A program made the translations under genes and the position numbers. From the IMG/VR virus record IMGVR_UViG_3300036783_000169, positions 1 through 38,850 of that record: a stretch of DNA of 38,850 bases; one strand, given 5' to 3'. Positions 1 to 38,850 of the stretch are shown here, in pieces; position 1 is the stretch's first letter, and each line of letters opens with the position of its first letter. The notes beneath the pieces were generated by a model. The model searched no databases. It was not told where the DNA came from and worked only from the letters and a program-made list of their open reading frames with translations. This stretch comes from a virus. Taxonomy: Duplodnaviria > Caudoviricetes.

Positions 1-102
1 GCCTCACGCTTGCCGTCATACGGCATACGCATAATCTCACCTCTCACGTTTCCGCGCGCGCCACCATGACGCGCGCGCTCATTCCTGGAATCTCGCCAGA
101 AA

Positions 103-255
103 TTCCAGCCTGCCCGATCCACGGGGAATCGGGCAGGCTGGAAACTCTCACGGGGACGCAGACGACGGCAACCCGGCCAGCATCGGATGCTGGCCGGGTT
201 GCCTGCCCAGACGACGGCAACGCCGACGCTCACGGGGAGCGCCGGCGTTGCCGTC
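103..255 (-). repeat. Three tandem long hairpins downstream of gene 262-657
   Basis: Inverted repeats 103-118/128-143 (16 bp), 167-184/186-203 (18 bp) and 213-231/237-255 (19 bp, one G.U on the minus strand). CACGGGGA is in two of the loops. Confidence 0.8.
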
Positions 256-261
256 AGGTGA

Positions 262-657
262 CTACTTGCCGTCGGCCTTAGGCGCAACGGGCACCTTCGG
301 CATGGTGGTCGCAATGAGCTGTCCGATGACACGGAAGTCATTGGCCGTCGTCGTGTTACCCATCTGCGCGGCCGTGTCCACGAATCCGAGCACTCGCCGG
401 ATCTCGGCACGGTACGCGTCGGCGTCGTCGGGGAATGCCCGATCAGCCTGCGTGAACGCGCGGACAATGGTGTGCAGAAACGCGTGAGCTGCGTTCGGCT
501 GCTCACCCTTGGCGGCCTTCTCAGCCTGCCGTGCGAGACGCTTGGCTTCCTTCTCGGCGTCCTTCCGCTCTTGGTCGGCCAGCAACTGAAGCGCCAGCGC
601 GACGCGCGCGTCTTCCGTGGCCTGCCCGTTGTCGGTGGTCGTGATGTTCTCAGCCAT
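262..657 (-). CDS. Hypothetical protein, 131 aa
   Basis: RBS TAAGGAG upstream of ATG; helical, charged sequence. Confidence 0.75.
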   Translation of the reverse strand: MAENITTTDNGQATEDARVALALQLLADQERKDAEKEAKRLARQAEKAAKGEQPNAAHAFLHTIVRAFTQADRAFPDDADAYRAEIRRVLGFVDTAAQMGNTTTANDFRVIGQLIATTMPKVPVAPKADGK

Positions 658-765
658 GATGATGGCTCCTTACCTGACGGCACCCTGCCGTCTGTCGGTA
701 CCTACTGCCATGCGATTGCACGACACGGCAACGCGCGTTTCCGCGCGCCACCGAATCAGGCAATG

Positions 766-1257
766 TCACTCGGGTACCCAATCGGGAAACGTGATCCTGA
801 CGCCACGAGCCGGCACGGGATCACGGGGAGCCGGCGCCGGCGCGTACTGGCCGGGGTTACGCAGGATCATCACGGGTGAGTGGCCGACACCGTCCAACGG
901 GTTGCCTGCCGTCTCGCCAGGTAGCGACACGACTCCGGAGGGACGGCACTCGGTACGTCCCCCGTTCATGGTGCTAGTCCAGTTCCACGTGCGACGGTGG
1001 ACGTCGATCCCTCCGCCACCATGCGGAGCCTGCCGGATCATCCGCGACCACTCGTCAAGTCGCCAGTAGGCGCGCTCCTCCGCGCGCCATACCTCGTATG
1101 GCCGTCCGCGGACGTCGTCTGGCCGTTGGTTGTCGGTATGGCGCGCGCGCCGTAGCGCCGTTTCCGAGATGACACGTAGCGCGAACGCTGTTGCCGTCTC
1201 GTCATCGGCAGCCGTGATGCGCGCACTGTCCGCAACGCTGGCCGTCATGCTGGTCAC
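766..1257 (-). CDS. Hypothetical protein
   Basis: GAAGGGAG/GGAG RBS before GTG; -10-like TATGAT at 1306-1311 on the minus strand. Confidence 0.6.
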   Translation of the reverse strand: MTSMTASVADSARITAADDETATAFALRVISETALRRARHTDNQRPDDVRGRPYEVWRAEERAYWRLDEWSRMIRQAPHGGGGIDVHRRTWNWTSTMNGGRTECRPSGVVSLPGETAGNPLDGVGHSPVMILRNPGQYAPAPAPRDPVPARGVRITFPDWVPE

Positions 1258-1305
1258 TGTCTCCACTCCCTTCGGGTTGATTGCTCTGAACTACGTTCTG
1301 ACTCA

Positions 1306-1322
1306 ATCATACACCATGAGAC
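1306..1322 (-). promoter_or_regulatory. Promoter GTCTCATGGTGTATGAT, copy 1
   Basis: 17 bp identical to 3042-3058; ends in -10-like TATGAT; both copies precede minus-strand genes. Confidence 0.65.
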
Positions 1323-1664
1323 GAAACCGCTGGTCACAGGCTTGCATCACTTGTTCGATAAAGGCTTGTGACCTGCCGAAACACAAGCGTGTAACTCGGT
1401 CTGTGACTGATGTGACAATCGGCAACCAGAGACGTCTCAAGTGACAACATGCCCTTGACCTGCGCAAACGCAGAAACCTCAATGTGTGCTGCGTCACACG
1501 TCAAGGGTGGACGACCATGCGAGCTCCGAGTGGCCGGCCATGCGCAATCCAGGAGGCACATGGACGACCATCTCCGACCCAGGCACCACGCAGCGTGACC
1601 AGCCTGCCAAATAACATCGTTGTGTTTACCCTGGTCACAGGCCAGCCGTTACCCTCTGTCAGCC

Positions 1665-1884
1665 GTTAGCCGCGCTAACTGTTAGCCGCGCTAATTAGCC
1701 GCCGTCAACGGAGCTCCGTTCGAACCGCGGACGCCGGCGCCGGCTTCGACCATGGACGACCATGCACGGGGTGGTTAGCCGCGCTAACGATTCCCCTCCT
1801 GGATGGTTAGGCCGGCTAACCATCCGCCACGTTTCCGCAGGTCAGGGGGTTGGTTGCTGGCCGGCAACCGTTAGCCGCGCTAAC
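1665..1884. repeat. Five palindromic GTTAGC-N3-GCTAAC sites, operator/iteron-like
   Basis: Copies at 1665, 1681 (variant), 1774, 1806 (variant) and 1870 in non-coding DNA. Confidence 0.8.
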
Positions 1885-1892
1885 GACTTAAT

Positions 1893-1942
1893 TCGAACGC
1901 TCGTTCTATCGAACACCAGTCCCAATTCGAGTAGGTGTTCGA
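1893..1942. promoter_or_regulatory. Three tandem LexA/SOS-box-like sites
   Basis: TCGAAC-GCTC-GTTCTA, TCGAAC-ACCA-GTCCCA and TCGAGT-AGGT-GTTCGA versus the actinobacterial consensus TCGAAC-N4-GTTCGA. Confidence 0.55.
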
Positions 1943-2131
1943 ATTTTTGAGCTGGCCATAGCGCGGACGGTTCTTGCTCGTAAATCTCTCCCCGCGTGGA
2001 AAAACCAGGGCGACGCTGCGGCTGGTGCGGCTGGACGCAGCGCTGCGGCTGGACGTCGTGGACGTGGCGTCGCGTCGGGACGCAGGACGAACGCGGGACG
2101 CGGTCGGATGTTTGCGTCCCGCGTCCCGCGT

Positions 2132-2226
2132 GCGCCGTAGTTCGTGTGGGCTACTGTGAGCCGTGGCCATCTTGGGCGCGCGCCGTAACTCGTCTGGGCT
2201 TTTCAGCCGTCACCTGCTTGGGCGCG
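2132..2226 (-). ncRNA. Two TIGR-like guide units (AGCAGGTG/GACGAGTT; AGATGGCC/CACGAACT)
   Basis: Four GCCCA-N8-ACGGC motifs with closing stems and a GAAA-capped loop hairpin; overlaps the stop codon of 2203-3006. Confidence 0.85.
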
Positions 2227-3006
2227 TTGCCGGATGGTGAGCTGTATTTCGGTGGCTCCGGGGAGCTGGCGTCGTAGTTTTTCGAGTTCGATGCCGAGGG
2301 CGACGCCGGGGCCGGCGGCGAACTGGTCGATGAGTTGGAGGGTGAGGACGACGGTGACTTGGGTGATGTCGCCGGGTGGGGTGACGGGTCCGTGGTCGTA
2401 GTCGTATGCCTCTGTGGTGGTGGGCGTGCCGCCGTTGTGACCGTGGGCTTCTGGTGCCGTCTCCGCATTGGGCGGCTGGCCTTGGAGTTCCTGGCCGAGC
2501 GTGTCCATCAGTTCCTGGCCGAGTGCGACCATCTCGCGCCATGCCTGGTCGCGTCCGGGTGAGTTGGCGGGGAGTTGCGTTGGGTGCTCTGCGGCGGTCA
2601 GCTCGTTGTCGCCGGGGCAGGTTTCTTGGTCGCGTCGGCGTTGTTCGCGGTCGCGTGCTGCTTGCTGTCTCGGGTTGGGCTGGGTGGGGGCTGGTTCTGT
2701 TACATCTGTAACACCGTTGCCGGTGTTGCGGATGTCTCGCATGACGGTGGGGGGGGAGCTTCCGGTGGCCTGGGCGATTTTGCGGTAGGTCATGCCGGTG
2801 GTGTGGAGGAGCTGGTGGATTTCGCGTCGGCGCGGGGCGGAGAAGCGGTCGGGGCCGAATTCTGCTTGTGCCCATCCGTCGACGCTGCGGTAGCCGAGGA
2901 CTTTCCAATCCTGTTCTTCGACGGCTTGGGCGTAGAGGACCGCGGTTTGCTGGAGTCCGAGGCGGATGTGTTCGGCGCGTTCGGCGGCGAGCTGCTTGGT
3001 GGTCAT
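2203..3006 (-). CDS. HTH DNA-binding protein, 267 aa
   Basis: GMTYRKIAQATGSSPPTVMRDIR is a typical helix-turn-helix; promoter at 3042-3058. Confidence 0.8.
   Translation of the reverse strand: MTTKQLAAERAEHIRLGLQQTAVLYAQAVEEQDWKVLGYRSVDGWAQAEFGPDRFSAPRRREIHQLLHTTGMTYRKIAQATGSSPPTVMRDIRNTGNGVTDVTEPAPTQPNPRQQAARDREQRRRDQETCPGDNELTAAEHPTQLPANSPGRDQAWREMVALGQELMDTLGQELQGQPPNAETAPEAHGHNGGTPTTTEAYDYDHGPVTPPGDITQVTVVLTLQLIDQFAAGPGVALGIELEKLRRQLPGATEIQLTIRQRAQAGDG
2428..2476 (-). ncRNA. TIGR-like unit inside the HTH gene (ATGCGGAG/CGGTCACA)
   Basis: GCCGCC-CA-N8-ACGGC-accagaa-GCCCA-N8-ACGGCGGC with a perfect 6-bp closing stem. Confidence 0.8.
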
Positions 3007-3041
3007 TAACTTGAACCGTTCAGGTGTGGATGGTACCTTCC

Positions 3042-3058
3042 ATCATACACCATGAGAC
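3042..3058 (-). promoter_or_regulatory. Promoter GTCTCATGGTGTATGAT, copy 2
   Basis: Identical to 1306-1322. Confidence 0.65.
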
Positions 3059-3361
3059 TGAAGCCTGACCTGGGGTTATGCACCTCCGAGGGTGACCGGC
3101 GAGCTGGGCAGGCAAGGCTGTGACCAGGCCCGATGCGACCAGCGCGCTTCTAAGGCGACCGGCCCGGGGGGGTTACCCCGGTACGGCCGTGGCCGGGTTA
3201 GGCGCTCTGGGGCCAGCTCACGAGCTCTCTTTGACGGGTGCTCCCGGACGCTCCTGGACGACCGGGGGCCGGTAACGGCGAGTAGCCGGGTCTTGACGTA
3301 CCGCCGTGCCCTGTGCGAGCGTGGCCGGGAACGCGCCGGCTAACACGGGAAAGGGATAACC

Positions 3362-3475
3362 ATGAAGCTAACCAAGGCAGGCATCGTCACCGCGCTGGTC
3401 GCGCTGGCCCTGGCCGCCGCGCAGCTGGCCGCCCACGCCGCCACGATGGCCCCCCGCTTCTACTACCGCGGCTAG
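3362..3475 (+). CDS. 37-aa secreted peptide MKLTKAGIVTALVALALAAAQLAAHAATMAPRFYYRG
   Basis: Not in the ORF track. GGGAAAGGGA RBS; basic N-region, hydrophobic core, AHA cleavage motif, short mature tail. Confidence 0.7.
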   Translation: MKLTKAGIVTALVALALAAAQLAAHAATMAPRFYYRG

Positions 3476-3490
3476 GGTGTGGCCCTCTGG

Positions 3491-3649
3491 TTAGTACCAG
3501 TAGCGGCGGCCGCCGACGGGCCCGTGGAAGTGGCCGAGCGCGAGCAGGGCCACGCCGAGGACCAGGATGATGATCCCGATGGTGACCAGGACCGACAGGG
3601 CGGGGACGACGACGCCGATGACGATGAGGATGAGACCGAGCAGGATCAT
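3491..3649 (-). CDS. 52-aa two-TM membrane protein, DUF6131-like
   Basis: MILLGLILIVIG...HGPVGGRRYWY. The C-terminal VGGRR[HY]xY resembles this actinobacterial family (from recall). Confidence 0.7.
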   Translation of the reverse strand: MILLGLILIVIGVVVPALSVLVTIGIIILVLGVALLALGHFHGPVGGRRYWY

Positions 3650-3661
3650 GGTGGTGTTTCC

Positions 3662-3838
3662 CTAGCTGAACAGGAGCGCGAACGAGACGAGCGCGGCCCC
3701 GGCTGCGACGAAGCTGGCCCACACGTTGCGGGGTTCGACGACCCAGGCGAGGACGGCTGCGACGGCGAAGAGGATAGCGGCGATCAGGATGAGCACGCCG
3801 TGCGCACCGCTGACCGTGAAGCTGGATGCGAGGTTCAC
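3662..3838 (-). CDS. 58-aa two-TM membrane protein
   Basis: Two hydrophobic helices; tandem with 3491-3649. Confidence 0.6.
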   Translation of the reverse strand: MNLASSFTVSGAHGVLILIAAILFAVAAVLAWVVEPRNVWASFVAAGAALVSFALLFS

Positions 3839-3997
3839 GGTCGTCGTCGTACCCTGCGGGCGGTTTCTAATCCTTGACCCTTGCTGTCTCCGGGCGTACG
3901 CTTCGGATCAGCGGATACCCGGCGGATAGAAGTCCGTGGTGCGGGTTCACCTTCCAGGGCAACGTACTGGGCCTCATGCCTATGCCCAGGGAGTGAC

Positions 3998-4258
3998 ATG
4001 GAAGACCGCTGGAACCCGCCCCGCCGCAAAGGTGAATACGTGCTGGCTGCAATGCACGGAGCCAGCCAGAGCCACGGTGTCGAAGTACCGCGTGCTGATG
4101 AGCCGCCGCCAGAAAATACGGCGACTGATCCCGACACCCCTGAAGGCCGCAGCTTCATCGAGAGCCAGTCCCCCGAAGAACCGATGCAGCGACCCTCCGC
4201 AGCATGGGTAACCCTCATCACGATGAGGGGGAGTGGATTCCGTGATTCGCATGCGTGA
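3998..4258 (+). CDS. Possible hypothetical protein
   Basis: GGGAG RBS before ATG 3998; no motif. Confidence 0.3.
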   Translation: MEDRWNPPRRKGEYVLAAMHGASQSHGVEVPRADEPPPENTATDPDTPEGRSFIESQSPEEPMQRPSAAWVTLITMRGSGFRDSHA

Positions 4259-4399
4259 GGACTTCGACGTGATCTGGCCTGACGGGGACCCGGTCATCGT
4301 CCGCAGGTACCGTCCGCGGCCCGTGCGCATCCCGATCCCGCGGCCACGTAACCCAGACAATCACGGCACGGCAACGGACTGCATGGTACGCTGACAGTC

Positions 4400-4828
4400 A
4401 TGGTAGCGCTCTCCGACATCGCCCGGTGGTGTTACAAGAACCCCGGCATCATCGACCCTGTACGTCTATCCGAAGAGACCGGTTATGACCGGCGTACCTG
4501 CGGCGCGGCCCTCGCCAACCTGTGCGCACTGCAACCCAGGATCTGCGAGCGCGTCGGCCGCGGTGTCTACCTGATCCGCCCGCCCGAGCTCGTCCCCGAA
4601 CCGGAGGCATCCATGTCAGCACCCACGTCGGCACCGGAACCGGCGCAGCTCCCGTTCGACAACCACGACGGGGAGTTCACCGAGATCATTCCTGATGATG
4701 AGGACTTGTATCCGCCGTTCAAGATCCTGATCTACGATCACTGGCGCTCCAAGCGCGGCGAGACCTGGTACCGGGTCAAGGATGAGCACGGCAAGCGGGG
4801 CGTGTTCCGGTGGATCGATGACGAATGA
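4400..4828 (+). CDS. Winged-HTH-like DNA-binding protein
   Basis: Leaderless (TACGCT 7 nt before ATG); LSEETGYDRRTCGAALANL...ERVGRGVY. Confidence 0.7.
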   Translation: MVALSDIARWCYKNPGIIDPVRLSEETGYDRRTCGAALANLCALQPRICERVGRGVYLIRPPELVPEPEASMSAPTSAPEPAQLPFDNHDGEFTEIIPDDEDLYPPFKILIYDHWRSKRGETWYRVKDEHGKRGVFRWIDDE

Positions 4829-4842
4829 CCGGCGTTACAGTT

Positions 4843-5154
4843 TTACCCGTCGGTGATGCCCCATTCGGTCATCCACTCGCGGACGCCGCGGAGCAGCTCC
4901 CCGGACGCCTCGGCTTCCCCGAGGGTGCGGAGCCGCCGGGCGAACCAGTCGTCGTCGCGGTCGACGCCGGCCAGGTCGGCGAGGACCTGGATCAGCAGCG
5001 GCACCAGGTCCACGCTGATCCCGTCGAACAGCCGCCAGTAGTCGGCGCGGTGGCCGTCGCGGCGGGCGCGGGCCATCGTCAGCGCGAGACGCACGGTGTC
5101 GGCCCACCGGGCGGCTTCGTCTGCCGCGGTGATCTTCCGCGGCGGCACGGTCAC
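4843..5154 (-). CDS. Hypothetical protein
   Basis: GTG overlaps the TGA of 5151-5297; typical codon usage. Confidence 0.6.
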   Translation of the reverse strand: MTVPPRKITAADEAARWADTVRLALTMARARRDGHRADYWRLFDGISVDLVPLLIQVLADLAGVDRDDDWFARRLRTLGEAEASGELLRGVREWMTEWGITDG

Positions 5155-5297
5155 TTCGTCCTGGTCTGGTAGTTGGGGCATTTCCAGTGGCACCCGCGGT
5201 TGTGCTGCTCGCAGTGCCGCCGCCGGCCGCGGCGCTGCTGGCGGGCTTTGAGGCAGATCTGGCAGACGCACCCGCAGTGGGACTTGTCGCAGCTCAC
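5151..5297 (-). CDS. 48-aa Cys/His-rich protein
   Basis: MSCDKSHCGCVCQICLK...HCEQHNRGCHWKC; coupled to its neighbours. Confidence 0.55.
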   Translation of the reverse strand: MSCDKSHCGCVCQICLKARQQRRGRRRHCEQHNRGCHWKCPNYQTRTK

Positions 5298-5301
5298 CGG
5301 G

Positions 5302-5460
5302 TCACCGTATCTCGTAGCGGCACCAGCAGATGTGGTTGCCGTCGTGGCCGGGTTTGAGCATGCACCGGTGGAGGTGGCCGCCGTCTGGTTTCGGCGCTTC
5401 GGGGGGTGTCCAGGTGATGCGCCCGGTGCCGCCTCGCCATGTTTTCCCGCAACGCCTCAT
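5302..5460 (-). CDS. 52-aa Cys/His protein, leaderless
   Basis: TATGAT 6 nt upstream of ATG 5460; CxLxxGHxGxH motif. Confidence 0.6.
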   Translation of the reverse strand: MRRCGKTWRGGTGRITWTPPEAPKPDGGHLHRCMLKPGHDGNHICWCRYEIR

Positions 5461-5585
5461 TGCAGTATCATAGTGTATGCGGTAGGGTGGTGGTGGATGG
5501 TCACCCCTGCTGGGCGGCCCGGGTAAGCCGTAACGCGCACCAGGGCCCAGAGGCACCAGCTCGGAGGTCTGTCTCTGGTGGATGG

Positions 5586-5621
5586 GACAGCCCCCGCTCC
5601 CCTCGGAGAGCGGGGGCTGTC
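5586..5621. terminator. 14-bp GC hairpin
   Basis: GACAGCCCCCGCTC/GAGCGGGGGCTGTC. Confidence 0.65.
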
Positions 5622-5722
5622 TTGCGGCCTGCTTCACCCGCACGGCATCCGCCTCACGGCGTACCGAGATTCCGGTTACCTTCCGTATCTAGTTAGTGGA
5701 CGCGTACCAGGCCGCACGCTAT

Positions 5723-5766
5723 GGCCGTTATACTCTTGGGCCACCTGGCCGTTGAAAGGGTGAGCC
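5723..5766 (-). ncRNA. Stand-alone TIGR-like unit (CCCTTTCA/AGAGTATA)
   Basis: GGCTCA-N8-ACGGCCA-gg-TGGCCCA-N8-ACGGCC; TATATT -10 at 5781-5786. Confidence 0.8.
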
Positions 5767-5818
5767 TTCACGTAAGGCATAATATACCCCATTCTGTCTC
5801 TTGCTGTATAGTGGAGAC

Positions 5819-6022
5819 ATGAACTTGCAGACAATCGTTGCTATCGCGGCCGTCGTCATGCTCGCCGTGCTCGGCCACTCGATCTGGCACACGGAACTCG
5901 TCGCGGTCGCCGGTTTCTTCGTCAATATCTTCACCGGCGCGCACGTCACAGGCTTACAGAGGTTTACGGGGGTTTACGGCGGATGCTCGGACTCTGGCTC
6001 GCCATCGGCGGGTTCTGGCTGA
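5819..6022 (+). CDS. Small membrane protein, leaderless
   Basis: TATAGT -10 just upstream; hydrophobic N-terminus. Confidence 0.55.
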   Translation: MNLQTIVAIAAVVMLAVLGHSIWHTELVAVAGFFVNIFTGAHVTGLQRFTGVYGGCSDSGSPSAGSG

Positions 6023-6072
6023 CTCTCATGGTCATCGCGTGGATCTACGTGATCTGGCGGCGCGACCAGTGA
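5983..6072 (+). CDS. 29-aa single-TM peptide
   Basis: MLGLWLAIGGFWLTLMVIAWIYVIWRRDQ; GTGA overlap with the next gene. Confidence 0.45.
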   Translation: MLGLWLAIGGFWLTLMVIAWIYVIWRRDQ

Positions 6073-6212
6073 GCAAGGTCAAAGTGCTCTGCCCCCGCTG
6101 CCTCGGCACCGGGGAAACATGGAAGAGCATCATGCTGCGGAGGAAGCGGAACAAGGTCACCTGCCCGCAGTGCAAGGGGAAGAAGTACCTGTGGGTCAGC
6201 AAGCCGACGTAG
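6069..6212 (+). CDS. DnaJ-type Zn-finger mini-protein
   Basis: CPRCLGTG and CPQCKGKK. Confidence 0.65.
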   Translation: MSKVKVLCPRCLGTGETWKSIMLRRKRNKVTCPQCKGKKYLWVSKPT

Positions 6213-6343
6213 GAGACTGGCGGGATGTCCCGTTTCCCCCGGAGCTGCCACGGACCCTCGAAGAGCAGATCAACGATCTTGTCCTCGTGAACGCCCAGCT
6301 GCGGGAGAAACTAGCCCGGTACGGATGGAAGGACGAAGGGTAA
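6191..6343 (+). CDS. Small hypothetical protein
   Basis: Coiled-coil-like; abuts ATG 6344. Confidence 0.45.
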   Translation: MGQQADVGDWRDVPFPPELPRTLEEQINDLVLVNAQLREKLARYGWKDEG

Positions 6344-6694
6344 ATGCTGCTGATCAGGATGCCGGACAGCGGGGAACGGCGGCAGCGGGAACGGCGGCGC
6401 AGGCAGCGGGCGCTGCTGTACCTCGTGCCGTGCCCGATCATCCTCACGGCGGTGTTCATCGCCCCGAACTGGTGGCTGAGGACGGCCGCGATCGTGGTTG
6501 AGGCGTGGTGGATATGGGCGTGCCGCACTGACCCGCGTATCCGGTTACGGTTCGCGGGCGGTCTCGCGGTCGAGCTGGCCGATCAGCTCAGCGGTGCACA
6601 TGCAGCAGAGCCGCCAGTGGCGGCGTGCGCCGTCGACGGTGAAAGAGTGACCGCAGACCATGGGCTGACTGCACATCGCGCACATTTCCACTGA
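6344..6694 (+). CDS. Membrane protein (3' part overlaps an antisense ORF)
   Basis: Arg patch followed by two hydrophobic segments. Confidence 0.45.
   Translation: MLLIRMPDSGERRQRERRRRQRALLYLVPCPIILTAVFIAPNWWLRTAAIVVEAWWIWACRTDPRIRLRFAGGLAVELADQLSGAHAAEPPVAACAVDGERVTADHGLTAHRAHFH
6545..6691 (-). CDS. 48-aa CxxC...CxxC protein
   Basis: GGGAGG RBS and TATGAT upstream; CAMC...CCMC. Confidence 0.5.
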   Translation of the reverse strand: MEMCAMCSQPMVCGHSFTVDGARRHWRLCCMCTAELIGQLDRETAREP

Positions 6695-6712
6695 CTCACC
6701 CTCCCACTTTCC

Positions 6713-6741
6713 GTATCATAGGGTATCATAGGGGGTATGAC
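6713..6741. promoter_or_regulatory. Bidirectional -10 (TATCAT/TATGAT); leaderless promoter of the tas operon
   Basis: GTATCATAG twice; 6723-6741 is 18/19 identical to 13862-13880. Confidence 0.65.
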
Positions 6742-7174
6742 TCGGCACTCAATATCCACCTATGTGCGTGAGCAGTTCTTCGCCGGCGTCCACGACCCCG
6801 AAGAAATCGCCCGGCGCTACCTCACCGACGCGCTCGAAGCGGACGACCCCGACGCGTGGCTCCTCCCCGCCATCCGCCACAGTGTCGGCGCGAGCTTCTC
6901 GTCCATCCAGGCCGCTGTCCGCGGGACCCAACCAAGTAACGGCACCGCCCAAGACGCAAGCGGTCCCGCGCGGCAGCGCCATAACGAGGGGTACGTGTAC
7001 AACCCAGACACCCGCGAATGGATTCCGCTCGGGAAGGCCACCATCAGCGACTTCACCGCCGCGATCCGGTGGCACGAGAAGATGATCGAAGGGCACCACG
7101 CCACGATTGACGAGTACCGGACGTACATCAAGAAGATACGGGAAGCGGGTGTCACATGCCTTGACGAGACGTGA
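6737..7174 (+). CDS. Hypothetical protein, first gene of the tas operon
   Basis: Leaderless ATG; carries an in-frame guide unit. Confidence 0.8.
   Translation: MTRHSISTYVREQFFAGVHDPEEIARRYLTDALEADDPDAWLLPAIRHSVGASFSSIQAAVRGTQPSNGTAQDASGPARQRHNEGYVYNPDTREWIPLGKATISDFTAAIRWHEKMIEGHHATIDEYRTYIKKIREAGVTCLDET
6920..6970 (+). ncRNA. TIGR-like unit inside CDS (ACCAAGTA/AGACGCAA)
   Basis: Perfect 9-bp stem CGCGGGACC/GGTCCCGCG around two CCA-N8-RCGG motifs. Confidence 0.8.
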
Positions 7175-7532
7175 GCGGGGCCCACCGCACTAACGGCCCC
7201 CTGCGGGCTCACAAATGCTACGGCCCCGCCCACGGACGGTACGGACCCATGGTGGTCTCAAGCCACACACGGCGGGGCCCATTGCGGATACGGCGCAAGC
7301 CCACGGTTCAAACGGCCCAGAAGCAACACGGCGCAAGCCCAGGGTTCCAACGGCCGCCCAGACCACCAGCGGCTTCACGGAAGCTCACACCAGTAACGGC
7401 GGTACGGCCCAATGGCGCAACGGCACACAGATGCCCATGGATGTCACGGCCACTCCCGCCCAGGCTACAGACGGCCAGGCCGCCCAGTGTTGCTGCGGCC
7501 AACTGGCTCATACCGGGTGCGGCGGGCTGGCC
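7175..7532 (+). ncRNA. TIGR-like array 1: 7 dual-spacer units plus 1 single spacer
   Basis: 15 consecutive YCA-N8-RCGG motifs with unique spacers; loop hairpins (e.g. GGC-GCAA-GCC) alternate with edge stems. Confidence 0.92.
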
Positions 7533-7555
7533 AGACGGAAAGGAAACGAAGGACA

Positions 7556-8479
7556 ATGACAGTACAAGCGGACGCTCATGGTGCCAGCGGCGAACACGCC
7601 CAGCGATCAAGCGGCGTCCCCGCTGACAACCCCTACCCGTGGGGCAATCTGGCGACGTTCCGTTCGGCTGCGGAAGGGCTGACGGACGCGATCAAAGCAC
7701 GGTGCAGCGTCGAGAACCGGGTCAAGCGGGGTGGCGGCGCGGTCGACGTGGTCCAGGCCAATGCGATGGTGCAGGCCGCGCGGCAGCTCGAGGAAACCTA
7801 CCGCGACCTGCTCATGGCCGCGTACCAGAGCCAGGTCCCCGCCGAGGTGCAGGACTGGGCGGCGGGCATCCCCGGGCTCGCGACCGGTGAGCTGTTCCCC
7901 CGGATGCTCGGGATGATCGGCCACCCCCGCATCGCTATCCCGTGGGTCTGGGAAGAGGGAGCGGACGCACCGGTCCCCGCCGGGCCCCCGTACATCAGGG
8001 ACCGGCACCAGCAGCTGTGGCAATACTGCGGGGCAGGTGACCCCCGGACCCGCCCGTCGGTGCTCGGGCACCGGCCCGACCGGGACGAACTCCTCAAGGC
8101 GGGGAAACTCAAATCGGTCCGCCCCCTGCTATTCACGTTCAGTGCATACCTTGTCCGGATGCACACCCGGTCCGACGCGGTCGCCGAGTCTGCGTATTAC
8201 AAGGTGTATGAGGACGCGCGGGCGGAAGCGGCGGGGCATACCGGCAAGTGCATACCCGGTTCGTGGCCGTCGACGTGCGCGGGTACCCACCGCAGGCACG
8301 AGTACCTGTGCAAGAACACGAAGCGGCCCCCGATGAACTCGAACGGGTGCGGGACGGTCCTGCACCCCGAGTGGGGTGAACCGGGGTCACCGTGGCGACC
8401 CGGACATCTGAATATGCATGCTCACAGGGTTCTTCACAAAGAGTTTCTGCATGACCTGTGGCGGATCAGCGCACTGTGA
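7556..8479 (+). CDS. tasA: TasA-like Nop/IS110-C-domain RNA-binding protein without nuclease domain, 307 aa
   Basis: GAAGGA RBS. N-terminal coiled coil, then WAAGIPGL, LWQYCG, YYKVYEDAR and GHLNMHAHRVLHKEFLHDLW. No RuvC/DEDD N-terminus. Flanked by dual-spacer arrays. Confidence 0.8.
   Translation: MTVQADAHGASGEHAQRSSGVPADNPYPWGNLATFRSAAEGLTDAIKARCSVENRVKRGGGAVDVVQANAMVQAARQLEETYRDLLMAAYQSQVPAEVQDWAAGIPGLATGELFPRMLGMIGHPRIAIPWVWEEGADAPVPAGPPYIRDRHQQLWQYCGAGDPRTRPSVLGHRPDRDELLKAGKLKSVRPLLFTFSAYLVRMHTRSDAVAESAYYKVYEDARAEAAGHTGKCIPGSWPSTCAGTHRRHEYLCKNTKRPPMNSNGCGTVLHPEWGEPGSPWRPGHLNMHAHRVLHKEFLHDLWRISAL
7570..7619 (+). ncRNA. TIGR-like unit within the first ~21 codons of tas (TGGTGCCA/GCGATCAA)
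   Basis: GGACGCT-CA-N8-GCGGC...GCCCA-N8-GCGGCGTCC. Confidence 0.8.
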
Positions 8480-8484
8480 GGACC

Positions 8485-8727
8485 GGGCCGGGCCGCCCAG
8501 GGCACCTACGGCGGCGACGCTCATGCACGATACGGTGGCCTGGCCCACGATCAAGACGGCGCAAGCTCAGTGACGCAACGGCCAGCCGCCCAGAGTTGTC
8601 ACGGCACTCAGTGGCTCAAGCACGATACGGCGGTACGGCTCAGGAGGGTTACGGAAACCAAGGGAATCACGGCCACGCCGCCCAACACGCTGACGGCAGG
8701 ATCACTGCTCACTGTCAAGACGGCGGC
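8485..8727 (+). ncRNA. TIGR-like array 2: 5 units
   Basis: 10 motifs; first unit closed by a 13-bp stem with G.U pairs. Confidence 0.92.
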
Positions 8728-8754
8728 TGCCCGCATAGGAAAGGACAAGGACGC

Positions 8755-9471
8755 ATGACCCACTTCACGGTTCTGGTGTGCTGCAAGGACCCGGGTGACC
8801 TGGACGGGGCGCTGGCCCCGTTCGACGAGAACGACGAGAACGCGGAGAACCCCCGGTGGGACTGGTGGGTGATCGGCGGCCGGTGGGCCGGCAGTCTCCT
8901 CATCAAGCCGGGGCATGAGGCGGAGGTCATCATGCCCGGGGCGGCGACCTGGTCGACCCCGGAAATCCGCGACGGGTACTGCGACGGGGGGCCGAAACGG
9001 GCCATCGACGTGGACCGGATGCGGGACGACGCCGCCCGCAACGCGCGTATCCGGTTCGGGGAGTACGCGAAGCTCACCGAGGGTACCCCCGACCCGCTGC
9101 CGTGGAAGACGTTCGCGGATAACATCAGCGAGGGAAACGGGTACACGGTCCAGCAGGCCCGCGACGAGTACAACGCGCAGCCGAGGATCGCGGTCCTCAA
9201 GGGCACGACGTTCGACCGCCTGTTCAGCGACCCGGCCGAGGAGTTCGCCTGCACGGAGCAGGTGTACGCCGAACGGGTCCGTGCGCAGGCCGTCCCCGGG
9301 TACGCGCTGCTGACCACCGACGGGAGGTGGCTGGCACCCGGTGAGATGGGCTGGTGGGGCATGTCAACCGACGAGCAGCCCGACCGGATCGGATACTGGG
9401 AGGTCGCCAACGCCTACATCGACCAGCTGTCAGACGACACGTGGCTGATCATGACCGATTGTCATATTTAG
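8755..9471 (+). CDS. Conserved phage hypothetical protein, 238 aa
   Basis: GGAAAGGA RBS; MTHFTVLV, WDWWVIGGRW, GEMGWWG and C-terminal DCHI motifs of a common phage family. Confidence 0.85.
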   Translation: MTHFTVLVCCKDPGDLDGALAPFDENDENAENPRWDWWVIGGRWAGSLLIKPGHEAEVIMPGAATWSTPEIRDGYCDGGPKRAIDVDRMRDDAARNARIRFGEYAKLTEGTPDPLPWKTFADNISEGNGYTVQQARDEYNAQPRIAVLKGTTFDRLFSDPAEEFACTEQVYAERVRAQAVPGYALLTTDGRWLAPGEMGWWGMSTDEQPDRIGYWEVANAYIDQLSDDTWLIMTDCHI

Positions 9472-9476
9472 ACCGG

Positions 9477-9614
9477 ACGGTGGCCTGGCCCACGCTGGAA
9501 ACGGCCAGCCGCCCATGCAGCTAACGGCACGTACCTGCTCAAGCTGGTGACGGCGGCTGGCCCAAGATGGCCACGGCGGCACACGACCGCTCACACGAGC
9601 TACGGCCCAGCCGC
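9477..9614 (+). ncRNA. TIGR-like array 3: 1 single spacer plus 2 units
   Basis: 5 motifs; 11-bp stem GGCCAGCCGCC/GGCGGCTGGCC. Confidence 0.9.
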
Positions 9615-9638
9615 ATACGAAAGGAGTACGATACTCAC

Positions 9639-9863
9639 ATGGCTGAGGAGCGGAAACCACTCGAACGGGTCACGGTCAACCTTGTCCCGCGCGCGTCGAA
9701 AGCCCTCCAGCTCGCCGTCGACATCACCGGCGACTCCAAGACCGACACCATCAACCGGGCCATCCAGATGTACGCATACTTTGAGCACACCGTACGGGAA
9801 GGCGGCACCATCCTGGTCCGCGACCAGGACGGGGGTGAGCTGTCCGTCGTCCGCTGGTACTGA
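9639..9863 (+). CDS. Ribbon-helix-helix (CopG-like) regulator
   Basis: AAAGGAG RBS; RVTVNL...SKTDTINRAI. Confidence 0.8.
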   Translation: MAEERKPLERVTVNLVPRASKALQLAVDITGDSKTDTINRAIQMYAYFEHTVREGGTILVRDQDGGELSVVRWY

Positions 9864-9870
9864 CCTGGCG

Positions 9871-10059
9871 CGGCCCATGCTTGTTACGGCCCTGGCGGCT
9901 CAGAGAGGTGACGGCCGGCCCACGCCGTTAACGGCCCATGGTGGCCCAAGCTTGTAACGGCCGGCCCAGGCGAACTACGGCACATGCTGCTCATTGTCGA
10001 TACGGCCAGGCCGCTCATAGCAGTGACGGCAACCGCCCATGGTAGCAGCGGCGGCCTGG
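9871..10059 (+). ncRNA. TIGR-like array 4: 4 units
   Basis: 8 motifs with edge and loop stems. Confidence 0.92.
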
Positions 10060-10063
10060 ACGG

Positions 10064-10098
10064 ACGGGAGCCCGGCGCATCACGCGCCGGGCTCCCGT
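10064..10098. terminator. Terminator hairpin ending the tas operon
   Basis: 15-bp perfect stem between convergent transcription units. Confidence 0.8.
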
Positions 10099-10110
10099 TG
10101 CGGTCCTGGG

Positions 10111-10536
10111 TCAGTACTGCTGCCTCACCGGCCCGTGACGGTCGAACGTGACGGGCTGCGGTGCGAAGAAGTCGAACCCGCAGATTTCCTCGAGCTGGCG
10201 GAGCTCGGCCCGCTGGTAGCGGTTGAGGTGCCGGAACTGCTGCAGGAACAGGAGCTGGTCGAGGAGCCGCTCGTCGGAGCGGGTGCAGAAGTCCCGGTCC
10301 CGGTTGCGGTCCCGGTCGCGCTGGTCGGTGACTTCGCGCTGGTCGCGCTGGTCGCGGTTGAACTGCTCGTCGCGGTTGCGGTTGCGGTCGAAGTTGAACT
10401 GCTGCTGGTCGCTGCCGCCGCTGCTGAAGTGGACGGGCTGCGGGACCTCACCCGCGGACGCGGACGCGGCGCTGACCGCGAGACCACCGCCGAGCACCCC
10501 CAGAACCGCGAAGATTACCATGAGTCGCCTGAACAT
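10111..10536 (-). CDS. Secreted protein with RD/RN low-complexity tract
   Basis: GGAGG RBS; signal peptide ending ASA. Confidence 0.7.
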   Translation of the reverse strand: MFRRLMVIFAVLGVLGGGLAVSAASASAGEVPQPVHFSSGGSDQQQFNFDRNRNRDEQFNRDQRDQREVTDQRDRDRNRDRDFCTRSDERLLDQLLFLQQFRHLNRYQRAELRQLEEICGFDFFAPQPVTFDRHGPVRQQY

Positions 10537-10717
10537 GTACTGAACCTCCCCTGGGAAAGACACAACGCACCCCACGCTAGACCCCTGCGGGTCTCATGTC
10601 GACGCACGGAACCTGTTACGCAACCGTTTTCAGCGTCGTGTAATCCGATGACCCTGCTGTGGGAGTCTTCTACGTGGGCCCTCAGGCCCGCGCACAGACC
10701 CACAGAAAGGAAACCAG

Positions 10718-11446
10718 ATGCGATTTACGCGCACGTGGAAGATCGCGGTGGTATCCGGGATCTCGGCTCTCGCGCTGGCCGCCGCTGGCACCACCGCGTT
10801 CGCCGGGACGACCCCGACCCCGCACGACACGCCGACCGTATCCCCCAACTTCGGCTACTCCCCGCCCCCCACCCCGCGGCCGGTGCAGCTGCGTGACTGG
10901 CAGTTCGACCTGCAGCAGTCCCAGATCGACGTGACCCAGGTCAACGACGTCGACGGGTTCGGCGCGGTCCCGTTCAACGGCTGGACCGACGTGCAGCTGT
11001 CCCCGAACGTCGACCGGTTCCAGCGCGGCGGGAACTCCATCACCCTCTGGCACGACTCGCTGCCGTTCCCGACCGTGGAGGCGGACACCTGCACCATCAA
11101 TTTCGACCAGAACGAAGGCAGCTTCCGGGTCATCGCCGGGACCGGCATAGGGGCGGGCTGGCGTTCCGTGAATGGCCGCTTCAACCTGCGCGGTGTCATC
11201 TCCGTCCGTGACCGCAACGGCGTCTGCCCGCTCCGGTTCGTGTCGCTGGGCACCATCCTCCGCGACGTGGAGTTCAACCGGCCGCTGCCCGGCCAGGTGA
11301 CGTTCGCTGACTTCGCGGTCCAGGGGGACGCGAAGCTGTTCCGCACGGTGCAGCCGCTGCCCGTGCCGCACCCCACCAGGACCGTGAAGCCCCACGAGAC
11401 GGTTTCACCGCACGAGACCGTGACTGTCGCGCCGGCTGACGGCTGA
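10718..11446 (+). CDS. Secreted beta-rich protein, 242 aa
   Basis: GAAAGGA RBS; signal peptide ending AFA; P/T linkers. Confidence 0.8.
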   Translation: MRFTRTWKIAVVSGISALALAAAGTTAFAGTTPTPHDTPTVSPNFGYSPPPTPRPVQLRDWQFDLQQSQIDVTQVNDVDGFGAVPFNGWTDVQLSPNVDRFQRGGNSITLWHDSLPFPTVEADTCTINFDQNEGSFRVIAGTGIGAGWRSVNGRFNLRGVISVRDRNGVCPLRFVSLGTILRDVEFNRPLPGQVTFADFAVQGDAKLFRTVQPLPVPHPTRTVKPHETVSPHETVTVAPADG

Positions 11447-11460
11447 CCGTCCCGCTGAAC

Positions 11461-11496
11461 GCGCGGCTCCAGCCGGGGGAGAGGCTGGAGCCGCGC
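11461..11496. terminator. Bidirectional terminator hairpin
   Basis: 14-bp perfect stem between convergent genes. Confidence 0.75.
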
Positions 11497-11501
11497 CTTC
11501 G

Positions 11502-12941
11502 TCAGTACATCTCGAAAAGCGGCATCTGATCCGGGGGGACCGGAGGGGGGCGCGGGACGCCGAGAGCCCGCGCCCTTTCCCCCGCATCCACGGTCCTCCA
11601 CTTCGCGGCCAGCCGGCAGTAATCGGCGGACATGTCGACGCTGATCCCGATCCGGTCGTGGACTGACGCGACGAGCGCGGTGGTGCCCGTCCCGCCGAAC
11701 GGGTCCAGCACGACCGCGGGCCTGGTCTCGGCGGGTTCCCACTGCTCCCAGTGGTAGTCCCGCACGTTCTGGCGTTGCGGCCAGGCACGGTGCCCGCCGA
11801 CCCCGGCGTCCTCGCGGCGCTGCTCCGTCTCCTCACCGCGCATGTACATGCGGTCGGGGGTGACGGTCGGCTGTTTCCGTTCGGGATGGTCGGTGTACGG
11901 GGTGCAGTCGCACGCCCACCCCTGGATGACCGCGTCGGTGTACCCGTACGTGTACTGCGCGCCCCGCGCCGCCCGCCCGTGCGCACGTATCCGCTCATGC
12001 CCCTCATACTTGGAACCCTCAGCCCCGGACAGCCGCCCCCGGTTCAGTTCCACCAGGTTCTTGTCCACGACCGGGAACCGGCCCTTACCGCACGCCGTGC
12101 AGATCCCCGGCGGGGACCACCCCAGGATCACGCGGCGGCACAGCTCCGGGGGGAACGCGGCGTAATGGTCGACGCCCACCCACTCCGGGACCACCAGCGG
12201 AGCCGACGGGATCGGCCAGATCGACCCGGGCAGCCTGCCGAGGGGGTGCGGGTTGTCCAGCTGGAAATTGACCGCGCGGACCTCTTCGACGTCCATCCGC
12301 GGGACGTGAACCCGCCGCGTCCCGGAACGCGCGGTCGGCTGCCCCCCCGTAACCCCGGGCACCCGGATCATGTCGATCGCGGAATAGTACTTGGGCTGCT
12401 TCGTGAAGTGGTAAACGGTCGTGTGGGACGTGCGGGCCCGGTCGGCGACCGACTCCGGGGTCTCGTTCACGTGGTGCCAGATAATCTCTTGCCGCAGGAT
12501 GAGACCGAGGAAGTCGGTGCAGCCGATCGCGTATCTTTGCGGCATTTGCATGCGGGATTTGCCCCGGAACCCGGCCGGGATACCGCCGCCCGCCCGCGCG
12601 GTCCCGGCGGGCTGGTCCGGTGAGACGAACCCCCGTCCCACGTTCGCGGTCCTGGAGATGCTCTTGGACAGCCCGTTCATCGCGCCCGCGTACGTGTCAC
12701 CCAGCTCCACGAACAGCGACCCCGACGGTTTCAAAACACGCAGCCATTCATGGGTGAAGTCCAGCAGCCGCTTGATGAACTCCCGCGGATCACTCTCCGA
12801 CCCGAACTGGCCCGCGTAGTGGTCCCCGCCGTCCTGATACGACCGCAGCCGGTAGAACGGCGGCGACGTGCAGATCAGGTCCACGCTGTTGTCCGCCAGC
12901 GGGATGTGCCCCGCGTCACCGCGCAGCACCACCGCTCTCAC
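11502..12941 (-). CDS. N4-C/N6-A DNA methyltransferase (beta class)
   Basis: TSPPF catalytic motif, HYAAFP, and C-terminal VLDPFGGTGTT SAM motif. Confidence 0.92.
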   Translation of the reverse strand: MRAVVLRGDAGHIPLADNSVDLICTSPPFYRLRSYQDGGDHYAGQFGSESDPREFIKRLLDFTHEWLRVLKPSGSLFVELGDTYAGAMNGLSKSISRTANVGRGFVSPDQPAGTARAGGGIPAGFRGKSRMQMPQRYAIGCTDFLGLILRQEIIWHHVNETPESVADRARTSHTTVYHFTKQPKYYSAIDMIRVPGVTGGQPTARSGTRRVHVPRMDVEEVRAVNFQLDNPHPLGRLPGSIWPIPSAPLVVPEWVGVDHYAAFPPELCRRVILGWSPPGICTACGKGRFPVVDKNLVELNRGRLSGAEGSKYEGHERIRAHGRAARGAQYTYGYTDAVIQGWACDCTPYTDHPERKQPTVTPDRMYMRGEETEQRREDAGVGGHRAWPQRQNVRDYHWEQWEPAETRPAVVLDPFGGTGTTALVASVHDRIGISVDMSADYCRLAAKWRTVDAGERARALGVPRPPPVPPDQMPLFEMY

Positions 12942-13186
12942 AGCTCATCACCGAACGTCTGGGTGAAGCTGTCATCATCCCGGTAATCGAAGTGACGGAC
13001 ACCGGCGACGACCATCTCACCGCAGTACCCGCAGTGGTACTGCCCGAGCGGGACACCGACCAGCTGCTGCGGCTCCCATGGCCACGGGCACGGCTCACCC
13101 TCCTGCGTCAGCGGCGGGTCCAGGTCCGGACGCTTCGTGCAGTCAATATCAACCGCGTCCTTCGGCTCGATCTCATGCCACTTCAC
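12938..13186 (-). CDS. Hypothetical Zn-ribbon protein
   Basis: HCGYCG; overlap-coupled at both ends. Confidence 0.65.
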   Translation of the reverse strand: MKWHEIEPKDAVDIDCTKRPDLDPPLTQEGEPCPWPWEPQQLVGVPLGQYHCGYCGEMVVAGVRHFDYRDDDSFTQTFGDEL

Positions 13187-13470
13187 TTCGGCAGCACCAT
13201 CCCTCCGCACTTGTAGCAAAATCCTTTGATGACGCGGGCGCGGGGGTGGTCGCACGCCGTCTGTGCTCTGGGCGTTCCCGCCGTTGTTCCCGTGGGCGTG
13301 TGACCGGGTGCCGTTTCCTCTGTGGGCATTGCTGCCGTAGCGGCGTTGAGCACATGGTCGATCAGGTCAGCCACCCACCGGGCCCGCGACTGGCCCCCGC
13401 GCACATCATCGAGTTTCGAGGCTGTCTCTGCGGAAACACGGACGCTGATCACGTTGTCTCGCCGGGGCAT
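13183..13470 (-). CDS. RHH regulator with C-terminal Cys/His motif
   Basis: VISVRVS...SRARWVADLI; CDHP...CYKC; the linker consists of two guide units. Confidence 0.75.
   Translation of the reverse strand: MPRRDNVISVRVSAETASKLDDVRGGQSRARWVADLIDHVLNAATAAMPTEETAPGHTPTGTTAGTPRAQTACDHPRARVIKGFCYKCGGMVLPK
13253..13353 (-). ncRNA. Two TIGR-like units inside the RHH gene (ACGCCGCT/CAGAGGAA; CGGGAACA/GAGCACAG)
   Basis: Four GCYCA-N8-ACGGC motifs; GCAA and GGAA tetraloops; closing stems. Confidence 0.85.
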
Positions 13471-13539
13471 GCCATCAACCTACAGGGGGACGCCCCGGCG
13501 CGGTAGTGCGCCGGGACGTCCAGATCGTAGTCATGACGG

Positions 13540-13689
13540 TCACTTCTTCCCGTGCGGCGTGCTCTCCGGGTTCCGCTGCTTGCGTGCCGGATTGTTCCTG
13601 GTCCGGCGGTGCTCAGCGGCGTACCGGGCGCACTTGACGCGGTGGCGTCCGTGCTTACGGTTTTTCTTTCCGCCCTTGTGTGCGGGCAT
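13540..13689 (-). CDS. 49-aa highly basic protein
   Basis: MPAHKGGKKNRKHGRHRVKC...; GGGAGG upstream. Confidence 0.6.
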   Translation of the reverse strand: MPAHKGGKKNRKHGRHRVKCARYAAEHRRTRNNPARKQRNPESTPHGKK

Positions 13690-13772
13690 CTGGGGGTCTC
13701 ACCCCCCTCCCTGCTGGCAGTTACCTGTCCGGCAGGGTGCGCTCGCTGCGCATGGACCCTCCTCTCGAAAGG

Positions 13773-13828
13773 CCCAGGGCCGTCCCAGCTATGGGCTCAG
13801 ATAAGCCGTGGGGGTGATGGGCCCTGGG
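13773..13828 (-). ncRNA. Stand-alone TIGR-like unit (TCACCCCC/TAGCTGGG)
   Basis: 9-bp stem CCCAGGGCC/GGCCCTGGG; TATGAT upstream at 13864-13869. Confidence 0.85.
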
Positions 13829-13875
13829 TTAAATTCAATTGTACCCTACTGTCCGTCTGGCGTATCATAGTGGGT

Positions 13876-14622
13876 ATGACCAAGCGACTTCACCAAGTAG
13901 TAGTCATCGAGCGAGGTGTCCAAAGCGATACTGAGCGTGTCCTAGAGACTTATAAGCGCTTGTTTGCGCTGGGCGGCGACCAGAACCCGATGAAGGGGCT
14001 GGTCAGGACCTACCAGCCGCTCCGTGAGGGCGGCGTCCAGCATCCTCCGCAGAGCCAGAAGGTGCAGGTGAAGGCGTCGGATCTCATCCCCGAGATCAAG
14101 CAGGCGCTCGCCACCTGGTTCGGCGTGAAGTACACGCGGGAGTTCTGGAACACGAAGGCGACCGCAGACCTGGTGGTCGACGGCGAGACGATCCTGACCG
14201 GCGTGCCGACGACCTTTTTCCTGTTCCTCGAGGCGCAGGTCGCGGCGATCCGGTCGGGTCTGATCGCCCGGTTCCCGACGCTGGACCCTGCCGAGGACTG
14301 GCATCACGACCCGGCGCGTGGCATCTGGGTGACCGAACCGCGGGTCACCGAGTCGACCGCGAAGGTGCCCCAGGTGCAGCTGCTCGCCCCGGCGACGAAG
14401 GAGCACCCGGCGCAGGTCCGCCCGTATGACACGGACGAGAAGGTCGGCGAGTGGACCAGCACGAAGCTGTCGGGTCAGCTTCCCGCCGACGACGTGAGCG
14501 CCATGTTCGACCGGTGCTCTAAGCTGCTCGTCGCGATCAAGCAGGCGAGGGAACAGGCGAACAGCATCGAAGTAGAGGACAAGGATGCTTCGCCGGTCCT
14601 TGACTGGATATTCGGAGCATGA
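13876..14622 (+). CDS. Conserved actinobacterial/phage hypothetical protein, 248 aa
   Basis: Leaderless after TATCAT; motifs RTYQP, FLFLE, ATKEHPAQV, AREQAN (family recalled as DUF7873-like, unverified). Confidence 0.85.
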   Translation: MTKRLHQVVVIERGVQSDTERVLETYKRLFALGGDQNPMKGLVRTYQPLREGGVQHPPQSQKVQVKASDLIPEIKQALATWFGVKYTREFWNTKATADLVVDGETILTGVPTTFFLFLEAQVAAIRSGLIARFPTLDPAEDWHHDPARGIWVTEPRVTESTAKVPQVQLLAPATKEHPAQVRPYDTDEKVGEWTSTKLSGQLPADDVSAMFDRCSKLLVAIKQAREQANSIEVEDKDASPVLDWIFGA

Positions 14623-14675
14623 TGATGCCCAGTGCTGGAACGGCGCAAGCCCAAAAATCCAACGGCATCACATGA
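14618..14675 (+). ncRNA. Single TIGR-like unit (GTGCTGGA/AAAATCCA)
   Basis: TGATGCC/GGCATCA stem, GGC-GCAA-GCC loop, flanked by CATGA direct repeats. Confidence 0.85.
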
Positions 14676-14827
14676 ACCACATCGCGGTCAGCGGCCACGG
14701 CGACGTTTACGCGGCGTGGCTGCTGTCCCGGTGGCTGTGGCATCAGATCGGCTGGTGGTCGATACCGGTCACGGGCGCAGCCGCCGGGATCGTCGCGTGG
14801 GTCAGGACATACTTTGAGAGGAGGTGA
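14672..14827 (+). CDS. Small Trp-rich membrane protein
   Basis: Hydrophobic, 51 aa. Confidence 0.55.
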   Translation: MNHIAVSGHGDVYAAWLLSRWLWHQIGWWSIPVTGAAAGIVAWVRTYFERR

Positions 14828-14829
14828 CC

Positions 14830-15057
14830 ATGAGCGTCTACGAGCAGGCCGGTCACTGCGAGAGCTACTGTGATCATGGCGGCATGTGCGTGCTGCCGCT
14901 CGGGCATGAGGGGATGCACGACAGCAAGTACTGCACGTGGCCCGACGCGGACGCGGTGACCCGCGAGGTCGCCGACGAACGGCTGCGTGACCAGCCGATG
15001 GGTTCTCTCGTCCTCATGGCGCAGGAACTGTACGAGCGTATCCACCGGGAAGACTGA
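14830..15057 (+). CDS. Hypothetical protein with CxLxxGHxGxH motif
   Basis: GGAGGT RBS. Confidence 0.7.
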   Translation: MSVYEQAGHCESYCDHGGMCVLPLGHEGMHDSKYCTWPDADAVTREVADERLRDQPMGSLVLMAQELYERIHRED

Positions 15058-15060
15058 CCG

Positions 15061-15252
15061 GCGGCTCATTGTTCGAACGGCCCGTAGTGGCTCATGATCG
15101 TGGCGGCCGCTTATAACTGAACATGTCCGGGGTGGCCCAATCCCAGTACGCGGCCCGTAGGTGGCTCACGTTCGGCGCGGCCACCCCGGCTCCGACCGGG
15201 GCTCACCGCAGTGGCGGCCGTCAATCGGCTCAAACGTGAGACGGCCCTGGTC
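15061..15252 (+). ncRNA. TIGR-like array 5: 3 units
   Basis: Closing stems of 6, 11 and 10 bp; first half of unit 2 is irregular. Confidence 0.85.
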
Positions 15253-15498
15253 AGGGGGTGCCCTGGACCTGGCTCCAAATGGCAGGGTAAAGGCTAACGC
15301 ATAGCGGGCGCCGGGGCACCACCTGTGGTACGCTAAAAGACAGAACGCAGCCTCTTCGTACAGCACAGGCTTGCTGGCACCGGTCACGGGAACAGTCCCG
15401 TGGGGGTAATAGCCAGCGGGGCCCGGTACGCATCCTCGTCCTTGTCCTTGTCGTCGTTCTCAGCTTCTTCACAGCCGCAGTCCGTCTACGTCACCACC

Positions 15499-15602
15499 GG
15501 TACGGCTTGTTTCCAGAGGTTGCCGGTTCGAATCCGGCCCGCGCCTCCAGCATGGCGCGGTAGCTCAACGGCAGAGTGCTGGTTATCAGCTTCGACCGTG
15601 CC
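15499..15602 (+). ncRNA. Circularly permuted tRNA-like RNA (YrlA-like)
   Basis: Order is T arm (GCCGG-TTCGAAT-CCGGC), acceptor stem CCGCGCC/GGCGCGG closed by a TCCAGCAT loop, then D arm. CCAG/CTGG replaces the anticodon arm; outer stem GGTACGG/CCGTGCC. Confidence 0.7.
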
Positions 15603-15630
15603 ACCGTGACGCCGGGAAGATGCGGACAGC

Positions 15631-15703
15631 CAAGTCGTAGGCTAACGGAAAAGCCGACGGTCTCTTAAACCGGAGAGTGCGGGTTCGAATCCCGCCGACA
15701 CAG
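15631..15703 (+). tRNA. tRNA-Lys(CTT)-like element with broken acceptor stem
   Basis: D arm GGCT/AGCC, loop CTCTTAA, T arm GCGGG-TTCGAAT-CCCGC; only 4 acceptor pairs and no CCA. Confidence 0.6.
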
Positions 15704-15709
15704 GTAAAT

Positions 15710-15742
15710 GGCCCCCCGGGCCAGGGCAGTGCCCGGGGGGCC
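15710..15742 (+). terminator. Terminator hairpin
   Basis: 12-bp GC stem. Confidence 0.7.
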
Positions 15743-15842
15743 TCTGCGTGTCCTGGGCGCGTCGTGCTTGCGTCTGCTCAAATTTTCCAGCAAAATACTC
15801 CTTGGGGCCGTGCTGGCTCTTTTTCTGGTTCTGGGAGCGGGT

Positions 15843-16130
15843 GTGACGTACAGGCCACGCAGGAAGATCGGCCCGCAGGAAAAGGCCGTACGCAAGGAGC
15901 TGCGCGGCCTGCCGGCGGATATAGCGCAGGGCGCGGTCGGTCAGGCGATGATCACGCTCGCGCAGGAGGCGGACATCGGCGGGCTCGGCGCGCGGGACCT
16001 GTCCCAGATCCTGCGGGAGATCCGGCTGTCCTCCGAGTACCTCCGCGAGATTTCGCCGGCTGCGGGGCAGGGCGATGAGATCGACGAGCTGCGGCAGCGG
16101 CGTGAGAATCGGCTGTCCGAGGCCCAGTAA
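15843..16130 (+). CDS. terS: Terminase small subunit
   Basis: Directly upstream of terL; C-terminal DEIDELRQRR typical of actinophage TerS. Confidence 0.75.
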   Translation: MTYRPRRKIGPQEKAVRKELRGLPADIAQGAVGQAMITLAQEADIGGLGARDLSQILREIRLSSEYLREISPAAGQGDEIDELRQRRENRLSEAQ

Positions 16131-17704
16131 TGGCCGTGCCGCTGGAAGAAGAAGCCCCGGTGATCGGGTTCCAGCGTCCGCGCCTGTTCTCCATCCCCCC
16201 GCACCATTCCCTCGCCGCGGGTGAGGAGGCCGTCGACTTCGCCCGCAAGATCGACTTTGAGCTGGACGACTGGCAGTCGTGGCTCCTCACGCAGGCGCTC
16301 GGCACGAAGCAGGACGGGCGCTGGTCCGCGTTCGAGGTCGCGGAGATCATCTCCCGGCAGAACGGGAAGAACGCCACCGTTGAAGTGCGGGAGCTGTTCG
16401 GCCTGTTCGTGCTCAGCGAGCCGCTGATCATCCACACCGCGCACGAGTTCAAGGCGTCGAACGAGCATTTTCTCCGCATCCAGGACCGCATCCGCGGGAC
16501 CGACTCCCTGAACAAGCGGGTCAAGTCCATCATCACGTCCCACGGCGAGGAAGCGGTGCTGCTCCGCACGTCCCCGGCGCTGATATTCGGCCCCGGGGCC
16601 AAGCGCATCCGCAAATCGGTCGCGCCCCGGTTGCGGTTCCTCGCGCGGTCCCGGGGTTCAGGCCGGTCGTTCACGTGCGACTGCCTGGTGTGGGATGAGG
16701 CGATGATCCTCCACGCGGAGCAGGTCGGCGCGTCGATGCCCACCATGTCCGCGGTCGCGAACCCGCAGCTGTGGTATCTCGCGTCGGCGGGGTACCCGGA
16801 CTCGACCCAGCTGGCGCTGATCCGGAAGCGGGGCATCCGCGGCGGGGACCAGTCGCTGGCCTACTTCGAATGGTCGATCCGCCCGCACACCCCCCTGTGC
16901 CCGAGGGATGAGCGGAAGGGGCGGCGGACCAACCGGTTCATCACGTGCGAGGAGCATGACGACCGGGACGATGTGATGTCGTGGGCGCGGGCGAACCCGG
17001 CGCTGGGCATCCGGATCTCGGCGGAGCATGTCGAGCGGGAGATCAACGGGATGCCGCCGGAGACGTTCGACGTGGAACGGCTCGGCGCTGGTGAGTGGCC
17101 GATGGACGACGAGGACTGGGGTGCGATCACCCAGGAGGCGTGGGACGCGTGCCAGACGGACATCAAGGGCGGGACGGTCACCCCGGTGTGTTTCGCGGTG
17201 GACGTGACCCCGGACCTGTCACAAGCGTCAATCGCGGTCGCGTGGCAGCGGCCATCCGACGGGCGTGTCATCCTAGAAATCCCGCAGGGCTGTTCGCGGC
17301 GGGGGACCGGGTGGGTGATCCCGAGGCTCCTCGAACTCCGGTCGAAGTGGCGTCCGCTGGGGATCGTGATGCCGAAGACCGCCCCCGCTTCGGCGTTGAT
17401 GAATGATGCGGAGAACCGGGGCATCCAGCTCATCAAGGTCAGCGCGTCTGAGGAGGCGCAGGCGTTCACGCTGATGCTCACCGGGGTCCAGGACAAGAAG
17501 ATCGGCCAGCTCGGACCCGACGACGCCCCCGACCTCCGGACCGCGGTCCGGCACGCGGAAACCCGGCAGATCGGCGACGGGATGCGCGGCTGGTCACGGA
17601 AGAACAGCGCGGCGAACATCACTCCCCTGACCGCCGCGACCCTCGCCTACTGGGCATTCGACAAACTACGCCGCAATTACGACCCGCTGCGCAGCATTGG
17701 GTAA
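16130..17704 (+). CDS. terL: Terminase large subunit
   Basis: Walker A SRQNGKN, Walker B LVWDEA, ANPALG, nuclease FAVDV. Confidence 0.95.
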   Translation: MAVPLEEEAPVIGFQRPRLFSIPPHHSLAAGEEAVDFARKIDFELDDWQSWLLTQALGTKQDGRWSAFEVAEIISRQNGKNATVEVRELFGLFVLSEPLIIHTAHEFKASNEHFLRIQDRIRGTDSLNKRVKSIITSHGEEAVLLRTSPALIFGPGAKRIRKSVAPRLRFLARSRGSGRSFTCDCLVWDEAMILHAEQVGASMPTMSAVANPQLWYLASAGYPDSTQLALIRKRGIRGGDQSLAYFEWSIRPHTPLCPRDERKGRRTNRFITCEEHDDRDDVMSWARANPALGIRISAEHVEREINGMPPETFDVERLGAGEWPMDDEDWGAITQEAWDACQTDIKGGTVTPVCFAVDVTPDLSQASIAVAWQRPSDGRVILEIPQGCSRRGTGWVIPRLLELRSKWRPLGIVMPKTAPASALMNDAENRGIQLIKVSASEEAQAFTLMLTGVQDKKIGQLGPDDAPDLRTAVRHAETRQIGDGMRGWSRKNSAANITPLTAATLAYWAFDKLRRNYDPLRSIG

Positions 17705-18522
17705 GAAATAGCAGTACGGCCCGGCTCCGGACCCTGGCCCCGCCGCCCTGGGGAGGGAAGGCTCGTGATGGAGCCGCTAGTCGACGGGTGTCCTGGCCCG
17801 CACGAGTCGTGGCAGGAGCTGGCCGAGCATTCGCTGGAGCATGACAACCTGCCGGACCCTGCGCCGCCAACAGCGACACCGGTAGTACGGTACAAGACAT
17901 GACGATGACGACTCAGCAGCAGACACGCGCGGTCCGGCGGCGGATGACCAGCGTCCCGAAGCAGGTCAGCGAAGAAGCAGCCGGGGTCGGGTTCGGCACC
18001 TTCATCGCTACATGCATCACCGGGGTGTTCGTCGCGTTCGGGTGGATCTTCGGGTCCCTGTGGTTCGCGGTCCGGTACTGCGCGGTCGCGGTCCGGTACG
18101 GGTACCGGCAGGGTGCGCACGTCCCCCGCGCCCCCCAGCACCCCGCTCCAGGGCGCGGGGGACCCGACGGTCTCAACAAGCAGTAACGCGGCGCGGTAAA
18201 TCTCCACGCCATCCCACTCATCCGGCTCCTCGCGTGACGGCACGGTCGCGGCCAGGGCACCCAGCAGCGCCCTAGTCATCTTGTCCGTGAGCAGGATCTC
18301 CACCGTCCGCCCGGAAAAGGCCGTCCGAATCGTCACCTCCCCGGCGGTAGCCTCCACCAGCCAGACGAAGGGCTCGGTGTAGACGGGCAGCAGCCTGAAT
18401 GCCGGTTCCATGCTCACGACTCTCCTCAGATCGGGTAGCGGCACTGGCCAGTCCAGGACCGCACGGCTGATAATCGCGTCGCCACGGACGTCGGTGACGA
18501 CGAATCGGTCGTCGGCTTTCAC
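17677..18522 (-). CDS. Hypothetical protein; N-terminal ~110 aa plausible, remainder antisense to 17768-18186
   Basis: GTGA coupling to the VRR-NUC gene. Confidence 0.4.
   Translation of the reverse strand: MKADDRFVVTDVRGDAIISRAVLDWPVPLPDLRRVVSMEPAFRLLPVYTEPFVWLVEATAGEVTIRTAFSGRTVEILLTDKMTRALLGALAATVPSREEPDEWDGVEIYRAALLLVETVGSPAPWSGVLGGAGDVRTLPVPVPDRDRAVPDREPQGPEDPPERDEHPGDACSDEGAEPDPGCFFADLLRDAGHPPPDRACLLLSRHRHVLYRTTGVAVGGAGSGRLSCSSECSASSCHDSCGPGHPSTSGSITSLPSPGRRGQGPEPGRTAISYPMLRSGS
17768..17902 (+). CDS. 44-aa hypothetical protein
   Basis: GGAGGGAAGG RBS; ATGA overlap with 17899. Confidence 0.4.
   Translation: MEPLVDGCPGPHESWQELAEHSLEHDNLPDPAPPTATPVVRYKT
17899..18186 (+). CDS. Small membrane protein
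   Basis: Central hydrophobic segment. Confidence 0.65.
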   Translation: MTMTTQQQTRAVRRRMTSVPKQVSEEAAGVGFGTFIATCITGVFVAFGWIFGSLWFAVRYCAVAVRYGYRQGAHVPRAPQHPAPGRGGPDGLNKQ

Positions 18523-18833
18523 GCCGCCGCCTCACCCAGGCCAGCGATACGGTCGAGTTCGCTGGCTATGAGGCCGCTCGTCAGCTCCCGTGGGGTCCAG
18601 ATCCCGGCGTCACCCCCGCTATCCCTGATCTCCCATATCCAGCGGCGCTGGTCTATACGAACTAGGCCGCCCGGAACCTTGAGTTCTCGGAACAGCGCGC
18701 CACCTGGGCCGACGATGACCAGATCAGGAAATCCGCTACCCCGGCACTTGCGCCCGTCGCGGCAGTGGTGCCAACGGAGACAGCGCTCTTGAGCAAGCTG
18801 CGTCACGTGCGCTAGGAAGGTGACCTCGTTCAT
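18519..18833 (-). CDS. VRR-NUC (PD-(D/E)XK) nuclease
   Basis: GFPDLVIV...FRELK...DQRRW. Confidence 0.85.
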   Translation of the reverse strand: MNEVTFLAHVTQLAQERCLRWHHCRDGRKCRGSGFPDLVIVGPGGALFRELKVPGGLVRIDQRRWIWEIRDSGGDAGIWTPRELTSGLIASELDRIAGLGEAAA

Positions 18834-19585
18834 CTGCGCTCCTGTGCGATAAGGCTGGCTAGTTCCTCATCGAGGTCGAGTTCGGTTTTCTCGGCGTTTG
18901 CCTCCGCGCGTCGCTGGGTCCACCGGATGAGGAACTTACGCATGAGGGCATCAAAGTCGACGCGGACGGCCGCGAGGGTAGTCATGACGGTCCCGACCGT
19001 GTGCCGATTGACCCCGGTGGCGGTGGTGATCGCGGTGACGCTCAGCCCCTTAGCCTGGAGCTCGCGGATCTGCAGGACTTTCTCGGCGGTCAGCTTCGTT
19101 CTCCGCTGGTTCCGGGCCTGCACGACCGGCGGGGCCCAGACGCAGTTACCGGGTTCGTAGTTACCGTTGTTGTCGAGGCGCTCTAGGGTCGTACCTGGCG
19201 GCTTCTCGCCCATGTCGGCCAGGAACGCGGGGTAATCGTCTAGCCACCGGTCGCAGACTTTGATCCCGCGTCCTCCCCAGGTCTCGTACCGGGGATGATC
19301 TGGGCGGCACCGCCGACGCATGTTCTGCCAGCTGGTGTAGGTTGCTGTCCTGCTTGCGCGGGACGCAAGGCCGTGCTTGGTCGACCGGGCTATGGTTGTC
19401 TCACGGCGCAGGCAGCCGCAGCTCCGCGTTCCACCTGATCGGAGCGATCCGCTGGGTACGACGGTCTGCGTGCCGCAGTCGCAGACACAAGCCCAGTAGG
19501 CTGCTCCGGTAAGTGACCGGTCACGTTCAACAGCAACCAGGCGGCCGAACCGCTGACCTACCAGATTCGATGTCGGACGAGGCAT
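18830..19585 (-). CDS. HNH homing-endonuclease-like protein with C-terminal HTH
   Basis: GQRFGRL, CVCDCG, SCGC, GGRGIKVCDRW, LERLDNNGNYEPGNCVWA; leaderless after TATATT. Confidence 0.88.
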   Translation of the reverse strand: MPRPTSNLVGQRFGRLVAVERDRSLTGAAYWACVCDCGTQTVVPSGSLRSGGTRSCGCLRRETTIARSTKHGLASRASRTATYTSWQNMRRRCRPDHPRYETWGGRGIKVCDRWLDDYPAFLADMGEKPPGTTLERLDNNGNYEPGNCVWAPPVVQARNQRRTKLTAEKVLQIRELQAKGLSVTAITTATGVNRHTVGTVMTTLAAVRVDFDALMRKFLIRWTQRRAEANAEKTELDLDEELASLIAQERR

Positions 19586-19621
19586 GAACCTCAATATAGG
19601 TGAGGGGAGGTGGTTTGGTCA

Positions 19622-21199
19622 ATGGGGTTGCTAGAGCGCGTGAACGCTGACAGAAATGCCGAGGTCAGAGTCATCGGCGGAGTGCCCTGGCGATTAACCA
19701 ACCGCCCTTGGGACTCCCCTTACTTCCGGTTTGACTCCGGTGGCCCCGTGCACCCTAGCCGGGCGTTCTACGGGACTGATGAGGCGCTGCGGCTGACCCC
19801 GCTGTACGCGGCGGTGAAGCTGATCGCCGAGTTTGTCGCGTCGATGCCCATCAAGATCTACACCAAGCCGCCGGGCGGCGGGTCGAAAAAACTGCGGTAC
19901 AACGGCCCGTCGATGTTCGATGACCCGGCCCCGGACACGAGCTTGATGGATTGGCTGTATGAGGCTTTGACCAGTTTGCTGCTGCAGGGGAACGCGTGGG
20001 GGTACGTGCTGGGCCGGGACGGGTACGGGTACCCGACTCAGATCCAGTGGATGCCACCGGAGATGGTGCAGGTCGTGGACGAGGAGAACGTCCCGTATAA
20101 CCCGCTGCGCAGCAAGGTTTACTATTACGGCCGCCAGGTTTCCCGTGAGGAACGGGTCCATATCAAGGCGTTCAGCGTCCCGGGCCGCACCGAGGCTATC
20201 AGCCCGATGCGCGCGTTCGCGCTGACCATCGTGAACGGCCTCGAGGCCACCCGGTACGGGACGGACTGGTTCAAGGCGGGGGGGTTCCCGCCGGGCACGT
20301 TCAAGAATAACGAGATCGAGATCGACCCGACGCAGTCAGCGGAGATCCGGTCGATGCTCACCACGTCGATCCGCAGGCGTGAACCCCTCGTGTACGGCCG
20401 TGACTGGGATTACCATCCGGTGACCGTCCCCCCGTCAGAAGCGCAGTTCATCGAGGCGATGCAGATGAACGCGACGCAGATCGCCGCGGTGTACGGGTTG
20501 CCTCCGGAACGGATCGGCGGCCGCCGGGGCGACTCCCTGACCTATTCGACGGTGGCGCAGTCGGCGTTGCAGATCATCGAGGCGCTCCGCCCGTGGATGA
20601 TCCGGCTGGAGAACGCGTTCTCGAAGATGATCCCGGTCAACCGGTTCTGCGTCCTGGACGCGGACGTGCTGCTGAAAGCTGACCTGCAGGAACGCGCGAA
20701 CATTTACAAGATCTGGCGTGACATCGGGTACATGAGCATCGATGAGATGCGGGAGCAGGACGATAAGGACCCGCTGCCGAAGGGGATCGGCGCGGATAAT
20801 ATCCCGCTGGACGCGGTCATCGGGATGGCACGGTCGGTCCGGGCGATCCCGAACTCGATCTTGCCGCAGGTCACGCTCGAGGCGAAGATGATCGCGGATT
20901 ACCTGGAGGATGTCATGGCCGGGCGTCCGCCTCTCGCGGAGGCCGGGCAGCCCCCGGATGTCCCCGAACCGGACCAGGTGCCTACTGGGACGGGCCCGGT
21001 GCAGGGCGGTGTCCCGGCGGCGCCGGCGGGGACGCCGGGTGCGGGGAACGGGCGGGTGGGGAACCCGGCCGACCCGGTGCAGCAGTATCTCGCGAACCTG
21101 ATCGGCACGGTCCGGAAGCGGTACGCAGAGCAAGACCCCGAGTATGTCGGCCCGTGGATTCCGGGCCGTGAAGAACTGAACGGTAACGGGCGGCGTTAA
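19622..21199 (+). CDS. Portal protein, HK97 family
   Basis: LLLQGNAWGY, EAQFIE, IAAVYGLPP, MSIDEMR; position after terminase. Confidence 0.93.
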   Translation: MGLLERVNADRNAEVRVIGGVPWRLTNRPWDSPYFRFDSGGPVHPSRAFYGTDEALRLTPLYAAVKLIAEFVASMPIKIYTKPPGGGSKKLRYNGPSMFDDPAPDTSLMDWLYEALTSLLLQGNAWGYVLGRDGYGYPTQIQWMPPEMVQVVDEENVPYNPLRSKVYYYGRQVSREERVHIKAFSVPGRTEAISPMRAFALTIVNGLEATRYGTDWFKAGGFPPGTFKNNEIEIDPTQSAEIRSMLTTSIRRREPLVYGRDWDYHPVTVPPSEAQFIEAMQMNATQIAAVYGLPPERIGGRRGDSLTYSTVAQSALQIIEALRPWMIRLENAFSKMIPVNRFCVLDADVLLKADLQERANIYKIWRDIGYMSIDEMREQDDKDPLPKGIGADNIPLDAVIGMARSVRAIPNSILPQVTLEAKMIADYLEDVMAGRPPLAEAGQPPDVPEPDQVPTGTGPVQGGVPAAPAGTPGAGNGRVGNPADPVQQYLANLIGTVRKRYAEQDPEYVGPWIPGREELNGNGRR

Positions 21200-21227
21200 C
21201 CGCCACGTCTGAGCACGAGGAGCAGCC

Positions 21228-22241
21228 GTGTATGAGACCAGGGCCGCCATGACCAGCGCGTCGATCAACGACTTGCCGGACAGCGCGTTCGCGTACATCG
21301 AGAGCGGCGGGAAGAAGGACTCGTCGGGGAAGACGATCCCGCGGTCGCTGCGGCATTTCCCGGTCCACGACGAGGCCCACGCGAGGAACGCCCTGGCGCG
21401 GGCACCGCAGTCCCCGTTCGGTAAGGCGGCGATGCCGAAGATTCTCGCGGCGGCCCGGAAGTTCGGGATCAAGGTCTCCGGGCAGGACCGGGCGTTCGCG
21501 GGGATGGAACCGGACACGTCGGGGTGGCCGGAGCGCCGGTTCACGAAGTTCCCGCTGGAGATGCGCACCGAAGGGCAGGACGGGCCCGCTCACATCTGGG
21601 GGTACGCGGCGTGTTTCGACCGGCTGTCGAAGCGGCTCGGCGGGTTCGTGGAGCAGGTCAACCGGTCCGCGTTCAACGAGAGCAAGCAGGACGGGTGGCC
21701 CGACGTCGTCTGCCGCTACAACCACAAGGACGACTACCTGCTGGGGACGACGTACGCGCGGACGCTGGAGCTCGGGATCGACCCGACCGGGCTGATGTAT
21801 GACGTGCGCCCACCCCAGTCGAGGTCGGACATCCTGGAGTACGTGCAGCGCGGAGACATCCGCCACTCCTCGTTCGCGTTCCGGACGTTCCCCGGCGGCG
21901 ACGAATGGGGCGTGTCGGAACACAACTATCCGATGCGCACGCTGCTGTCGGTCGAGCTCGTCGACGTGGCCCCGGTTCTCGACCCCGCGTACCCGGACGC
22001 GACGGCGGGGGCGCGTGCGATGGACGGTGCCATCCGGTCGCTGTCGATGTGGGTGCAGGCCGAGCCCGATGAGGTCCGTGACAAGCTCGCCGAGAACCGT
22101 GCCATGGACTTCTTCAGGAGGACCGACAACATCGGGCCCCGCCAGAAGCAGAAGGTTGAGAAGAAGAACACGCTTACCGGTGCTCTGGCGCTGCTCGACC
22201 TGCTCGACAACTCCCAGGACCCGTATGCAGACCAGGGATAA
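21228..22241 (+). CDS. Prohead protease, HK97 family, with extra N-terminal domain
   Basis: GYAACF, GGFVEQV, YNH, SSFAF, LVDVAPVLDPAY. Confidence 0.92.
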   Translation: MYETRAAMTSASINDLPDSAFAYIESGGKKDSSGKTIPRSLRHFPVHDEAHARNALARAPQSPFGKAAMPKILAAARKFGIKVSGQDRAFAGMEPDTSGWPERRFTKFPLEMRTEGQDGPAHIWGYAACFDRLSKRLGGFVEQVNRSAFNESKQDGWPDVVCRYNHKDDYLLGTTYARTLELGIDPTGLMYDVRPPQSRSDILEYVQRGDIRHSSFAFRTFPGGDEWGVSEHNYPMRTLLSVELVDVAPVLDPAYPDATAGARAMDGAIRSLSMWVQAEPDEVRDKLAENRAMDFFRRTDNIGPRQKQKVEKKNTLTGALALLDLLDNSQDPYADQG

Positions 22242-22279
22242 GCCGTAATTACCCTGGATACCGTTGCTCGCTTGGGCCC
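22240..22279 (-). ncRNA. Stand-alone antisense TIGR-like unit (AGCGAGCA/GGGTAATT)
   Basis: GGCCCA-N8-ACGG-tat-CCA-N8-ACGGCT; TATGAT at 22298-22303. Confidence 0.75.
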
Positions 22280-22597
22280 TCCCCGGCCTGCTACACCATC
22301 ATACCTGTTAGGACAGCCGGGGTGTGTCTTGGTTCATATCCACTTGCACACGGCCCCGCTGAAAGAAGGAGAACGGAGCAGCTCGTCCGTCAACCCGAAG
22401 ATCGCGAACCTTTTCGTGGTCAGCCTCATCGTGCTGCAGTGGGCGCTCGTCGTGTATCTCATCGTCCGGGCGATCGGCGCTGCCGAGAAGCTGTGACGTT
22501 TCACCACAACTGAATACCGAGCCGCGGTAGCCGCATTCTCGTGCGGGAGCCGGCTGATGACCAATCACCAGCTGACTTCAAGAAGGGAAGCAGCACC

Positions 22598-23854
22598 ATG
22601 GCAAGTGAAGTTGCTAAGCGGCTCCGCGACCGGCGTCTCAACGTGTGGAACGAGGCGAAGAAGATCGCGGAGGACGCCGCCGGCGAGAACCGAAGCTTCA
22701 CACCGGAAGAACAAGGCCGGTGGGACGCGATGCAAGAAGAGATGCAGACGCTCGACGTCCGCATCGGCGCGGTTCTTGACACGGAGAAGCGGGCCAAGGA
22801 GGCGGACAACGCGTTCGAGGCGCTGCAGGACCGTCCGCGTGAGAAGAGCGGTCAGGCGGGTCCCGGCGGGGTCCAGCTCGAGGAGATCCGCAAGTGGGCA
22901 CGCGGCGATCAGGGTGCCCCGCGGGCCATCGAGATCCGCCGCGCCGCGGAGGGGCCGATCAACTACCGGACGCTGACCACGGTCGGTGCCGGGTCGTCGT
23001 CGATTATCCCGACGGACTTCTACGACCAGCTGATCGCGCATCTCATCGAGGTCTCGGGCGTCATGCAGTGCGGTCCTACGGTCCTGAACACCGGTGGCGG
23101 CGAGACGCTGCAGGTCCCGAAGACGACTGCGCACTCGTTCGCGTCGACGACCGGCGCGGCCGCGACGCAGGCGCAGCCGCTTCCCACGTCGGACCCCGCG
23201 TTCTCGATGCAGACGCTGAGCGCGTACAAGTACGGGATTCTTCTCCAGGTAGCACGGGAGCTGATCGACGACACCGCAGTCGACCTGCTCGGGTATCTCG
23301 CGATGCAGGCGGGACGTGCGCTGGGGAACAACTTCGGGAACGACCTCGTGAACGGTTCCGGTGCCGGCGCCCCGTCGGGGATCCTCACCGGTGCCACCGT
23401 GGGTGTCACGGGCGGGACGACCGGTCAGGGCGGGTCGCCGACGTACGCGAACCTGATCGACCTCGAATACTCGGTCATCGCGCCGTACCGCCAGTCCCGG
23501 TCGTGCTACTGGCTCGCGGCGGATAAGACCATCGGCGGGTTCCGGAAGATCGTCGACTCGACCGGGCGACCCGTGTGGGAGCCCTCCGCAGTCCTCGGCT
23601 CACCGGACCTCCTGCTCGGCAAGCCGCTCGTCGCGGACCCGTTCATGCCCGCGGTCGCGGTCAGCGCGCTCACGGTCGCGTTCGGGGACTTCTCGCAGTA
23701 TTTCGTCCGGCTCGTCGGCGGGGTCCGCTTCGAACGCTCGGACGACTTCGCGTTCGGTTCCGACGTCGTGACGTTCAGGGCGATCCTGCGCGGTGACGGG
23801 ACCCTCGTCGACCGCACCGGGGCGATCAAGGTTTACAAGGGCGCAAGCGCCTGA
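22598..23854 (+). CDS. Major capsid protein, HK97 fold
   Basis: Coiled-coil delta domain, LSAYKYG...ELIDD, GDFSQY; AAGGGAAG RBS. Confidence 0.95.
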   Translation: MASEVAKRLRDRRLNVWNEAKKIAEDAAGENRSFTPEEQGRWDAMQEEMQTLDVRIGAVLDTEKRAKEADNAFEALQDRPREKSGQAGPGGVQLEEIRKWARGDQGAPRAIEIRRAAEGPINYRTLTTVGAGSSSIIPTDFYDQLIAHLIEVSGVMQCGPTVLNTGGGETLQVPKTTAHSFASTTGAAATQAQPLPTSDPAFSMQTLSAYKYGILLQVARELIDDTAVDLLGYLAMQAGRALGNNFGNDLVNGSGAGAPSGILTGATVGVTGGTTGQGGSPTYANLIDLEYSVIAPYRQSRSCYWLAADKTIGGFRKIVDSTGRPVWEPSAVLGSPDLLLGKPLVADPFMPAVAVSALTVAFGDFSQYFVRLVGGVRFERSDDFAFGSDVVTFRAILRGDGTLVDRTGAIKVYKGASA

Positions 23855-23860
23855 GTAACT

Positions 23861-23898
23861 GCCCGGGCCGCCCGCCACCACCGCCGGGCGGCCCGGGC
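23861..23898 (+). terminator. Hairpin after capsid gene
   Basis: GCCCGGGCCGCCC/GGGCGGCCCGGGC. Confidence 0.65.
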
Positions 23899-23942
23899 TA
23901 TCGTGGGACGTGTATTCACCCGCAGACGGGAAGGTAAGAACA

Positions 23943-24479
23943 ATGGCAGTCACCCCAGGGCAGCGTCCCGAAAGCGGGACTCTGAACAGCACGGCCAGCG
24001 GCTCGTCGGGCACGGCATCCGGCGGTGACCCGACCAACCAGCCGGGGCAGTACCCGCCCGGGTCGTTCTTCGGGATCACCGTCCCGTCCGGTACGGGCGC
24101 GCCGGGGACGGCCGGGGTGAACCCGATGACGGCGGATGACCCGACGATCTCACCGGGGCAGAACACGCCGACGCTCGGCGGGGAATCCCCGTCCTCGGTG
24201 GTGCAGACCGGAGCCCCGGGCAGCCAGGGTGCCCCGCCTGACGGCGGACCCGAGACCGGTAACACGGTCCGTTACACGCGGCCTGGTTCGTGGCTGACCG
24301 GAACATACCAGCAGGACACGGTGCGGCAGGAGCAGAGCGGTACGGGTGACGACACCCAGGCGAATGATGTGGGGTACGGCACGTCCGGTCCGCAGCTTCC
24401 CGCGCTGAAGGGGAACCAGCCGACGTCAACCGGTGCCGGGCAGGGCCGGGTCATGCGCGGCGGGCGGAGCGTGAGGTAA
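23943..24479 (+). CDS. G/P/T/S-rich low-complexity protein
   Basis: RBS; coupled to 24479. Confidence 0.7.
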   Translation: MAVTPGQRPESGTLNSTASGSSGTASGGDPTNQPGQYPPGSFFGITVPSGTGAPGTAGVNPMTADDPTISPGQNTPTLGGESPSSVVQTGAPGSQGAPPDGGPETGNTVRYTRPGSWLTGTYQQDTVRQEQSGTGDDTQANDVGYGTSGPQLPALKGNQPTSTGAGQGRVMRGGRSVR

Positions 24480-24754
24480 TGCAGGACCTCACCGCGCAGG
24501 TTTTCCCGGACGGGCCGGTCGAAGCGATGTGCCCGACTAGCCAGGCCGGCGGTAACAGGTTCTCTAAGCGGGACGCGGCGTTGTCCGCGCCGGGCAGTGA
24601 CAGCACTGCTGCTGCGGTGATGCAGGCTGCGCAACCGGGGCCGTTCACGTCGGTGACCACCAACCCGGCGAACATGTCGCAGGTGACGGACAAGTCCGGC
24701 AAGAAGTTACATGGATCAGCGTCCGCAGGAAGTCATCACGGGATCGGGCCGTAA
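24479..24754 (+). CDS. Hypothetical protein
   Basis: TAATG overlap. Confidence 0.65.
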   Translation: MQDLTAQVFPDGPVEAMCPTSQAGGNRFSKRDAALSAPGSDSTAAAVMQAAQPGPFTSVTTNPANMSQVTDKSGKKLHGSASAGSHHGIGP

Positions 24755-24873
24755 GGGTGAGCCGAAGGCTCTTAGCTCATCGTTGCAGCACACGTTCTCC
24801 TGCGCTCATTTCTCTATCGGGAACGTGATCTGGGCTTCCTGCGCGATCTGCGGGCCGCTCGAACCGGTGCCTG

Positions 24874-25089
24874 ATGGCCAGCGCTGACCCCGCCAGGCTG
24901 GCCGCTTTCGTGGCGGGCCTGCCCGACGGTCACCGTCACGCCGGGTTCTTCTGGGCGGTCATGACCGCTGAGGCGAACCACCTGGACCCGGCTGATGTGG
25001 CGATGATCGCGGATGCGGGGGTCACGAACGGCCTCGACGAGGACTACGTGCACCGGACCGTGACCGAGGCTCGGAAGAAGACACGGTGA
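24874..25089 (+). CDS. Hypothetical protein
   Basis: GTGA overlap with the GT gene. Confidence 0.55.
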   Translation: MASADPARLAAFVAGLPDGHRHAGFFWAVMTAEANHLDPADVAMIADAGVTNGLDEDYVHRTVTEARKKTR

Positions 25090-26096
25090 AGCTTTTCTCC
25101 GGTCATGATGCCGGCGGGTGCGGCTGGTACCGGATGATCCTCCCGCACCGGCAGCTCGCGGAGCACGGCTGGGACGTCACGTGGGCGAACGCGAGCCTTG
25201 AGACCGGGGCGGGGTTCACCAGCGCGGCCACCCGCGGGAATGATGTTATCGCGGCGCAGCGGGTAGACAAACCCGGGTCGGCGCATGTGTGGCGCGACTG
25301 CCGCACCGCCACGTCCCGGTTGGTCCTCGAGCAGGACGACAACGTGTTCTCCATCGGGATGCACAACTGGTCGGCCTACGAGATCTATTCGAGAGAACGG
25401 GTCCGTGACATGGTGATGCACGCCATGGAGGTCGCGGACATGGTGACGACGACGACCCCGGCCCTCGCGGAGGTTCTCAGCGAGTTCAACCAGAACGTGA
25501 GGGTGCTGCCGAACTGCATCCCAGGCTGGGTGTGCGGCCTGTCACCCCGGGAGCATGACCGGCCGCGGGTCGGGTGGATGGGCGGCGCGTCCCACGGTCT
25601 CGACGTCGGGGTGGTCGCGGAGCCGGTGCGACGGTTCCTGAAACGGCACCCTGCCTGGCAGCTGTCCCTGATCGGGACCGATTACCGCCCGACGTTCGAG
25701 CTGCCTGAGCGCCGCGCCGTGTTCACCAAATGGGTACAGGTCAATGATGACGCTGACGGTTACTACCGGCTGCCCGATTTTGATGTGGGGCTGGCCCCGC
25801 TGACCCCGGACGTGTTCAACCAGTCCAAGTCCCCGTTGAAGGCCCTCGAGTACGGGGCGCTGGGAATCCCCGTCATCGCGTCGGACTGGCCACCCTACCG
25901 GGATTACGTCCGTCACGGTGAGACAGGGTTTCTCGTCAAGCGTGACCATGAGTGGCTGCATTACATGAGTCTCCTCGCGAACGATGAGGCGCTGCGGGAG
26001 AAGATGGGCGCTGCGGCGCGGGAGCAGGCCCGGCAGCACACGATCGAGGGAAACTGGCAGGCGTGGGACGAGGCGTACCGTTCCCTGTTTCAGTAG
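25086..26096 (+). CDS. GT-B glycosyltransferase (GT4-like)
   Basis: GCGWYR, EQDDN, KSPLKALEYGALGIPVIASD. Confidence 0.92.
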   Translation: MKLFSGHDAGGCGWYRMILPHRQLAEHGWDVTWANASLETGAGFTSAATRGNDVIAAQRVDKPGSAHVWRDCRTATSRLVLEQDDNVFSIGMHNWSAYEIYSRERVRDMVMHAMEVADMVTTTTPALAEVLSEFNQNVRVLPNCIPGWVCGLSPREHDRPRVGWMGGASHGLDVGVVAEPVRRFLKRHPAWQLSLIGTDYRPTFELPERRAVFTKWVQVNDDADGYYRLPDFDVGLAPLTPDVFNQSKSPLKALEYGALGIPVIASDWPPYRDYVRHGETGFLVKRDHEWLHYMSLLANDEALREKMGAAAREQARQHTIEGNWQAWDEAYRSLFQ

Positions 26097-26105
26097 CATG
26101 GGGTC

Positions 26106-26795
26106 GTGCACCTGGTCGTGGTCGTGCCGAGCCGGGGGCGTCCTGCCAGCGCCCGCCGTCTCGCTGGTGCTTTCCGGGACACCGCGGATTTTGACAGGAC
26201 GGACCTGCTGTTCGCCGTGGACGATGACGACCCGGAGCTGGCGGCGTACCAGGAGCTGGCCGATGAGGACCCGTGGGCCGGGCTGACGGTCCTCCCACAC
26301 CCCCGCAGGATCGGGCCCATCCTGAACGCGGTGGCTGTCAGCCTGGCCCCTTTCTGTAATTACCTGGGTTTCATGGGCGATGATCACCTGCCCAGCACGG
26401 ACGGGTGGGACCGGGCGCTGACCGGTGAGCTGGACGGGACGCTCGGGGTGGCGTACGGGAATGACCTGCACCAGGGGGCGAGGCTCCCGACCGCGATGGT
26501 GGTGTCGTCGGTGCTGATCCGGAAGCTGGGGTACTTCTGCCCGCCTGGCCTGACCCACCTGTACCTGGATAATTTCTGGGCGCTGCTCGGGTCGGTGACC
26601 CGGCTGGCGTACCGGGATGACGTGATCATCGAGCACCTGCACGTGGCGGCGGGGAAGGCCCCGATGGACGCCGGGTACGAGTTCAGCCTGGACCCGGGGC
26701 TGGACATGCAGGACAGGGTCGCGTACGACACGTTCCTTCGCGGGCGGTGGGAGGATGACCGGCGGATGATCGCAGAGATGATGACCGGTGCGTAA
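26106..26795 (+). CDS. GT-A glycosyltransferase (GT2-like)
   Basis: VVPSRGR, AVDDDD, MGDDH, IIEHLH. Confidence 0.88.
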   Translation: MHLVVVVPSRGRPASARRLAGAFRDTADFDRTDLLFAVDDDDPELAAYQELADEDPWAGLTVLPHPRRIGPILNAVAVSLAPFCNYLGFMGDDHLPSTDGWDRALTGELDGTLGVAYGNDLHQGARLPTAMVVSSVLIRKLGYFCPPGLTHLYLDNFWALLGSVTRLAYRDDVIIEHLHVAAGKAPMDAGYEFSLDPGLDMQDRVAYDTFLRGRWEDDRRMIAEMMTGA

Positions 26796-27390
26796 GCAGC
26801 TCCGCCCGTTTTACGACCAGCGGGACCTGGACCGGATCTACGCGACGTCGTATGACCACACGCGGTGGTCCGATCACGTGCAGCGGGTCGCCTATACCGC
26901 GCAAATTTTGCACCGCATGGCACCGTCCAGTGTCGCTGACCTGTCGTGCGGTGACGCGGCGATCGTGAACCAGGCCGGGCTCGCATGCCCCGTGCACTGC
27001 GGTGACCTGACCGGGGACTACGAGTTCAAGGGGCCGATCGAGGAGACAGTCGGCCTGATCCCGTATGTGGACGTTTTCGTATGTTCCGAGACGCTGGAGC
27101 ACCTGCGGGACCCGGACCTGGTCCTGAAGCTGATCCGGGTGAAGGCGGACCGGCTGCTGCTGTCCACCCCGGTCGGCGAGTGTGACGACACGAACCGCGA
27201 GCATCTCTGGGGCTGGGACACCGTTGACATGCGGGCTATGCTCACCCAGGCCGGGTGGACGGGTCAGGTTGACCTGCTCTGCCCGCCCCCCGCCTACTAC
27301 GTTTTCCAAGTCTGGCAGTGCGCTTTATGCCCAGCGCGCTGGTCACTGGCAGCGCCGGGTTCATCGGCCGGCACTTCACCCGCCGCCTGA
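26788..27390 (+). CDS. SAM-dependent methyltransferase
   Basis: VADLSCGD, CSETLEHLRDP. Confidence 0.8.
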   Translation: MRKQLRPFYDQRDLDRIYATSYDHTRWSDHVQRVAYTAQILHRMAPSSVADLSCGDAAIVNQAGLACPVHCGDLTGDYEFKGPIEETVGLIPYVDVFVCSETLEHLRDPDLVLKLIRVKADRLLLSTPVGECDDTNREHLWGWDTVDMRAMLTQAGWTGQVDLLCPPPAYYVFQVWQCALCPARWSLAAPGSSAGTSPAA

Positions 27391-28202
27391 TCCGGAACGG
27401 CTGGGACGTGTCTTGTGTTGATGTCAAGACAGGCCGGGACGCGCGGGAGTTCTTCACGTTCCCCCCTTCGGGCTACGACCTGGTGGTGCATGCCGCGGCT
27501 GTGGTCGGCGGCCGGGAGACCATCGACAACAATCCGCTCGCCCAGGCGGTCAACCTGGAACTTGACGCCGGGCTGTTCACCTGGGCGCGGCGGGCCAGGC
27601 CGGGGCGGATCGTGTACCTGTCCAGCTCGTCGGTGTACCCGGTCGCGTTGCAGGGCAGCGAAACCAAGTGCCGGCTCCACGAGCAGGACGTGAACTGGGC
27701 ATCGACGCAGGGACCCGACGCGCTGTACGGGTGGACCAAGCTGACCGGCGAGTACCTGGCCCGGCTCGCCCTCGCCGACGGGCAGGCCGTCACCATCGTC
27801 CGCCCGTTCTCCGGTTACGGACCCGACCAGGACGACACGTACCCGTTCCCCGCGTTCATCGACCGGGCGCTCGCCCGGGCTGACCCGTTCGCGATCTGGG
27901 GCAGCGGCGAGCAGGTCCGGGATTTCATTCACGTGGACGACATCGTGACGGCCACGCTGATGATGGTGGAACAGGAGATCAGCGGCCCCCTGAACCTCGC
28001 ATCGGGGCAGCCCGTGTCGATGCGCGAGCTCGCGGGGATGGTCTGCGAGCAGGCCGGGTATGAGCCCCGGTTCGAGTGCGTCCCGACCGCTCCGTCCGGT
28101 GTTGAGTGGCGGGTCGCGGACGTGCTGAAGGCCAGCCAGGTGTGGGTTCCGCGGGTTCGGCTGGCGCAGGGTATCCGCGAGGCGCTGAAATACCGTAAGT
28201 GA
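27327..28202 (+). CDS. NAD-dependent epimerase/dehydratase
   Basis: TGSAGFIG, SSSSVY, YGWTK, RDFIHVDD. Confidence 0.95.
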   Translation: MPSALVTGSAGFIGRHFTRRLIRNGWDVSCVDVKTGRDAREFFTFPPSGYDLVVHAAAVVGGRETIDNNPLAQAVNLELDAGLFTWARRARPGRIVYLSSSSVYPVALQGSETKCRLHEQDVNWASTQGPDALYGWTKLTGEYLARLALADGQAVTIVRPFSGYGPDQDDTYPFPAFIDRALARADPFAIWGSGEQVRDFIHVDDIVTATLMMVEQEISGPLNLASGQPVSMRELAGMVCEQAGYEPRFECVPTAPSGVEWRVADVLKASQVWVPRVRLAQGIREALKYRK

Positions 28203-28203
28203 C

Positions 28204-28866
28204 ATGAAAGCGTTCATCATCTTCCGGGACAGGGTGTCGTACGGGCGCAGGTGCGCGGACGCGATGCGCCGGGCGGGTCTCGATCCCGTGATTGTGGATC
28301 ACGGGTCGACGTGGCCTGCGGCGCTGGCGTGGCTAACCGGGCTGGAGCAGTGGGGCATCGAAGTGCTCTACAGAGGCGGGGGGCATCCCAGGCATCTGTG
28401 GGAGTGGACGCCGTTCCTTGAGTCGCGTGGCAGCGACCGGTACGTGGTGACCGACCCGGACGTGATCCCGTCACCGAAGTGCCCGCTGGACTGGCCGCAG
28501 CGGCTCTCCGGGCTGCTGGATGAGTACCCGGGCAGCGCGAAAGCCGGGCTGGGCCTCCGGATTGACAACCTGCCGGAGCATTACTCCCGCCGCCAGCAGG
28601 TCATCGAATGGGAAAAGCATTTCTGGGATGACGAGCTGGAACCGGGCGTGTTCCGCGCACCGCTGGACACGACCCTTGCCCTATACCGGGAACGGTCACG
28701 GTTCGAGCTGGACGGGCTGCGGACCGGGAACCCGTACGTGGCGGATCACCTCGCCTGGCATGAAGATTTCAGCGCACTACCGGCTGAGACCGCGTACTAC
28801 TATCAGAATGCAGAACGCGGAATCTCACATTGGGCGGTGCGTGGTGTCAGTGCCTGGGGCGACTAG
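28204..28866 (+). CDS. GT-A glycosyltransferase
   Basis: IVDHGST; VVTDPD (DxD). Confidence 0.8.
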   Translation: MKAFIIFRDRVSYGRRCADAMRRAGLDPVIVDHGSTWPAALAWLTGLEQWGIEVLYRGGGHPRHLWEWTPFLESRGSDRYVVTDPDVIPSPKCPLDWPQRLSGLLDEYPGSAKAGLGLRIDNLPEHYSRRQQVIEWEKHFWDDELEPGVFRAPLDTTLALYRERSRFELDGLRTGNPYVADHLAWHEDFSALPAETAYYYQNAERGISHWAVRGVSAWGD

Positions 28867-28870
28867 GAAA

Positions 28871-29395
28871 ATGATTCTCCCGGCGATCGCTTCGGCGGTC
28901 ACGGCGAATGAATCACAAGCGCTGGCTGACCTGGCCGCGGGTAAGACGGTCCTCGAGCTGGGTGCGTGGTTCGGGTACTCCACGGTGGTGCTGGCGTCGG
29001 TTGCCGAGCAGGTCACCAGCGTCGACTGGCATATGGGCGACGAGCACGCCGGGATCGTCGACACCTACGAGATCTTCACCTATAACCTGCAGCGGTACGG
29101 GGTGCAGGACCGGGTCGAGATAGTGCGGGAACGGTTCGAGGAGGCCCTGCCGCGGATGGCCGCGGAGGGACGCCGGTTCGACGGGTGCTTCCTCGACGCG
29201 CACCATTCCGAGGAATCCGTCACCCGGGACATCGGCCTCGCCGTGCCCCTTATCCGGCCAGGCGGGTTCTTCGCCTTCCACGATTACGGCAGGGGCCCGC
29301 ACAACGGCCATCCGGGGTTCGGGGTGACGGAGGCTGCTGACCGGTTCGGTGTCACGGGCCGCACCGGGTTCCTCGGCTGGGGGTTCGTCCCGTGA
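28871..29395 (+). CDS. Class I methyltransferase (Methyltransf_24-like)
   Basis: VLELGAWFGYST, FLDAHH, GGFFAFHDY. Confidence 0.88.
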   Translation: MILPAIASAVTANESQALADLAAGKTVLELGAWFGYSTVVLASVAEQVTSVDWHMGDEHAGIVDTYEIFTYNLQRYGVQDRVEIVRERFEEALPRMAAEGRRFDGCFLDAHHSEESVTRDIGLAVPLIRPGGFFAFHDYGRGPHNGHPGFGVTEAADRFGVTGRTGFLGWGFVP

Positions 29396-29622
29396 AGTAC
29401 TACACCTGCGACGGGTGCTCGGTGACGCTGACCGTCGAGCAGCGGAACAGGGTCACGGTCAGGAACACGTTCAATAAGCCGGTGACGCTGCATTACTGCG
29501 CGGCGTGCGCCGAGGCGCTCTGGCCTGAGCTGAAATCAGTGTTCGGGTGGACGAAGCAGAGGTTACGTACACGATGCTCCGCGACGGCGAGACTGACCGT
29601 AAGGTGCTCGCCGGGGCGGTGA
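29392..29622 (+). CDS. Zn-ribbon protein
   Basis: CDGC...CAAC. Confidence 0.55.
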   Translation: MKYYTCDGCSVTLTVEQRNRVTVRNTFNKPVTLHYCAACAEALWPELKSVFGWTKQRLRTRCSATARLTVRCSPGR

Positions 29623-29744
29623 CGTTTGACGTTGACACGGATGGTTTCATCCTGGGCGTGCACTGCCGGGACGGCGGCGACTGGGTGACCGCGCTTATCC
29701 AGCTCGTGCAGGCGGGCAAGATTCGGATCGACCTGGAGGGCTGA
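29547..29744 (+). CDS. Hypothetical protein
   Basis: Abuts ATG 29746. Confidence 0.5.
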   Translation: MDEAEVTYTMLRDGETDRKVLAGAVTFDVDTDGFILGVHCRDGGDWVTALIQLVQAGKIRIDLEG

Positions 29745-29745
29745 G

Positions 29746-30108
29746 ATGGCCACGGTGCAGATGCTGGTGACGATCAGCGGCAGTCATGCGAGCGGGAACC
29801 CGTGGCCGCCCGCCGGGGGCACCATCGAGCTGGACGACTGGGAATCCGATCACCTGATCCTGGGTGAGATGGCCCGCCCGGTGGGTGACGTGCCCCCACC
29901 GGAGCCTGAGCCTGAGCCTGAGACACCCGAACCCGTCTCGGAGGGGGAGGAGCCTGCCCCGTCCGGTGAGGTGCCCACGTCCGCACCGAAGGGCATTCAG
30001 CCGAAGGCCGATTGGGTCGCGTGGGCGATGGTGAACGGGCTGACCGAAGACGAGGCGAACCAGCTCACCAAGGCGGAGCTGATGGAGCAGTTCGGGGCGC
30101 GGGCATGA
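29746..30108 (+). CDS. Head-associated protein with C-terminal HeH-like motif
   Basis: GGAGG RBS; KADWVAWA...LTKAELM; PE linker. Confidence 0.75.
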   Translation: MATVQMLVTISGSHASGNPWPPAGGTIELDDWESDHLILGEMARPVGDVPPPEPEPEPETPEPVSEGEEPAPSGEVPTSAPKGIQPKADWVAWAMVNGLTEDEANQLTKAELMEQFGARA

Positions 30109-30172
30109 TGGGCGACAGGTTGCCCGTGACGGAGACCCGCGGCGGCGAAACACCGGGTGAGTGGGTGGTCGC

Positions 30173-30234
30173 CCCCGCCCCGGCCGTGCAGACTGTGAGC
30201 GATGAGGCCGCTTGGGCTGTGGGCCAAGACGGGG
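30173..30234 (-). ncRNA. Stand-alone antisense TIGR-like unit (CAGCCCAA/CAGTCTGC)
   Basis: 13-bp stem with three G.U pairs that form only on the minus strand; TATCAT at 30244-30249; lies within short ORF 30105-30272. Confidence 0.85.
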
Positions 30235-30268
30235 ACGGACACGATGATACCTCAGAGGGTGCGTCTGA

Positions 30269-30811
30269 GTGAACGGCGCGGTAACTGCCCGGGTCCGTGA
30301 CCTGCTCACCACGGTCCGGCAGCAGGAACGGCTATGGCAGAAAAAAGTGACGCTGCCTGACGACCGGTACACCCCGTGGATGCCATCGGATATAGCCCAG
30401 TTCATCGTGCTGCTGGTCGAGGCGATGGCTGAGGCGTCCGGGGACAGGTTTCTCGAGGTGGGCTGCGGGCCGGGCACGAAGATGCTGCTGGCCCGGGACT
30501 TGTTCGGGCTGGACGTGCACGGGTTCGACCGGGTCCCGGAGTACGTGGACGCGGCGAACGGGCTGGGCCTTGACGCGTTCCTCCAGGACGCCCTGACCTA
30601 CAGGGATTACGGAAAGTTCGACATCGTGTTTCTGAACCGGCCGTGCCGGGACCCGGTCTTGGAGCGGGAGCTGGAACGGACCGTGTGGACGCGGATGCGC
30701 CGCGGCGCGGTCCTGCTCCTCATGAATACCGAGATGAAGCCGCCGGAAACTCGCTGGCTCGTTGTCACCGACGACTGGGAATCAAAGCGAGCAATTTTTC
30801 TTAAGTTGTAG
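30269..30811 (+). CDS. Class I SAM methyltransferase
   Basis: FLEVGCGPG, FDIVFLNRP. Confidence 0.85.
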   Translation: MNGAVTARVRDLLTTVRQQERLWQKKVTLPDDRYTPWMPSDIAQFIVLLVEAMAEASGDRFLEVGCGPGTKMLLARDLFGLDVHGFDRVPEYVDAANGLGLDAFLQDALTYRDYGKFDIVFLNRPCRDPVLERELERTVWTRMRRGAVLLLMNTEMKPPETRWLVVTDDWESKRAIFLKL

Positions 30812-30812
30812 C

Positions 30813-30874
30813 TCCCGTCCTGGCCGTTTCATTTCTGAGTCACAGGACCGTCCACCAGATGAGCCAGGACGGGA
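30813..30874 (-). ncRNA. Stand-alone antisense TIGR-like unit (TCTGGTGG/GAAATGAA)
   Basis: 13-bp stem TCCCGTCCTGGCT/GGCCAGGACGGGA; TATCAT at 30884-30889. Confidence 0.85.
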
Positions 30875-30909
30875 ACATACGCCATGATACCACAAGAGGG
30901 AGAACCGGG

Positions 30910-31560
30910 ATGAGTGAGCTGGCGACCGGGGCGGACAGGATGAGCATCAGGACAGCGACCGGTCCCTCCGACCGGGGCGGGCACAGCACCCAGTTCGCGG
31001 TCCGGAAGTGGGACCTGGACCAGATCGCGTGGACGGTGTCCCGTGACTATGACGGGCGGCGGATGCTCAAGCGGGGGCAGGAGCCGGATCAGCACACGTT
31101 CGCGGAATACAAGTGCCTCCCGTACGAGCTGTACGAACTGGAAGACTGCAACCTGATCCTCGACGCGGGCTGGCAGATGATGATGAACGGCATCGCCGGG
31201 TCAGCGGTCACGAAGTTCGCGAACGGCGCGGTCGGCCGGATCGGCGGTGGCATATCAGCCACGGCCGCGGCGTACACGCAGACCGACCTGCAGGCCGCGA
31301 CCGGCGCGGCGAACCGTCAGTGGGAGCTCATCAACGCGGTCCCGTCGGTCGGCGCGACCCACACCGCTGGCCTGGTGTTCGCCGCGCAGTTCCCCACCAC
31401 GGACGGGAACTTCGCGTGGGCCGAGTTCGGGTTCGACTCCGGCACCGCCGCAGGCACGACAGCGTCGGTCGCGCCGATGCTGCAGCGGGGCACCGCATCA
31501 CCGGGGACGAAAACCTCGGCGCAGACCTGGAACGCGACTGTCACCATCACCTGGACATAG
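30910..31560 (+). CDS. Putative virion structural protein
   Basis: GAGGGAG RBS; beta-rich; GNFAWAEFG, GTKTSAQTW. Confidence 0.75.
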   Translation: MSELATGADRMSIRTATGPSDRGGHSTQFAVRKWDLDQIAWTVSRDYDGRRMLKRGQEPDQHTFAEYKCLPYELYELEDCNLILDAGWQMMMNGIAGSAVTKFANGAVGRIGGGISATAAAYTQTDLQAATGAANRQWELINAVPSVGATHTAGLVFAAQFPTTDGNFAWAEFGFDSGTAAGTTASVAPMLQRGTASPGTKTSAQTWNATVTITWT

Positions 31561-31579
31561 CCCGGGAGGGTGAGGCTCC

Positions 31580-31706
31580 GTGACCTTTGCGGCAGTCGGC
31601 GGCCTCGGACAGGCAACCGCCACAACCACTCCGCGTTCTCCGGCCTGGCCGGCACGAAAGCCGTCTCGCAGACCTGGACGCAACGGTGACATTTCCGTTC
31701 ACGTAG
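31580..31706 (+). pseudogene. Remnant: truncated gene start plus frameshifted alternative 3' end of 30910-31560
   Basis: GTKAVSQTW-fs-ATVTFPFT* parallels GTKTSAQTWNATVTITWT*. Confidence 0.6.
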
Positions 31707-31766
31707 TTTCACTTCCGTAACATCCGTTGGAGGCTGTGACCGCGGCCCGGGAGGGGGTGAGCCCGG

Positions 31767-33179
31767 GTGGCCTACTCGCTACTGCACGCGGGCACGGTCC
31801 TGTCTGTCGGGGGCATCAACAGCATCGCCCCGTCCTGCACGTCCACCACGGCCGGCAGCATGCTGGTATGCCCCGTCTGGGCGCAGGGCTCCGTCACGTT
31901 CTCCCTGCCGGCCGGCTGGCGTGCCGCGGCGCCCCCCACCGGGTCCGGTTGCCGCGCGCAGGTCTGGTACTACCCGAACTGCCCCGCCGGGATCACCTCG
32001 GTCACGGTCAACACCAGCGCCTCCACCACCATAGTGGGGCAGGTCCTGGAGTTCACTGACCCGTCCGGGTCGAACCTGGTGCCGCTGGACGCGCAGGGCA
32101 CCCAGTTCGCCACTTCGCCGGCCACCCCGCAGGCCGTGGCGACCAGCACCGCCGCCATCGCGGGCGACCTGGTGGTCTGCGCCAGCGGCCTGGTGTTCGC
32201 GTCGGCCACCAGCAGCACCCTGACGCCCGGCGCCGGATTCACCTCGGCCGGGAATTACGGCAACGGCGCCACCCAGAACGGGCACGCCAGCTTCGACTAC
32301 CTGCTGAACTCGGGCGCGGGCGCGCAGACCGACTCGGTGGCGTTTACGGGCGCCAGCCCGTCCAGCTTCGCCGGGTGCATCGCCGCGTTCCGCATCGCCT
32401 CGGCTGGCCCTGGCCCCGTCCTTTTCGATTCGGTTGGCCCGTCTGCCAGCGGCTACACCGGCGTTTCCACCACCACGTCCCCGGCGACCTGGAGCCACAC
32501 TCTCACCAGCGGCGATACGGGGCTCCTGGTCGCGTTCGGGATCGACAACACGCCCGACTCCGGGTTCACGATCACCGGGGTTACCGCCGGCGGCGTGGCG
32601 ATGACCCAGGTCGGCGGCAAGGTTGAGTCCGGTACCGGCGGGGGCGGGTTCATCACGGTGTGGCAGCTGCTGAACCCGCCGACCGGAACCATCACCATCA
32701 GCGTGTCGTGGACCGGTATCGCGTTCACCAACGGCGGCCACCCGAACGGCGGGTCGATCGCGTTCACCGGAGCGGGCGCGTTCAGCGCACCGGTCACCGC
32801 CAACGGCAGCAGCACCATCCCGTCCGTGGCGGTCCCGACAGCCAGCACGTCTGGGATGGCCGCAGCGTTCGCTGTCTGCGGCTCGGCTTTCATCTCGGCT
32901 ACAGCCCCGCTGACTTCTAGATATCTCGGCGGGGCTGGCGGCCAGGGCGCTGGCTGGATGGCGGGCGGAACCGCTCCTGGAACCGGCAGCAGCGTCACGG
33001 CTGCCTGGTCGTCCAACTCCGACTGGTGGGCGGTCATCGGCGTCGAGGTTCAGCCCGCTGCCGCCGGAGGTCCTGTTTCAAGGCCGCAGCGGGTGCGCAG
33101 GAACGTGCAGGGCAACCCGGGCGCGATCCCGTCGCAGCACATCACGACCGAGCTCACGGGAGCCATTTACGGCCGTTAG
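31767..33179 (+). CDS. Putative virion surface protein, two beta-sandwich modules
   Basis: S/T/G/A-rich, 470 aa; GGAGG RBS. Confidence 0.75.
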   Translation: MAYSLLHAGTVLSVGGINSIAPSCTSTTAGSMLVCPVWAQGSVTFSLPAGWRAAAPPTGSGCRAQVWYYPNCPAGITSVTVNTSASTTIVGQVLEFTDPSGSNLVPLDAQGTQFATSPATPQAVATSTAAIAGDLVVCASGLVFASATSSTLTPGAGFTSAGNYGNGATQNGHASFDYLLNSGAGAQTDSVAFTGASPSSFAGCIAAFRIASAGPGPVLFDSVGPSASGYTGVSTTTSPATWSHTLTSGDTGLLVAFGIDNTPDSGFTITGVTAGGVAMTQVGGKVESGTGGGGFITVWQLLNPPTGTITISVSWTGIAFTNGGHPNGGSIAFTGAGAFSAPVTANGSSTIPSVAVPTASTSGMAAAFAVCGSAFISATAPLTSRYLGGAGGQGAGWMAGGTAPGTGSSVTAAWSSNSDWWAVIGVEVQPAAAGGPVSRPQRVRRNVQGNPGAIPSQHITTELTGAIYGR

Positions 33180-33187
33180 GGAGACAC

Positions 33188-33697
33188 GTGTCTAATTCGT
33201 ATATGGCGAGCCCGCGGGCGTCGACCACGCCGTTCCTCCCGGTGGCGACCGCTCTGGTTGCCGCGACCATCAAGACGGTCCTCCAGGTGGCCACCCCGAC
33301 GACCACTGATGTTGCCATCATCGGGTGGGGCTTGTCGTTCGATAACGCCGCCGGCGGTACCCAGGTACCGGGAATATGTTCCATACTCCATGACCCGACC
33401 GCGTGCACGGGCGGCACGGCGTACACGCCGGAACCGTGGGGGAACTCCCAGGCCCCGGCATCGCTCTGCGTCGGGGGCGCGGCGCTGACGGCCTACGCGC
33501 TGACCGAAGTGACGCCGACCGCCCCGGTTTACCTTGACACTCAGGAGGTCAGCCCGCAGTCCGGGTACGGCGTATTCTTCCCGGCCGACACCCGGCCGAG
33601 GGTCCAGCCGTCCCGGTTCGTCCGGGTACGGTGCACGTTCCCGGCCGCCGTCAACGTCATCCCGTGGATTCTCTGGGACGAACCCGCGCAGGGGTAA
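33188..33697 (+). CDS. Putative structural protein
   Basis: GGGAG RBS; beta-rich. Confidence 0.7.
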   Translation: MSNSYMASPRASTTPFLPVATALVAATIKTVLQVATPTTTDVAIIGWGLSFDNAAGGTQVPGICSILHDPTACTGGTAYTPEPWGNSQAPASLCVGGAALTAYALTEVTPTAPVYLDTQEVSPQSGYGVFFPADTRPRVQPSRFVRVRCTFPAAVNVIPWILWDEPAQG

Positions 33698-33700
33698 CCT

Positions 33701-36700
33701 ATGCCGCGCAGGGCAGCAGCGAACAGGCACCCGCCGGTCACCTACCCGCTGGGGTCGGCTGCGCTGCCGAAGATCGCGACGCTGACTGACACGTTCCCCG
33801 GGACCACCCTGAACGCGCAGTGGACCAGCTTCGGCACGGTCACGGTCGGTTCGGGACTGCTGACCCTGACCGATGTTGCCAGCTCCGCTGTCTACTCCGG
33901 TATCCAGTCCGCCGCCGCCTACGACCTGACCGCCTCGGCGATCTCCGTGCAGCTGGTCTCAGCGGGCACCCAGCTGAGCACGACCCAGGCGATTCTGCAG
34001 GCGCAGCTCGACTCGACGCACACGGTGTCGGTGTTCGCCGGCAACGGCACCCTGACCGCGCAGCATAACATCGGCGGGACGGTCTCGACGGTCGGCAGCC
34101 CGGCCACGTACAACCCGGCGACGATGGTGTGGCTGCGGCTGCGGGAGGCTGCCGGGACCCTGTTCTACGAGTATTCCGCTGACGGGATGACGTGGACGGC
34201 GCTGACGTCGGAGACGGACCCGTTCGCGCTGACCGCCGTGACCGCTGTCATCGAGCACGGCCAGTACGGCGGTTCGGACCCCCAGTCCTCGTCGCAGTGG
34301 GATAACGTCAGCAGCCCCGTGCTCACGCTGGCTGACAGCGGGGTGAGCGCTGAGACGCTGACGGTCGCCGTGTCGGCTGCTGCCCCGCTGGCAGACGCGG
34401 GCGTCTCGGCGGAGACGCTCACGGTCGCTGCTGCCGTCCCGTCCGCCGACACGGGTGCCGCAGCTGACACCCTGACGGTCACGTCGCTGGTCCCGCTGGC
34501 CGAGACGGGCACCTCGGCGCAGACGCTCGCGGTCACCGCCGCGGTCCCGGCAGCGGATGCGGGGACCAGCGCGGAAACCCTGGCTGTCTCCCAGGTGACC
34601 GCGGTGTCCCTGGCTGAGGCGGGGACCGGGACGGACACGGCGGGCGTGCTGCCCGTCCTGCCCGACGCTGGCACCGGGACAGACAGCCTGACCCTCGGCC
34701 CGGTCCTGGTAACGCTGGCTGACACCGGGTCGGGTGCGGACACGCTGACCCTGACCTCCCCGGTTCCCCTGGCTGACGCGGGGGCGGGGACGGACGCGGT
34801 CACGGCGACCGCGCAGACCACCCTGGCCGACGCCGGGGCTGGCGCGGACACGATCACGGCCCTCGCAGTCGTCCCGGTCGCGCTGACCGACAGCGGGCAG
34901 GGGACGGAAACGCTGGCTGTCCTCGCGGTCATCGCGGTCCCGCTGGCTGACACGGGCACCGGTTCGGACAGCCTGGGTGTCACGTCGCTGGTCCCGCTGG
35001 CCGACGCGGGCACCGGCGCGGACGTACTGACGGTTACGTCCCTGGTCCCGCAGGCTGACGCGGGGTCGGGCAGTGACACGCTGACGACCCTCGCGGTTGT
35101 CCCCGTTGCGCTGGCCGACGCGGGGACGGGCACGTCCCAGGCCCCGGTCTTCACCGCCGCAACGTCCCTGGCTGACGCTGGCAGCGGGACGGATGCTGTC
35201 ACATCGGTCACGGCCACTGTCCTGGCTGACAGCGGGTCCGGCACCGACGCGTTCTCCAACGGCGCGTTCACGTCCGTCCCGCTGACCGACACGGGGACGG
35301 CCGCGGACACGCTGGCCGTCACATCGGTCACCGCTGTCCCGCTGCCCGACGCGGGGACCGGCACGGACACGCTGGCACTGGCTTCCGGGGTGCCGCTGGC
35401 TGATACCGGGGCCGGGACAGACACGGCCGGGGTCATCCCGGGCCTGGCTGACACCGGTACTGGTGCGGACCTGCTGGCCATCCCCGGTTTCGCCGGCACC
35501 GGCACCGCGGCTGACACGTTCACCGCCGCGCAGCCCACCGGGCTGGCTGACACGGGCACGGGCAGTGACACGCTGGCCGTCCCCGCGTTCGCCGACGCGG
35601 GGACCAGCGCGGACAGCATCAGGCTGACGCAGCCCACCGCGCTGGCCGACACGGGAACCGGAACTGACACGCTGGCCGTCCCAGCGTTCGCTGACACCGG
35701 GTCCAGCTTCGAGATCTTCAACAACGGGTCGGGGCAGACTGTCCCGTTCACGGAGACAGGCCAGGCGTCTGACGGGCTTGCCGTCCCCGCGTTCGCTGAC
35801 ACGGGCACCGGCAGTGACACGCTGGGCATGCAGGAGACTGTCGCGTCCGCGCTGGCTGATACCGGGACCAGCGCGGACGCGGTCACCGTCACCGCCCTGG
35901 TGCCGCTGGCGGAGACCGGGACCGGCGCGGATCTTGCCGCAGCCGCCGTCCCGGCCGCCCTGACTGACACGGGCAGCGCGGCGGACGCTTTCACGGCAGC
36001 GCAGCCGGTCACCCTGGCGGACACCGGGGCCGGCACCGAAACGTTCGCCGGGGGGGCTTCGGCACCGACCGCGTTCACCGACACGGGGGCGTCCGCTGAG
36101 ACGGCCAGCCTGGTGCAGCCTGCCCCGCTGGGCGAGACCGGGCAGGGCACCGACGCGTTCTGGCCCGGTACCGTCCTGGCTGAGGGCGGCAGCGGCACGG
36201 ACAGCCTGGGCACCTCCCAGGTCGCGTCCGTCCCGCTGGCCGACGGCGGGGCCGCTGCCGACACCCTCGCAGCGGTCCCGGGCCTGACCGACGCGGGGAC
36301 CAGCTCGGAGACGTTCGCCGTCGCGGTCGTGTTCGCGTTCACCGACACCGGGCACAGCGCCGAGGCCCTGTTCGTCCCGGCGTTCAGCGACGGCGGGTCC
36401 GCCACTGACACGCTTCTCATCCCCGCGTACTCTGACACCGGGTCCGGGGCGGACGCGTTCGGGACACCGGTCAAGGCGCAGCAGCTCCCCGACACGGGCA
36501 CCGGCACGACCAGCCTGTCGATCGCGCTGCTGTTCCAGTTCACCGACGGGGGCAGCTCGACCGAGTCGATCCACACGGTCAACATCGTCCCGGCGAAATC
36601 ATCCAGCGCGGTGAACCACGTCATGTACTCCCCGGCGCGGGTGTCAGACCCGCGGGATAGCATCACCATGACGAGCAGCCGGGTGGCAGCCGCGGCCACG

Positions 36701-36769
36701 GCCGCCGACCCGCGGGACGGTTTCTCCGCCGTCACCAAACCGGGGACATCCACGCCGTCCGTGAAATAG
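33701..36769 (+). CDS. 1022-aa fibre-like protein with tandem LADxGxGxDxL repeats
   Basis: Lectin-like N-terminal region followed by dozens of ~15-21-aa repeats. Confidence 0.85.
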   Translation: MPRRAAANRHPPVTYPLGSAALPKIATLTDTFPGTTLNAQWTSFGTVTVGSGLLTLTDVASSAVYSGIQSAAAYDLTASAISVQLVSAGTQLSTTQAILQAQLDSTHTVSVFAGNGTLTAQHNIGGTVSTVGSPATYNPATMVWLRLREAAGTLFYEYSADGMTWTALTSETDPFALTAVTAVIEHGQYGGSDPQSSSQWDNVSSPVLTLADSGVSAETLTVAVSAAAPLADAGVSAETLTVAAAVPSADTGAAADTLTVTSLVPLAETGTSAQTLAVTAAVPAADAGTSAETLAVSQVTAVSLAEAGTGTDTAGVLPVLPDAGTGTDSLTLGPVLVTLADTGSGADTLTLTSPVPLADAGAGTDAVTATAQTTLADAGAGADTITALAVVPVALTDSGQGTETLAVLAVIAVPLADTGTGSDSLGVTSLVPLADAGTGADVLTVTSLVPQADAGSGSDTLTTLAVVPVALADAGTGTSQAPVFTAATSLADAGSGTDAVTSVTATVLADSGSGTDAFSNGAFTSVPLTDTGTAADTLAVTSVTAVPLPDAGTGTDTLALASGVPLADTGAGTDTAGVIPGLADTGTGADLLAIPGFAGTGTAADTFTAAQPTGLADTGTGSDTLAVPAFADAGTSADSIRLTQPTALADTGTGTDTLAVPAFADTGSSFEIFNNGSGQTVPFTETGQASDGLAVPAFADTGTGSDTLGMQETVASALADTGTSADAVTVTALVPLAETGTGADLAAAAVPAALTDTGSAADAFTAAQPVTLADTGAGTETFAGGASAPTAFTDTGASAETASLVQPAPLGETGQGTDAFWPGTVLAEGGSGTDSLGTSQVASVPLADGGAAADTLAAVPGLTDAGTSSETFAVAVVFAFTDTGHSAEALFVPAFSDGGSATDTLLIPAYSDTGSGADAFGTPVKAQQLPDTGTGTTSLSIALLFQFTDGGSSTESIHTVNIVPAKSSSAVNHVMYSPARVSDPRDSITMTSSRVAAAATAADPRDGFSAVTKPGTSTPSVK

Positions 36770-36772
36770 GAG

Positions 36773-37717
36773 GTGCCCGTGGGGTCGACGGTTTTCTACG
36801 ACAGCATCAACGAGGTCGCGACGCTCACCATCATCTTCTCCGTGTCCGGCACCCCGACCGACCCGTCGACCGTGTCGTGCGTGATCACCGACCCGGCCGG
36901 CCTGCAGACCGTCCACACGTACGCCGGGGCCCCGCCGAACGACATCACGAAGCAGGGGACCGGCGGGTACCAGCTGCTGGTCCTGTGCAACCCGTCCGAA
37001 ACCGGCATCGACGGCCTGTGGTCTTATACGTGGATCGGGACCGGGGCCGCGTCGGATGTGCAGCCCGGGACGTGGCGGGTGACACCGCTGGCCCACGCGA
37101 CCTGGTATGTCGGCCCGGAGGAGCTGAAAGACCGCCTCGACATTGACGATTCGGCTGACGACTCGGGGATTGTCGACGTGTGCAACGCGACGTCCCGGTG
37201 GATCGACGAGTTCTGCGGGCGGCATTTCTTCCGGATGACCGACACGCGCACCTACCAGCCGCTGGACATCTGGCTGCTCACCATCGACGACCTCGTGTCC
37301 GTCACGTCCCTGAAAATCGACCTGGACGGCGACGGGGTGTTCGAGACCACGTGGACGCAGGGTGCTGATTACATGCTGCGGATCGGGGACGGGCAGTTCA
37401 GCAAGATGCGGTACGGCGAACCCCGCCCCTACACCCAAGTGCAGGTCCTCCGCGGCGGGGGGACATGGTTCCCGTTTACCTGGCCATTCACGCACCTTGA
37501 CCGCGTTCAGATCACGGGGATGTTCGGGTGGCCGCAGGTACCCCCTGCCGTTCATCAGGCCGCGCTGCTGATCGCCTCCGACTGGTTTAAGTTGAAGGAC
37601 GCGCCGTGGGGAGTCGCGGGGATGGGCGAGCTCGGCGTCATCCGCACCAACCCCAACCCGTGGGTCGCTGACCAGCTCCGCCCTTATATCAGGGGGCTCG
37701 GCAAGGTCGGGGTTTAG
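36773..37717 (+). CDS. Head-to-tail adaptor with N-terminal extension
   Basis: EELKDRL...IDEFCGRHF...FGWPQVPPAVHQAAL. Confidence 0.8.
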   Translation: MPVGSTVFYDSINEVATLTIIFSVSGTPTDPSTVSCVITDPAGLQTVHTYAGAPPNDITKQGTGGYQLLVLCNPSETGIDGLWSYTWIGTGAASDVQPGTWRVTPLAHATWYVGPEELKDRLDIDDSADDSGIVDVCNATSRWIDEFCGRHFFRMTDTRTYQPLDIWLLTIDDLVSVTSLKIDLDGDGVFETTWTQGADYMLRIGDGQFSKMRYGEPRPYTQVQVLRGGGTWFPFTWPFTHLDRVQITGMFGWPQVPPAVHQAALLIASDWFKLKDAPWGVAGMGELGVIRTNPNPWVADQLRPYIRGLGKVGV

Positions 37718-37719
37718 CC

Positions 37720-38412
37720 GTGGCGAAGCACCCGGCGCACAAGCGGACCAAGGCGCAAGCCGCCGCGGCGGTGAAGTTCGCCGCTGCCGGACGCGCATCG
37801 CAGGCTAAGAAGCGGGCGGCGGAGAAGGCGAAGGGCCTGCCGACCAGGACAGCGAAGCAGACGCAATCGACCGCGAAATTCGCCGCTGCCGGACGGGCCG
37901 CTCAGGCTAGGAAGCGGGCCGGGCTGAAACCGCTGCCGAAAGCTACCCGGGCACTGGCAGGCGACCAGGCCGTCAGACGCATGGGCCGTGAAGCCGTTTC
38001 GCGGTTGGGCCCGGTCGCCTGCCTACCGGTTAACCCTTACATGATACTGGCTGAGACGAATTGGACGCAAGGCTGCTGTGCGGCTACGGCCATCGCCTAC
38101 CACCTGTACGCCCATACTGGCATCATGGCGTCCCAAGGGGATGTGCGTGAGTTGCACGATGCCGTTGCCGACCCCAGCGGCGCGCGCATCCCCGAACTAC
38201 TCGAAGCAGCCTGCGACGGGTTCGCCGGGGTCCGGCTGGCCCGGTTCTGGCCGCTGGACACGCCGCTGCCCGGCAGCATCGCGGGCCTGACCGTGCCGGC
38301 AGGGTCGCACGCCGTCCTGCTCCTGTCCGGGGCGGCGTGCGTCTCCTGGGGCCGCGTCCGCCCCTGCGCGGCCGCCGAGGAGGCGTGGTGGGCGGAATGG
38401 GAATGCCAGTGA
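37720..38412 (+). CDS. Protein with basic N-terminus and papain-like C-terminal motifs
   Basis: KFAAAGRA twice; QGCCAATA, SHAVLL, VSWG. Confidence 0.6.
   Translation: MAKHPAHKRTKAQAAAAVKFAAAGRASQAKKRAAEKAKGLPTRTAKQTQSTAKFAAAGRAAQARKRAGLKPLPKATRALAGDQAVRRMGREAVSRLGPVACLPVNPYMILAETNWTQGCCAATAIAYHLYAHTGIMASQGDVRELHDAVADPSGARIPELLEAACDGFAGVRLARFWPLDTPLPGSIAGLTVPAGSHAVLLLSGAACVSWGRVRPCAAAEEAWWAEWECQ
37956..38023 (-). ncRNA. Antisense intragenic TIGR-like unit (ACCGCGAA/TGCGTCTG)
   Basis: 16-bp stem with one G.U on the minus strand; TATCAT at 38041-38046. Confidence 0.88.
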
Positions 38413-38600
38413 GCAGGAAGGACAAGGGTTTCGGGAGCACCAGGGGCCGGGTCGGTGACGCGATTGAGATACGTCCCTGGTCGACCGGGATCACGGCGGA
38501 CCATCCGCTGTGCCGGAAATGCACCTGGGTTCACCGGGGTGGCAAGTTCGCGCTGAAGTTCGTCAACCGGGCCTGCCGGATACACGGGAAGCTGGCCTGA
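38409..38600 (+). CDS. Small hypothetical protein
   Basis: GTGA overlap; CRKC...CRIH. Confidence 0.55.
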   Translation: MSRKDKGFGSTRGRVGDAIEIRPWSTGITADHPLCRKCTWVHRGGKFALKFVNRACRIHGKLA

Positions 38601-38603
38601 GCC

Positions 38604-38850
38604 ATGGCTGACTACGACGGGATACGCGGCGGGATGGCGACGCTGCTGAACAGGGTGATCGGCATCCGGGCGATGCCCGACGCGCCCGGTGCGATCTCCC
38701 CCCCGGTCGCGGTCATCCTCCCTGGCCGTCCGGCGATCACGTACGGGGAGACCCTGGACGGCGAGGTCGACCTCAACCTACTGGTCGTCGTGCTCCTGTC
38801 CGCCGCCAACGAAGAGTATGGGCAGCGGAACCTTGACGCGTTCCTCGCCT
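38604..38850 (+). CDS. Tail terminator-like protein, truncated by window end
   Basis: ISPPVAVILPG...LLVVVLLS...QRNLDAFL; position after head-tail genes. Confidence 0.65.
   Translation, partial: MADYDGIRGGMATLLNRVIGIRAMPDAPGAISPPVAVILPGRPAITYGETLDGEVDLNLLVVVLLSAANEEYGQRNLDAFLA

Follow-up and report, generated by a model that had tools for sequence, protein, structure and literature searches.

Guide units of a stem-loop TIGR-TasA system in variable linkers of four phage genes

The accessible text of two TIGR papers poses as an open question by what route TIGR systems gain, update, and express their guides. In the 38,850-nt stretch of phage genome analyzed here (the window), guide units lie in intergenic arrays and also, in frame, within protein-coding genes including tas, raising the question of how such units come to sit in coding sequence and what they do there. 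The sequence-only reading of this DNA had proposed dual-coding mRNAs, Tas-dependent autoregulation through excision of the guide, and/or units tolerated in linkers.

The TIGR-TasA system and its guide units

The AF2 model of TasA has a pLDDT of 91 overall, with residues 1–20 poorly ordered (44–59), and a Foldseek search with it returned TasH or TasR at all of ranks 1–10 (E 4e-4 to 6e-3, TM 0.44–0.62), with IS110 structures scoring below Tas (E >= 0.096). An IS110 transposase, to which a PHROG 4285 "transposase" match had pointed, was rejected, there being no N-terminal RuvC-like DEDD domain ahead of the coiled coil. No N-terminal HNH or RuvC is present, merely 28 residues preceding the conserved W29. 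The protein ends 5 residues past W302, the end of the last helix, so that the Y/H processing loop is missing; stem-loop Tas is described as lacking this loop (Xu et al., bioRxiv 10.64898/2026.09.09.750476, accessible text). Among 62 aligned proteins, 38 have at most 6 residues after the W302 equivalent and 13 have more than 15. A PDB sequence search with Tas gave 0 matches, Tas relatives were not found in GTDB genomes, and no relatives of tas or gene 6737 were found among annotated phages.

The window holds 32 two-spacer guide hairpins (Table 1). Box C is CCA or UCA, box D is CG, and a C-G pair closes each; the corresponding pattern for unit halves (C-YCA-N9-CG-G), counted as a pair, occurs 49 times with 9-nt spacers when overlapping occurrences are included, compared with about 0.1 expected (Markov shuffles, mean 0.08–0.12) and with 0–1 pairs at each of the remaining spacer lengths between 5 and 14 nt. 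A feature outside the search pattern is in agreement: a purine at spacer position 9 was found in 11/11 in-gene halves and 37/37 array halves versus 63/120 background halves (p = 0.002). Stem-loop TIGR units are recognized by having boxes C and D separated by 9-nt spacers, two per unit, and a palindromic outer stem at least about 5 bp long; the spacer arrangement is present here, and the in-gene units have outer stems of 5, 5, 10, 8, 10, and 4 bp (one mismatch allowed), with modest folding (z −0.4 to −3.0) where MFE folds were run. Rfam and ARAGORN reported nothing but a tRNA. The system belongs to the known stem-loop TIGR-TasA type, which binds DNA under RNA guidance.

Table 1. Genes, guide units, and arrays in the window (positions in nt)
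Feature	Position	Strand	Remarks
Two guide units, HTH gene 3′ end	2135..2222	-	2183–2222 spans stop codon
HTH-like gene	2203..3006	-	267 aa; Pfam HTH_38 match, E 8e-4, failing the cut-off; has homologues
Guide unit in HTH gene	2432..2472	-	Codons 179–192, in frame
Solo unit	5725..5764	-	Own -10-like hexamer; stretch replaced in strain X2
tas companion gene 6737	6737..7174	+	145 aa; first gene of predicted TIGR operon
Guide unit in gene 6737	6927..6963	+	Codons 64–76, variable linker, in frame
Intergenic stem-loop array, 7 units	7181..7522	+	Between gene 6737 and tas
tasA gene	7556..8479	+	307 aa, Nop-domain Tas, no nuclease domain
Guide unit in tas	7575..7614	+	Codons 7–20, in frame
Intergenic array, 4 units	8496..8723	+	After tas
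Two further intergenic arrays	9489..10051	+	2 and 4 best-stem units; flank gene 9639
RHH-like gene	13183..13470	-	95 aa, leaderless start
Guide unit 2 in RHH-like gene	13257..13296	-	Codons 59–72, linker with pLDDT<50
Guide unit 1 in RHH-like gene	13311..13350	-	Codons 41–54; invariant Leu41 codon serves box C
Solo unit	13780..13821	-	Own TACAAT -10; upstream of RHH-like gene
Three intergenic units	14628..15244	+	Downstream of DUF7873 gene
Solo unit	30184..30223	-	Own TATCAT -10, 15-bp stem
Solo unit	30824..30863	-	Own TATCAT -10, 14-bp stem
Solo unit	37970..38009	-	Own TATCAT -10, 18-bp stem, fold z −5.2

The units are dispersed across at least 36 kb, beyond the tas-adjacent arrays, with 27 of the 32 sense to the surrounding genes and the remaining 5 just behind their own -10 hexamer. 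A -10 element of the unit's own, no more than 45 nt from box C, was seen in 5/5 solo units versus 1/29 others (p = 2e-5, with the solo group having been chosen after its sequences had been viewed) and in 0/6 in-gene sense units; a sigma-70 scanner called 3 promoters versus 1.9 expected and was not counted as evidence. A GC hairpin at ~10062–10098 follows the arrays that flank gene 9639.

Units within conserved genes

Six hairpins lie in frame and on the sense strand within the HTH-like, 6737, tas, and RHH-like genes, as the sequence-only reading had noted; not every in-gene unit is sense, a further one (37970–38009) being antisense, within a ~20-codon in-frame insertion of the late-region gene 37720–38412. 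The stop-free, P/T/A/G-rich linkers noted in the sequence-only reading are present, but the letters of boxes and stems account for much of this character, the intergenic array units being mostly stop-free as well (14/17, 15/17, and 11/17 by frame).

The host proteins themselves give little support to the proposal that most bind nucleic acids. The HTH_38 match is sub-threshold, and gene 6737, whose profile matches many tas loci and for which an Atlas search returned no usable match, has no assignable function. The RHH-like protein combines an N-terminal ribbon-helix-helix-like part with a conserved C-terminal CxH...CxxC motif; RHH_1 matches 1/9 of its orthologues (E 0.0014), and a fold search with its model found no match at E<=0.001.

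A different explanation, in which gene calling erred and the units truly lie between genes because of a downstream start or an earlier stop, draws on the spurious long ORFs that cross the intergenic arrays (e.g., 7171–7626), and is very improbable. The host ORFs have orthologues conserved on both sides of the units, with conserved domains on either side in the RHH-like gene and gene 6737, and 6/9 of the listed changes downstream of the HTH unit relative to the related strain X2 are synonymous. The start of tas at 7556, upstream of its unit as originally proposed, is preceded by a GAAAGGA-type RBS resembling those of genes 8755 and 9639, and the next in-frame ATG, GTG, or TTG is at codon 65, beyond the invariant R49, N54, and R55.

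The alignment of homologues, a check set beforehand, bore out the view of units tolerated in linkers: orthologue linkers either have no unit or carry another number of units, whose spacers and frames differ on the same scaffold. A gene 6737 orthologue 63% identical to it (L026/L027) is without a unit, and another (L032) has a unit in the same linker. The HTH orthologue in L026 carries two units in its own linker, and the HTH homologues in L096 and L097 have none, although their genomes carry distant tas. In the RHH-like family a unit occurs in 1/7 distinct lineages, which alone shows 9-nt motif enrichment and also, as seen from L027, which overlaps it, a tas gene. Outside the HTH family, the orthologues found in tas-less phages retain the domains and have no units; tas is absent from G003 (97% complete) and G004 (81%), with positive controls detected in 5/5 cases, and the tas-free fragments G001 and G005–G008 show nothing in this respect, G007 being without tas though its lineage carries it. 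Unit absence was judged from the CDS sequences, since strict motif counts are lineage-specific (only 0–1 in five distant tas-bearing genomes) and alone cannot separate tas-positive from tas-less phages.

Between strains, units are gained or lost at 5713–5818, 7318–7396, 7569–7612, and 14585–14672. The unit at 14628–14665 has a flanking 5-bp direct repeat and is missing from X2; in one filled/empty pair, the 53-nt difference in X2 is the length of the unit (48 nt) and a single copy of the 5-bp direct repeat together, for which MITE-like insertion with a 5-bp duplication and deletion between direct repeats would look identical. Overall, these sequence comparisons show that units within real, conserved genes replace or extend linkers and come and go among relatives.

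Spacers in the RHH-like gene differ from those of X2 at 13/36 bases, compared with 1/44 in boxes and loops (p = 7e-5), 10/166 in other CDS bases (p = 8e-6), and 6/56 at third positions (p = 0.007, becoming 0.15 if the 6 unlisted differences of the region all fall at third positions), with no indel and no stop. One change breaks a box D in unit 1 in X2, suggesting that unit decay may be tolerated. Among the X2 differences listed for the HTH gene (14/16), none falls in its units, and a second strain pair gave 3/189 differences versus 24/5130 (p = 0.07); on these alignments, rapid spacer change is shown in the RHH-like gene only.

Origin and possible roles of the in-gene units

The explanation we favor, and regard as probable, is that the units spread through the phage genome and are retained where a linker tolerates them, and that the mRNAs of their host genes are likely a source of guides. 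Stem-loop TIGR units would spread across the genome and come to sit in the variable linkers of four genes, a copied unit surviving within a gene only if the frame is kept and the linker is under low constraint; such survival would be easy, because most units are stop-free. In-gene units would likely be transcribed within the mRNA, where TasA may bind the hairpin, and trimming or decay of the message, likely by host RNases, would leave a protected guide for the nuclease-free TasA. This release step is modeled on BlTasA, for which processing of intragenic guides was observed in E. coli (Xu et al., bioRxiv 10.64898/2026.09.09.750476, accessible text). The dual coding originally proposed is thereby upheld in the sense that the units are in frame inside conserved genes and are likely made from those genes' messages. 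The guide would then direct TasA to an 18-bp DNA site, blocking transcription; if the host gene were damped as well, this would be a by-product and not a selected function.

Candidate sites were modeled as spacer A plus the reverse complement of spacer B. Within the window, three geometries with gaps of 0–2 gave nothing above shuffled spacers, in a search covering 38.85 kb of a phage genome whose relatives exceed 100 kb. Neither in the window nor, for 98 spacer pairs, in 1.45 Mb of related loci was there a match at 0–1 mismatches; at 2 mismatches there were 8, versus 3–11 under the null. A 15/18 match at 13699, near the unit at 13780–13821, was dropped as a target because the L051 unit at the equivalent place has unrelated spacers.

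The in-gene units might alternatively act as operators, with TasA binding the mRNAs of tas, the companion, and two putative DNA-binding regulators, and blocking translation or triggering cleavage. The outer stem of the tas unit begins ~14 nt past the ATG; the close relatives L025 and L026/L027 have 4–5 halves between RBS+ATG and the tas core, and units stand directly behind RBS+ATG in 3/3 lineages of the tas subclade. Furthermore, each of the three non-tas hosts is the first gene behind its own promoter-like element (gene 6737 has a leaderless start behind a TATCAT -10), the 22.7-kb late region holds 0 sense and 3 antisense units, and L7Ae autoregulation (Daume et al., 2017, PMC5539422) and what has been suggested for archaeal C/D sRNAs that overlap protein genes (Lui et al., 2018, PMC6009581) provide precedents. 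However, only 10/35 scorable tas loci have at least 2 halves within the tas CDS, the other 25 having 0–1; the 63%-identical companion orthologue does without its unit; the unit is mid-gene, away from the initiation region, in 3/4 hosts; and the rapid spacer change in the RHH-like gene, of which an operator has no need, fits a guide better. The operator explanation is on this analysis quite unlikely, and autoregulation by excision is further disfavored by the absent Y/H loop that Tas-catalyzed cutting would use.

Inert passengers are a rather unlikely alternative: the in-gene units would then be copies, selfish or accidental in origin, that decay in linkers, are unfolded by ribosomes, and never mature into guides. 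Their patchy presence, the degenerate halves that end in AGG and flank the 2432–2472 unit on both sides, the broken box D, and the fact that most units are stop-free regardless would all suit such copies, but in the RHH-like gene boxes and loops are conserved while spacers outpace third positions, the promoterless in-gene units are all sense while the sole antisense one has its own -10, and every in-gene half keeps the position-9 purine.

A bolder form of the favored account, which we consider distinctly doubtful, holds that the units are self-spreading cassettes colonizing promoters and linkers, with short target duplications at some of the insertions, that the mRNAs of the phage's own DNA-binding regulators become guide precursors bound by TasA, that through TasA the supply of guides is linked to a post-transcriptional brake on these genes, and that rapid point changes rewrite spacers where they stand. 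If true, it would explain how guides can be acquired and renewed in TIGR systems that have no adaptation genes. In this phage and its relatives one and the same gene occurs with and without a unit, which makes the question of how guides are gained, updated, and expressed directly testable.

Comparison with known guide systems

Units inside tas are already known from a 2026 preprint; what is new here is their presence in unrelated genes. The intragenic tigRNAs of Xu et al. (bioRxiv 10.64898/2026.09.09.750476) are likewise stem-loop units that keep the frame of the tas CDS, at its 5′ end, its 3′ end, or internally, and lie in disordered regions; the accessible text also proposes a link between maturation and Tas translation and describes TasA as an RNA-guided repressor. 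In that text tas is the only host gene described, with supplements that may list others, whereas the hosts here include the companion gene, two unrelated other-strand genes ~4.5–5 kb from tas, and, in antisense, a late gene 30 kb off. Solo units with their own -10 reach 30 kb from tas here, while the methods of Xu et al. name 10-kb flanks; guides would thus be undercounted by any survey that covers just the flanks of tas or just intergenic DNA. "Intragenic" tigRNA was found in that preprint only, and autoregulation was not found in connection with TIGR, in a literature search of accessible texts.

With PlTasA (Faure et al., 2025, PMC12045711; Guan et al., bioRxiv 10.64898/2026.08.11.744272), as described in the accessible texts, the present system shares a Nop-only Tas, two 9-nt spacers between boxes C and D, and an outer stem. 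It differs in its box letters with C-G closure and in the spread of its units, which are not confined to tas-side arrays.

The L7Ae case, a model for the operator explanation, concerns a guide-RNP protein that binds an RNA motif in its own mRNA; that motif is a 5′-UTR kink-turn established experimentally, whereas the motif here is in the CDS and its binding by TasA is putative (Daume et al., 2017, PMC5539422, accessible text). Archaeal box C/D sRNAs also overlap ORFs, sense or antisense, and mRNA excision, protein binding on the mRNA, and MITE-like guide spread have been discussed for them (Lui et al., 2018, PMC6009581, accessible text). Unlike the TIGR units, they guide RNA methylation and need L7Ae kink-turns, and coding constraint overrides their guide sequence, whereas spacers in one linker here change freely. 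The present phage appears to offer a compact case of protein/guide-RNA dual coding that parallels the archaeal C/D sRNAs overlapping ORFs.

The TasA locus and its phage

The window, a virus record of 38,850 bases with a GC content of 67%, carries genes for terminase, portal, and major capsid in its right half. The tas product has a fold predicted at high confidence, for which the ten top-ranked structural matches are all TasH or TasR; because only 28 residues lie ahead of the conserved core, it is assigned as a nuclease-free TasA. Its C-terminus extends 5 residues beyond the last helix. Stem-loop Tas proteins are reported to lack the Y/H loop that dual-repeat Tas proteins carry at the C-terminus and use for cutting their precursors (10.64898/2026.09.09.750476). 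Profile matches to the companion gene occur in 30/47 tas loci, nearly all directly upstream of tas.

Many early genes (at 5466, 5807, 6724, 13482, and 13863) apparently lack a leader, their ATG following a -10 hexamer by 5-8 nt, and are often arranged as divergent back-to-back pairs; together with GC content, these genes point to a probable actinobacterial host. Upstream of the RHH-like gene, a small Lys/Arg-rich ORF is conserved in the related loci L048 and L051, which also share with the window a conserved structured non-coding stretch containing one called tRNA-Lys and further tRNA-like pieces. A long non-coding region contains a palindromic GTTAGCCGCGCTAAC-type motif several times over, possibly as an origin or a protein-binding site.

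Features of the window discussed in the text
Feature	Position	Strand	Codons	Orientation
HTH gene	2203-3006	-
HTH gene unit			179-192	sense, in frame
HTH gene second unit			spans stop codon	sense, in frame
HTH helix-like segment	2510-2550	-	153-175
HTH linker, longer in X2	2580-2628
Companion gene (gene 6737)	6737-7174	+
Gene 6737 unit			64-76	sense, in frame
tas	7556-8479	+
tas unit			7-20	sense, in frame
RHH-like gene	13183-13470	-
RHH-like gene unit 1			41-54	sense, in frame
RHH-like gene unit 2			59-72	sense, in frame
Small Lys/Arg-rich ORF	13545-13690	-
X2 difference	5713-5818
X2 difference	7318-7396
X2 difference	7569-7612
X2 difference	14585-14672
Repeat-flanked unit	14618-14675
Structured stretch	15320-15710
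tRNA-Lys	15630-15704
Palindromic motif region	1660-1890
Gene 37720	37720-38412
Solo unit in gene 37720	37970-38009	-		antisense

Guide units within protein-coding genes

The paired C-YCA-N9-CG-G pattern of the guide hairpins occurs 49 times in the window when the spacers are 9 nt long, but no more than once at each other spacer length from 5 to 14; ~0.1 occurrences are expected by chance from Markov shuffles. Resolution by best outer stem gave 32 non-overlapping units, six of them sense and in frame within protein genes. Spacer position 9, which lies outside the search pattern, is a purine in 11/11 in-gene halves (single spacer sides) and 37/37 array halves, versus 63/120 background halves. 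The placement of units in the HTH gene, gene 6737, tas, and the RHH-like gene proposed by the sequence-only reading is confirmed; in-gene guide units are a real feature of this phage. The stop-free, P/T/A/G-rich linkers that it described are also present, but not as a sign of design: box and stem letters largely force the composition, and most intergenic units are stop-free (14/17, 15/17, and 11/17 in the three frames).

Judging from sequence conservation and start positions, the host genes are translated across their units. The next in-frame ATG/GTG/TTG of tas after 7556 is codon 65, beyond invariant residues, and the ribosome-binding site ahead of 7556 resembles those of genes 8755 and 9639, in agreement with the proposed start upstream of the unit. 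Invariant residues flank the RHH-like linker on both sides, with pLDDT <50 at residues 52-69 of the model; many loci retain gene 6737 on the upstream side of tas; and in the HTH gene, 6/9 of the differences listed downstream of the unit relative to the related strain X2 are synonymous. The suggestion that most host genes encode nucleic-acid-binding proteins is weak, as are the labels: an HTH_38 match (E 8e-4), an RHH_1 match in 1/9 orthologues, and no functional label for gene 6737, which matches phrog_4604 (E 8e-4).

Unit gain, loss, and spacer change

The RHH-like gene was found in nine viral loci representing seven distinct lineages. Only L051, which overlaps the tas-bearing L027 at 99.6%, has a linker unit—one instead of two, with different spacers—and 9-nt motif enrichment among these loci is likewise confined to it. 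No tas was found in the related genomes G003 (97% complete) and G004 (81%), with positive controls at 5/5. The gene 6737 orthologue of L026/L027 (63% identical) has no unit and a linker merely 3 residues shorter, and therefore units partly replace linkers, beyond simple addition; the distant L032 carries a unit in the same linker. The HTH orthologue of L026 contains two units in other frames. Of 48 tas loci, 35 (duplicates included) remained after removal of 11 without the N-terminus and 2 without a start; at least two halves lie inside the tas coding sequence in 10/35 and 0-1 in 25/35. Searches with terminase and gene 37720 added 81 loci, of which just two, both of the L051 lineage, contain more than a single strict pair.

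In X2, found in an independent soil run, 13/36 spacer bases of the RHH-like gene differ among the differences listed, versus 1/44 box and loop bases (p=7e-5), 10/166 other bases (p=8e-6), and 6/56 third positions outside units (p=0.007, or p=0.15 with worst-case placing of 6 further differences), with neither indels nor stops. Weighing against this contrast, the sole altered box is a box D that is broken by the change, another pair of very close strains gave only p=0.07, and none of the 14 differences listed falls in the HTH units. The X2 HTH linker has 30 additional bases, in frame. Units are missing or replaced in X2 at the tabulated sites; at the last, the strains differ by 53 nt, exactly the length of the 48-nt unit together with one of the two 5-bp direct repeats that flank it. 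Either an insertion that duplicated its target or a deletion across the repeats would fit, and the site is a possible clue to the route of gain and loss.

A short helix-like segment directly before the HTH-gene unit appears again, with translated units on either side, in the extended N-terminus of the Tas homologue P0002 (BLASTP E 2e-6), suggesting that recombination at units may move flanking coding pieces between genes.

Possible expression and roles of the units

In five isolated minus-strand units, a group picked after the sequences were viewed, box C is always preceded, at a distance of 16-37 nt, by a TAnnnT hexamer that matches the -10 elements of the leaderless genes; a comparable hexamer occurs in 1/29 other scored units and in 0/6 in-gene sense units. 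One of these solo units lies within gene 37720, in a stretch of ~20 codons absent from the orthologues in G002, G003, and G004. The other 27 units are sense relative to surrounding genes, and every unit is therefore placed for possible transcription in the guide direction, from its own promoter or a host transcript. Promoter-plus-unit modules are also seen in the related phage L051 (2850-3650, 7200-7330, and 9200-9400); among them are a divergent module that is present in duplicate and an array of seven units that runs antisense to the late genes and carries -10-like hexamers repeatedly.

The best reading, considered reasonably probable, is that units spread through the phage genome, are retained inside genes where linkers tolerate them, and supply guides from host-gene mRNA. 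Orthologue linkers without a unit favor this tolerated-insert half of the earlier proposal. Its other half, autoregulation through in-gene units, keeps a measure of support from where the tas unit sits and from partly comparable precedents, namely the archaeal RNA-binding protein L7Ae (PMC5539422) and archaeal C/D sRNAs overlapping ORFs (PMC6009581), but is improbable, being unconserved and having no need of variable spacers. That the units are inert passengers would accord with their patchy presence and the broken box; the conserved scaffold and the orientation rule argue against it, making it rather unlikely. No targets of the spacers were found in the window or in 1.45 Mb of related loci.

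If guides are indeed supplied from mRNA, they would be released by host RNases, with TasA protecting the guide, since the Y/H loop is absent and guides inside the gene of BlTasA undergo processing, as the same source states (10.64898/2026.09.09.750476). In the literature searched, no description was found of units in unrelated genes or of promoter-driven solo units far from tas; units inside tas itself have already been described in that source (10.64898/2026.09.09.750476).

Follow-up and report, generated by a model that had tools for sequence, protein, structure and literature searches.

A nuclease-free TIGR-TasA system in a soil phage with solitary guides beside silently differing matches in their neighbouring genes

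The tasA operon and its products

The window, by which we mean the whole 38,850-nt stretch of DNA analysed here (IMG/VR record IMGVR_UViG_3300036783_000169), comes from a GC-rich, tailed soil phage and carries a nuclease-free TIGR-Tas RNA-guide system. The operon contains the following features:

6691 to 6719, plus strand: predicted sigma-70-type promoter-like site (9/12; 3 sites versus 0.9 in shuffles)
6737 to 7174, plus strand: ORF1, 145 aa, helical family phrog_4604, conserved directly 5' of tasA
6928 to 6962, plus strand: dual tigRNA unit within ORF1
7182 to 7521, plus strand: array 1, seven dual units and one single (7460), several sharing stems
7556 to 8479, plus strand: tasA, 307 aa, with a disordered N-terminus, a coiled coil and a Nop domain with a His/Cys-rich insertion
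7576 to 7613, plus strand: dual unit in the disordered 5' end of tasA
8497 to 8722, plus strand: array 2, five dual units, of which 8640-8671 spells a tRNA T-arm
8755 to 9471, plus strand: ORF3, 238 aa, uncharacterised phage family phrog_10079, for which Foldseek finds no solved fold
9490 to 9604, plus strand: array 3, one single and two dual units, with 9562-9604 close to a duplicate of unit 2136-2175
9639 to 9863, plus strand: ORF4, 74 aa, RHH-like by eye only
9875 to 10050, plus strand: array 4, four dual units
10064 to 10098, plus strand: terminator-like 15-bp hairpin, facing a convergent gene

Structural comparison placed TasA among the Tas proteins. With its model (pLDDT 90.9), TasH and TasR filled Foldseek ranks 1-10, and VIA-align superposed it on TasR (9mty_B) over 182 residues (Z 15.8, rmsd 2.2). 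Residues 31-307 align to TasR 110-295, which is the post-RuvC part only, and residues 1-30 form no domain. Neither RuvC nor HNH is present, as judged from the model and the TasR alignment, and the C-terminal Y/H processing loop is absent: the last helix spans 282-305 and the chain ends at 307. This match to the nuclease-free part of TasR and TasH bears out an earlier note on this DNA, which had called 7556-8479 a Nop-type protein without RuvC. At the sequence level, a Pfam search gave no match, the best PDB match was TasR (E 0.059), and NCBIfam TIGR_Tas NF052498.1 was hit at E 3.7e-9 with 36.9 bits, against a cut-off of 100 in a model built for the endonuclease type. A search of bacterial genomes (GTDB) returned no relative.

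The neighbouring genes differ in how closely they are tied to tasA. ORF1 lies directly 5' of tasA in 41 of the 49 loci having upstream DNA, cultured Mycobacterium smegmatis phages included, and is probably a second component of the system; about 290 mycobacteriophage records match the locus. A predicted complex with the TasA dimer scored 0.00, which counts neither for nor against. The suggestion of the earlier note that TasA possibly acts with its co-transcribed genes holds in part, as conserved linkage for ORF1 only; homologs of ORF3 and ORF4 are mostly found away from tasA. Its RHH assignment for ORF4 gained no support, database searches returning no match. We rejected ORF3 as a partner nuclease: its model is confident, but Foldseek returned no PDB match, its relatives are uncharacterised phage proteins only, and it is not linked to tasA. 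The hairpin at 10064-10098 (-36 kcal/mol, z -6.6) does close the operon; as a terminator it is less clear-cut, with a weak U-tail and no hit in the terminator scan.

Guide arrays and class of the system

The four gaps (1,026 nt) contain 39 matches to YCA-N8-R-CGG (16, 10, 5 and 8), versus a total of 0.9 in 1,000 dinucleotide shuffles per gap (means 0.40, 0.26, 0.10 and 0.12; maxima 3, 3, 2 and 2). The pattern is specific to strand and spacing: between 7170 and 10100 there are 42 matches on the plus strand and 0 on the minus strand, while other spacings on the plus strand gave 0 (N7), 2 (N9) and 0 (N10). The motif at 7366 overlaps another, and the remaining 38 of 39 pair via outer stems. The gaps hold 18 dual units (7+5+2+4) and 2 singles (7460 and 9490), the same count as in the earlier note. 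Two of its readings required amendment. The unit is more aptly read as box C (YCA) and box D (CG) enclosing 9 nt; and the inventory, right for the gaps, overlooked 2 intragenic units (6928-6962 and 7576-7613) and 15 outside the operon. The total is 35 dual-spacer units, 18 in gaps and 17 elsewhere.

Variable palindromic stems flank the spacer pairs (z < -2.5 in 7 of 11 folded units, four being weaker), and the linkers between spacers vary in sequence and in length (1-14 nt). Spacer positions 3 and 6 are richer in G+C than the others, both in the window (110/140 vs 199/420) and in relatives (528/748 vs 1053/2244). The stem-base CUU, expected to be frequent though not universal, is rare here, with CTT at most 20 nt 5' of box C in just 3 of 35 units. 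Conserved edge and loop repeats that alternate with gaps of 4 nt, the mark of the dual-repeat TIGR class, do not occur in the arrays.

CCA-N9-CG is one of the eight TIGRFinder motif pairs, and with the Tas fold it identifies what the earlier note had called a TIGR-Tas-like operon as a stem-loop TIGR-TasA, a published kind of system. Like PlTasA, BlTasA and MbTasA (PMC12045711; bioRxiv 10.64898/2026.09.09.750476 and 10.64898/2026.08.11.744272), this protein is Nop-only with a disordered N-terminus and a short C-terminus. Also common to both are the 9 nt between box C CCA and box D CG, hairpins in the loops, outer stems that are in part shared, sub-arrays on either side of tas, and intragenic units. 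The dual-repeat proteins TaTasR (9MTY) and SpTasH (9W04, 21KL) share the coiled-coil and Nop fold (Z 15.8 and 14.9), SpTasH uses 8-nt spacers as well, and TasR tolerates 1-2-bp gaps; unlike them, the phage system lacks RuvC and HNH domains, an alternation of edge and loop repeats, and the Y/H processing loop. Repression or a roadblock by nuclease-free TasA has been published for other members, and by analogy such a role, put forward in the earlier note, may apply here.

Two other identities were considered and rejected. The IS110 bridge recombinases (ISCro4, IS621) have a Nop-like C-terminal fold (Z 11.5), and the TasA family carries the label 'transposase' in PHROG 4285; in contrast to IS110, the phage system lacks the N-terminal DEDD RuvC domain and element ends, and its guides are many and variable. 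A homing endonuclease does not fit either, since TasA has no nuclease, the ORF1 family has no invariant residue and ORF3 is unlinked.

Solitary guides and matching sites in the window and its relatives

Outside the operon, units occur singly or in threes:

2136 to 2471, minus strand: three units (2136-2175, 2184-2221, 2433-2471) at the end of or inside ORF 2203-3006; local target not found
5726 to 5763, minus strand: solitary unit; local target not found
13258 to 13820, minus strand: three units (13258-13295, 13312-13349, 13781-13820)
14629 to 14664, plus strand: solitary unit; predicted target 14596-14612, end of a DUF7873 gene, 3 silent mismatches
15066 to 15243, plus strand: three units (15066-15105, 15137-15179, 15203-15243); local target not found
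22244 to 22275, minus strand: solitary unit; predicted target 21915-21931, prohead protease gene, 6 silent mismatches
30185 to 30222, minus strand: solitary unit; predicted target 29998-30014, head-tail connector gene, 3 silent mismatches
30825 to 30862, minus strand: solitary unit, missing from one relative; predicted target 30731-30747, methyltransferase-like gene, 3 silent mismatches
37971 to 38008, minus strand: solitary unit within ORF 37720-38412; predicted target 37849-37865 in the same ORF, 1 silent mismatch

Five of eight solitary units match a gene of their own phage, 33-360 bp away, with silent differences only (null 0.1); taken over all 35 window units, 5 have a silent match within 360 bp, versus 0.1 expected. 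Four of these sites have 1-3 mismatches (0.42 expected), and gaps of 0 and 2 gave none at 3 or fewer. The silent matches fit only one codon frame and only an 8+1+8 layout, namely spacer A, a 1-nt gap and the reverse complement of spacer B, as would be the case if each spacer pairs with a different strand of a single DNA site. When relatives were pooled, a silent match was found for 10 of 242 units, and for 8 of 61 isolated units versus 0 expected; a relaxed pooled set gave 12 of 346 candidates (null 0.75), with gap 1 in 12/12 and frame 0 in 11/12. Most silent mismatches fall at spacer positions 3 and 6, and several exchange Ser codons at two bases or Leu/Arg codons at the first position, changes that drift rarely produces. 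Unit 37971-38008 differs from its own site by a single base, which may not confer immunity, and unit 13781-13820 resembles 13699-13716 only if a 2-nt gap and 2 mismatches are allowed. A codon-pairing test gave a weak pooled signal (z 1.9, p 0.01 among 12 tests) and nothing for the window alone.

Other kinds of self-match were at background. None of the units has a perfect site within the contig that carries it, and perfect or near-perfect self-targets with 9+9 or other gaps were at chance level. The operon guides have no nearby silent match, and their non-synonymous near matches to own genes, which include 7576 to ORF1, 8590 to ORF4, 7230 to a methylase and 8545 to VRR-NUC, are not above chance as a class; exact IMG/VR matches of guide 8545 do not lie within VRR-NUC genes.

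The tasA gene itself contains two sites that guides of relatives are predicted to address:

8402 to 8418, plus strand: tasA site GHLNMH, matching the first downstream guide of relative L037, 3 silent mismatches here
8433 to 8449, plus strand: tasA site HKEFL, matching the first downstream guide of relative L038, 4 third-position mismatches here

The L038 guide fits the tasA of L037 at 15/16, its own at 14/16 and that of the window at 12/16. At the two sites 7 of 11 codons end in A or T, versus 40 of 252 elsewhere (p 0.0007, for sites picked after looking). By appearance, window unit 8497 is a decayed orthologue of the tasA-directed unit of L037. The one unit-free relative seen, at one site (run X2), has 36 nt in place of the 113 nt holding unit 30825-30862, and carries one of the three guide-specific letters and a central A that equals spacer B position 9. 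Of 73 kin protease-capsid gaps, 71 contain no unit.

Searches for present-day targets among kin were negative. None of 158 kin loci (2.0 Mb) has a 16/16 target of a window guide, near matches being at chance. At the five sites most kin alleles specify different residues, and their resemblance to the guide does not exceed what chance allows. Exact IMG/VR matches of two guides fell in the expected genes in 0/6 and 0/17 cases. A search of 11 A1 loci with 24 guides from mycobacteriophages of cluster A1 found no site at 0-1 mismatch, and gap 1 (5 vs 2.5) had no advantage over gap 2 (6 vs 1.5). When 222 units were compared with 1.0 Mb of TIGR-bearing contigs and the 158 kin loci, no layout of 16 was enriched, the largest excess being 12 vs 6.1 units with 0-1 mismatch at gap 0; a wobble-tolerant search of kin coding sequences stayed at chance level. 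Guide 9920 matches a kin methylase motif (L039, L080, L082) at 15/16 with gap 0, which we regard as no more than a weak lead (1 seen vs 1.2 expected), and a methylase scan of viral contigs found nothing. The contig names of six relatives are absent from four Science supplements, where spelling may differ.

What the guides may do

Because the lone guides adjoin own genes that they match except for silent changes, they likely silence the copies of kin while sparing their own. We therefore lean towards a reading in which the guides act against genes of competing close relatives and five lone guides adjoin the phage's own recoded, presumably immune target copies. By analogy with the family, array transcripts would be cut into single stem-loop RNAs, one would be loaded per TasA dimer, spacers A and B would each pair with a different strand of the DNA, and the complex, once bound, would block transcription. 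The first 8 nt of each spacer would be used and the central base pair left unread. Sites in codon frame would put wobble bases at the centre and at positions 3 and 6 of each spacer, outside a 4-5 seed, and immunity of the own allele would come from several silent changes combined. Guide and immune allele may spread as a block, as in intronless homing minus the cut, and their linkage would be kept because any recombinant that received the guide without the allele would be self-silencing. The operon arrays would carry guides to more distant targets, such as a tRNA gene, possibly an IrrE/ImmA peptidase gene, and the tasA of kin. It counts against the kin reading that the majority of operon guides have no assigned target.

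That last group leads to the alternative we take most seriously, though we think it unlikely: host genes or unrelated mobile elements may be the main targets, at least of the 18 operon guides, with kin targeting a side branch. The operon guides have no silent match nearby; exact matches of the T-arm guide 8640 lie in called tRNA genes in 62/121 viral and 97/121 cellular cases; and guides 9562 and 2136-2175 differ by one silent base in the frame HELGHL, with IrrE/ImmA peptidases making up 21 of 85 frames scanned from 93 exact matches. Against this, 0.11 such tRNA patterns are expected by chance among 277 units, many HELGHL matches are on the reverse strand of other genes, and the contig is a fragment, so that linked targets may lie beyond it.

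It is improbable, in our view, that the lone guides instead tune or delay their own neighbouring genes, mostly late or head genes, with positions 3 and 6 read loosely and the mismatches tolerated drift. The concentration of mismatches at these positions would suit this, as would the 15/16 fit of unit 37971-38008 to its own gene, the fact that guides encode the peptide of their own phage rather than that of sampled kin, and the precedent of VIPR, which skips wobble bases. It accords poorly with sites of 5-6 mismatches that include positions 1, 2, 4 and 5 (window unit 22244-22275, G002, L096), and for SpTasH most single mismatches, as well as adjacent double ones, mean a loss of activity. A guide acting in trans has no need of linkage to its target, and tasA is silently recoded at sites of kin guides.

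Less probable still are units that were copied from adjacent DNA and self-targeting at birth, gene and guide then diverging with no ongoing targeting of kin. Adjacency is explained directly in this way, and the decayed look of unit 8497 agrees with it, but escape by guide mutation would not remain synonymous, unit 30825-30862 uses rare synonymous codons where its own gene has common ones, and the L038 guide suits a relative better than L038 itself. Finally, that the motifs are degenerate repeats or protein-binding sites is scarcely credible given the strand- and spacing-specific enrichment, the outer stems and Tas fold, the recurrence of the boxes beside relatives and the preservation of peptide in the matches.

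The favoured reading, silencing of kin alleles, has parallels in two known systems. In T4 seg intronless homing and marker exclusion (PMC2988022), hundreds of bases separate the selfish determinant from its site in a neighbouring gene, and the allele of a relative would likewise be acted on in co-infection; in the present phage a 40-nt guide takes the place of the determinant, read in trans by a nuclease-free protein, and gene conversion is only proposed. VIPR (bioRxiv 10.64898/2026.04.26.720920) is also phage-borne RNA-guided silencing with codon-framed targets, but it has another fold and guide grammar, skips every third base and has no reported matches to its own contig. We suggest tentatively, and at less than even confidence, that the ORF1 and TasA branch serves an allele-level contest of self and non-self between sister phages, in which 40-nt guide cassettes would be nuclease-free homing elements with 17-bp codon-framed sites, rival tasA would be hit and recoding would be left as scars.

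Natural targets and the origin of spacers are named as open questions by both main TIGR papers, and five predicted guide-target pairs fixed by position and genetic code offer a rare lead to the former. TIGRFinder covered loci around tas, with flanks of up to 10 kb in context analysis, and being limited to these surroundings it would probably miss lone guides 12-30 kb off. The natural 8+1+8 layout would alter how targets of this TasA clade are searched for and programmed, and with ORF1 a family so far regarded as single-protein gains a conserved partner gene. The ORF1-tasA pair, with hypervariable guides and annotated 'transposase', is also found in cultured cluster A1 mycobacteriophages, phages of M. 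smegmatis grown in the laboratory, which makes experiments in a native context possible.

A nuclease-less TasA and its guide arrays

The product of 7556–8479 gave no Pfam hit. It has 68 homologs, and an AlphaFold2 model built from 63 sequences reached pLDDT 90.9. Searched with this model, Foldseek returned TasH and TasR at ranks 1–10, and VIA-align placed residues 31–307 on residues 110–295 of TasR (Z 15.8, rmsd 2.2), followed by TasH (Z 14.9) and, lower, an IS110 recombinase (Z 11.5), all others scoring 8.0 or less. Too few residues precede residue 31 to form a nuclease, which bears out the nuclease-less Nop-type protein proposed in the earlier note, and the last helix lacks a following loop. 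Judged by its predicted structure, the protein is a stem-loop TasA. An insertion before the last helix (window 8290–8370, TasA residues about 245–272) is about 45 positions longer than in TaTasR; H248, C252 and C265 are invariant in it and H270 near-invariant among 63 relatives. The insertion is a possible zinc site and may determine the 17-bp layout described below.

Features of the operon at 6737–10098
6691–6719, promoter-like site before the operon
6737–7174 (+), ORF1
7556–8479 (+), tasA
8755–9471 (+), ORF3
9639–9863 (+), ORF4
10064–10098, 15-bp hairpin

The motif YCA-N8-R-CGG occurs 39 times in the four operon gaps versus 0.88 expected from shuffled sequence, the comparison that the earlier note proposed, on a single strand and at a single spacing; outer-stem pairing gave the same count of 18 dual units and 2 singles as the earlier note. 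In every unit a base pair joins the Y of box C (YCA) to the G of box D (CG), and the stem extends outward from there, the two spacers (A and B) being linked by a GNNN tetraloop or small hairpin and a stem arm often being common to adjoining units. Folding of 11 units gave z < -2.5 in 7 and weaker values in 4. Beyond the gaps lie 2 intragenic units and 15 outside the operon, on both strands, for a total of 35. The same boxes are found beside relatives of TasA at 42–87% identity, and likewise at 22–31%.

With a Tas fold and box-bounded paired-spacer arrays, the suspected TIGR-Tas-like system belongs to TIGR-Tas (TasA, stem-loop). One paper defines TIGR-Tas, with 9+9 targets, a seed and tolerated 1–2-bp gaps, and describes stem-loop TasA arrays arranged in sub-arrays (PMC12045711); another shows that MbTasA represses, describes tigRNAs within genes as well as loop hairpins and stems that overlap, and states that natural TIGR targets cannot yet be determined (bioRxiv 10.64898/2026.09.09.750476). 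The PlTasA structure, in which heteroduplexes span 9 bp, comes from a third, which also describes how sensitive SpTasH is to mismatches (bioRxiv 10.64898/2026.08.11.744272). Since these papers cover it, the system as originally described is a further member of a published type. By analogy with the family, it likely works as an RNA-guided roadblock.

Target layout and silent local matches

G and C predominate at spacer positions 3 and 6; the purine at position 9 was built into the search pattern itself. The codon rhythm is symmetric only when a target is read as A1–8, one free base and the reverse complement of B1–8 (8+1+8, gap 1). In this layout four units matched the window's own genes with 1–3 mismatches, all synonymous (shuffled pairs, 0.42); no such silent match to own genes was found at gaps 0 and 2. 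With the limit raised to 6 mismatches, 5 of the 35 units matched a gene 33–360 bp away (null 0.1), and these are five of the eight solitary units outside the operon. Two further silent matches at 4–6 kb fall inside the null (1.3 and 0.9).

Predicted local sites
14596–14612, DUF7873 gene
21915–21931, prohead protease gene
29998–30014, head-tail connector gene
30731–30747, methyltransferase-like gene
37849–37865, fifth site

When relatives were pooled, silent matches were seen for 10/242 strong-stem units and 8/61 isolated units. Among relaxed candidates in 31 TIGR-bearing sequences, 12 of 346 matched (null 0.75), all 12 at gap 1 and 11 in frame 0. The central base is taken as unread because in the window it seldom matches either ninth base. 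A centre shared by both spacers would suit one L096 site and the mycobacteriophage units, but not the window. A lone unit in one relative (L096 11036 (-)) has, at a distance of 318 bp, a site that shows codon swaps for Leu and Ser; it lies in a terminase region with a broken frame near the unit.

No operon unit has a silent local match in the window's own genes. Guide 8640 equals a tRNA T-arm sequence in the 8+1+8 layout: among the viral exact matches listed, 106/121 show a C as the free central base and 62/121 lie within called tRNAs, mainly Asp and Gly, as do 97/121 of the cellular ones listed. The units at 2136–2175 (-) and 9562–9604 (+) have spacer A in common, and the single base that sets their B spacers apart is silent when read as HELGHL (HExxH peptidase motif); their exact matches fell in Peptidase_M78 in 21/85 scanned frames. 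Unit 8497 resembles, in sequence and place, a unit directed at tasA in the relative L037, with two non-silent differences in spacer B. These three matches are leads, read from sequence, for operon-guide targets. A second T-arm-like guide occurs in a relative (L049 9781), 15/16 to a T-arm-like site in L174. The predicted site of 2184–2221 (-) reads DE(F/L)HLL, which we take to resemble a DExH helicase motif.

Targeting of self or of kin

No unit has a perfect (16/16) site within its own contig, the best being 15/16. This and the following sequence patterns speak for the targeting of kin, with an immune allele linked to the guide. Rare codons lie on the own-gene side at 14596, 21915 and 37849, and on the guide side at 30731. 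In L037 and L038 the first unit after tasA matches the end of its own tasA with two silent mismatches each, and the L038 guide fits the L037 tasA better (15/16) than its own; against these guides the window tasA shows 3 and 4 third-position differences, respectively, in a stretch where A/T-ending codons are frequent (7/11 versus 40/252 elsewhere in the gene). A relative in run X2 (one contig, depth 4.8), about 87% identical, has 36 nt in place of 30781–30893, the segment holding unit 30825–30862; at the predicted target it carries A at 30739 and 30745 (among the 10 listed of its 16 differences), one a guide-specific letter and the other equal to position 9 of spacer B. Finally, protease–capsid gaps of kin hold a unit in only 2/73 distinct cases, both of one lineage and with spacers differing from the window's.

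Against kin targeting counts a negative guide test on 24 mycobacteriophage units, and searches of kin sequences found no perfect target for the window guides. The sampled kin, with at most 83% protein identity at the target genes, are perhaps too distant, which is an excuse and not evidence. Lone units in the same place and orientation as the window's, with different spacers, stand between protease and capsid in L082 and L160–L162 and after the DUF7873 gene in L082, L083 and L162; the units of L082, L083 and L160–L162 represent one related phage.

Partner genes, cultured counterparts and related systems

An iterated profile search over 59 tas loci and 158 structural-gene loci placed the ORF1 family immediately 5' of tasA, on the same strand, in 41/59 tas loci and in none of the structural-gene loci. 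Ten misses have <400 nt upstream, leaving 41/49 (several loci redundant); L013, L014, L016, L019, L023, L026, L058 and L059 lack it upstream of tasA despite enough DNA. The family has no invariant residue, comprises 1,358 clusters at E 1e-10 and matches only phrog_4604 (unknown function). ORF3 homologs occur in 6 loci (three near a distant tas) and ORF4 homologs in 2; both genes look like passengers. The ORF3 family has a confidently predicted fold (pLDDT 96) with conserved D/E/H/W residues, and Foldseek found no match to the ORF3 model in the PDB.

ORF3 clusters point to Actinomycetota as a possible host group, and all three runs containing part of the window are soil metagenomes, one of which may be where it came from. 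The complete virus record (38,850 nt, G+C about 66%) holds terminase, portal, prohead protease and HK97-type capsid genes; it is a fragment, with neither a tail module nor a replication module recognised among its genes. It also has a tRNA-Lys(CTT) at 15630–15704, preceded by tRNA-like fragments (15500–15704) not called by ARAGORN; a glycosyltransferase, epimerase and methyltransferase gene cluster directly 3' of the capsid gene (25086–31560); genes for a free-standing HNH endonuclease (18830–19594 (-)) and a VRR-NUC-like nuclease (18519–18833 (-)) between terminase and portal; and, in intergenic 1640–1900, recurring GTTAGCCGCGCTAAC-like palindromes, possibly an origin or operator cluster.

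Cultured M. smegmatis phages keep the order ORF1–array–tasA, followed by a Cas4 exonuclease gene. Their TasA homolog is annotated 'transposase', and spacers differ between near-identical phages. These carriers are presumably the 'Cluster A1' phages. A 1.7-kb stretch of the locus is matched in part by 292 records, 79 of which cover 80%. Unlike in the window, 11/24 mycobacteriophage units have a ninth base of A that is the Watson-Crick complement of the ninth base of B.

Fromanvirus phages with ORF1 homolog, stem-loop CCA/CG units, TasA homolog and Cas4 exonuclease
L028–L036, L596 and L597
L596, MK524497.1 Francis47, gp70, gp69
L597, MH651180.1 Maroc7, gp71, gp70

In intronless homing, an endonuclease gene has its cleavage sites hundreds of bases away (PMC2988022), and guide and recoded site are linked in a similar way here; the window system has no nuclease and is therefore not a member. 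Codon-framed targeting also resembles that of VIPR, a different family (bioRxiv 10.64898/2026.04.26.720920). In the literature, mainly open-access, we found no description of silent targets linked to their guides or of a conserved upstream gene with TasA, though the tables of Xu et al. may list the clade. What is added beyond the system itself is a set of predicted, position-fixed guide–target pairs and the 8+1+8 layout, together with recoding scars in tasA, a conserved ORF1 and a cultured model.

Follow-up and report, generated by a model that had tools for sequence, protein, structure and literature searches.

Single TIGR guide units in a phage late region and their silent-variant matches to adjacent genes

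TasA and its dispersed guide units

The window, by which we mean the whole 38,850-nt stretch of a soil-phage Caudoviricetes record in IMG/VR (IMGVR_UViG_3300036783_000169), encodes a solo Nop-domain protein, TasA, together with stem-loop units that each carry two spacers (Table 1). The AlphaFold2 model of TasA (pLDDT 90.9) retrieved TasH and TasR at Foldseek ranks 1-10 and aligned to residues 110-295 of 9MTY with a Z score of 15.8 (rmsd 2.2 Å, 182 residues aligned), above the Z score of 11.8 for IS110. The part aligned with the 9MTY Nop core comprises residues 31-307, and only about 25 low-confidence residues stand ahead of it. The coiled coil and Nop domain of TIGR-Tas proteins are both present, and judging from the model the protein has no N-terminal RuvC or HNH domain. 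A phmmer search of TasA against PDB gave no match, and a profile search of the same database reached only 9MTY, at E 0.059; tblastn against GenBank phages matched nothing, and no Tas relatives were found in GTDB genomes. A partner nuclease conserved beside tas was looked for and not found. ORF 6737 was considered as a Tas partner and rejected: its homologues adjoin tas in three lineages only, and its fold is uninformative.

Table 1. Position of tasA, guide units, upstream hexamers and cognate sites in the window.
Feature	Position	Strand	Remarks
tasA	7556..8479	+	solo Nop-domain effector, 307 aa; nuclease domain absent from the model
Tas-proximal stem-loop arrays, 20 units	6928..10050	+	6928, 7182-7521, 7576 (inside tas), 8497-8722, 9490-9604, 9875-10050
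Three further units	2136..2471	-	
Single unit, weak stem	5726..5763	-	TATATT/TATTAT upstream; site one residue off in gene 4400-4828
Two units	13258..13349	-	
Single unit	13781..13820	-	TACAAT 17 nt upstream; silent-variant site looked for, none
Single unit directly after DUF7873 gene	14629..14664	+	cognate site 14596-14612, VLDWIF, 13/16, silent
Three units ahead of tRNA region	15066..15243	+	
Solo tigRNA unit 1	22228..22291	-	spacer A 22272-22264, B 22254-22246; overlaps protease stop
-10-like TATGAT, unit 1	22298..22303	-	
Own-allele cognate site, unit 1	21915..21931	+	prohead protease gene, SEHNYP, 10/16 nt, differences all silent
Solo tigRNA unit 2	30165..30243	-	spacer A 30219-30211, B 30195-30187; flanked by the genes for head-tail connector and methyltransferase
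-10-like TATCAT, unit 2	30244..30249	-	TTCACT 18 nt upstream
Own-allele cognate site, unit 2	29998..30014	+	head-tail connector gene 29746-30108 (phrog_2322), QPKADW, 13/16 nt, silent
Solo tigRNA unit 3	30806..30883	-	spacer A 30859-30851, B 30835-30827; just past methyltransferase stop
-10-like TATCAT, unit 3	30884..30889	-	
Own-allele cognate site, unit 3	30731..30747	+	SAM methyltransferase gene, EMKPPE, 13/16 nt, silent
Solo tigRNA unit 4	37950..38040	-	spacer A 38005-37997, B 37981-37973; antisense, variable linker of ORF 37720-38412
-10-like TATCAT, unit 4	38041..38046	-	conserved in relative R
Own-allele cognate site, unit 4	37849..37865	+	ORF 37720-38412, TAKQTQ, 15/16 nt, one silent difference

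A first-pass annotation of this DNA had counted 35 dual units at 17 loci, and our own curation arrived at the same number. The raw dual motif occurs 56 times when overlapping pairings are counted, against a mean of 1.2 and a maximum of 5 in 100 dinucleotide shuffles. As in TIGR-Tas systems, two spacers of 8-12 nt lie between box C and box D in a palindromic stem, and 20 units form arrays adjoining tas, a trait that the four solos of the late region do not share. The unit at 2175 repeats the guide of 9562 with one mismatch, in a different stem. Two single units with -10 boxes had also been reported at 5723 and 13773; the second (13781) has TACAAT upstream, and the first has a weak 5-bp stem (z -0.4) and only TATATT/TATTAT upstream. 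Of 148 spacers, 126 have A at position 9, and positions 3 and 6 show a strong G+C excess (222/296 versus 361/740, p 8e-15) that recurs in other lineages (p 2e-12). When all guides were tested by stop codons for a fixed codon register, the outcome was negative (21 of 148 orientations have a stop in register 0, versus 11 and 9 in the others), so the G+C excess may partly reflect a preference of Tas. One array guide matches the T-arm of a tRNA.

Four complete minus-strand units had been placed 14-30 kb from tas, and all are present, with box C/D cores at 22244-22275, 30185-30222, 30825-30862 and 37971-38008. Each reads YCA-9nt-CG-loop-YCA-9nt-CG within a stem of 9-18 bp. All four fold better on the minus strand, as previously assigned (-25.5/-19.6, -42.0/-37.6, -37.4/-33.8 and -50.9/-45.2 kcal/mol, minus/plus, for units 1-4), and unit 1 (22244) is the only one whose folding does not go beyond shuffles (z -1.6). 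Unit 4 (37971) is not intergenic and lies in frame within the conserved ORF 37720-38412. A TATGAT or TATCAT hexamer stands 21-32 nt upstream of box C in each solo, and the 21-kb late region (17701-38850) contains just four TATSAT hexamers, both strands counted, all belonging to the solos; the hexamers themselves had been correctly noted, while the spacing of 9-18 nt given for them depends on the reference point. ORFs 6737 and 13876 have the same hexamer 7 nt ahead of their ATG, a spacing that would put starts at about 22291, 30237, 30877 and 38034, in agreement with those proposed earlier (near 22290 for unit 1, the same figures for the others). No consistent -35 box was found, with 1 sigma-70-like site observed and 0.9 expected. 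It is likely that the four solos are transcribed independently, and they are predicted to load the single nuclease-less TasA in trans.

Silent-variant matches to the adjacent genes

When spacer A positions 1-8, one unpaired base and the reverse complement of spacer B positions 1-8 are read as a 17-bp target, all four solos encode the exact six-codon peptide of a site in the adjacent gene, 131-360 nt away, and the nucleotide differences are silent only (1-6 nt per solo, including a TCG/AGC serine switch). This 8+1+8 geometry was picked after the data had been seen, and the target in the TasR structure is 18 bp and fully paired; all four a-priori solos give a match with zero amino-acid differences at a centre gap of 1, and none of them does at another gap from 0 to 4. 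The null reached such matches in 21, 24, 22 and 37 of 20,000 cases (a chance of about 0.1-0.2% each), and the joint chance of the four local matches is near 1e-11. A scan of every annotated codon in the window (10,790 in all) gives seven matches at gap 1, four of them the local ones. Among the guides of the window and of a tas-bearing relative (R), 6/74 match within 700 nt at gap 1; the controls gave 0, 0 and 1 at gaps 0, 2 and 3, and 1/197 for guides moved to other loci.

The local matches bear on the snoRNA-like organisation suggested in the first-pass annotation, in which dispersed guides would address the host chromosome or unrelated targets from locations unrelated to the target. Most array guides have no known target, and the tRNA T-arm match would suit such an arrangement, but the joint chance of the four matches makes it very improbable. 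What stands of that suggestion is a dispersed repertoire; target-independent location is disfavoured for the four solos and may hold for other guides.

The silent-variant rule does not hold for most array guides or for every solo. A zero-difference local site is absent for 29-30 of the 35 window guides, for 38 of the 39 guides of R (including solos G007 2968 and G006 16428/16488) and for all five dispersed units of L004. A profile-based test of all 74 guides, whose codon filter also lost three true sites, showed no overall excess (best-of-26 in 6 at gap 1 versus 5 at gap 0). Unit 4 also has a perfect 16/16 match in inverted order (rcB-4nt-A, 37858-37878); it is the one guide of 74 with this arrangement, which was discounted as non-canonical.

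Mismatches to the own allele track synonymy and not fixed positions, with Ser, Leu and Arg switches at positions 1, 2 and 4; positions 3 and 6 hold 18 of 29 mismatches, and positions 4-5 hold one of 29. Positions 4-5 are the TasR seed, on a reading of PMC12045711. Because they are mostly matched, and unit 4 is one base off self, TasA may still bind the own allele. The guides might then act on late genes of the phage itself, pairing with them imperfectly and lowering their transcription, in the manner of CRISPR-like regulatory RNAs: three of the four own sites agree at 13-15 of 16 nt with positions 4-5 paired, a non-self target was searched for and not found, and other TasA proteins repress transcription in E. 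coli without cutting, also within genes (bioRxiv 10.64898/2026.09.09.750476). We consider such self-regulation improbable, since a guide drifting from a self site would ignore the genetic code, whereas the mismatches here are all silent in the target frame, three-base Ser switches included. Unit 1 is moreover mismatched at 6/16, and the sites lie in coding regions, not promoters.

Own and guide versions both contain rare codons with respect to the family consensus, as reciprocal escape would predict, and rare codons are frequent in two own sites, one at the 3' end of tas (4th percentile) and one at the DUF7873 end (6th percentile). The latter observation would also suit relics, that is guides copied from the neighbouring gene, which then escaped silently and left the units idle, as would the fact that the encoded peptides are own-lineage versions, unlike those found in 70-77% relatives. 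All four solos nevertheless have intact boxes, stems and -10 hexamers, conserved in R despite the change of spacers, which makes idleness quite improbable; escape would in any case imply siblings with the old allele, and at that point this account merges with our preferred one.

Relatives with and without tas

Guide units follow tas among the relatives, as the first-pass annotation would have it. R carries 39 units at 19 loci, up to about 74 kb from tas, and another tas-bearing relative (G001) has one solo 46 kb from tas, which together support the proposed genome-wide distributed repertoire; no units were found in three near-complete tas-less relatives (G012, G013, G021). Among 80 capsid loci, units occur in five, all tied to tas-bearing phages. 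In G001, whose Tas is 52% identical, the sole solo is preceded by TAGTGT and spells LRDCIY of the adjacent gene; the five differences are all silent, with codon-family switches for Leu and Arg among them, and the lineage is an independent one. A unit of L007 spells SRLGIL with a Ser switch.

Unit 4 is orthologous to a unit of R in which promoter and stem are kept and the spacers are new. Between the two stems, one pair shows a two-sided compensatory change, one a one-sided change, and one is broken. Behind this orthologous promoter R has a second unit inserted in frame. Between terminase and portal, the place taken in the window by a free-standing HNH gene, R carries a guide array. Several relatives have split matches for portal, terminase or capsid.

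The guide is closer to the allele of a relative than to the own one in three cases (protease, 2 versus 6 mismatches; tail-like gene, 2 versus 4; tas 3' end, 1 versus 2), and the best relative alleles are 1-2 mismatches from the guide. None of the fetched relatives has an allele nearer the guide than the own one for units 2, 3, 4 and 14629. Exact IMG/VR scans for four predicted targets gave 17, 6, 66 and 36 exact matches, none in a homologue. The guide-matched codons at 21915-21931 were not among the variants in contigs of one soil DNA run, possibly the source of the phage, which can show presence and not absence. Searches for 18-bp targets in both orders, at gaps 0-2, over the window and 2.6 Mb of loci gave chance-level matches only, and the window holds no 18-bp site with two or fewer mismatches; the TIGR-Tas target with all 9 nt per spacer paired is not seen here, and matches appear only at 8+1+8. 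Whatever the gap, an 8+gap+8 search of relatives with at most one mismatch gave no more matches than re-paired spacers did, and guides of cluster A1 mycobacteriophages, in nine 18-kb loci, had no clear targets.

Possible roles and comparison with known systems

We find it fairly probable that the solos are single guide units behind a -10-like hexamer, aimed at the alleles of sibling phages, with the own recoded allele spared. The guides would be transcribed separately and load the phage's TasA in trans, and the loaded TasA would be directed to the adjacent gene's allele in closely related co-infecting phages, the own allele being likely protected by its silent differences. The effect would most likely be binding without cutting, a block of transcription or replication on the competitor genome, the mode of action shown for other TasA proteins in E. 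coli. In a recombining population, a guide would be safe only if it travelled with its immune allele; this need for linkage would place each guide about 30-520 nt from the policed site, and dispersal would follow. Placed on the non-coding strand, or within a linker that keeps the frame, the solos would leave the late operon undisturbed.

Guide-to-site distances of 33-517 nt may also point to RNA-guided, intronless homing, in which the TasA R-loop would stall forks or be cleaved by a nuclease of phage or host. Repair templated by the genome with the guide would then copy the immune allele along with its linked guide, making each guide a small gene drive. Guide turnover at fixed positions, the second unit behind the same promoter in R, the R array in place of the HNH gene and the split portal, terminase and capsid matches are consistent with this. 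Free-standing homing endonucleases (T4 SegF, SegB) likewise adjoin a conserved gene, in which substitutions separate self from kin (PMC13565253). Unlike these, the solos would hold their specificity in RNA, with one protein for many loci and no nuclease; given a TasA without a nuclease domain and no conserved partner nuclease beside tas, homing appears unlikely.

A stronger version of the preferred reading, aim at sibling alleles, would make one nuclease-less TasA the effector of a set of tiny RNA-guided gene drives spread over the genome, which we regard as conceivable but doubtful. Each solo and its recoded neighbour would act together as a selfish module, blocking the sibling allele when infections are mixed and being copied by recombination; repeated rounds would leave both alleles rare-codon rich, and the 17-bp register would be fixed, with wobble bases at positions 3 and 6 and at the unpaired centre. 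Synthetic Cleave and Rescue drives (PMC7183144), engineered eukaryotic systems that use Cas9 cleavage, reportedly link an essential-gene guide to a recoded immune copy; the likeness is one of analogy only.

Both main TIGR papers give natural targets, spacer origin and promoter use as unknown. If the targeting of sibling alleles is correct, it would be the first rule for natural targets of the RNA-guided TIGR-Tas family, and the solos offer a testable answer: a 17-bp target (8+1+8) in related phages, within their orthologue of the gene next to the guide, with self marked by silent codons. Exact 18-bp searches would fail on such targets. For the thousands of catalogued arrays, the recipe would be to translate the guide, inspect the neighbouring gene and scan whole genomes beyond the tas flanks. 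The natural role suggested for non-cutting TasA is kin competition or homing between phages.

The window shares with stem-loop TIGR-TasA systems (PlTasA, BlTasA, MbTasA; PMC12045711; bioRxiv 10.64898/2026.09.09.750476; bioRxiv 10.64898/2026.08.11.744272) a solo Nop-domain Tas, two 9-nt spacers with box C (CCA), box D (CG) and a stem, and sub-arrays flanking tas on both sides and within it. It differs in the single units 14-30 kb from tas (about 74 kb in relatives), antisense in the late region and with their own -10 hexamer, in a box C that can also be TCA, in hairpin loops, and in a target that would span 17 bp in place of 18 bp and leave position 9 unpaired; candidate targets are proposed here, whereas those papers call natural targets unknown.

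The first-pass annotation knew of no description of this organisation, and the TIGR papers cited above indeed contain none; a CRISPR precedent exists in the virus-borne mini-CRISPR arrays of SPV1/SPV2 and phages, whose targets lie in a related virus, near the unit, and whose own orthologous site is mutated against self-targeting (PMC6858448; PMC11656645). In silico, the solos resemble them in having units of one or two guides, a predicted promoter of their own and a fixed position with spacer turnover. The own orthologue is here silently different, and the relatives' best alleles are 1-2 mismatches away, the exact sibling allele not having been found. Unlike mini-CRISPR arrays, the window contains no CRISPR repeat family, and its units carry TIGR boxes and a split dual-spacer guide; the effector would be a phage-encoded TasA, predicted to be non-cutting, in place of host Cas, and discrimination would lie in silent codon changes.

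Among the window ORFs scanned there is no fibrillarin or L7Ae gene, and only a tRNA reached the gathering score in Rfam, the units being unmatched. Box C/D snoRNA genes have in common with the solos dispersed single guides and a box C/D read by a Nop fold; the predicted target of the solos is, unlike theirs, double-stranded DNA, on both strands.

Solo guide units in the virion region

The guide units share a stem-closed consensus, GC-YCA-N9-CG-loop-YCA-N9-CG-GC. The raw dual motif occurs 56 times in the window (1.2 in shuffles), and these matches resolve to the 35 units at 17 loci counted in the first-pass annotation, which had proposed a snoRNA-like repertoire including antisense guide genes with their own -10 boxes. 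A weight matrix built from the tas-proximal arrays alone recovers all four virion-region units (units 1-4, Table), with no match in three shuffles. As that annotation held, all four are on the minus strand, which is the better fold in every case, and each has a -10-like box upstream: these TATSAT hexamers are the sole four in 21 kb. Two ATGs also have this hexamer 7 nt upstream, which makes it the likely -10 box of the phage. A -10-like hexamer stands 10-36 nt upstream of four of the nine solo window units versus none of 26 array units (background 1.5%), a regular expression that left out unit 4 (hexamer at 32-38 nt) and unit 5763. The gene that contains unit 4 is conserved in tas-less relatives; the unit occupies a variable linker and leaves the frame intact.

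TATCATA reads TATGATA on the opposite strand, so that divergent -10 boxes overlap at several sites; in R, a tas-bearing relative, two solo guides diverge from a single such site. One guide is present twice, 7.4 kb apart, with one mismatch and differing stems and loops. Half-units without a partner also occur, and half-unit a, in its own stem, has probably arisen from a full unit by loss of the loop and the second spacer. Between terminase and portal stands a free-standing HNH endonuclease gene, and its counterpart position in R carries an antisense array of at least seven guides.

Guide units, cognate sites and other features (window positions unless a record is named)
Feature	Position (strand)	Cognate peptide	Distance	Match
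Unit 1	22228-22291 (-)	SEHNYP, prohead protease	360 nt	10/16 nt, differences silent
Unit 2	30165-30243 (-)	QPKADW, head-tail connector	224 nt	13/16 nt, differences silent
Unit 3	30806-30883 (-)	EMKPPE, methyltransferase	131 nt	13/16 nt, differences silent
Unit 4	37950-38040 (-)	TAKQTQ, ORF containing unit 4	159 nt	15/16 nt, difference silent
Unit 14629, after DUF7873 gene	14629-14664 (+)	VLDWIF
R unit		VHKEFL, its own tas 3' end
G001 solo		LRDCIY
L007 unit		SRLGIL
R solo		DWSINF		one terminal mismatch
Unit 5763, weak stem	5726-5763 (-)
Guide present twice	2136-2175 (-); 9562-9604 (+)
Half-unit a	9490-9504
Half-unit b	7460-7474
Divergent -10 boxes	5466; 6714-6730; 13863-13869; G007 12451/12498
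HNH gene	18830-19594 (-)
Array at HNH position in R	G007 6156-6701
TasA ORF	7556-8479
tas 3' end	8400-8470
T-arm guide	8640-8672 (+)
tRNA-like gene of G022	L167 15971 (-)
tRNA-like stretch with T-loop	15520-15560
tRNA-Lys(CTT)	15630-15704
Single units of another tas lineage	L004 (G036) 2690-19042
Arrays with distant Tas	L022 9700-11100
Cluster A1 tasA	KX574454.1 44502-45212

Silent-variant sites and the likely targets

Searches for 18-bp exact targets were unsuccessful. Locally, the best nearby matches comprise 8 nt per spacer around one unpaired base (gap 1), and their mismatches are silent (Table). Per locus, composition-matched random spacers gave such local matches in 0.10-0.19% of trials; both the gap and a search range of 700 nt were picked after a first look, which costs perhaps tens-fold, and the result stands. 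Units 1-4 had no zero-difference match at gaps 0, 2, 3 and 4. In other lineages (118 units), near matches numbered two at gap 1 versus 1, 0 and 1 at gaps 0, 2 and 3. The rule does not appear general: the majority of array guides, several solos of R and each of the five dispersed L004 units lacked a local silent-variant site.

The differences respect the code (TCG/AGC, TTG/CTT and CGA/AGG switches), and since a guide is under no reading-frame constraint, they must derive from an allele that codes for the same protein. The guide-encoded peptides match the phage's own lineage, not relatives at 70-77%, which points to a close sibling or recent ancestor as target. In three cases a relative's allele is nearer to the guide than the phage's own; four IMG/VR scans found no exact guide-matched allele. 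According to Xu et al. (2026, bioRxiv 10.64898/2026.09.09.750476), TasA proteins bind DNA and, with no cutting, repress transcription; TasR is able to skew the inheritance of plasmids (Faure et al., 2025, PMC12045711). Together with sibling-type targets, these properties lead us to lean towards the solo units being kin-competition guides kept beside their immune allele. A bolder form, homing via recombination, appears unlikely. For unit 4, which differs from its own allele by one base, self-regulation may still apply.

One array guide, taken as 17 bp, reproduces the T-arm of a tRNA; it matches a tRNA-like gene of G022, a relative with a distant Tas and different boxes, at 15/16, and differs from the window's own two T-loop sites. 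A second tRNA-like stretch, with a T-loop, lies upstream of tRNA-Lys(CTT) and is uncalled by ARAGORN and Rfam.

TasA and precedents for the organisation

The 38,850-bp record (67% G+C) is a tailed-phage fragment with terminase, portal, prohead protease, capsid, head-tail connector and adaptor genes; relatives with capsids 76-82% identical have genomes of 100-210 kb. Its G+C and gene content suggest an actinobacterial host. The tas product is TasA: it has 68 homologues, its AlphaFold2 model (pLDDT 90.9) has TasH and TasR as the top ten Foldseek matches, and residues 31-307 superpose on the Nop core of 9MTY (Z 15.8), leaving no space for a nuclease domain. Rare codons abound at the tas 3' end, and the guides nearest to it on the 3' side in the window and R (L175, L176) resemble variants of it, as if tas alleles targeted each other.

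The units are real and belong to the stem-loop TIGR-TasA family. Arrays are known upstream, downstream and inside tas (Xu et al., 2026), and the accessible portion of Faure et al. (2025, PMC12045711) sets tas-adjacent arrays apart from snoRNAs, which are sparsely scattered. The box C variants listed by Xu et al. (2026) do not include TCA, and these authors treat separate promoters for guides as an open question and natural targets as undetermined; their main text has no such dispersed units, and the supplement and browser, outside that scope, could hold some near tas. The portions seen of three further sources, Guan et al. (2026, bioRxiv 10.64898/2026.08.11.744272), PMC13421893 and the Minerva preprint, say nothing more about dispersal or targets, and we found no such report in the tigRNA literature on homing, synonymous sites, TasA phage competition or mycobacteriophage. 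Within the sources as far as available, neither the organisation, not known as described at first pass, nor the targeting rule has been described for TIGR-TasA. Mini-CRISPR arrays carried by viruses provide a precedent: in the available text they have promoters, keep their position while spacers change, and target sites near the array in related viruses, the own orthologue being mutated; the cause of this proximity is there called unclear (PMC6858448, PMC11656645). Free-standing homing endonucleases, in what is accessible of PMC13565253, discriminate kin in the same manner.

Relatives with and without tas

R is a composite of five overlapping records from different samples (at least 99.6% identity), tiled from tas over 129 kb. 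Its tas is 70% identical to that of the window, and it carries 39 units at 19 loci, the farthest about 74 kb from tas. The unit 3' of its head-tail adaptor is the orthologue of unit 4, sharing promoter and stem with one compensatory pair and differing in spacers; an extra unit is inserted in frame behind that promoter. G001 (185 kb, Tas 52%) carries 17 array units plus a single solo located 46 kb from tas, and G002 showed array units only. In the genomes compared, units are not equally frequent where tas is missing: none occur in the tas-less genomes G012 (210 kb, complete), G013 (119 kb, 97% complete, with a terminase 70% identical) or G021 (101 kb, complete), the three of 24 tas-negative records examined as whole genomes, and among 80 capsid loci units occur in five, each belonging to R or to a contig that carries tas.

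In another tas lineage (L004), single units spread across 16 kb, some with upstream TATAGT or TATACT. L022 pairs a distant Tas (22%) with arrays of CCA-N9-AG-like boxes, outside the reach of the CG-box scan. Cluster A1 mycobacteriophages (L028-L036), a culturable model in M. smegmatis, include at least 79 records with a distant tasA annotated as transposase or hypothetical; each has one to four stem-loop units, with spacers differing among isolates.

Follow-up and report, generated by a model that had tools for sequence, protein, structure and literature searches.

A short stem-loop unit lying antisense within a late gene of the virus record analysed here is probably a guide for the TIGR protein TasA, with its cognate site at 37849-37865 in that same gene. 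We consider it likely that this guide targets the alleles carried by sibling phages, and that the phage's own allele has been silently recoded to escape. The record is linear, 38,850 nt long, GC-rich and derived from a soil metagenome; the whole of it is referred to below as the window, and coordinates given with no record name are positions within it (Table 1).

The window contains terminase, portal, prohead protease, capsid and connector genes. Relatives of its capsid protein, at 68-82% identity, are found mostly on larger soil virus contigs, so the window is probably a fragment. Tas relatives were looked for in prokaryote genomes and none was found, so no host was identified by this route, and an Rfam scan of the window returned tRNA only (tRNA-Lys at 15630-15704). 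The gene that harbours the unit (37720-38412) has no family match and is real, with 29 matches counting itself. Elsewhere in the window, a free-standing HNH endonuclease gene lies between terminase and portal (18833-19594, minus strand; PHROG E 1e-59), glycosyltransferase, epimerase and methyltransferase genes are interspersed among the head genes (25086-30811), and 33701-36769 encodes a protein of 1022 aa built from decapeptide-like repeats.

The effector of the guide system is encoded by a single tas gene. Its structure model has a pLDDT of 90.9, and in a Foldseek search the top 10 rows were all TasH/TasR; against TasR (9mty) the model aligns with Z 15.8 and rmsd 2.2 over 182 residues. The protein also matches the NCBIfam family TIGR_Tas (E 3.7e-9) with 36.9 bits, which is under the family cut-off of 100, and searches of Pfam and PDB by sequence found nothing. 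Model residues 31-307 align to TasR 110-295, leaving about 30 residues before them, and as modelled TasA is without an HNH or RuvC domain ahead of the coiled coil. There is in addition a resemblance to ISCro4 (Z 11.5) and to a PHROG 'transposase' (E 1.3e-9); the ISCro4 alignment begins at residue 124 of that protein and residue 28 of the model, and includes no DEDD/RuvC catalytic domain. Members of this TasA clade carry an insertion at residues ~248-284 with conserved H248, C252, C265, H270 and H284, a possible zinc site. The small helical gene just upstream of tas gave no family, fold or Atlas match, and its product is a possible dedicated partner of TasA.

Guide halves in these phages read YCA-N8-R-CG. 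Allowing one mismatch, 93 halves and 50 adjacent pairs were counted; of 274 bases that directly follow the 8-mer, 235 are A and 32 are G. The halves pair into stem-loop units, which form arrays around tas (7556-8479) and occur as solo units elsewhere. Each unit has contiguous 8-nt spacers between its C and D boxes, and the alternating GGY/NN motifs of the VIPR type are absent. The arrays at 7180-7523 and 8495-8724 share their strand with tas, as do those of the related records G002, G016 and G033. Across 129 stems, 87 G-U pairs were counted against 22 A-C pairs; together with the unambiguous arrays of relatives, this places the RNA of unit 37956-38023 on the minus strand, antisense to the gene that hosts it. 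The opposite strand as guide RNA, which would make the 37858 site canonical, was ruled out by the stem register and the G-U counts.

A scan of 25 further related records found many units in G035 alone (13), and one candidate each in six. Record G001 (99 kb, 83% complete) has 16 solo stem-loop guides and no tas was found in it; a Tas protein may serve these guides in trans, or the gene may lie in the missing part of the record. The same phage family also has a distant Tas relative (L021/L022, near 9500-11100) whose guides follow another grammar, rich in CAGCCA. Within the window, 9560-9606 (plus strand) and 2134-2177 (minus strand) carry an almost identical spacer pair. The guides just 3' of tas (8495 in the window, 61173 in G016) resemble the 3' end of their own tas in frame, at 11/16 and 14/16 respectively, and on that resemblance could serve either for targeting of a rival tas or for autoregulation.

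Table 1. Features of the guide system and of its target sites. Positions are those of the window unless another record is named.
Feature	Position	Strand	Remark
Small helical gene	6737..7174	+	just upstream of tas, kept at this place by at least 8 related loci
Guide array upstream of tas	7180..7523	+	unit scan
TasA gene	7556..8479	+	Nop/coiled-coil fold, no N-terminal nuclease domain in the model
Guide array downstream of tas	8495..8724	+	includes the unit whose match at 1789 is chance-level
Further guide clusters downstream of tas	9488..10052	+	unit scan
In-frame site of guide 14627 in DUF7873 gene	14596..14612	+	13/16, three silent third-position differences
Solo guide directly after DUF7873 gene	14627..14666	+	
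In-frame site of guide 22277 in prohead protease gene	21915..21931	+	10/16, all differences silent, Ser codon-box switch
Solo guide directly after prohead protease gene	22242..22277	-	
In-frame site of guide 30224	29998..30014	+	13/16, silent differences; L196 orthologue 14/16
Solo guide after head-tail connector-like gene 29746-30108	30183..30224	-	
In-frame site of guide 30864	30731..30747	+	13/16, silent differences, two G-U compatible
Solo guide directly after methyltransferase gene 30269-30811	30823..30864	-	
Host late gene (230 aa)	37720..38412	+	flanked by head-tail adaptor and tail terminator genes
Probable cognate site in canonical order, A-N1-rc(B), 15/16	37849..37865	+	codons 44-49 of host gene
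Reversed-order match rc(B)-N4-A, 16/16	37858..37877	+	rc(B) 37858-37865, gap 37866-37869, A 37870-37877
Solo stem-loop TIGR guide unit	37956..38023	-	inserted antisense in host-gene linker
Spacer B, 8 nt	37974..37981	-	
Spacer A, 8 nt, then conserved purine	37998..38005	-	
Exact reversed gap-4 matches of G002 and G035 guides in other related phages	L284:685, G020:85855, G022:41273		

The unit at 37956-38023 folds as a long stem-loop (z -4.9). The protein linker that it interrupts has nothing at this place in distant homologues and insertions in close ones: here G001 carries a pair of antisense units, L199 and L201 each carry a single unit in sense, and none of these units shares the spacers of 37956-38023. 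Neither a sigma-70-like promoter nor a terminator was found near the unit. The original prediction had singled out an exact opposite-strand match to both spacers about 80 nt away, and this was borne out, with 8/8 for each spacer and a 4-nt gap; the base after the A copy also equals the conserved purine, making it 17/17. No assembly error underlies the match, since 33000-38850 has 0 differences from an independent assembly, probably of the source sample. For the 34 in-phase units, the exact matches expected in the whole window number 0.024 for the two opposite-strand orders with gaps of 0-6, and 0.050 for four orders, and we infer that a match within ~150 nt of its own unit is about 100-fold rarer still. 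The weaker match that had been reported for an array-2 unit (14/16 at 1789-1808) is likewise present and, much as its author had said, at chance level, being one of 41 with two or fewer mismatches over 44 order-by-gap cells. The surrounding stretch, 1380-1920, is non-coding and has operator-like palindromes and repeated short motifs. A reversed gap-0 match of 15/16 at 3211, beside a -35-like hexamer, is also at chance level.

The first reading of the sequence overlooked that the exact match at 37858-37877 overlaps a second match, of 15/16. The B half is shared with a site in the order A-N1-rc(B), whose left-hand A copy matches at 7/8. The sole mismatch, at position 3, is silent: the gene has the rare Thr codon ACA (4% usage) where the guide spells ACC. 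The tripeptide Thr-Ala-Lys stands in frame on either side of Gln-Thr-Gln, with a period of 21 nt, and the reversed 16/16 match exists because of this arrangement; a gap of 4 preserves the reading frame, as does a gap of 1. None of 28 homologues has the tripeptide, so that both copies are private to this lineage. The reversed match thus probably arose incidentally, from a second in-frame Thr-Ala-Lys that is private to this lineage, and that second copy could stem from chance, from local duplication or from a scar.

Structural work on Tas proteins bears on which of the two orders is the functional one. In the solved complexes of TasA, TasH and TasR, as described in the accessible part of one report (10.64898/2026.08.11.744272), box C and the first paired guide base sit at the outer unwinding junction. 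From the C-5 rule and the 8-nt 3' overhangs given in the available text of another (PMC12045711) we derive a target order of A then rc(B); the order rc(B)-N4-A puts both box-C ends at the centre and so is reversed with respect to the solved complexes. The same available text has TaTasR tolerating gaps of 1-2 bp only, with cleavage stopping above 2 bp (PMC12045711). A tandem opposite-strand target, A then rc(B) with a gap of 0-2, is the arrangement that the sequence statistics for A-N1-rc(B) fit and that the 37858-37877 site does not.

The canonical site in the late gene is one of a family. In a search within 600 nt of each unit at three mismatches, canonical gap 1 was narrowly the top cell (7 of 144 units; the next cell had 6), and its local matches have their mismatches at target positions 3, 6, 12 and 15. 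When positions 3, 6, 9, 12 and 15 are masked, four window units match at 12/12, 31-226 nt from the box-C anchor, against an expectation of 0.011, with the mask itself chosen from the same four matches. In the adjacent gene, each of these four first masked sites begins at a codon boundary. Their mismatches, 10 in total, are without exception silent, an outcome with a chance of 0.003-0.009 if third bases are free. All four units of the window's late region, which are antisense to late genes, fit this canonical in-frame rule. Matches of single spacers to local sequence (16 against 7.7 +/- 2.8) are a lead only.

Because the mask had been drawn from these cases, a peptide-level test was run on all 150 guides, a match being defined as canonical order, gap 1 and phase 0 over 17 bp. 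A full six-codon match within 600 nt was found for 8 of the 150 guides and was absent for 142; the null gave 0 in 60 x 150 swaps. Five of the eight are in the window, among them unit 22277 (prohead protease), which this test added to the first four, and the other three (G001 42555, G016 106654 and L007 547) come from outside the set on which the rule was made. The other 59 combinations of order, gap and phase gave 0-3, with the higher counts in the less informative phases. Relaxing the match to 5 of 6 residues gave 16 guides, against 1-5 in six null sets. Among 4,088 predicted genes of related phages, canonical peptide matches were found for 17 guides, self included, against 8.7 +/- 2.0 after re-pairing (reversed gap 4 gave 11), and three of them are cross-phage.

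The spacers themselves bear a trace of their source. Over the 150 guides, GC content at spacer positions 3 and 6 is 72-78%, against 37-59% elsewhere, and a codon model favours a gap of 1 modulo 3 in phase 0 (z 8.3 for all guides, 6.5 for the 116 non-window guides), with a signature that is equal for the canonical and reversed orders. The signature at positions 3 and 6 shows that the spacers originate from coding sequence, read in a fixed phase. The original prediction had raised spacer acquisition from neighbouring DNA, and in this it was on the right track: the spacers most likely come from the neighbouring gene and the match is beyond chance, probably by way of the canonical A-N1-rc(B) site rather than rc(B)-N4-A.

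The phages' own copies of the sites differ from their guides more than would be expected. Ten sites were compared (the eight full matches and two 5/6 cases), selected on peptide match and not on DNA difference. Synonymous codons differ in 24 of 40 instances, where 17.7 would be expected (P 0.017). Among the 12 Ser/Leu/Arg codons, 7 lie in another codon box than in the guide, against an expectation of 3.1 (P 0.012). For several guides, distinct orthologous alleles in relatives have fewer mismatches than self: 11/23 for unit 22277, 7/16 for G001 21626, 9/19 for G016 106654, 4/22 for L199 and 1/27 for unit 30224. An IMG/VR search with the 22277 guide yielded 16 matches, one of which falls on the orthologous site in the protease gene and scores 15/16, where self scores 10/16; with the G001 21626 guide, 0 of 36 matches were orthologous. 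The best sites of relatives also retain a mismatch at a position 3 or 6.

Other units have no such alleles in the present sample. None of 19 orthologous alleles beats self for unit 37956, all having at least four mismatches, and the sampled alleles for units 30864 and 14627 gave 0/19 and 0/3. This suggests that these three guides come from the phage's own recent allele and would act on close siblings that have not been sampled. In IMG/VR the unit 37956 guide, in canonical order, has exact matches at 85 loci, none resembling the window; the scan comprised 71 distinct contexts, spread evenly across gaps 0-4 (13, 15, 11, 14 and 18). The available portion of one report describes editing by ParTasR in yeast as abolished by internal single mismatches (10.64898/2026.07.30.739390); the single position-3 mismatch in 37849-37865 may be insufficient for immunity.

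It is unlikely, on balance, that TasA uses the canonical geometry, tolerating positions 3 and 6, as a roadblock on the phage's own genes, with third positions simply drifted and the guides serving late-gene or lysogeny control in a VIPR-like manner. The fixed codon phase of all local matches would suit such a role, as would the antisense placement of the four late-region units, the single mismatch of unit 37956 and the fact that guide peptides are closer to self than to most sampled relatives; the G016 guide next to tas could, moreover, base-pair with that gene if two G-T wobbles are allowed. Third-position tolerance does not account for the Ser/Leu/Arg box switches, however, which alter first and second codon positions, and the 22277 site is mismatched at 6/16 while differences overall are commoner than between random alleles. 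A self-directed roadblock had been part of the original prediction; it is possible at unit 37956, with its one mismatch, whereas the family pattern points to self-avoidance. More remote is a relic footprint, in which the phage took its guides from DNA next to them, its own sites then escaped and no live targets are left, the right-hand copy being perhaps a scar or duplication. Three of the five window units have no better allele and both tripeptide copies are private to the lineage, as a relic would have it, but stems and boxes are intact, linker units persist in several lineages with new spacers, and other guides do have better-matching alleles. That all the local matches are due to chance is scarcely credible: the host region is rich in Ala and Lys (5 Ala-Lys per 80 aa) and the mask was selected after inspection of the data, but 8 of 150 guides matched against 0 in 9000 swaps, three of them out of sample.

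We regard it as very unlikely that TasA proteins of this clade recognise rc(B)-N4-A, with 37858-37877 as a perfect self-target. The match itself, 16/16 or 17/17 with the purine and adjoining its own unit, speaks in favour. Some enrichment of the geometry was also seen, in a test that the original prediction had proposed: in 4.6 Mb of related, partly redundant DNA, exact reversed gap-4 matches were found for 3 of 149 other guides against a null of 0.33 (1 of 45 re-paired sets was as high), and G001 has three self matches at two mismatches against ~0.5 per cell. The enrichment does not extend to one mismatch (12 against 11.7 expected), and two of the three exact matches, one of which sits in a terminase-like gene, are out of their guides' codon phase. 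Across 76 units in their five related contigs, no exact self-match was found in any of 44 cells; reversed gap 4 gave none at one or fewer mismatches and nine at two, against a mean of 6.2 per cell. The low weight given to this geometry reflects the lack of a one-mismatch excess, the out-of-phase matches and the flat outcome of earlier tests. As a target rule it also has a polarity opposite to the structures and a gap beyond the 1-2 bp tolerated by TaTasR, and the local family matches are all canonical gap 1. With no local recurrence and no excess in own contigs or at one mismatch, reversed gap 4 was rejected as a general rule. Canonical gap 1 in the same 4.6 Mb gave 0 exact matches (null 0.38) and 12 at one mismatch against 13.7.

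The explanation that we favour, a guide aimed at sibling alleles with self recoded to escape, can be outlined as a series of steps. Both spacers would derive from a single uninterrupted run of six codons in the neighbouring gene, with the last base of the third codon falling in the gap. A guide so copied would select for silent escape in self, and would then discriminate against siblings that have not been recoded. TasA binds DNA and represses transcription, according to the accessible part of a recent report (10.64898/2026.09.09.750476), and binding of TasA with its guide could act in cis on the DNA of a co-infecting relative, blocking its transcription or replication. Inheritance might be biased without cutting, through a cis block of replication, packaging or transcription or through recombination at the bent site, and tight linkage would mean that recombinants inherit the guide along with the immune allele, much as happens in intronless homing. 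Against this explanation, no perfect canonical target was found, and there is no nuclease to account for a drive. More tentatively, and at somewhat less than even chances, solo TIGR guides in general may be RNA-programmed, nuclease-free homing elements: codon-phase copies of neighbouring genes whose own alleles the phage recodes, served by one trans-acting TasA that blocks the unrecoded alleles of co-infecting relatives, and together a natural, multiplexed allele drive.

The natural targets and the acquisition of spacers are stated to be unknown in the available parts of the TIGR papers (PMC12045711, 10.64898/2026.09.09.750476, 10.64898/2026.08.11.744272), and targets have stayed open because split guides of 16-18 nt yield many false matches. 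A rule that specifies 17 bp in canonical order, a fixed codon phase, an adjacent gene and a silently different self cuts this problem, and can be applied to the 6,685 published arrays. The locus family supplies matched allele pairs for direct tests of binding and repression, and suggests a role for nuclease-free TasA in competition between close relatives. If the homing-element reading is true, guide and immune allele spread together, and the loci show how TIGR spacers are acquired. In the open literature, subscription papers (such as that on TasH gap-DNA, PDB 9vzx) and bioRxiv supplements aside, we found no prior report of natural TIGR targets, codon phase or recoded self alleles.

The system is closest in its parts to the stem-loop TIGR-TasA systems PlTasA, BlTasA and MbTasA, which, in the accessible text of the papers describing them (PMC12045711, 10.64898/2026.09.09.750476, 10.64898/2026.08.11.744272), likewise combine a nuclease-free Nop/coiled-coil protein with stem-loop units that carry two spacers between box C and box D, with arrays that flank tas and with units lying within coding sequence. 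It differs from them in a box D that is CG preceded by a conserved purine, in an inferred target of 8+1+8, in solo guides up to 30 kb from tas and beside the genes that they spell, and in codon-phased spacers with recoded self alleles. The T4 free-standing homing endonucleases SegF, SegG and MobE, as covered in the available text of PMC2988022, offer a parallel of another kind: an element lies hundreds of bases from its site in a conserved neighbour gene and, when infections are mixed, exerts its effect on related phages, an effect that we can only suppose here. One hallmark of intronless homing, a neighbour-gene target in which the element's own allele differs, appears to be present from the sequences compared; a site-specific nuclease, to judge from the model, is not. 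Unlike those endonucleases, the present elements would be RNA-guided, with an effector supplied in trans from one tas gene and lacking a nuclease domain.

IS110 bridge-RNA recombinases share the Nop-like RNA-binding core and the use of two guides on opposite strands, whereas here there are many single-loop guides in place of one two-loop bridge RNA, and no N-terminal catalytic domain. The nearest codon-aligned parallel, going by the available part of its description, is VIPR (10.64898/2026.04.26.720920), which also comprises phage-encoded, RNA-guided silencers of competitors with targets aligned to codon third positions. The protein fold and RNA grammar of VIPR are different, it skips the wobble base, and that available text reports finding no self-targeting matches; the TIGR guides of the window, in contrast, spell the third positions, and it is there that they differ from self.
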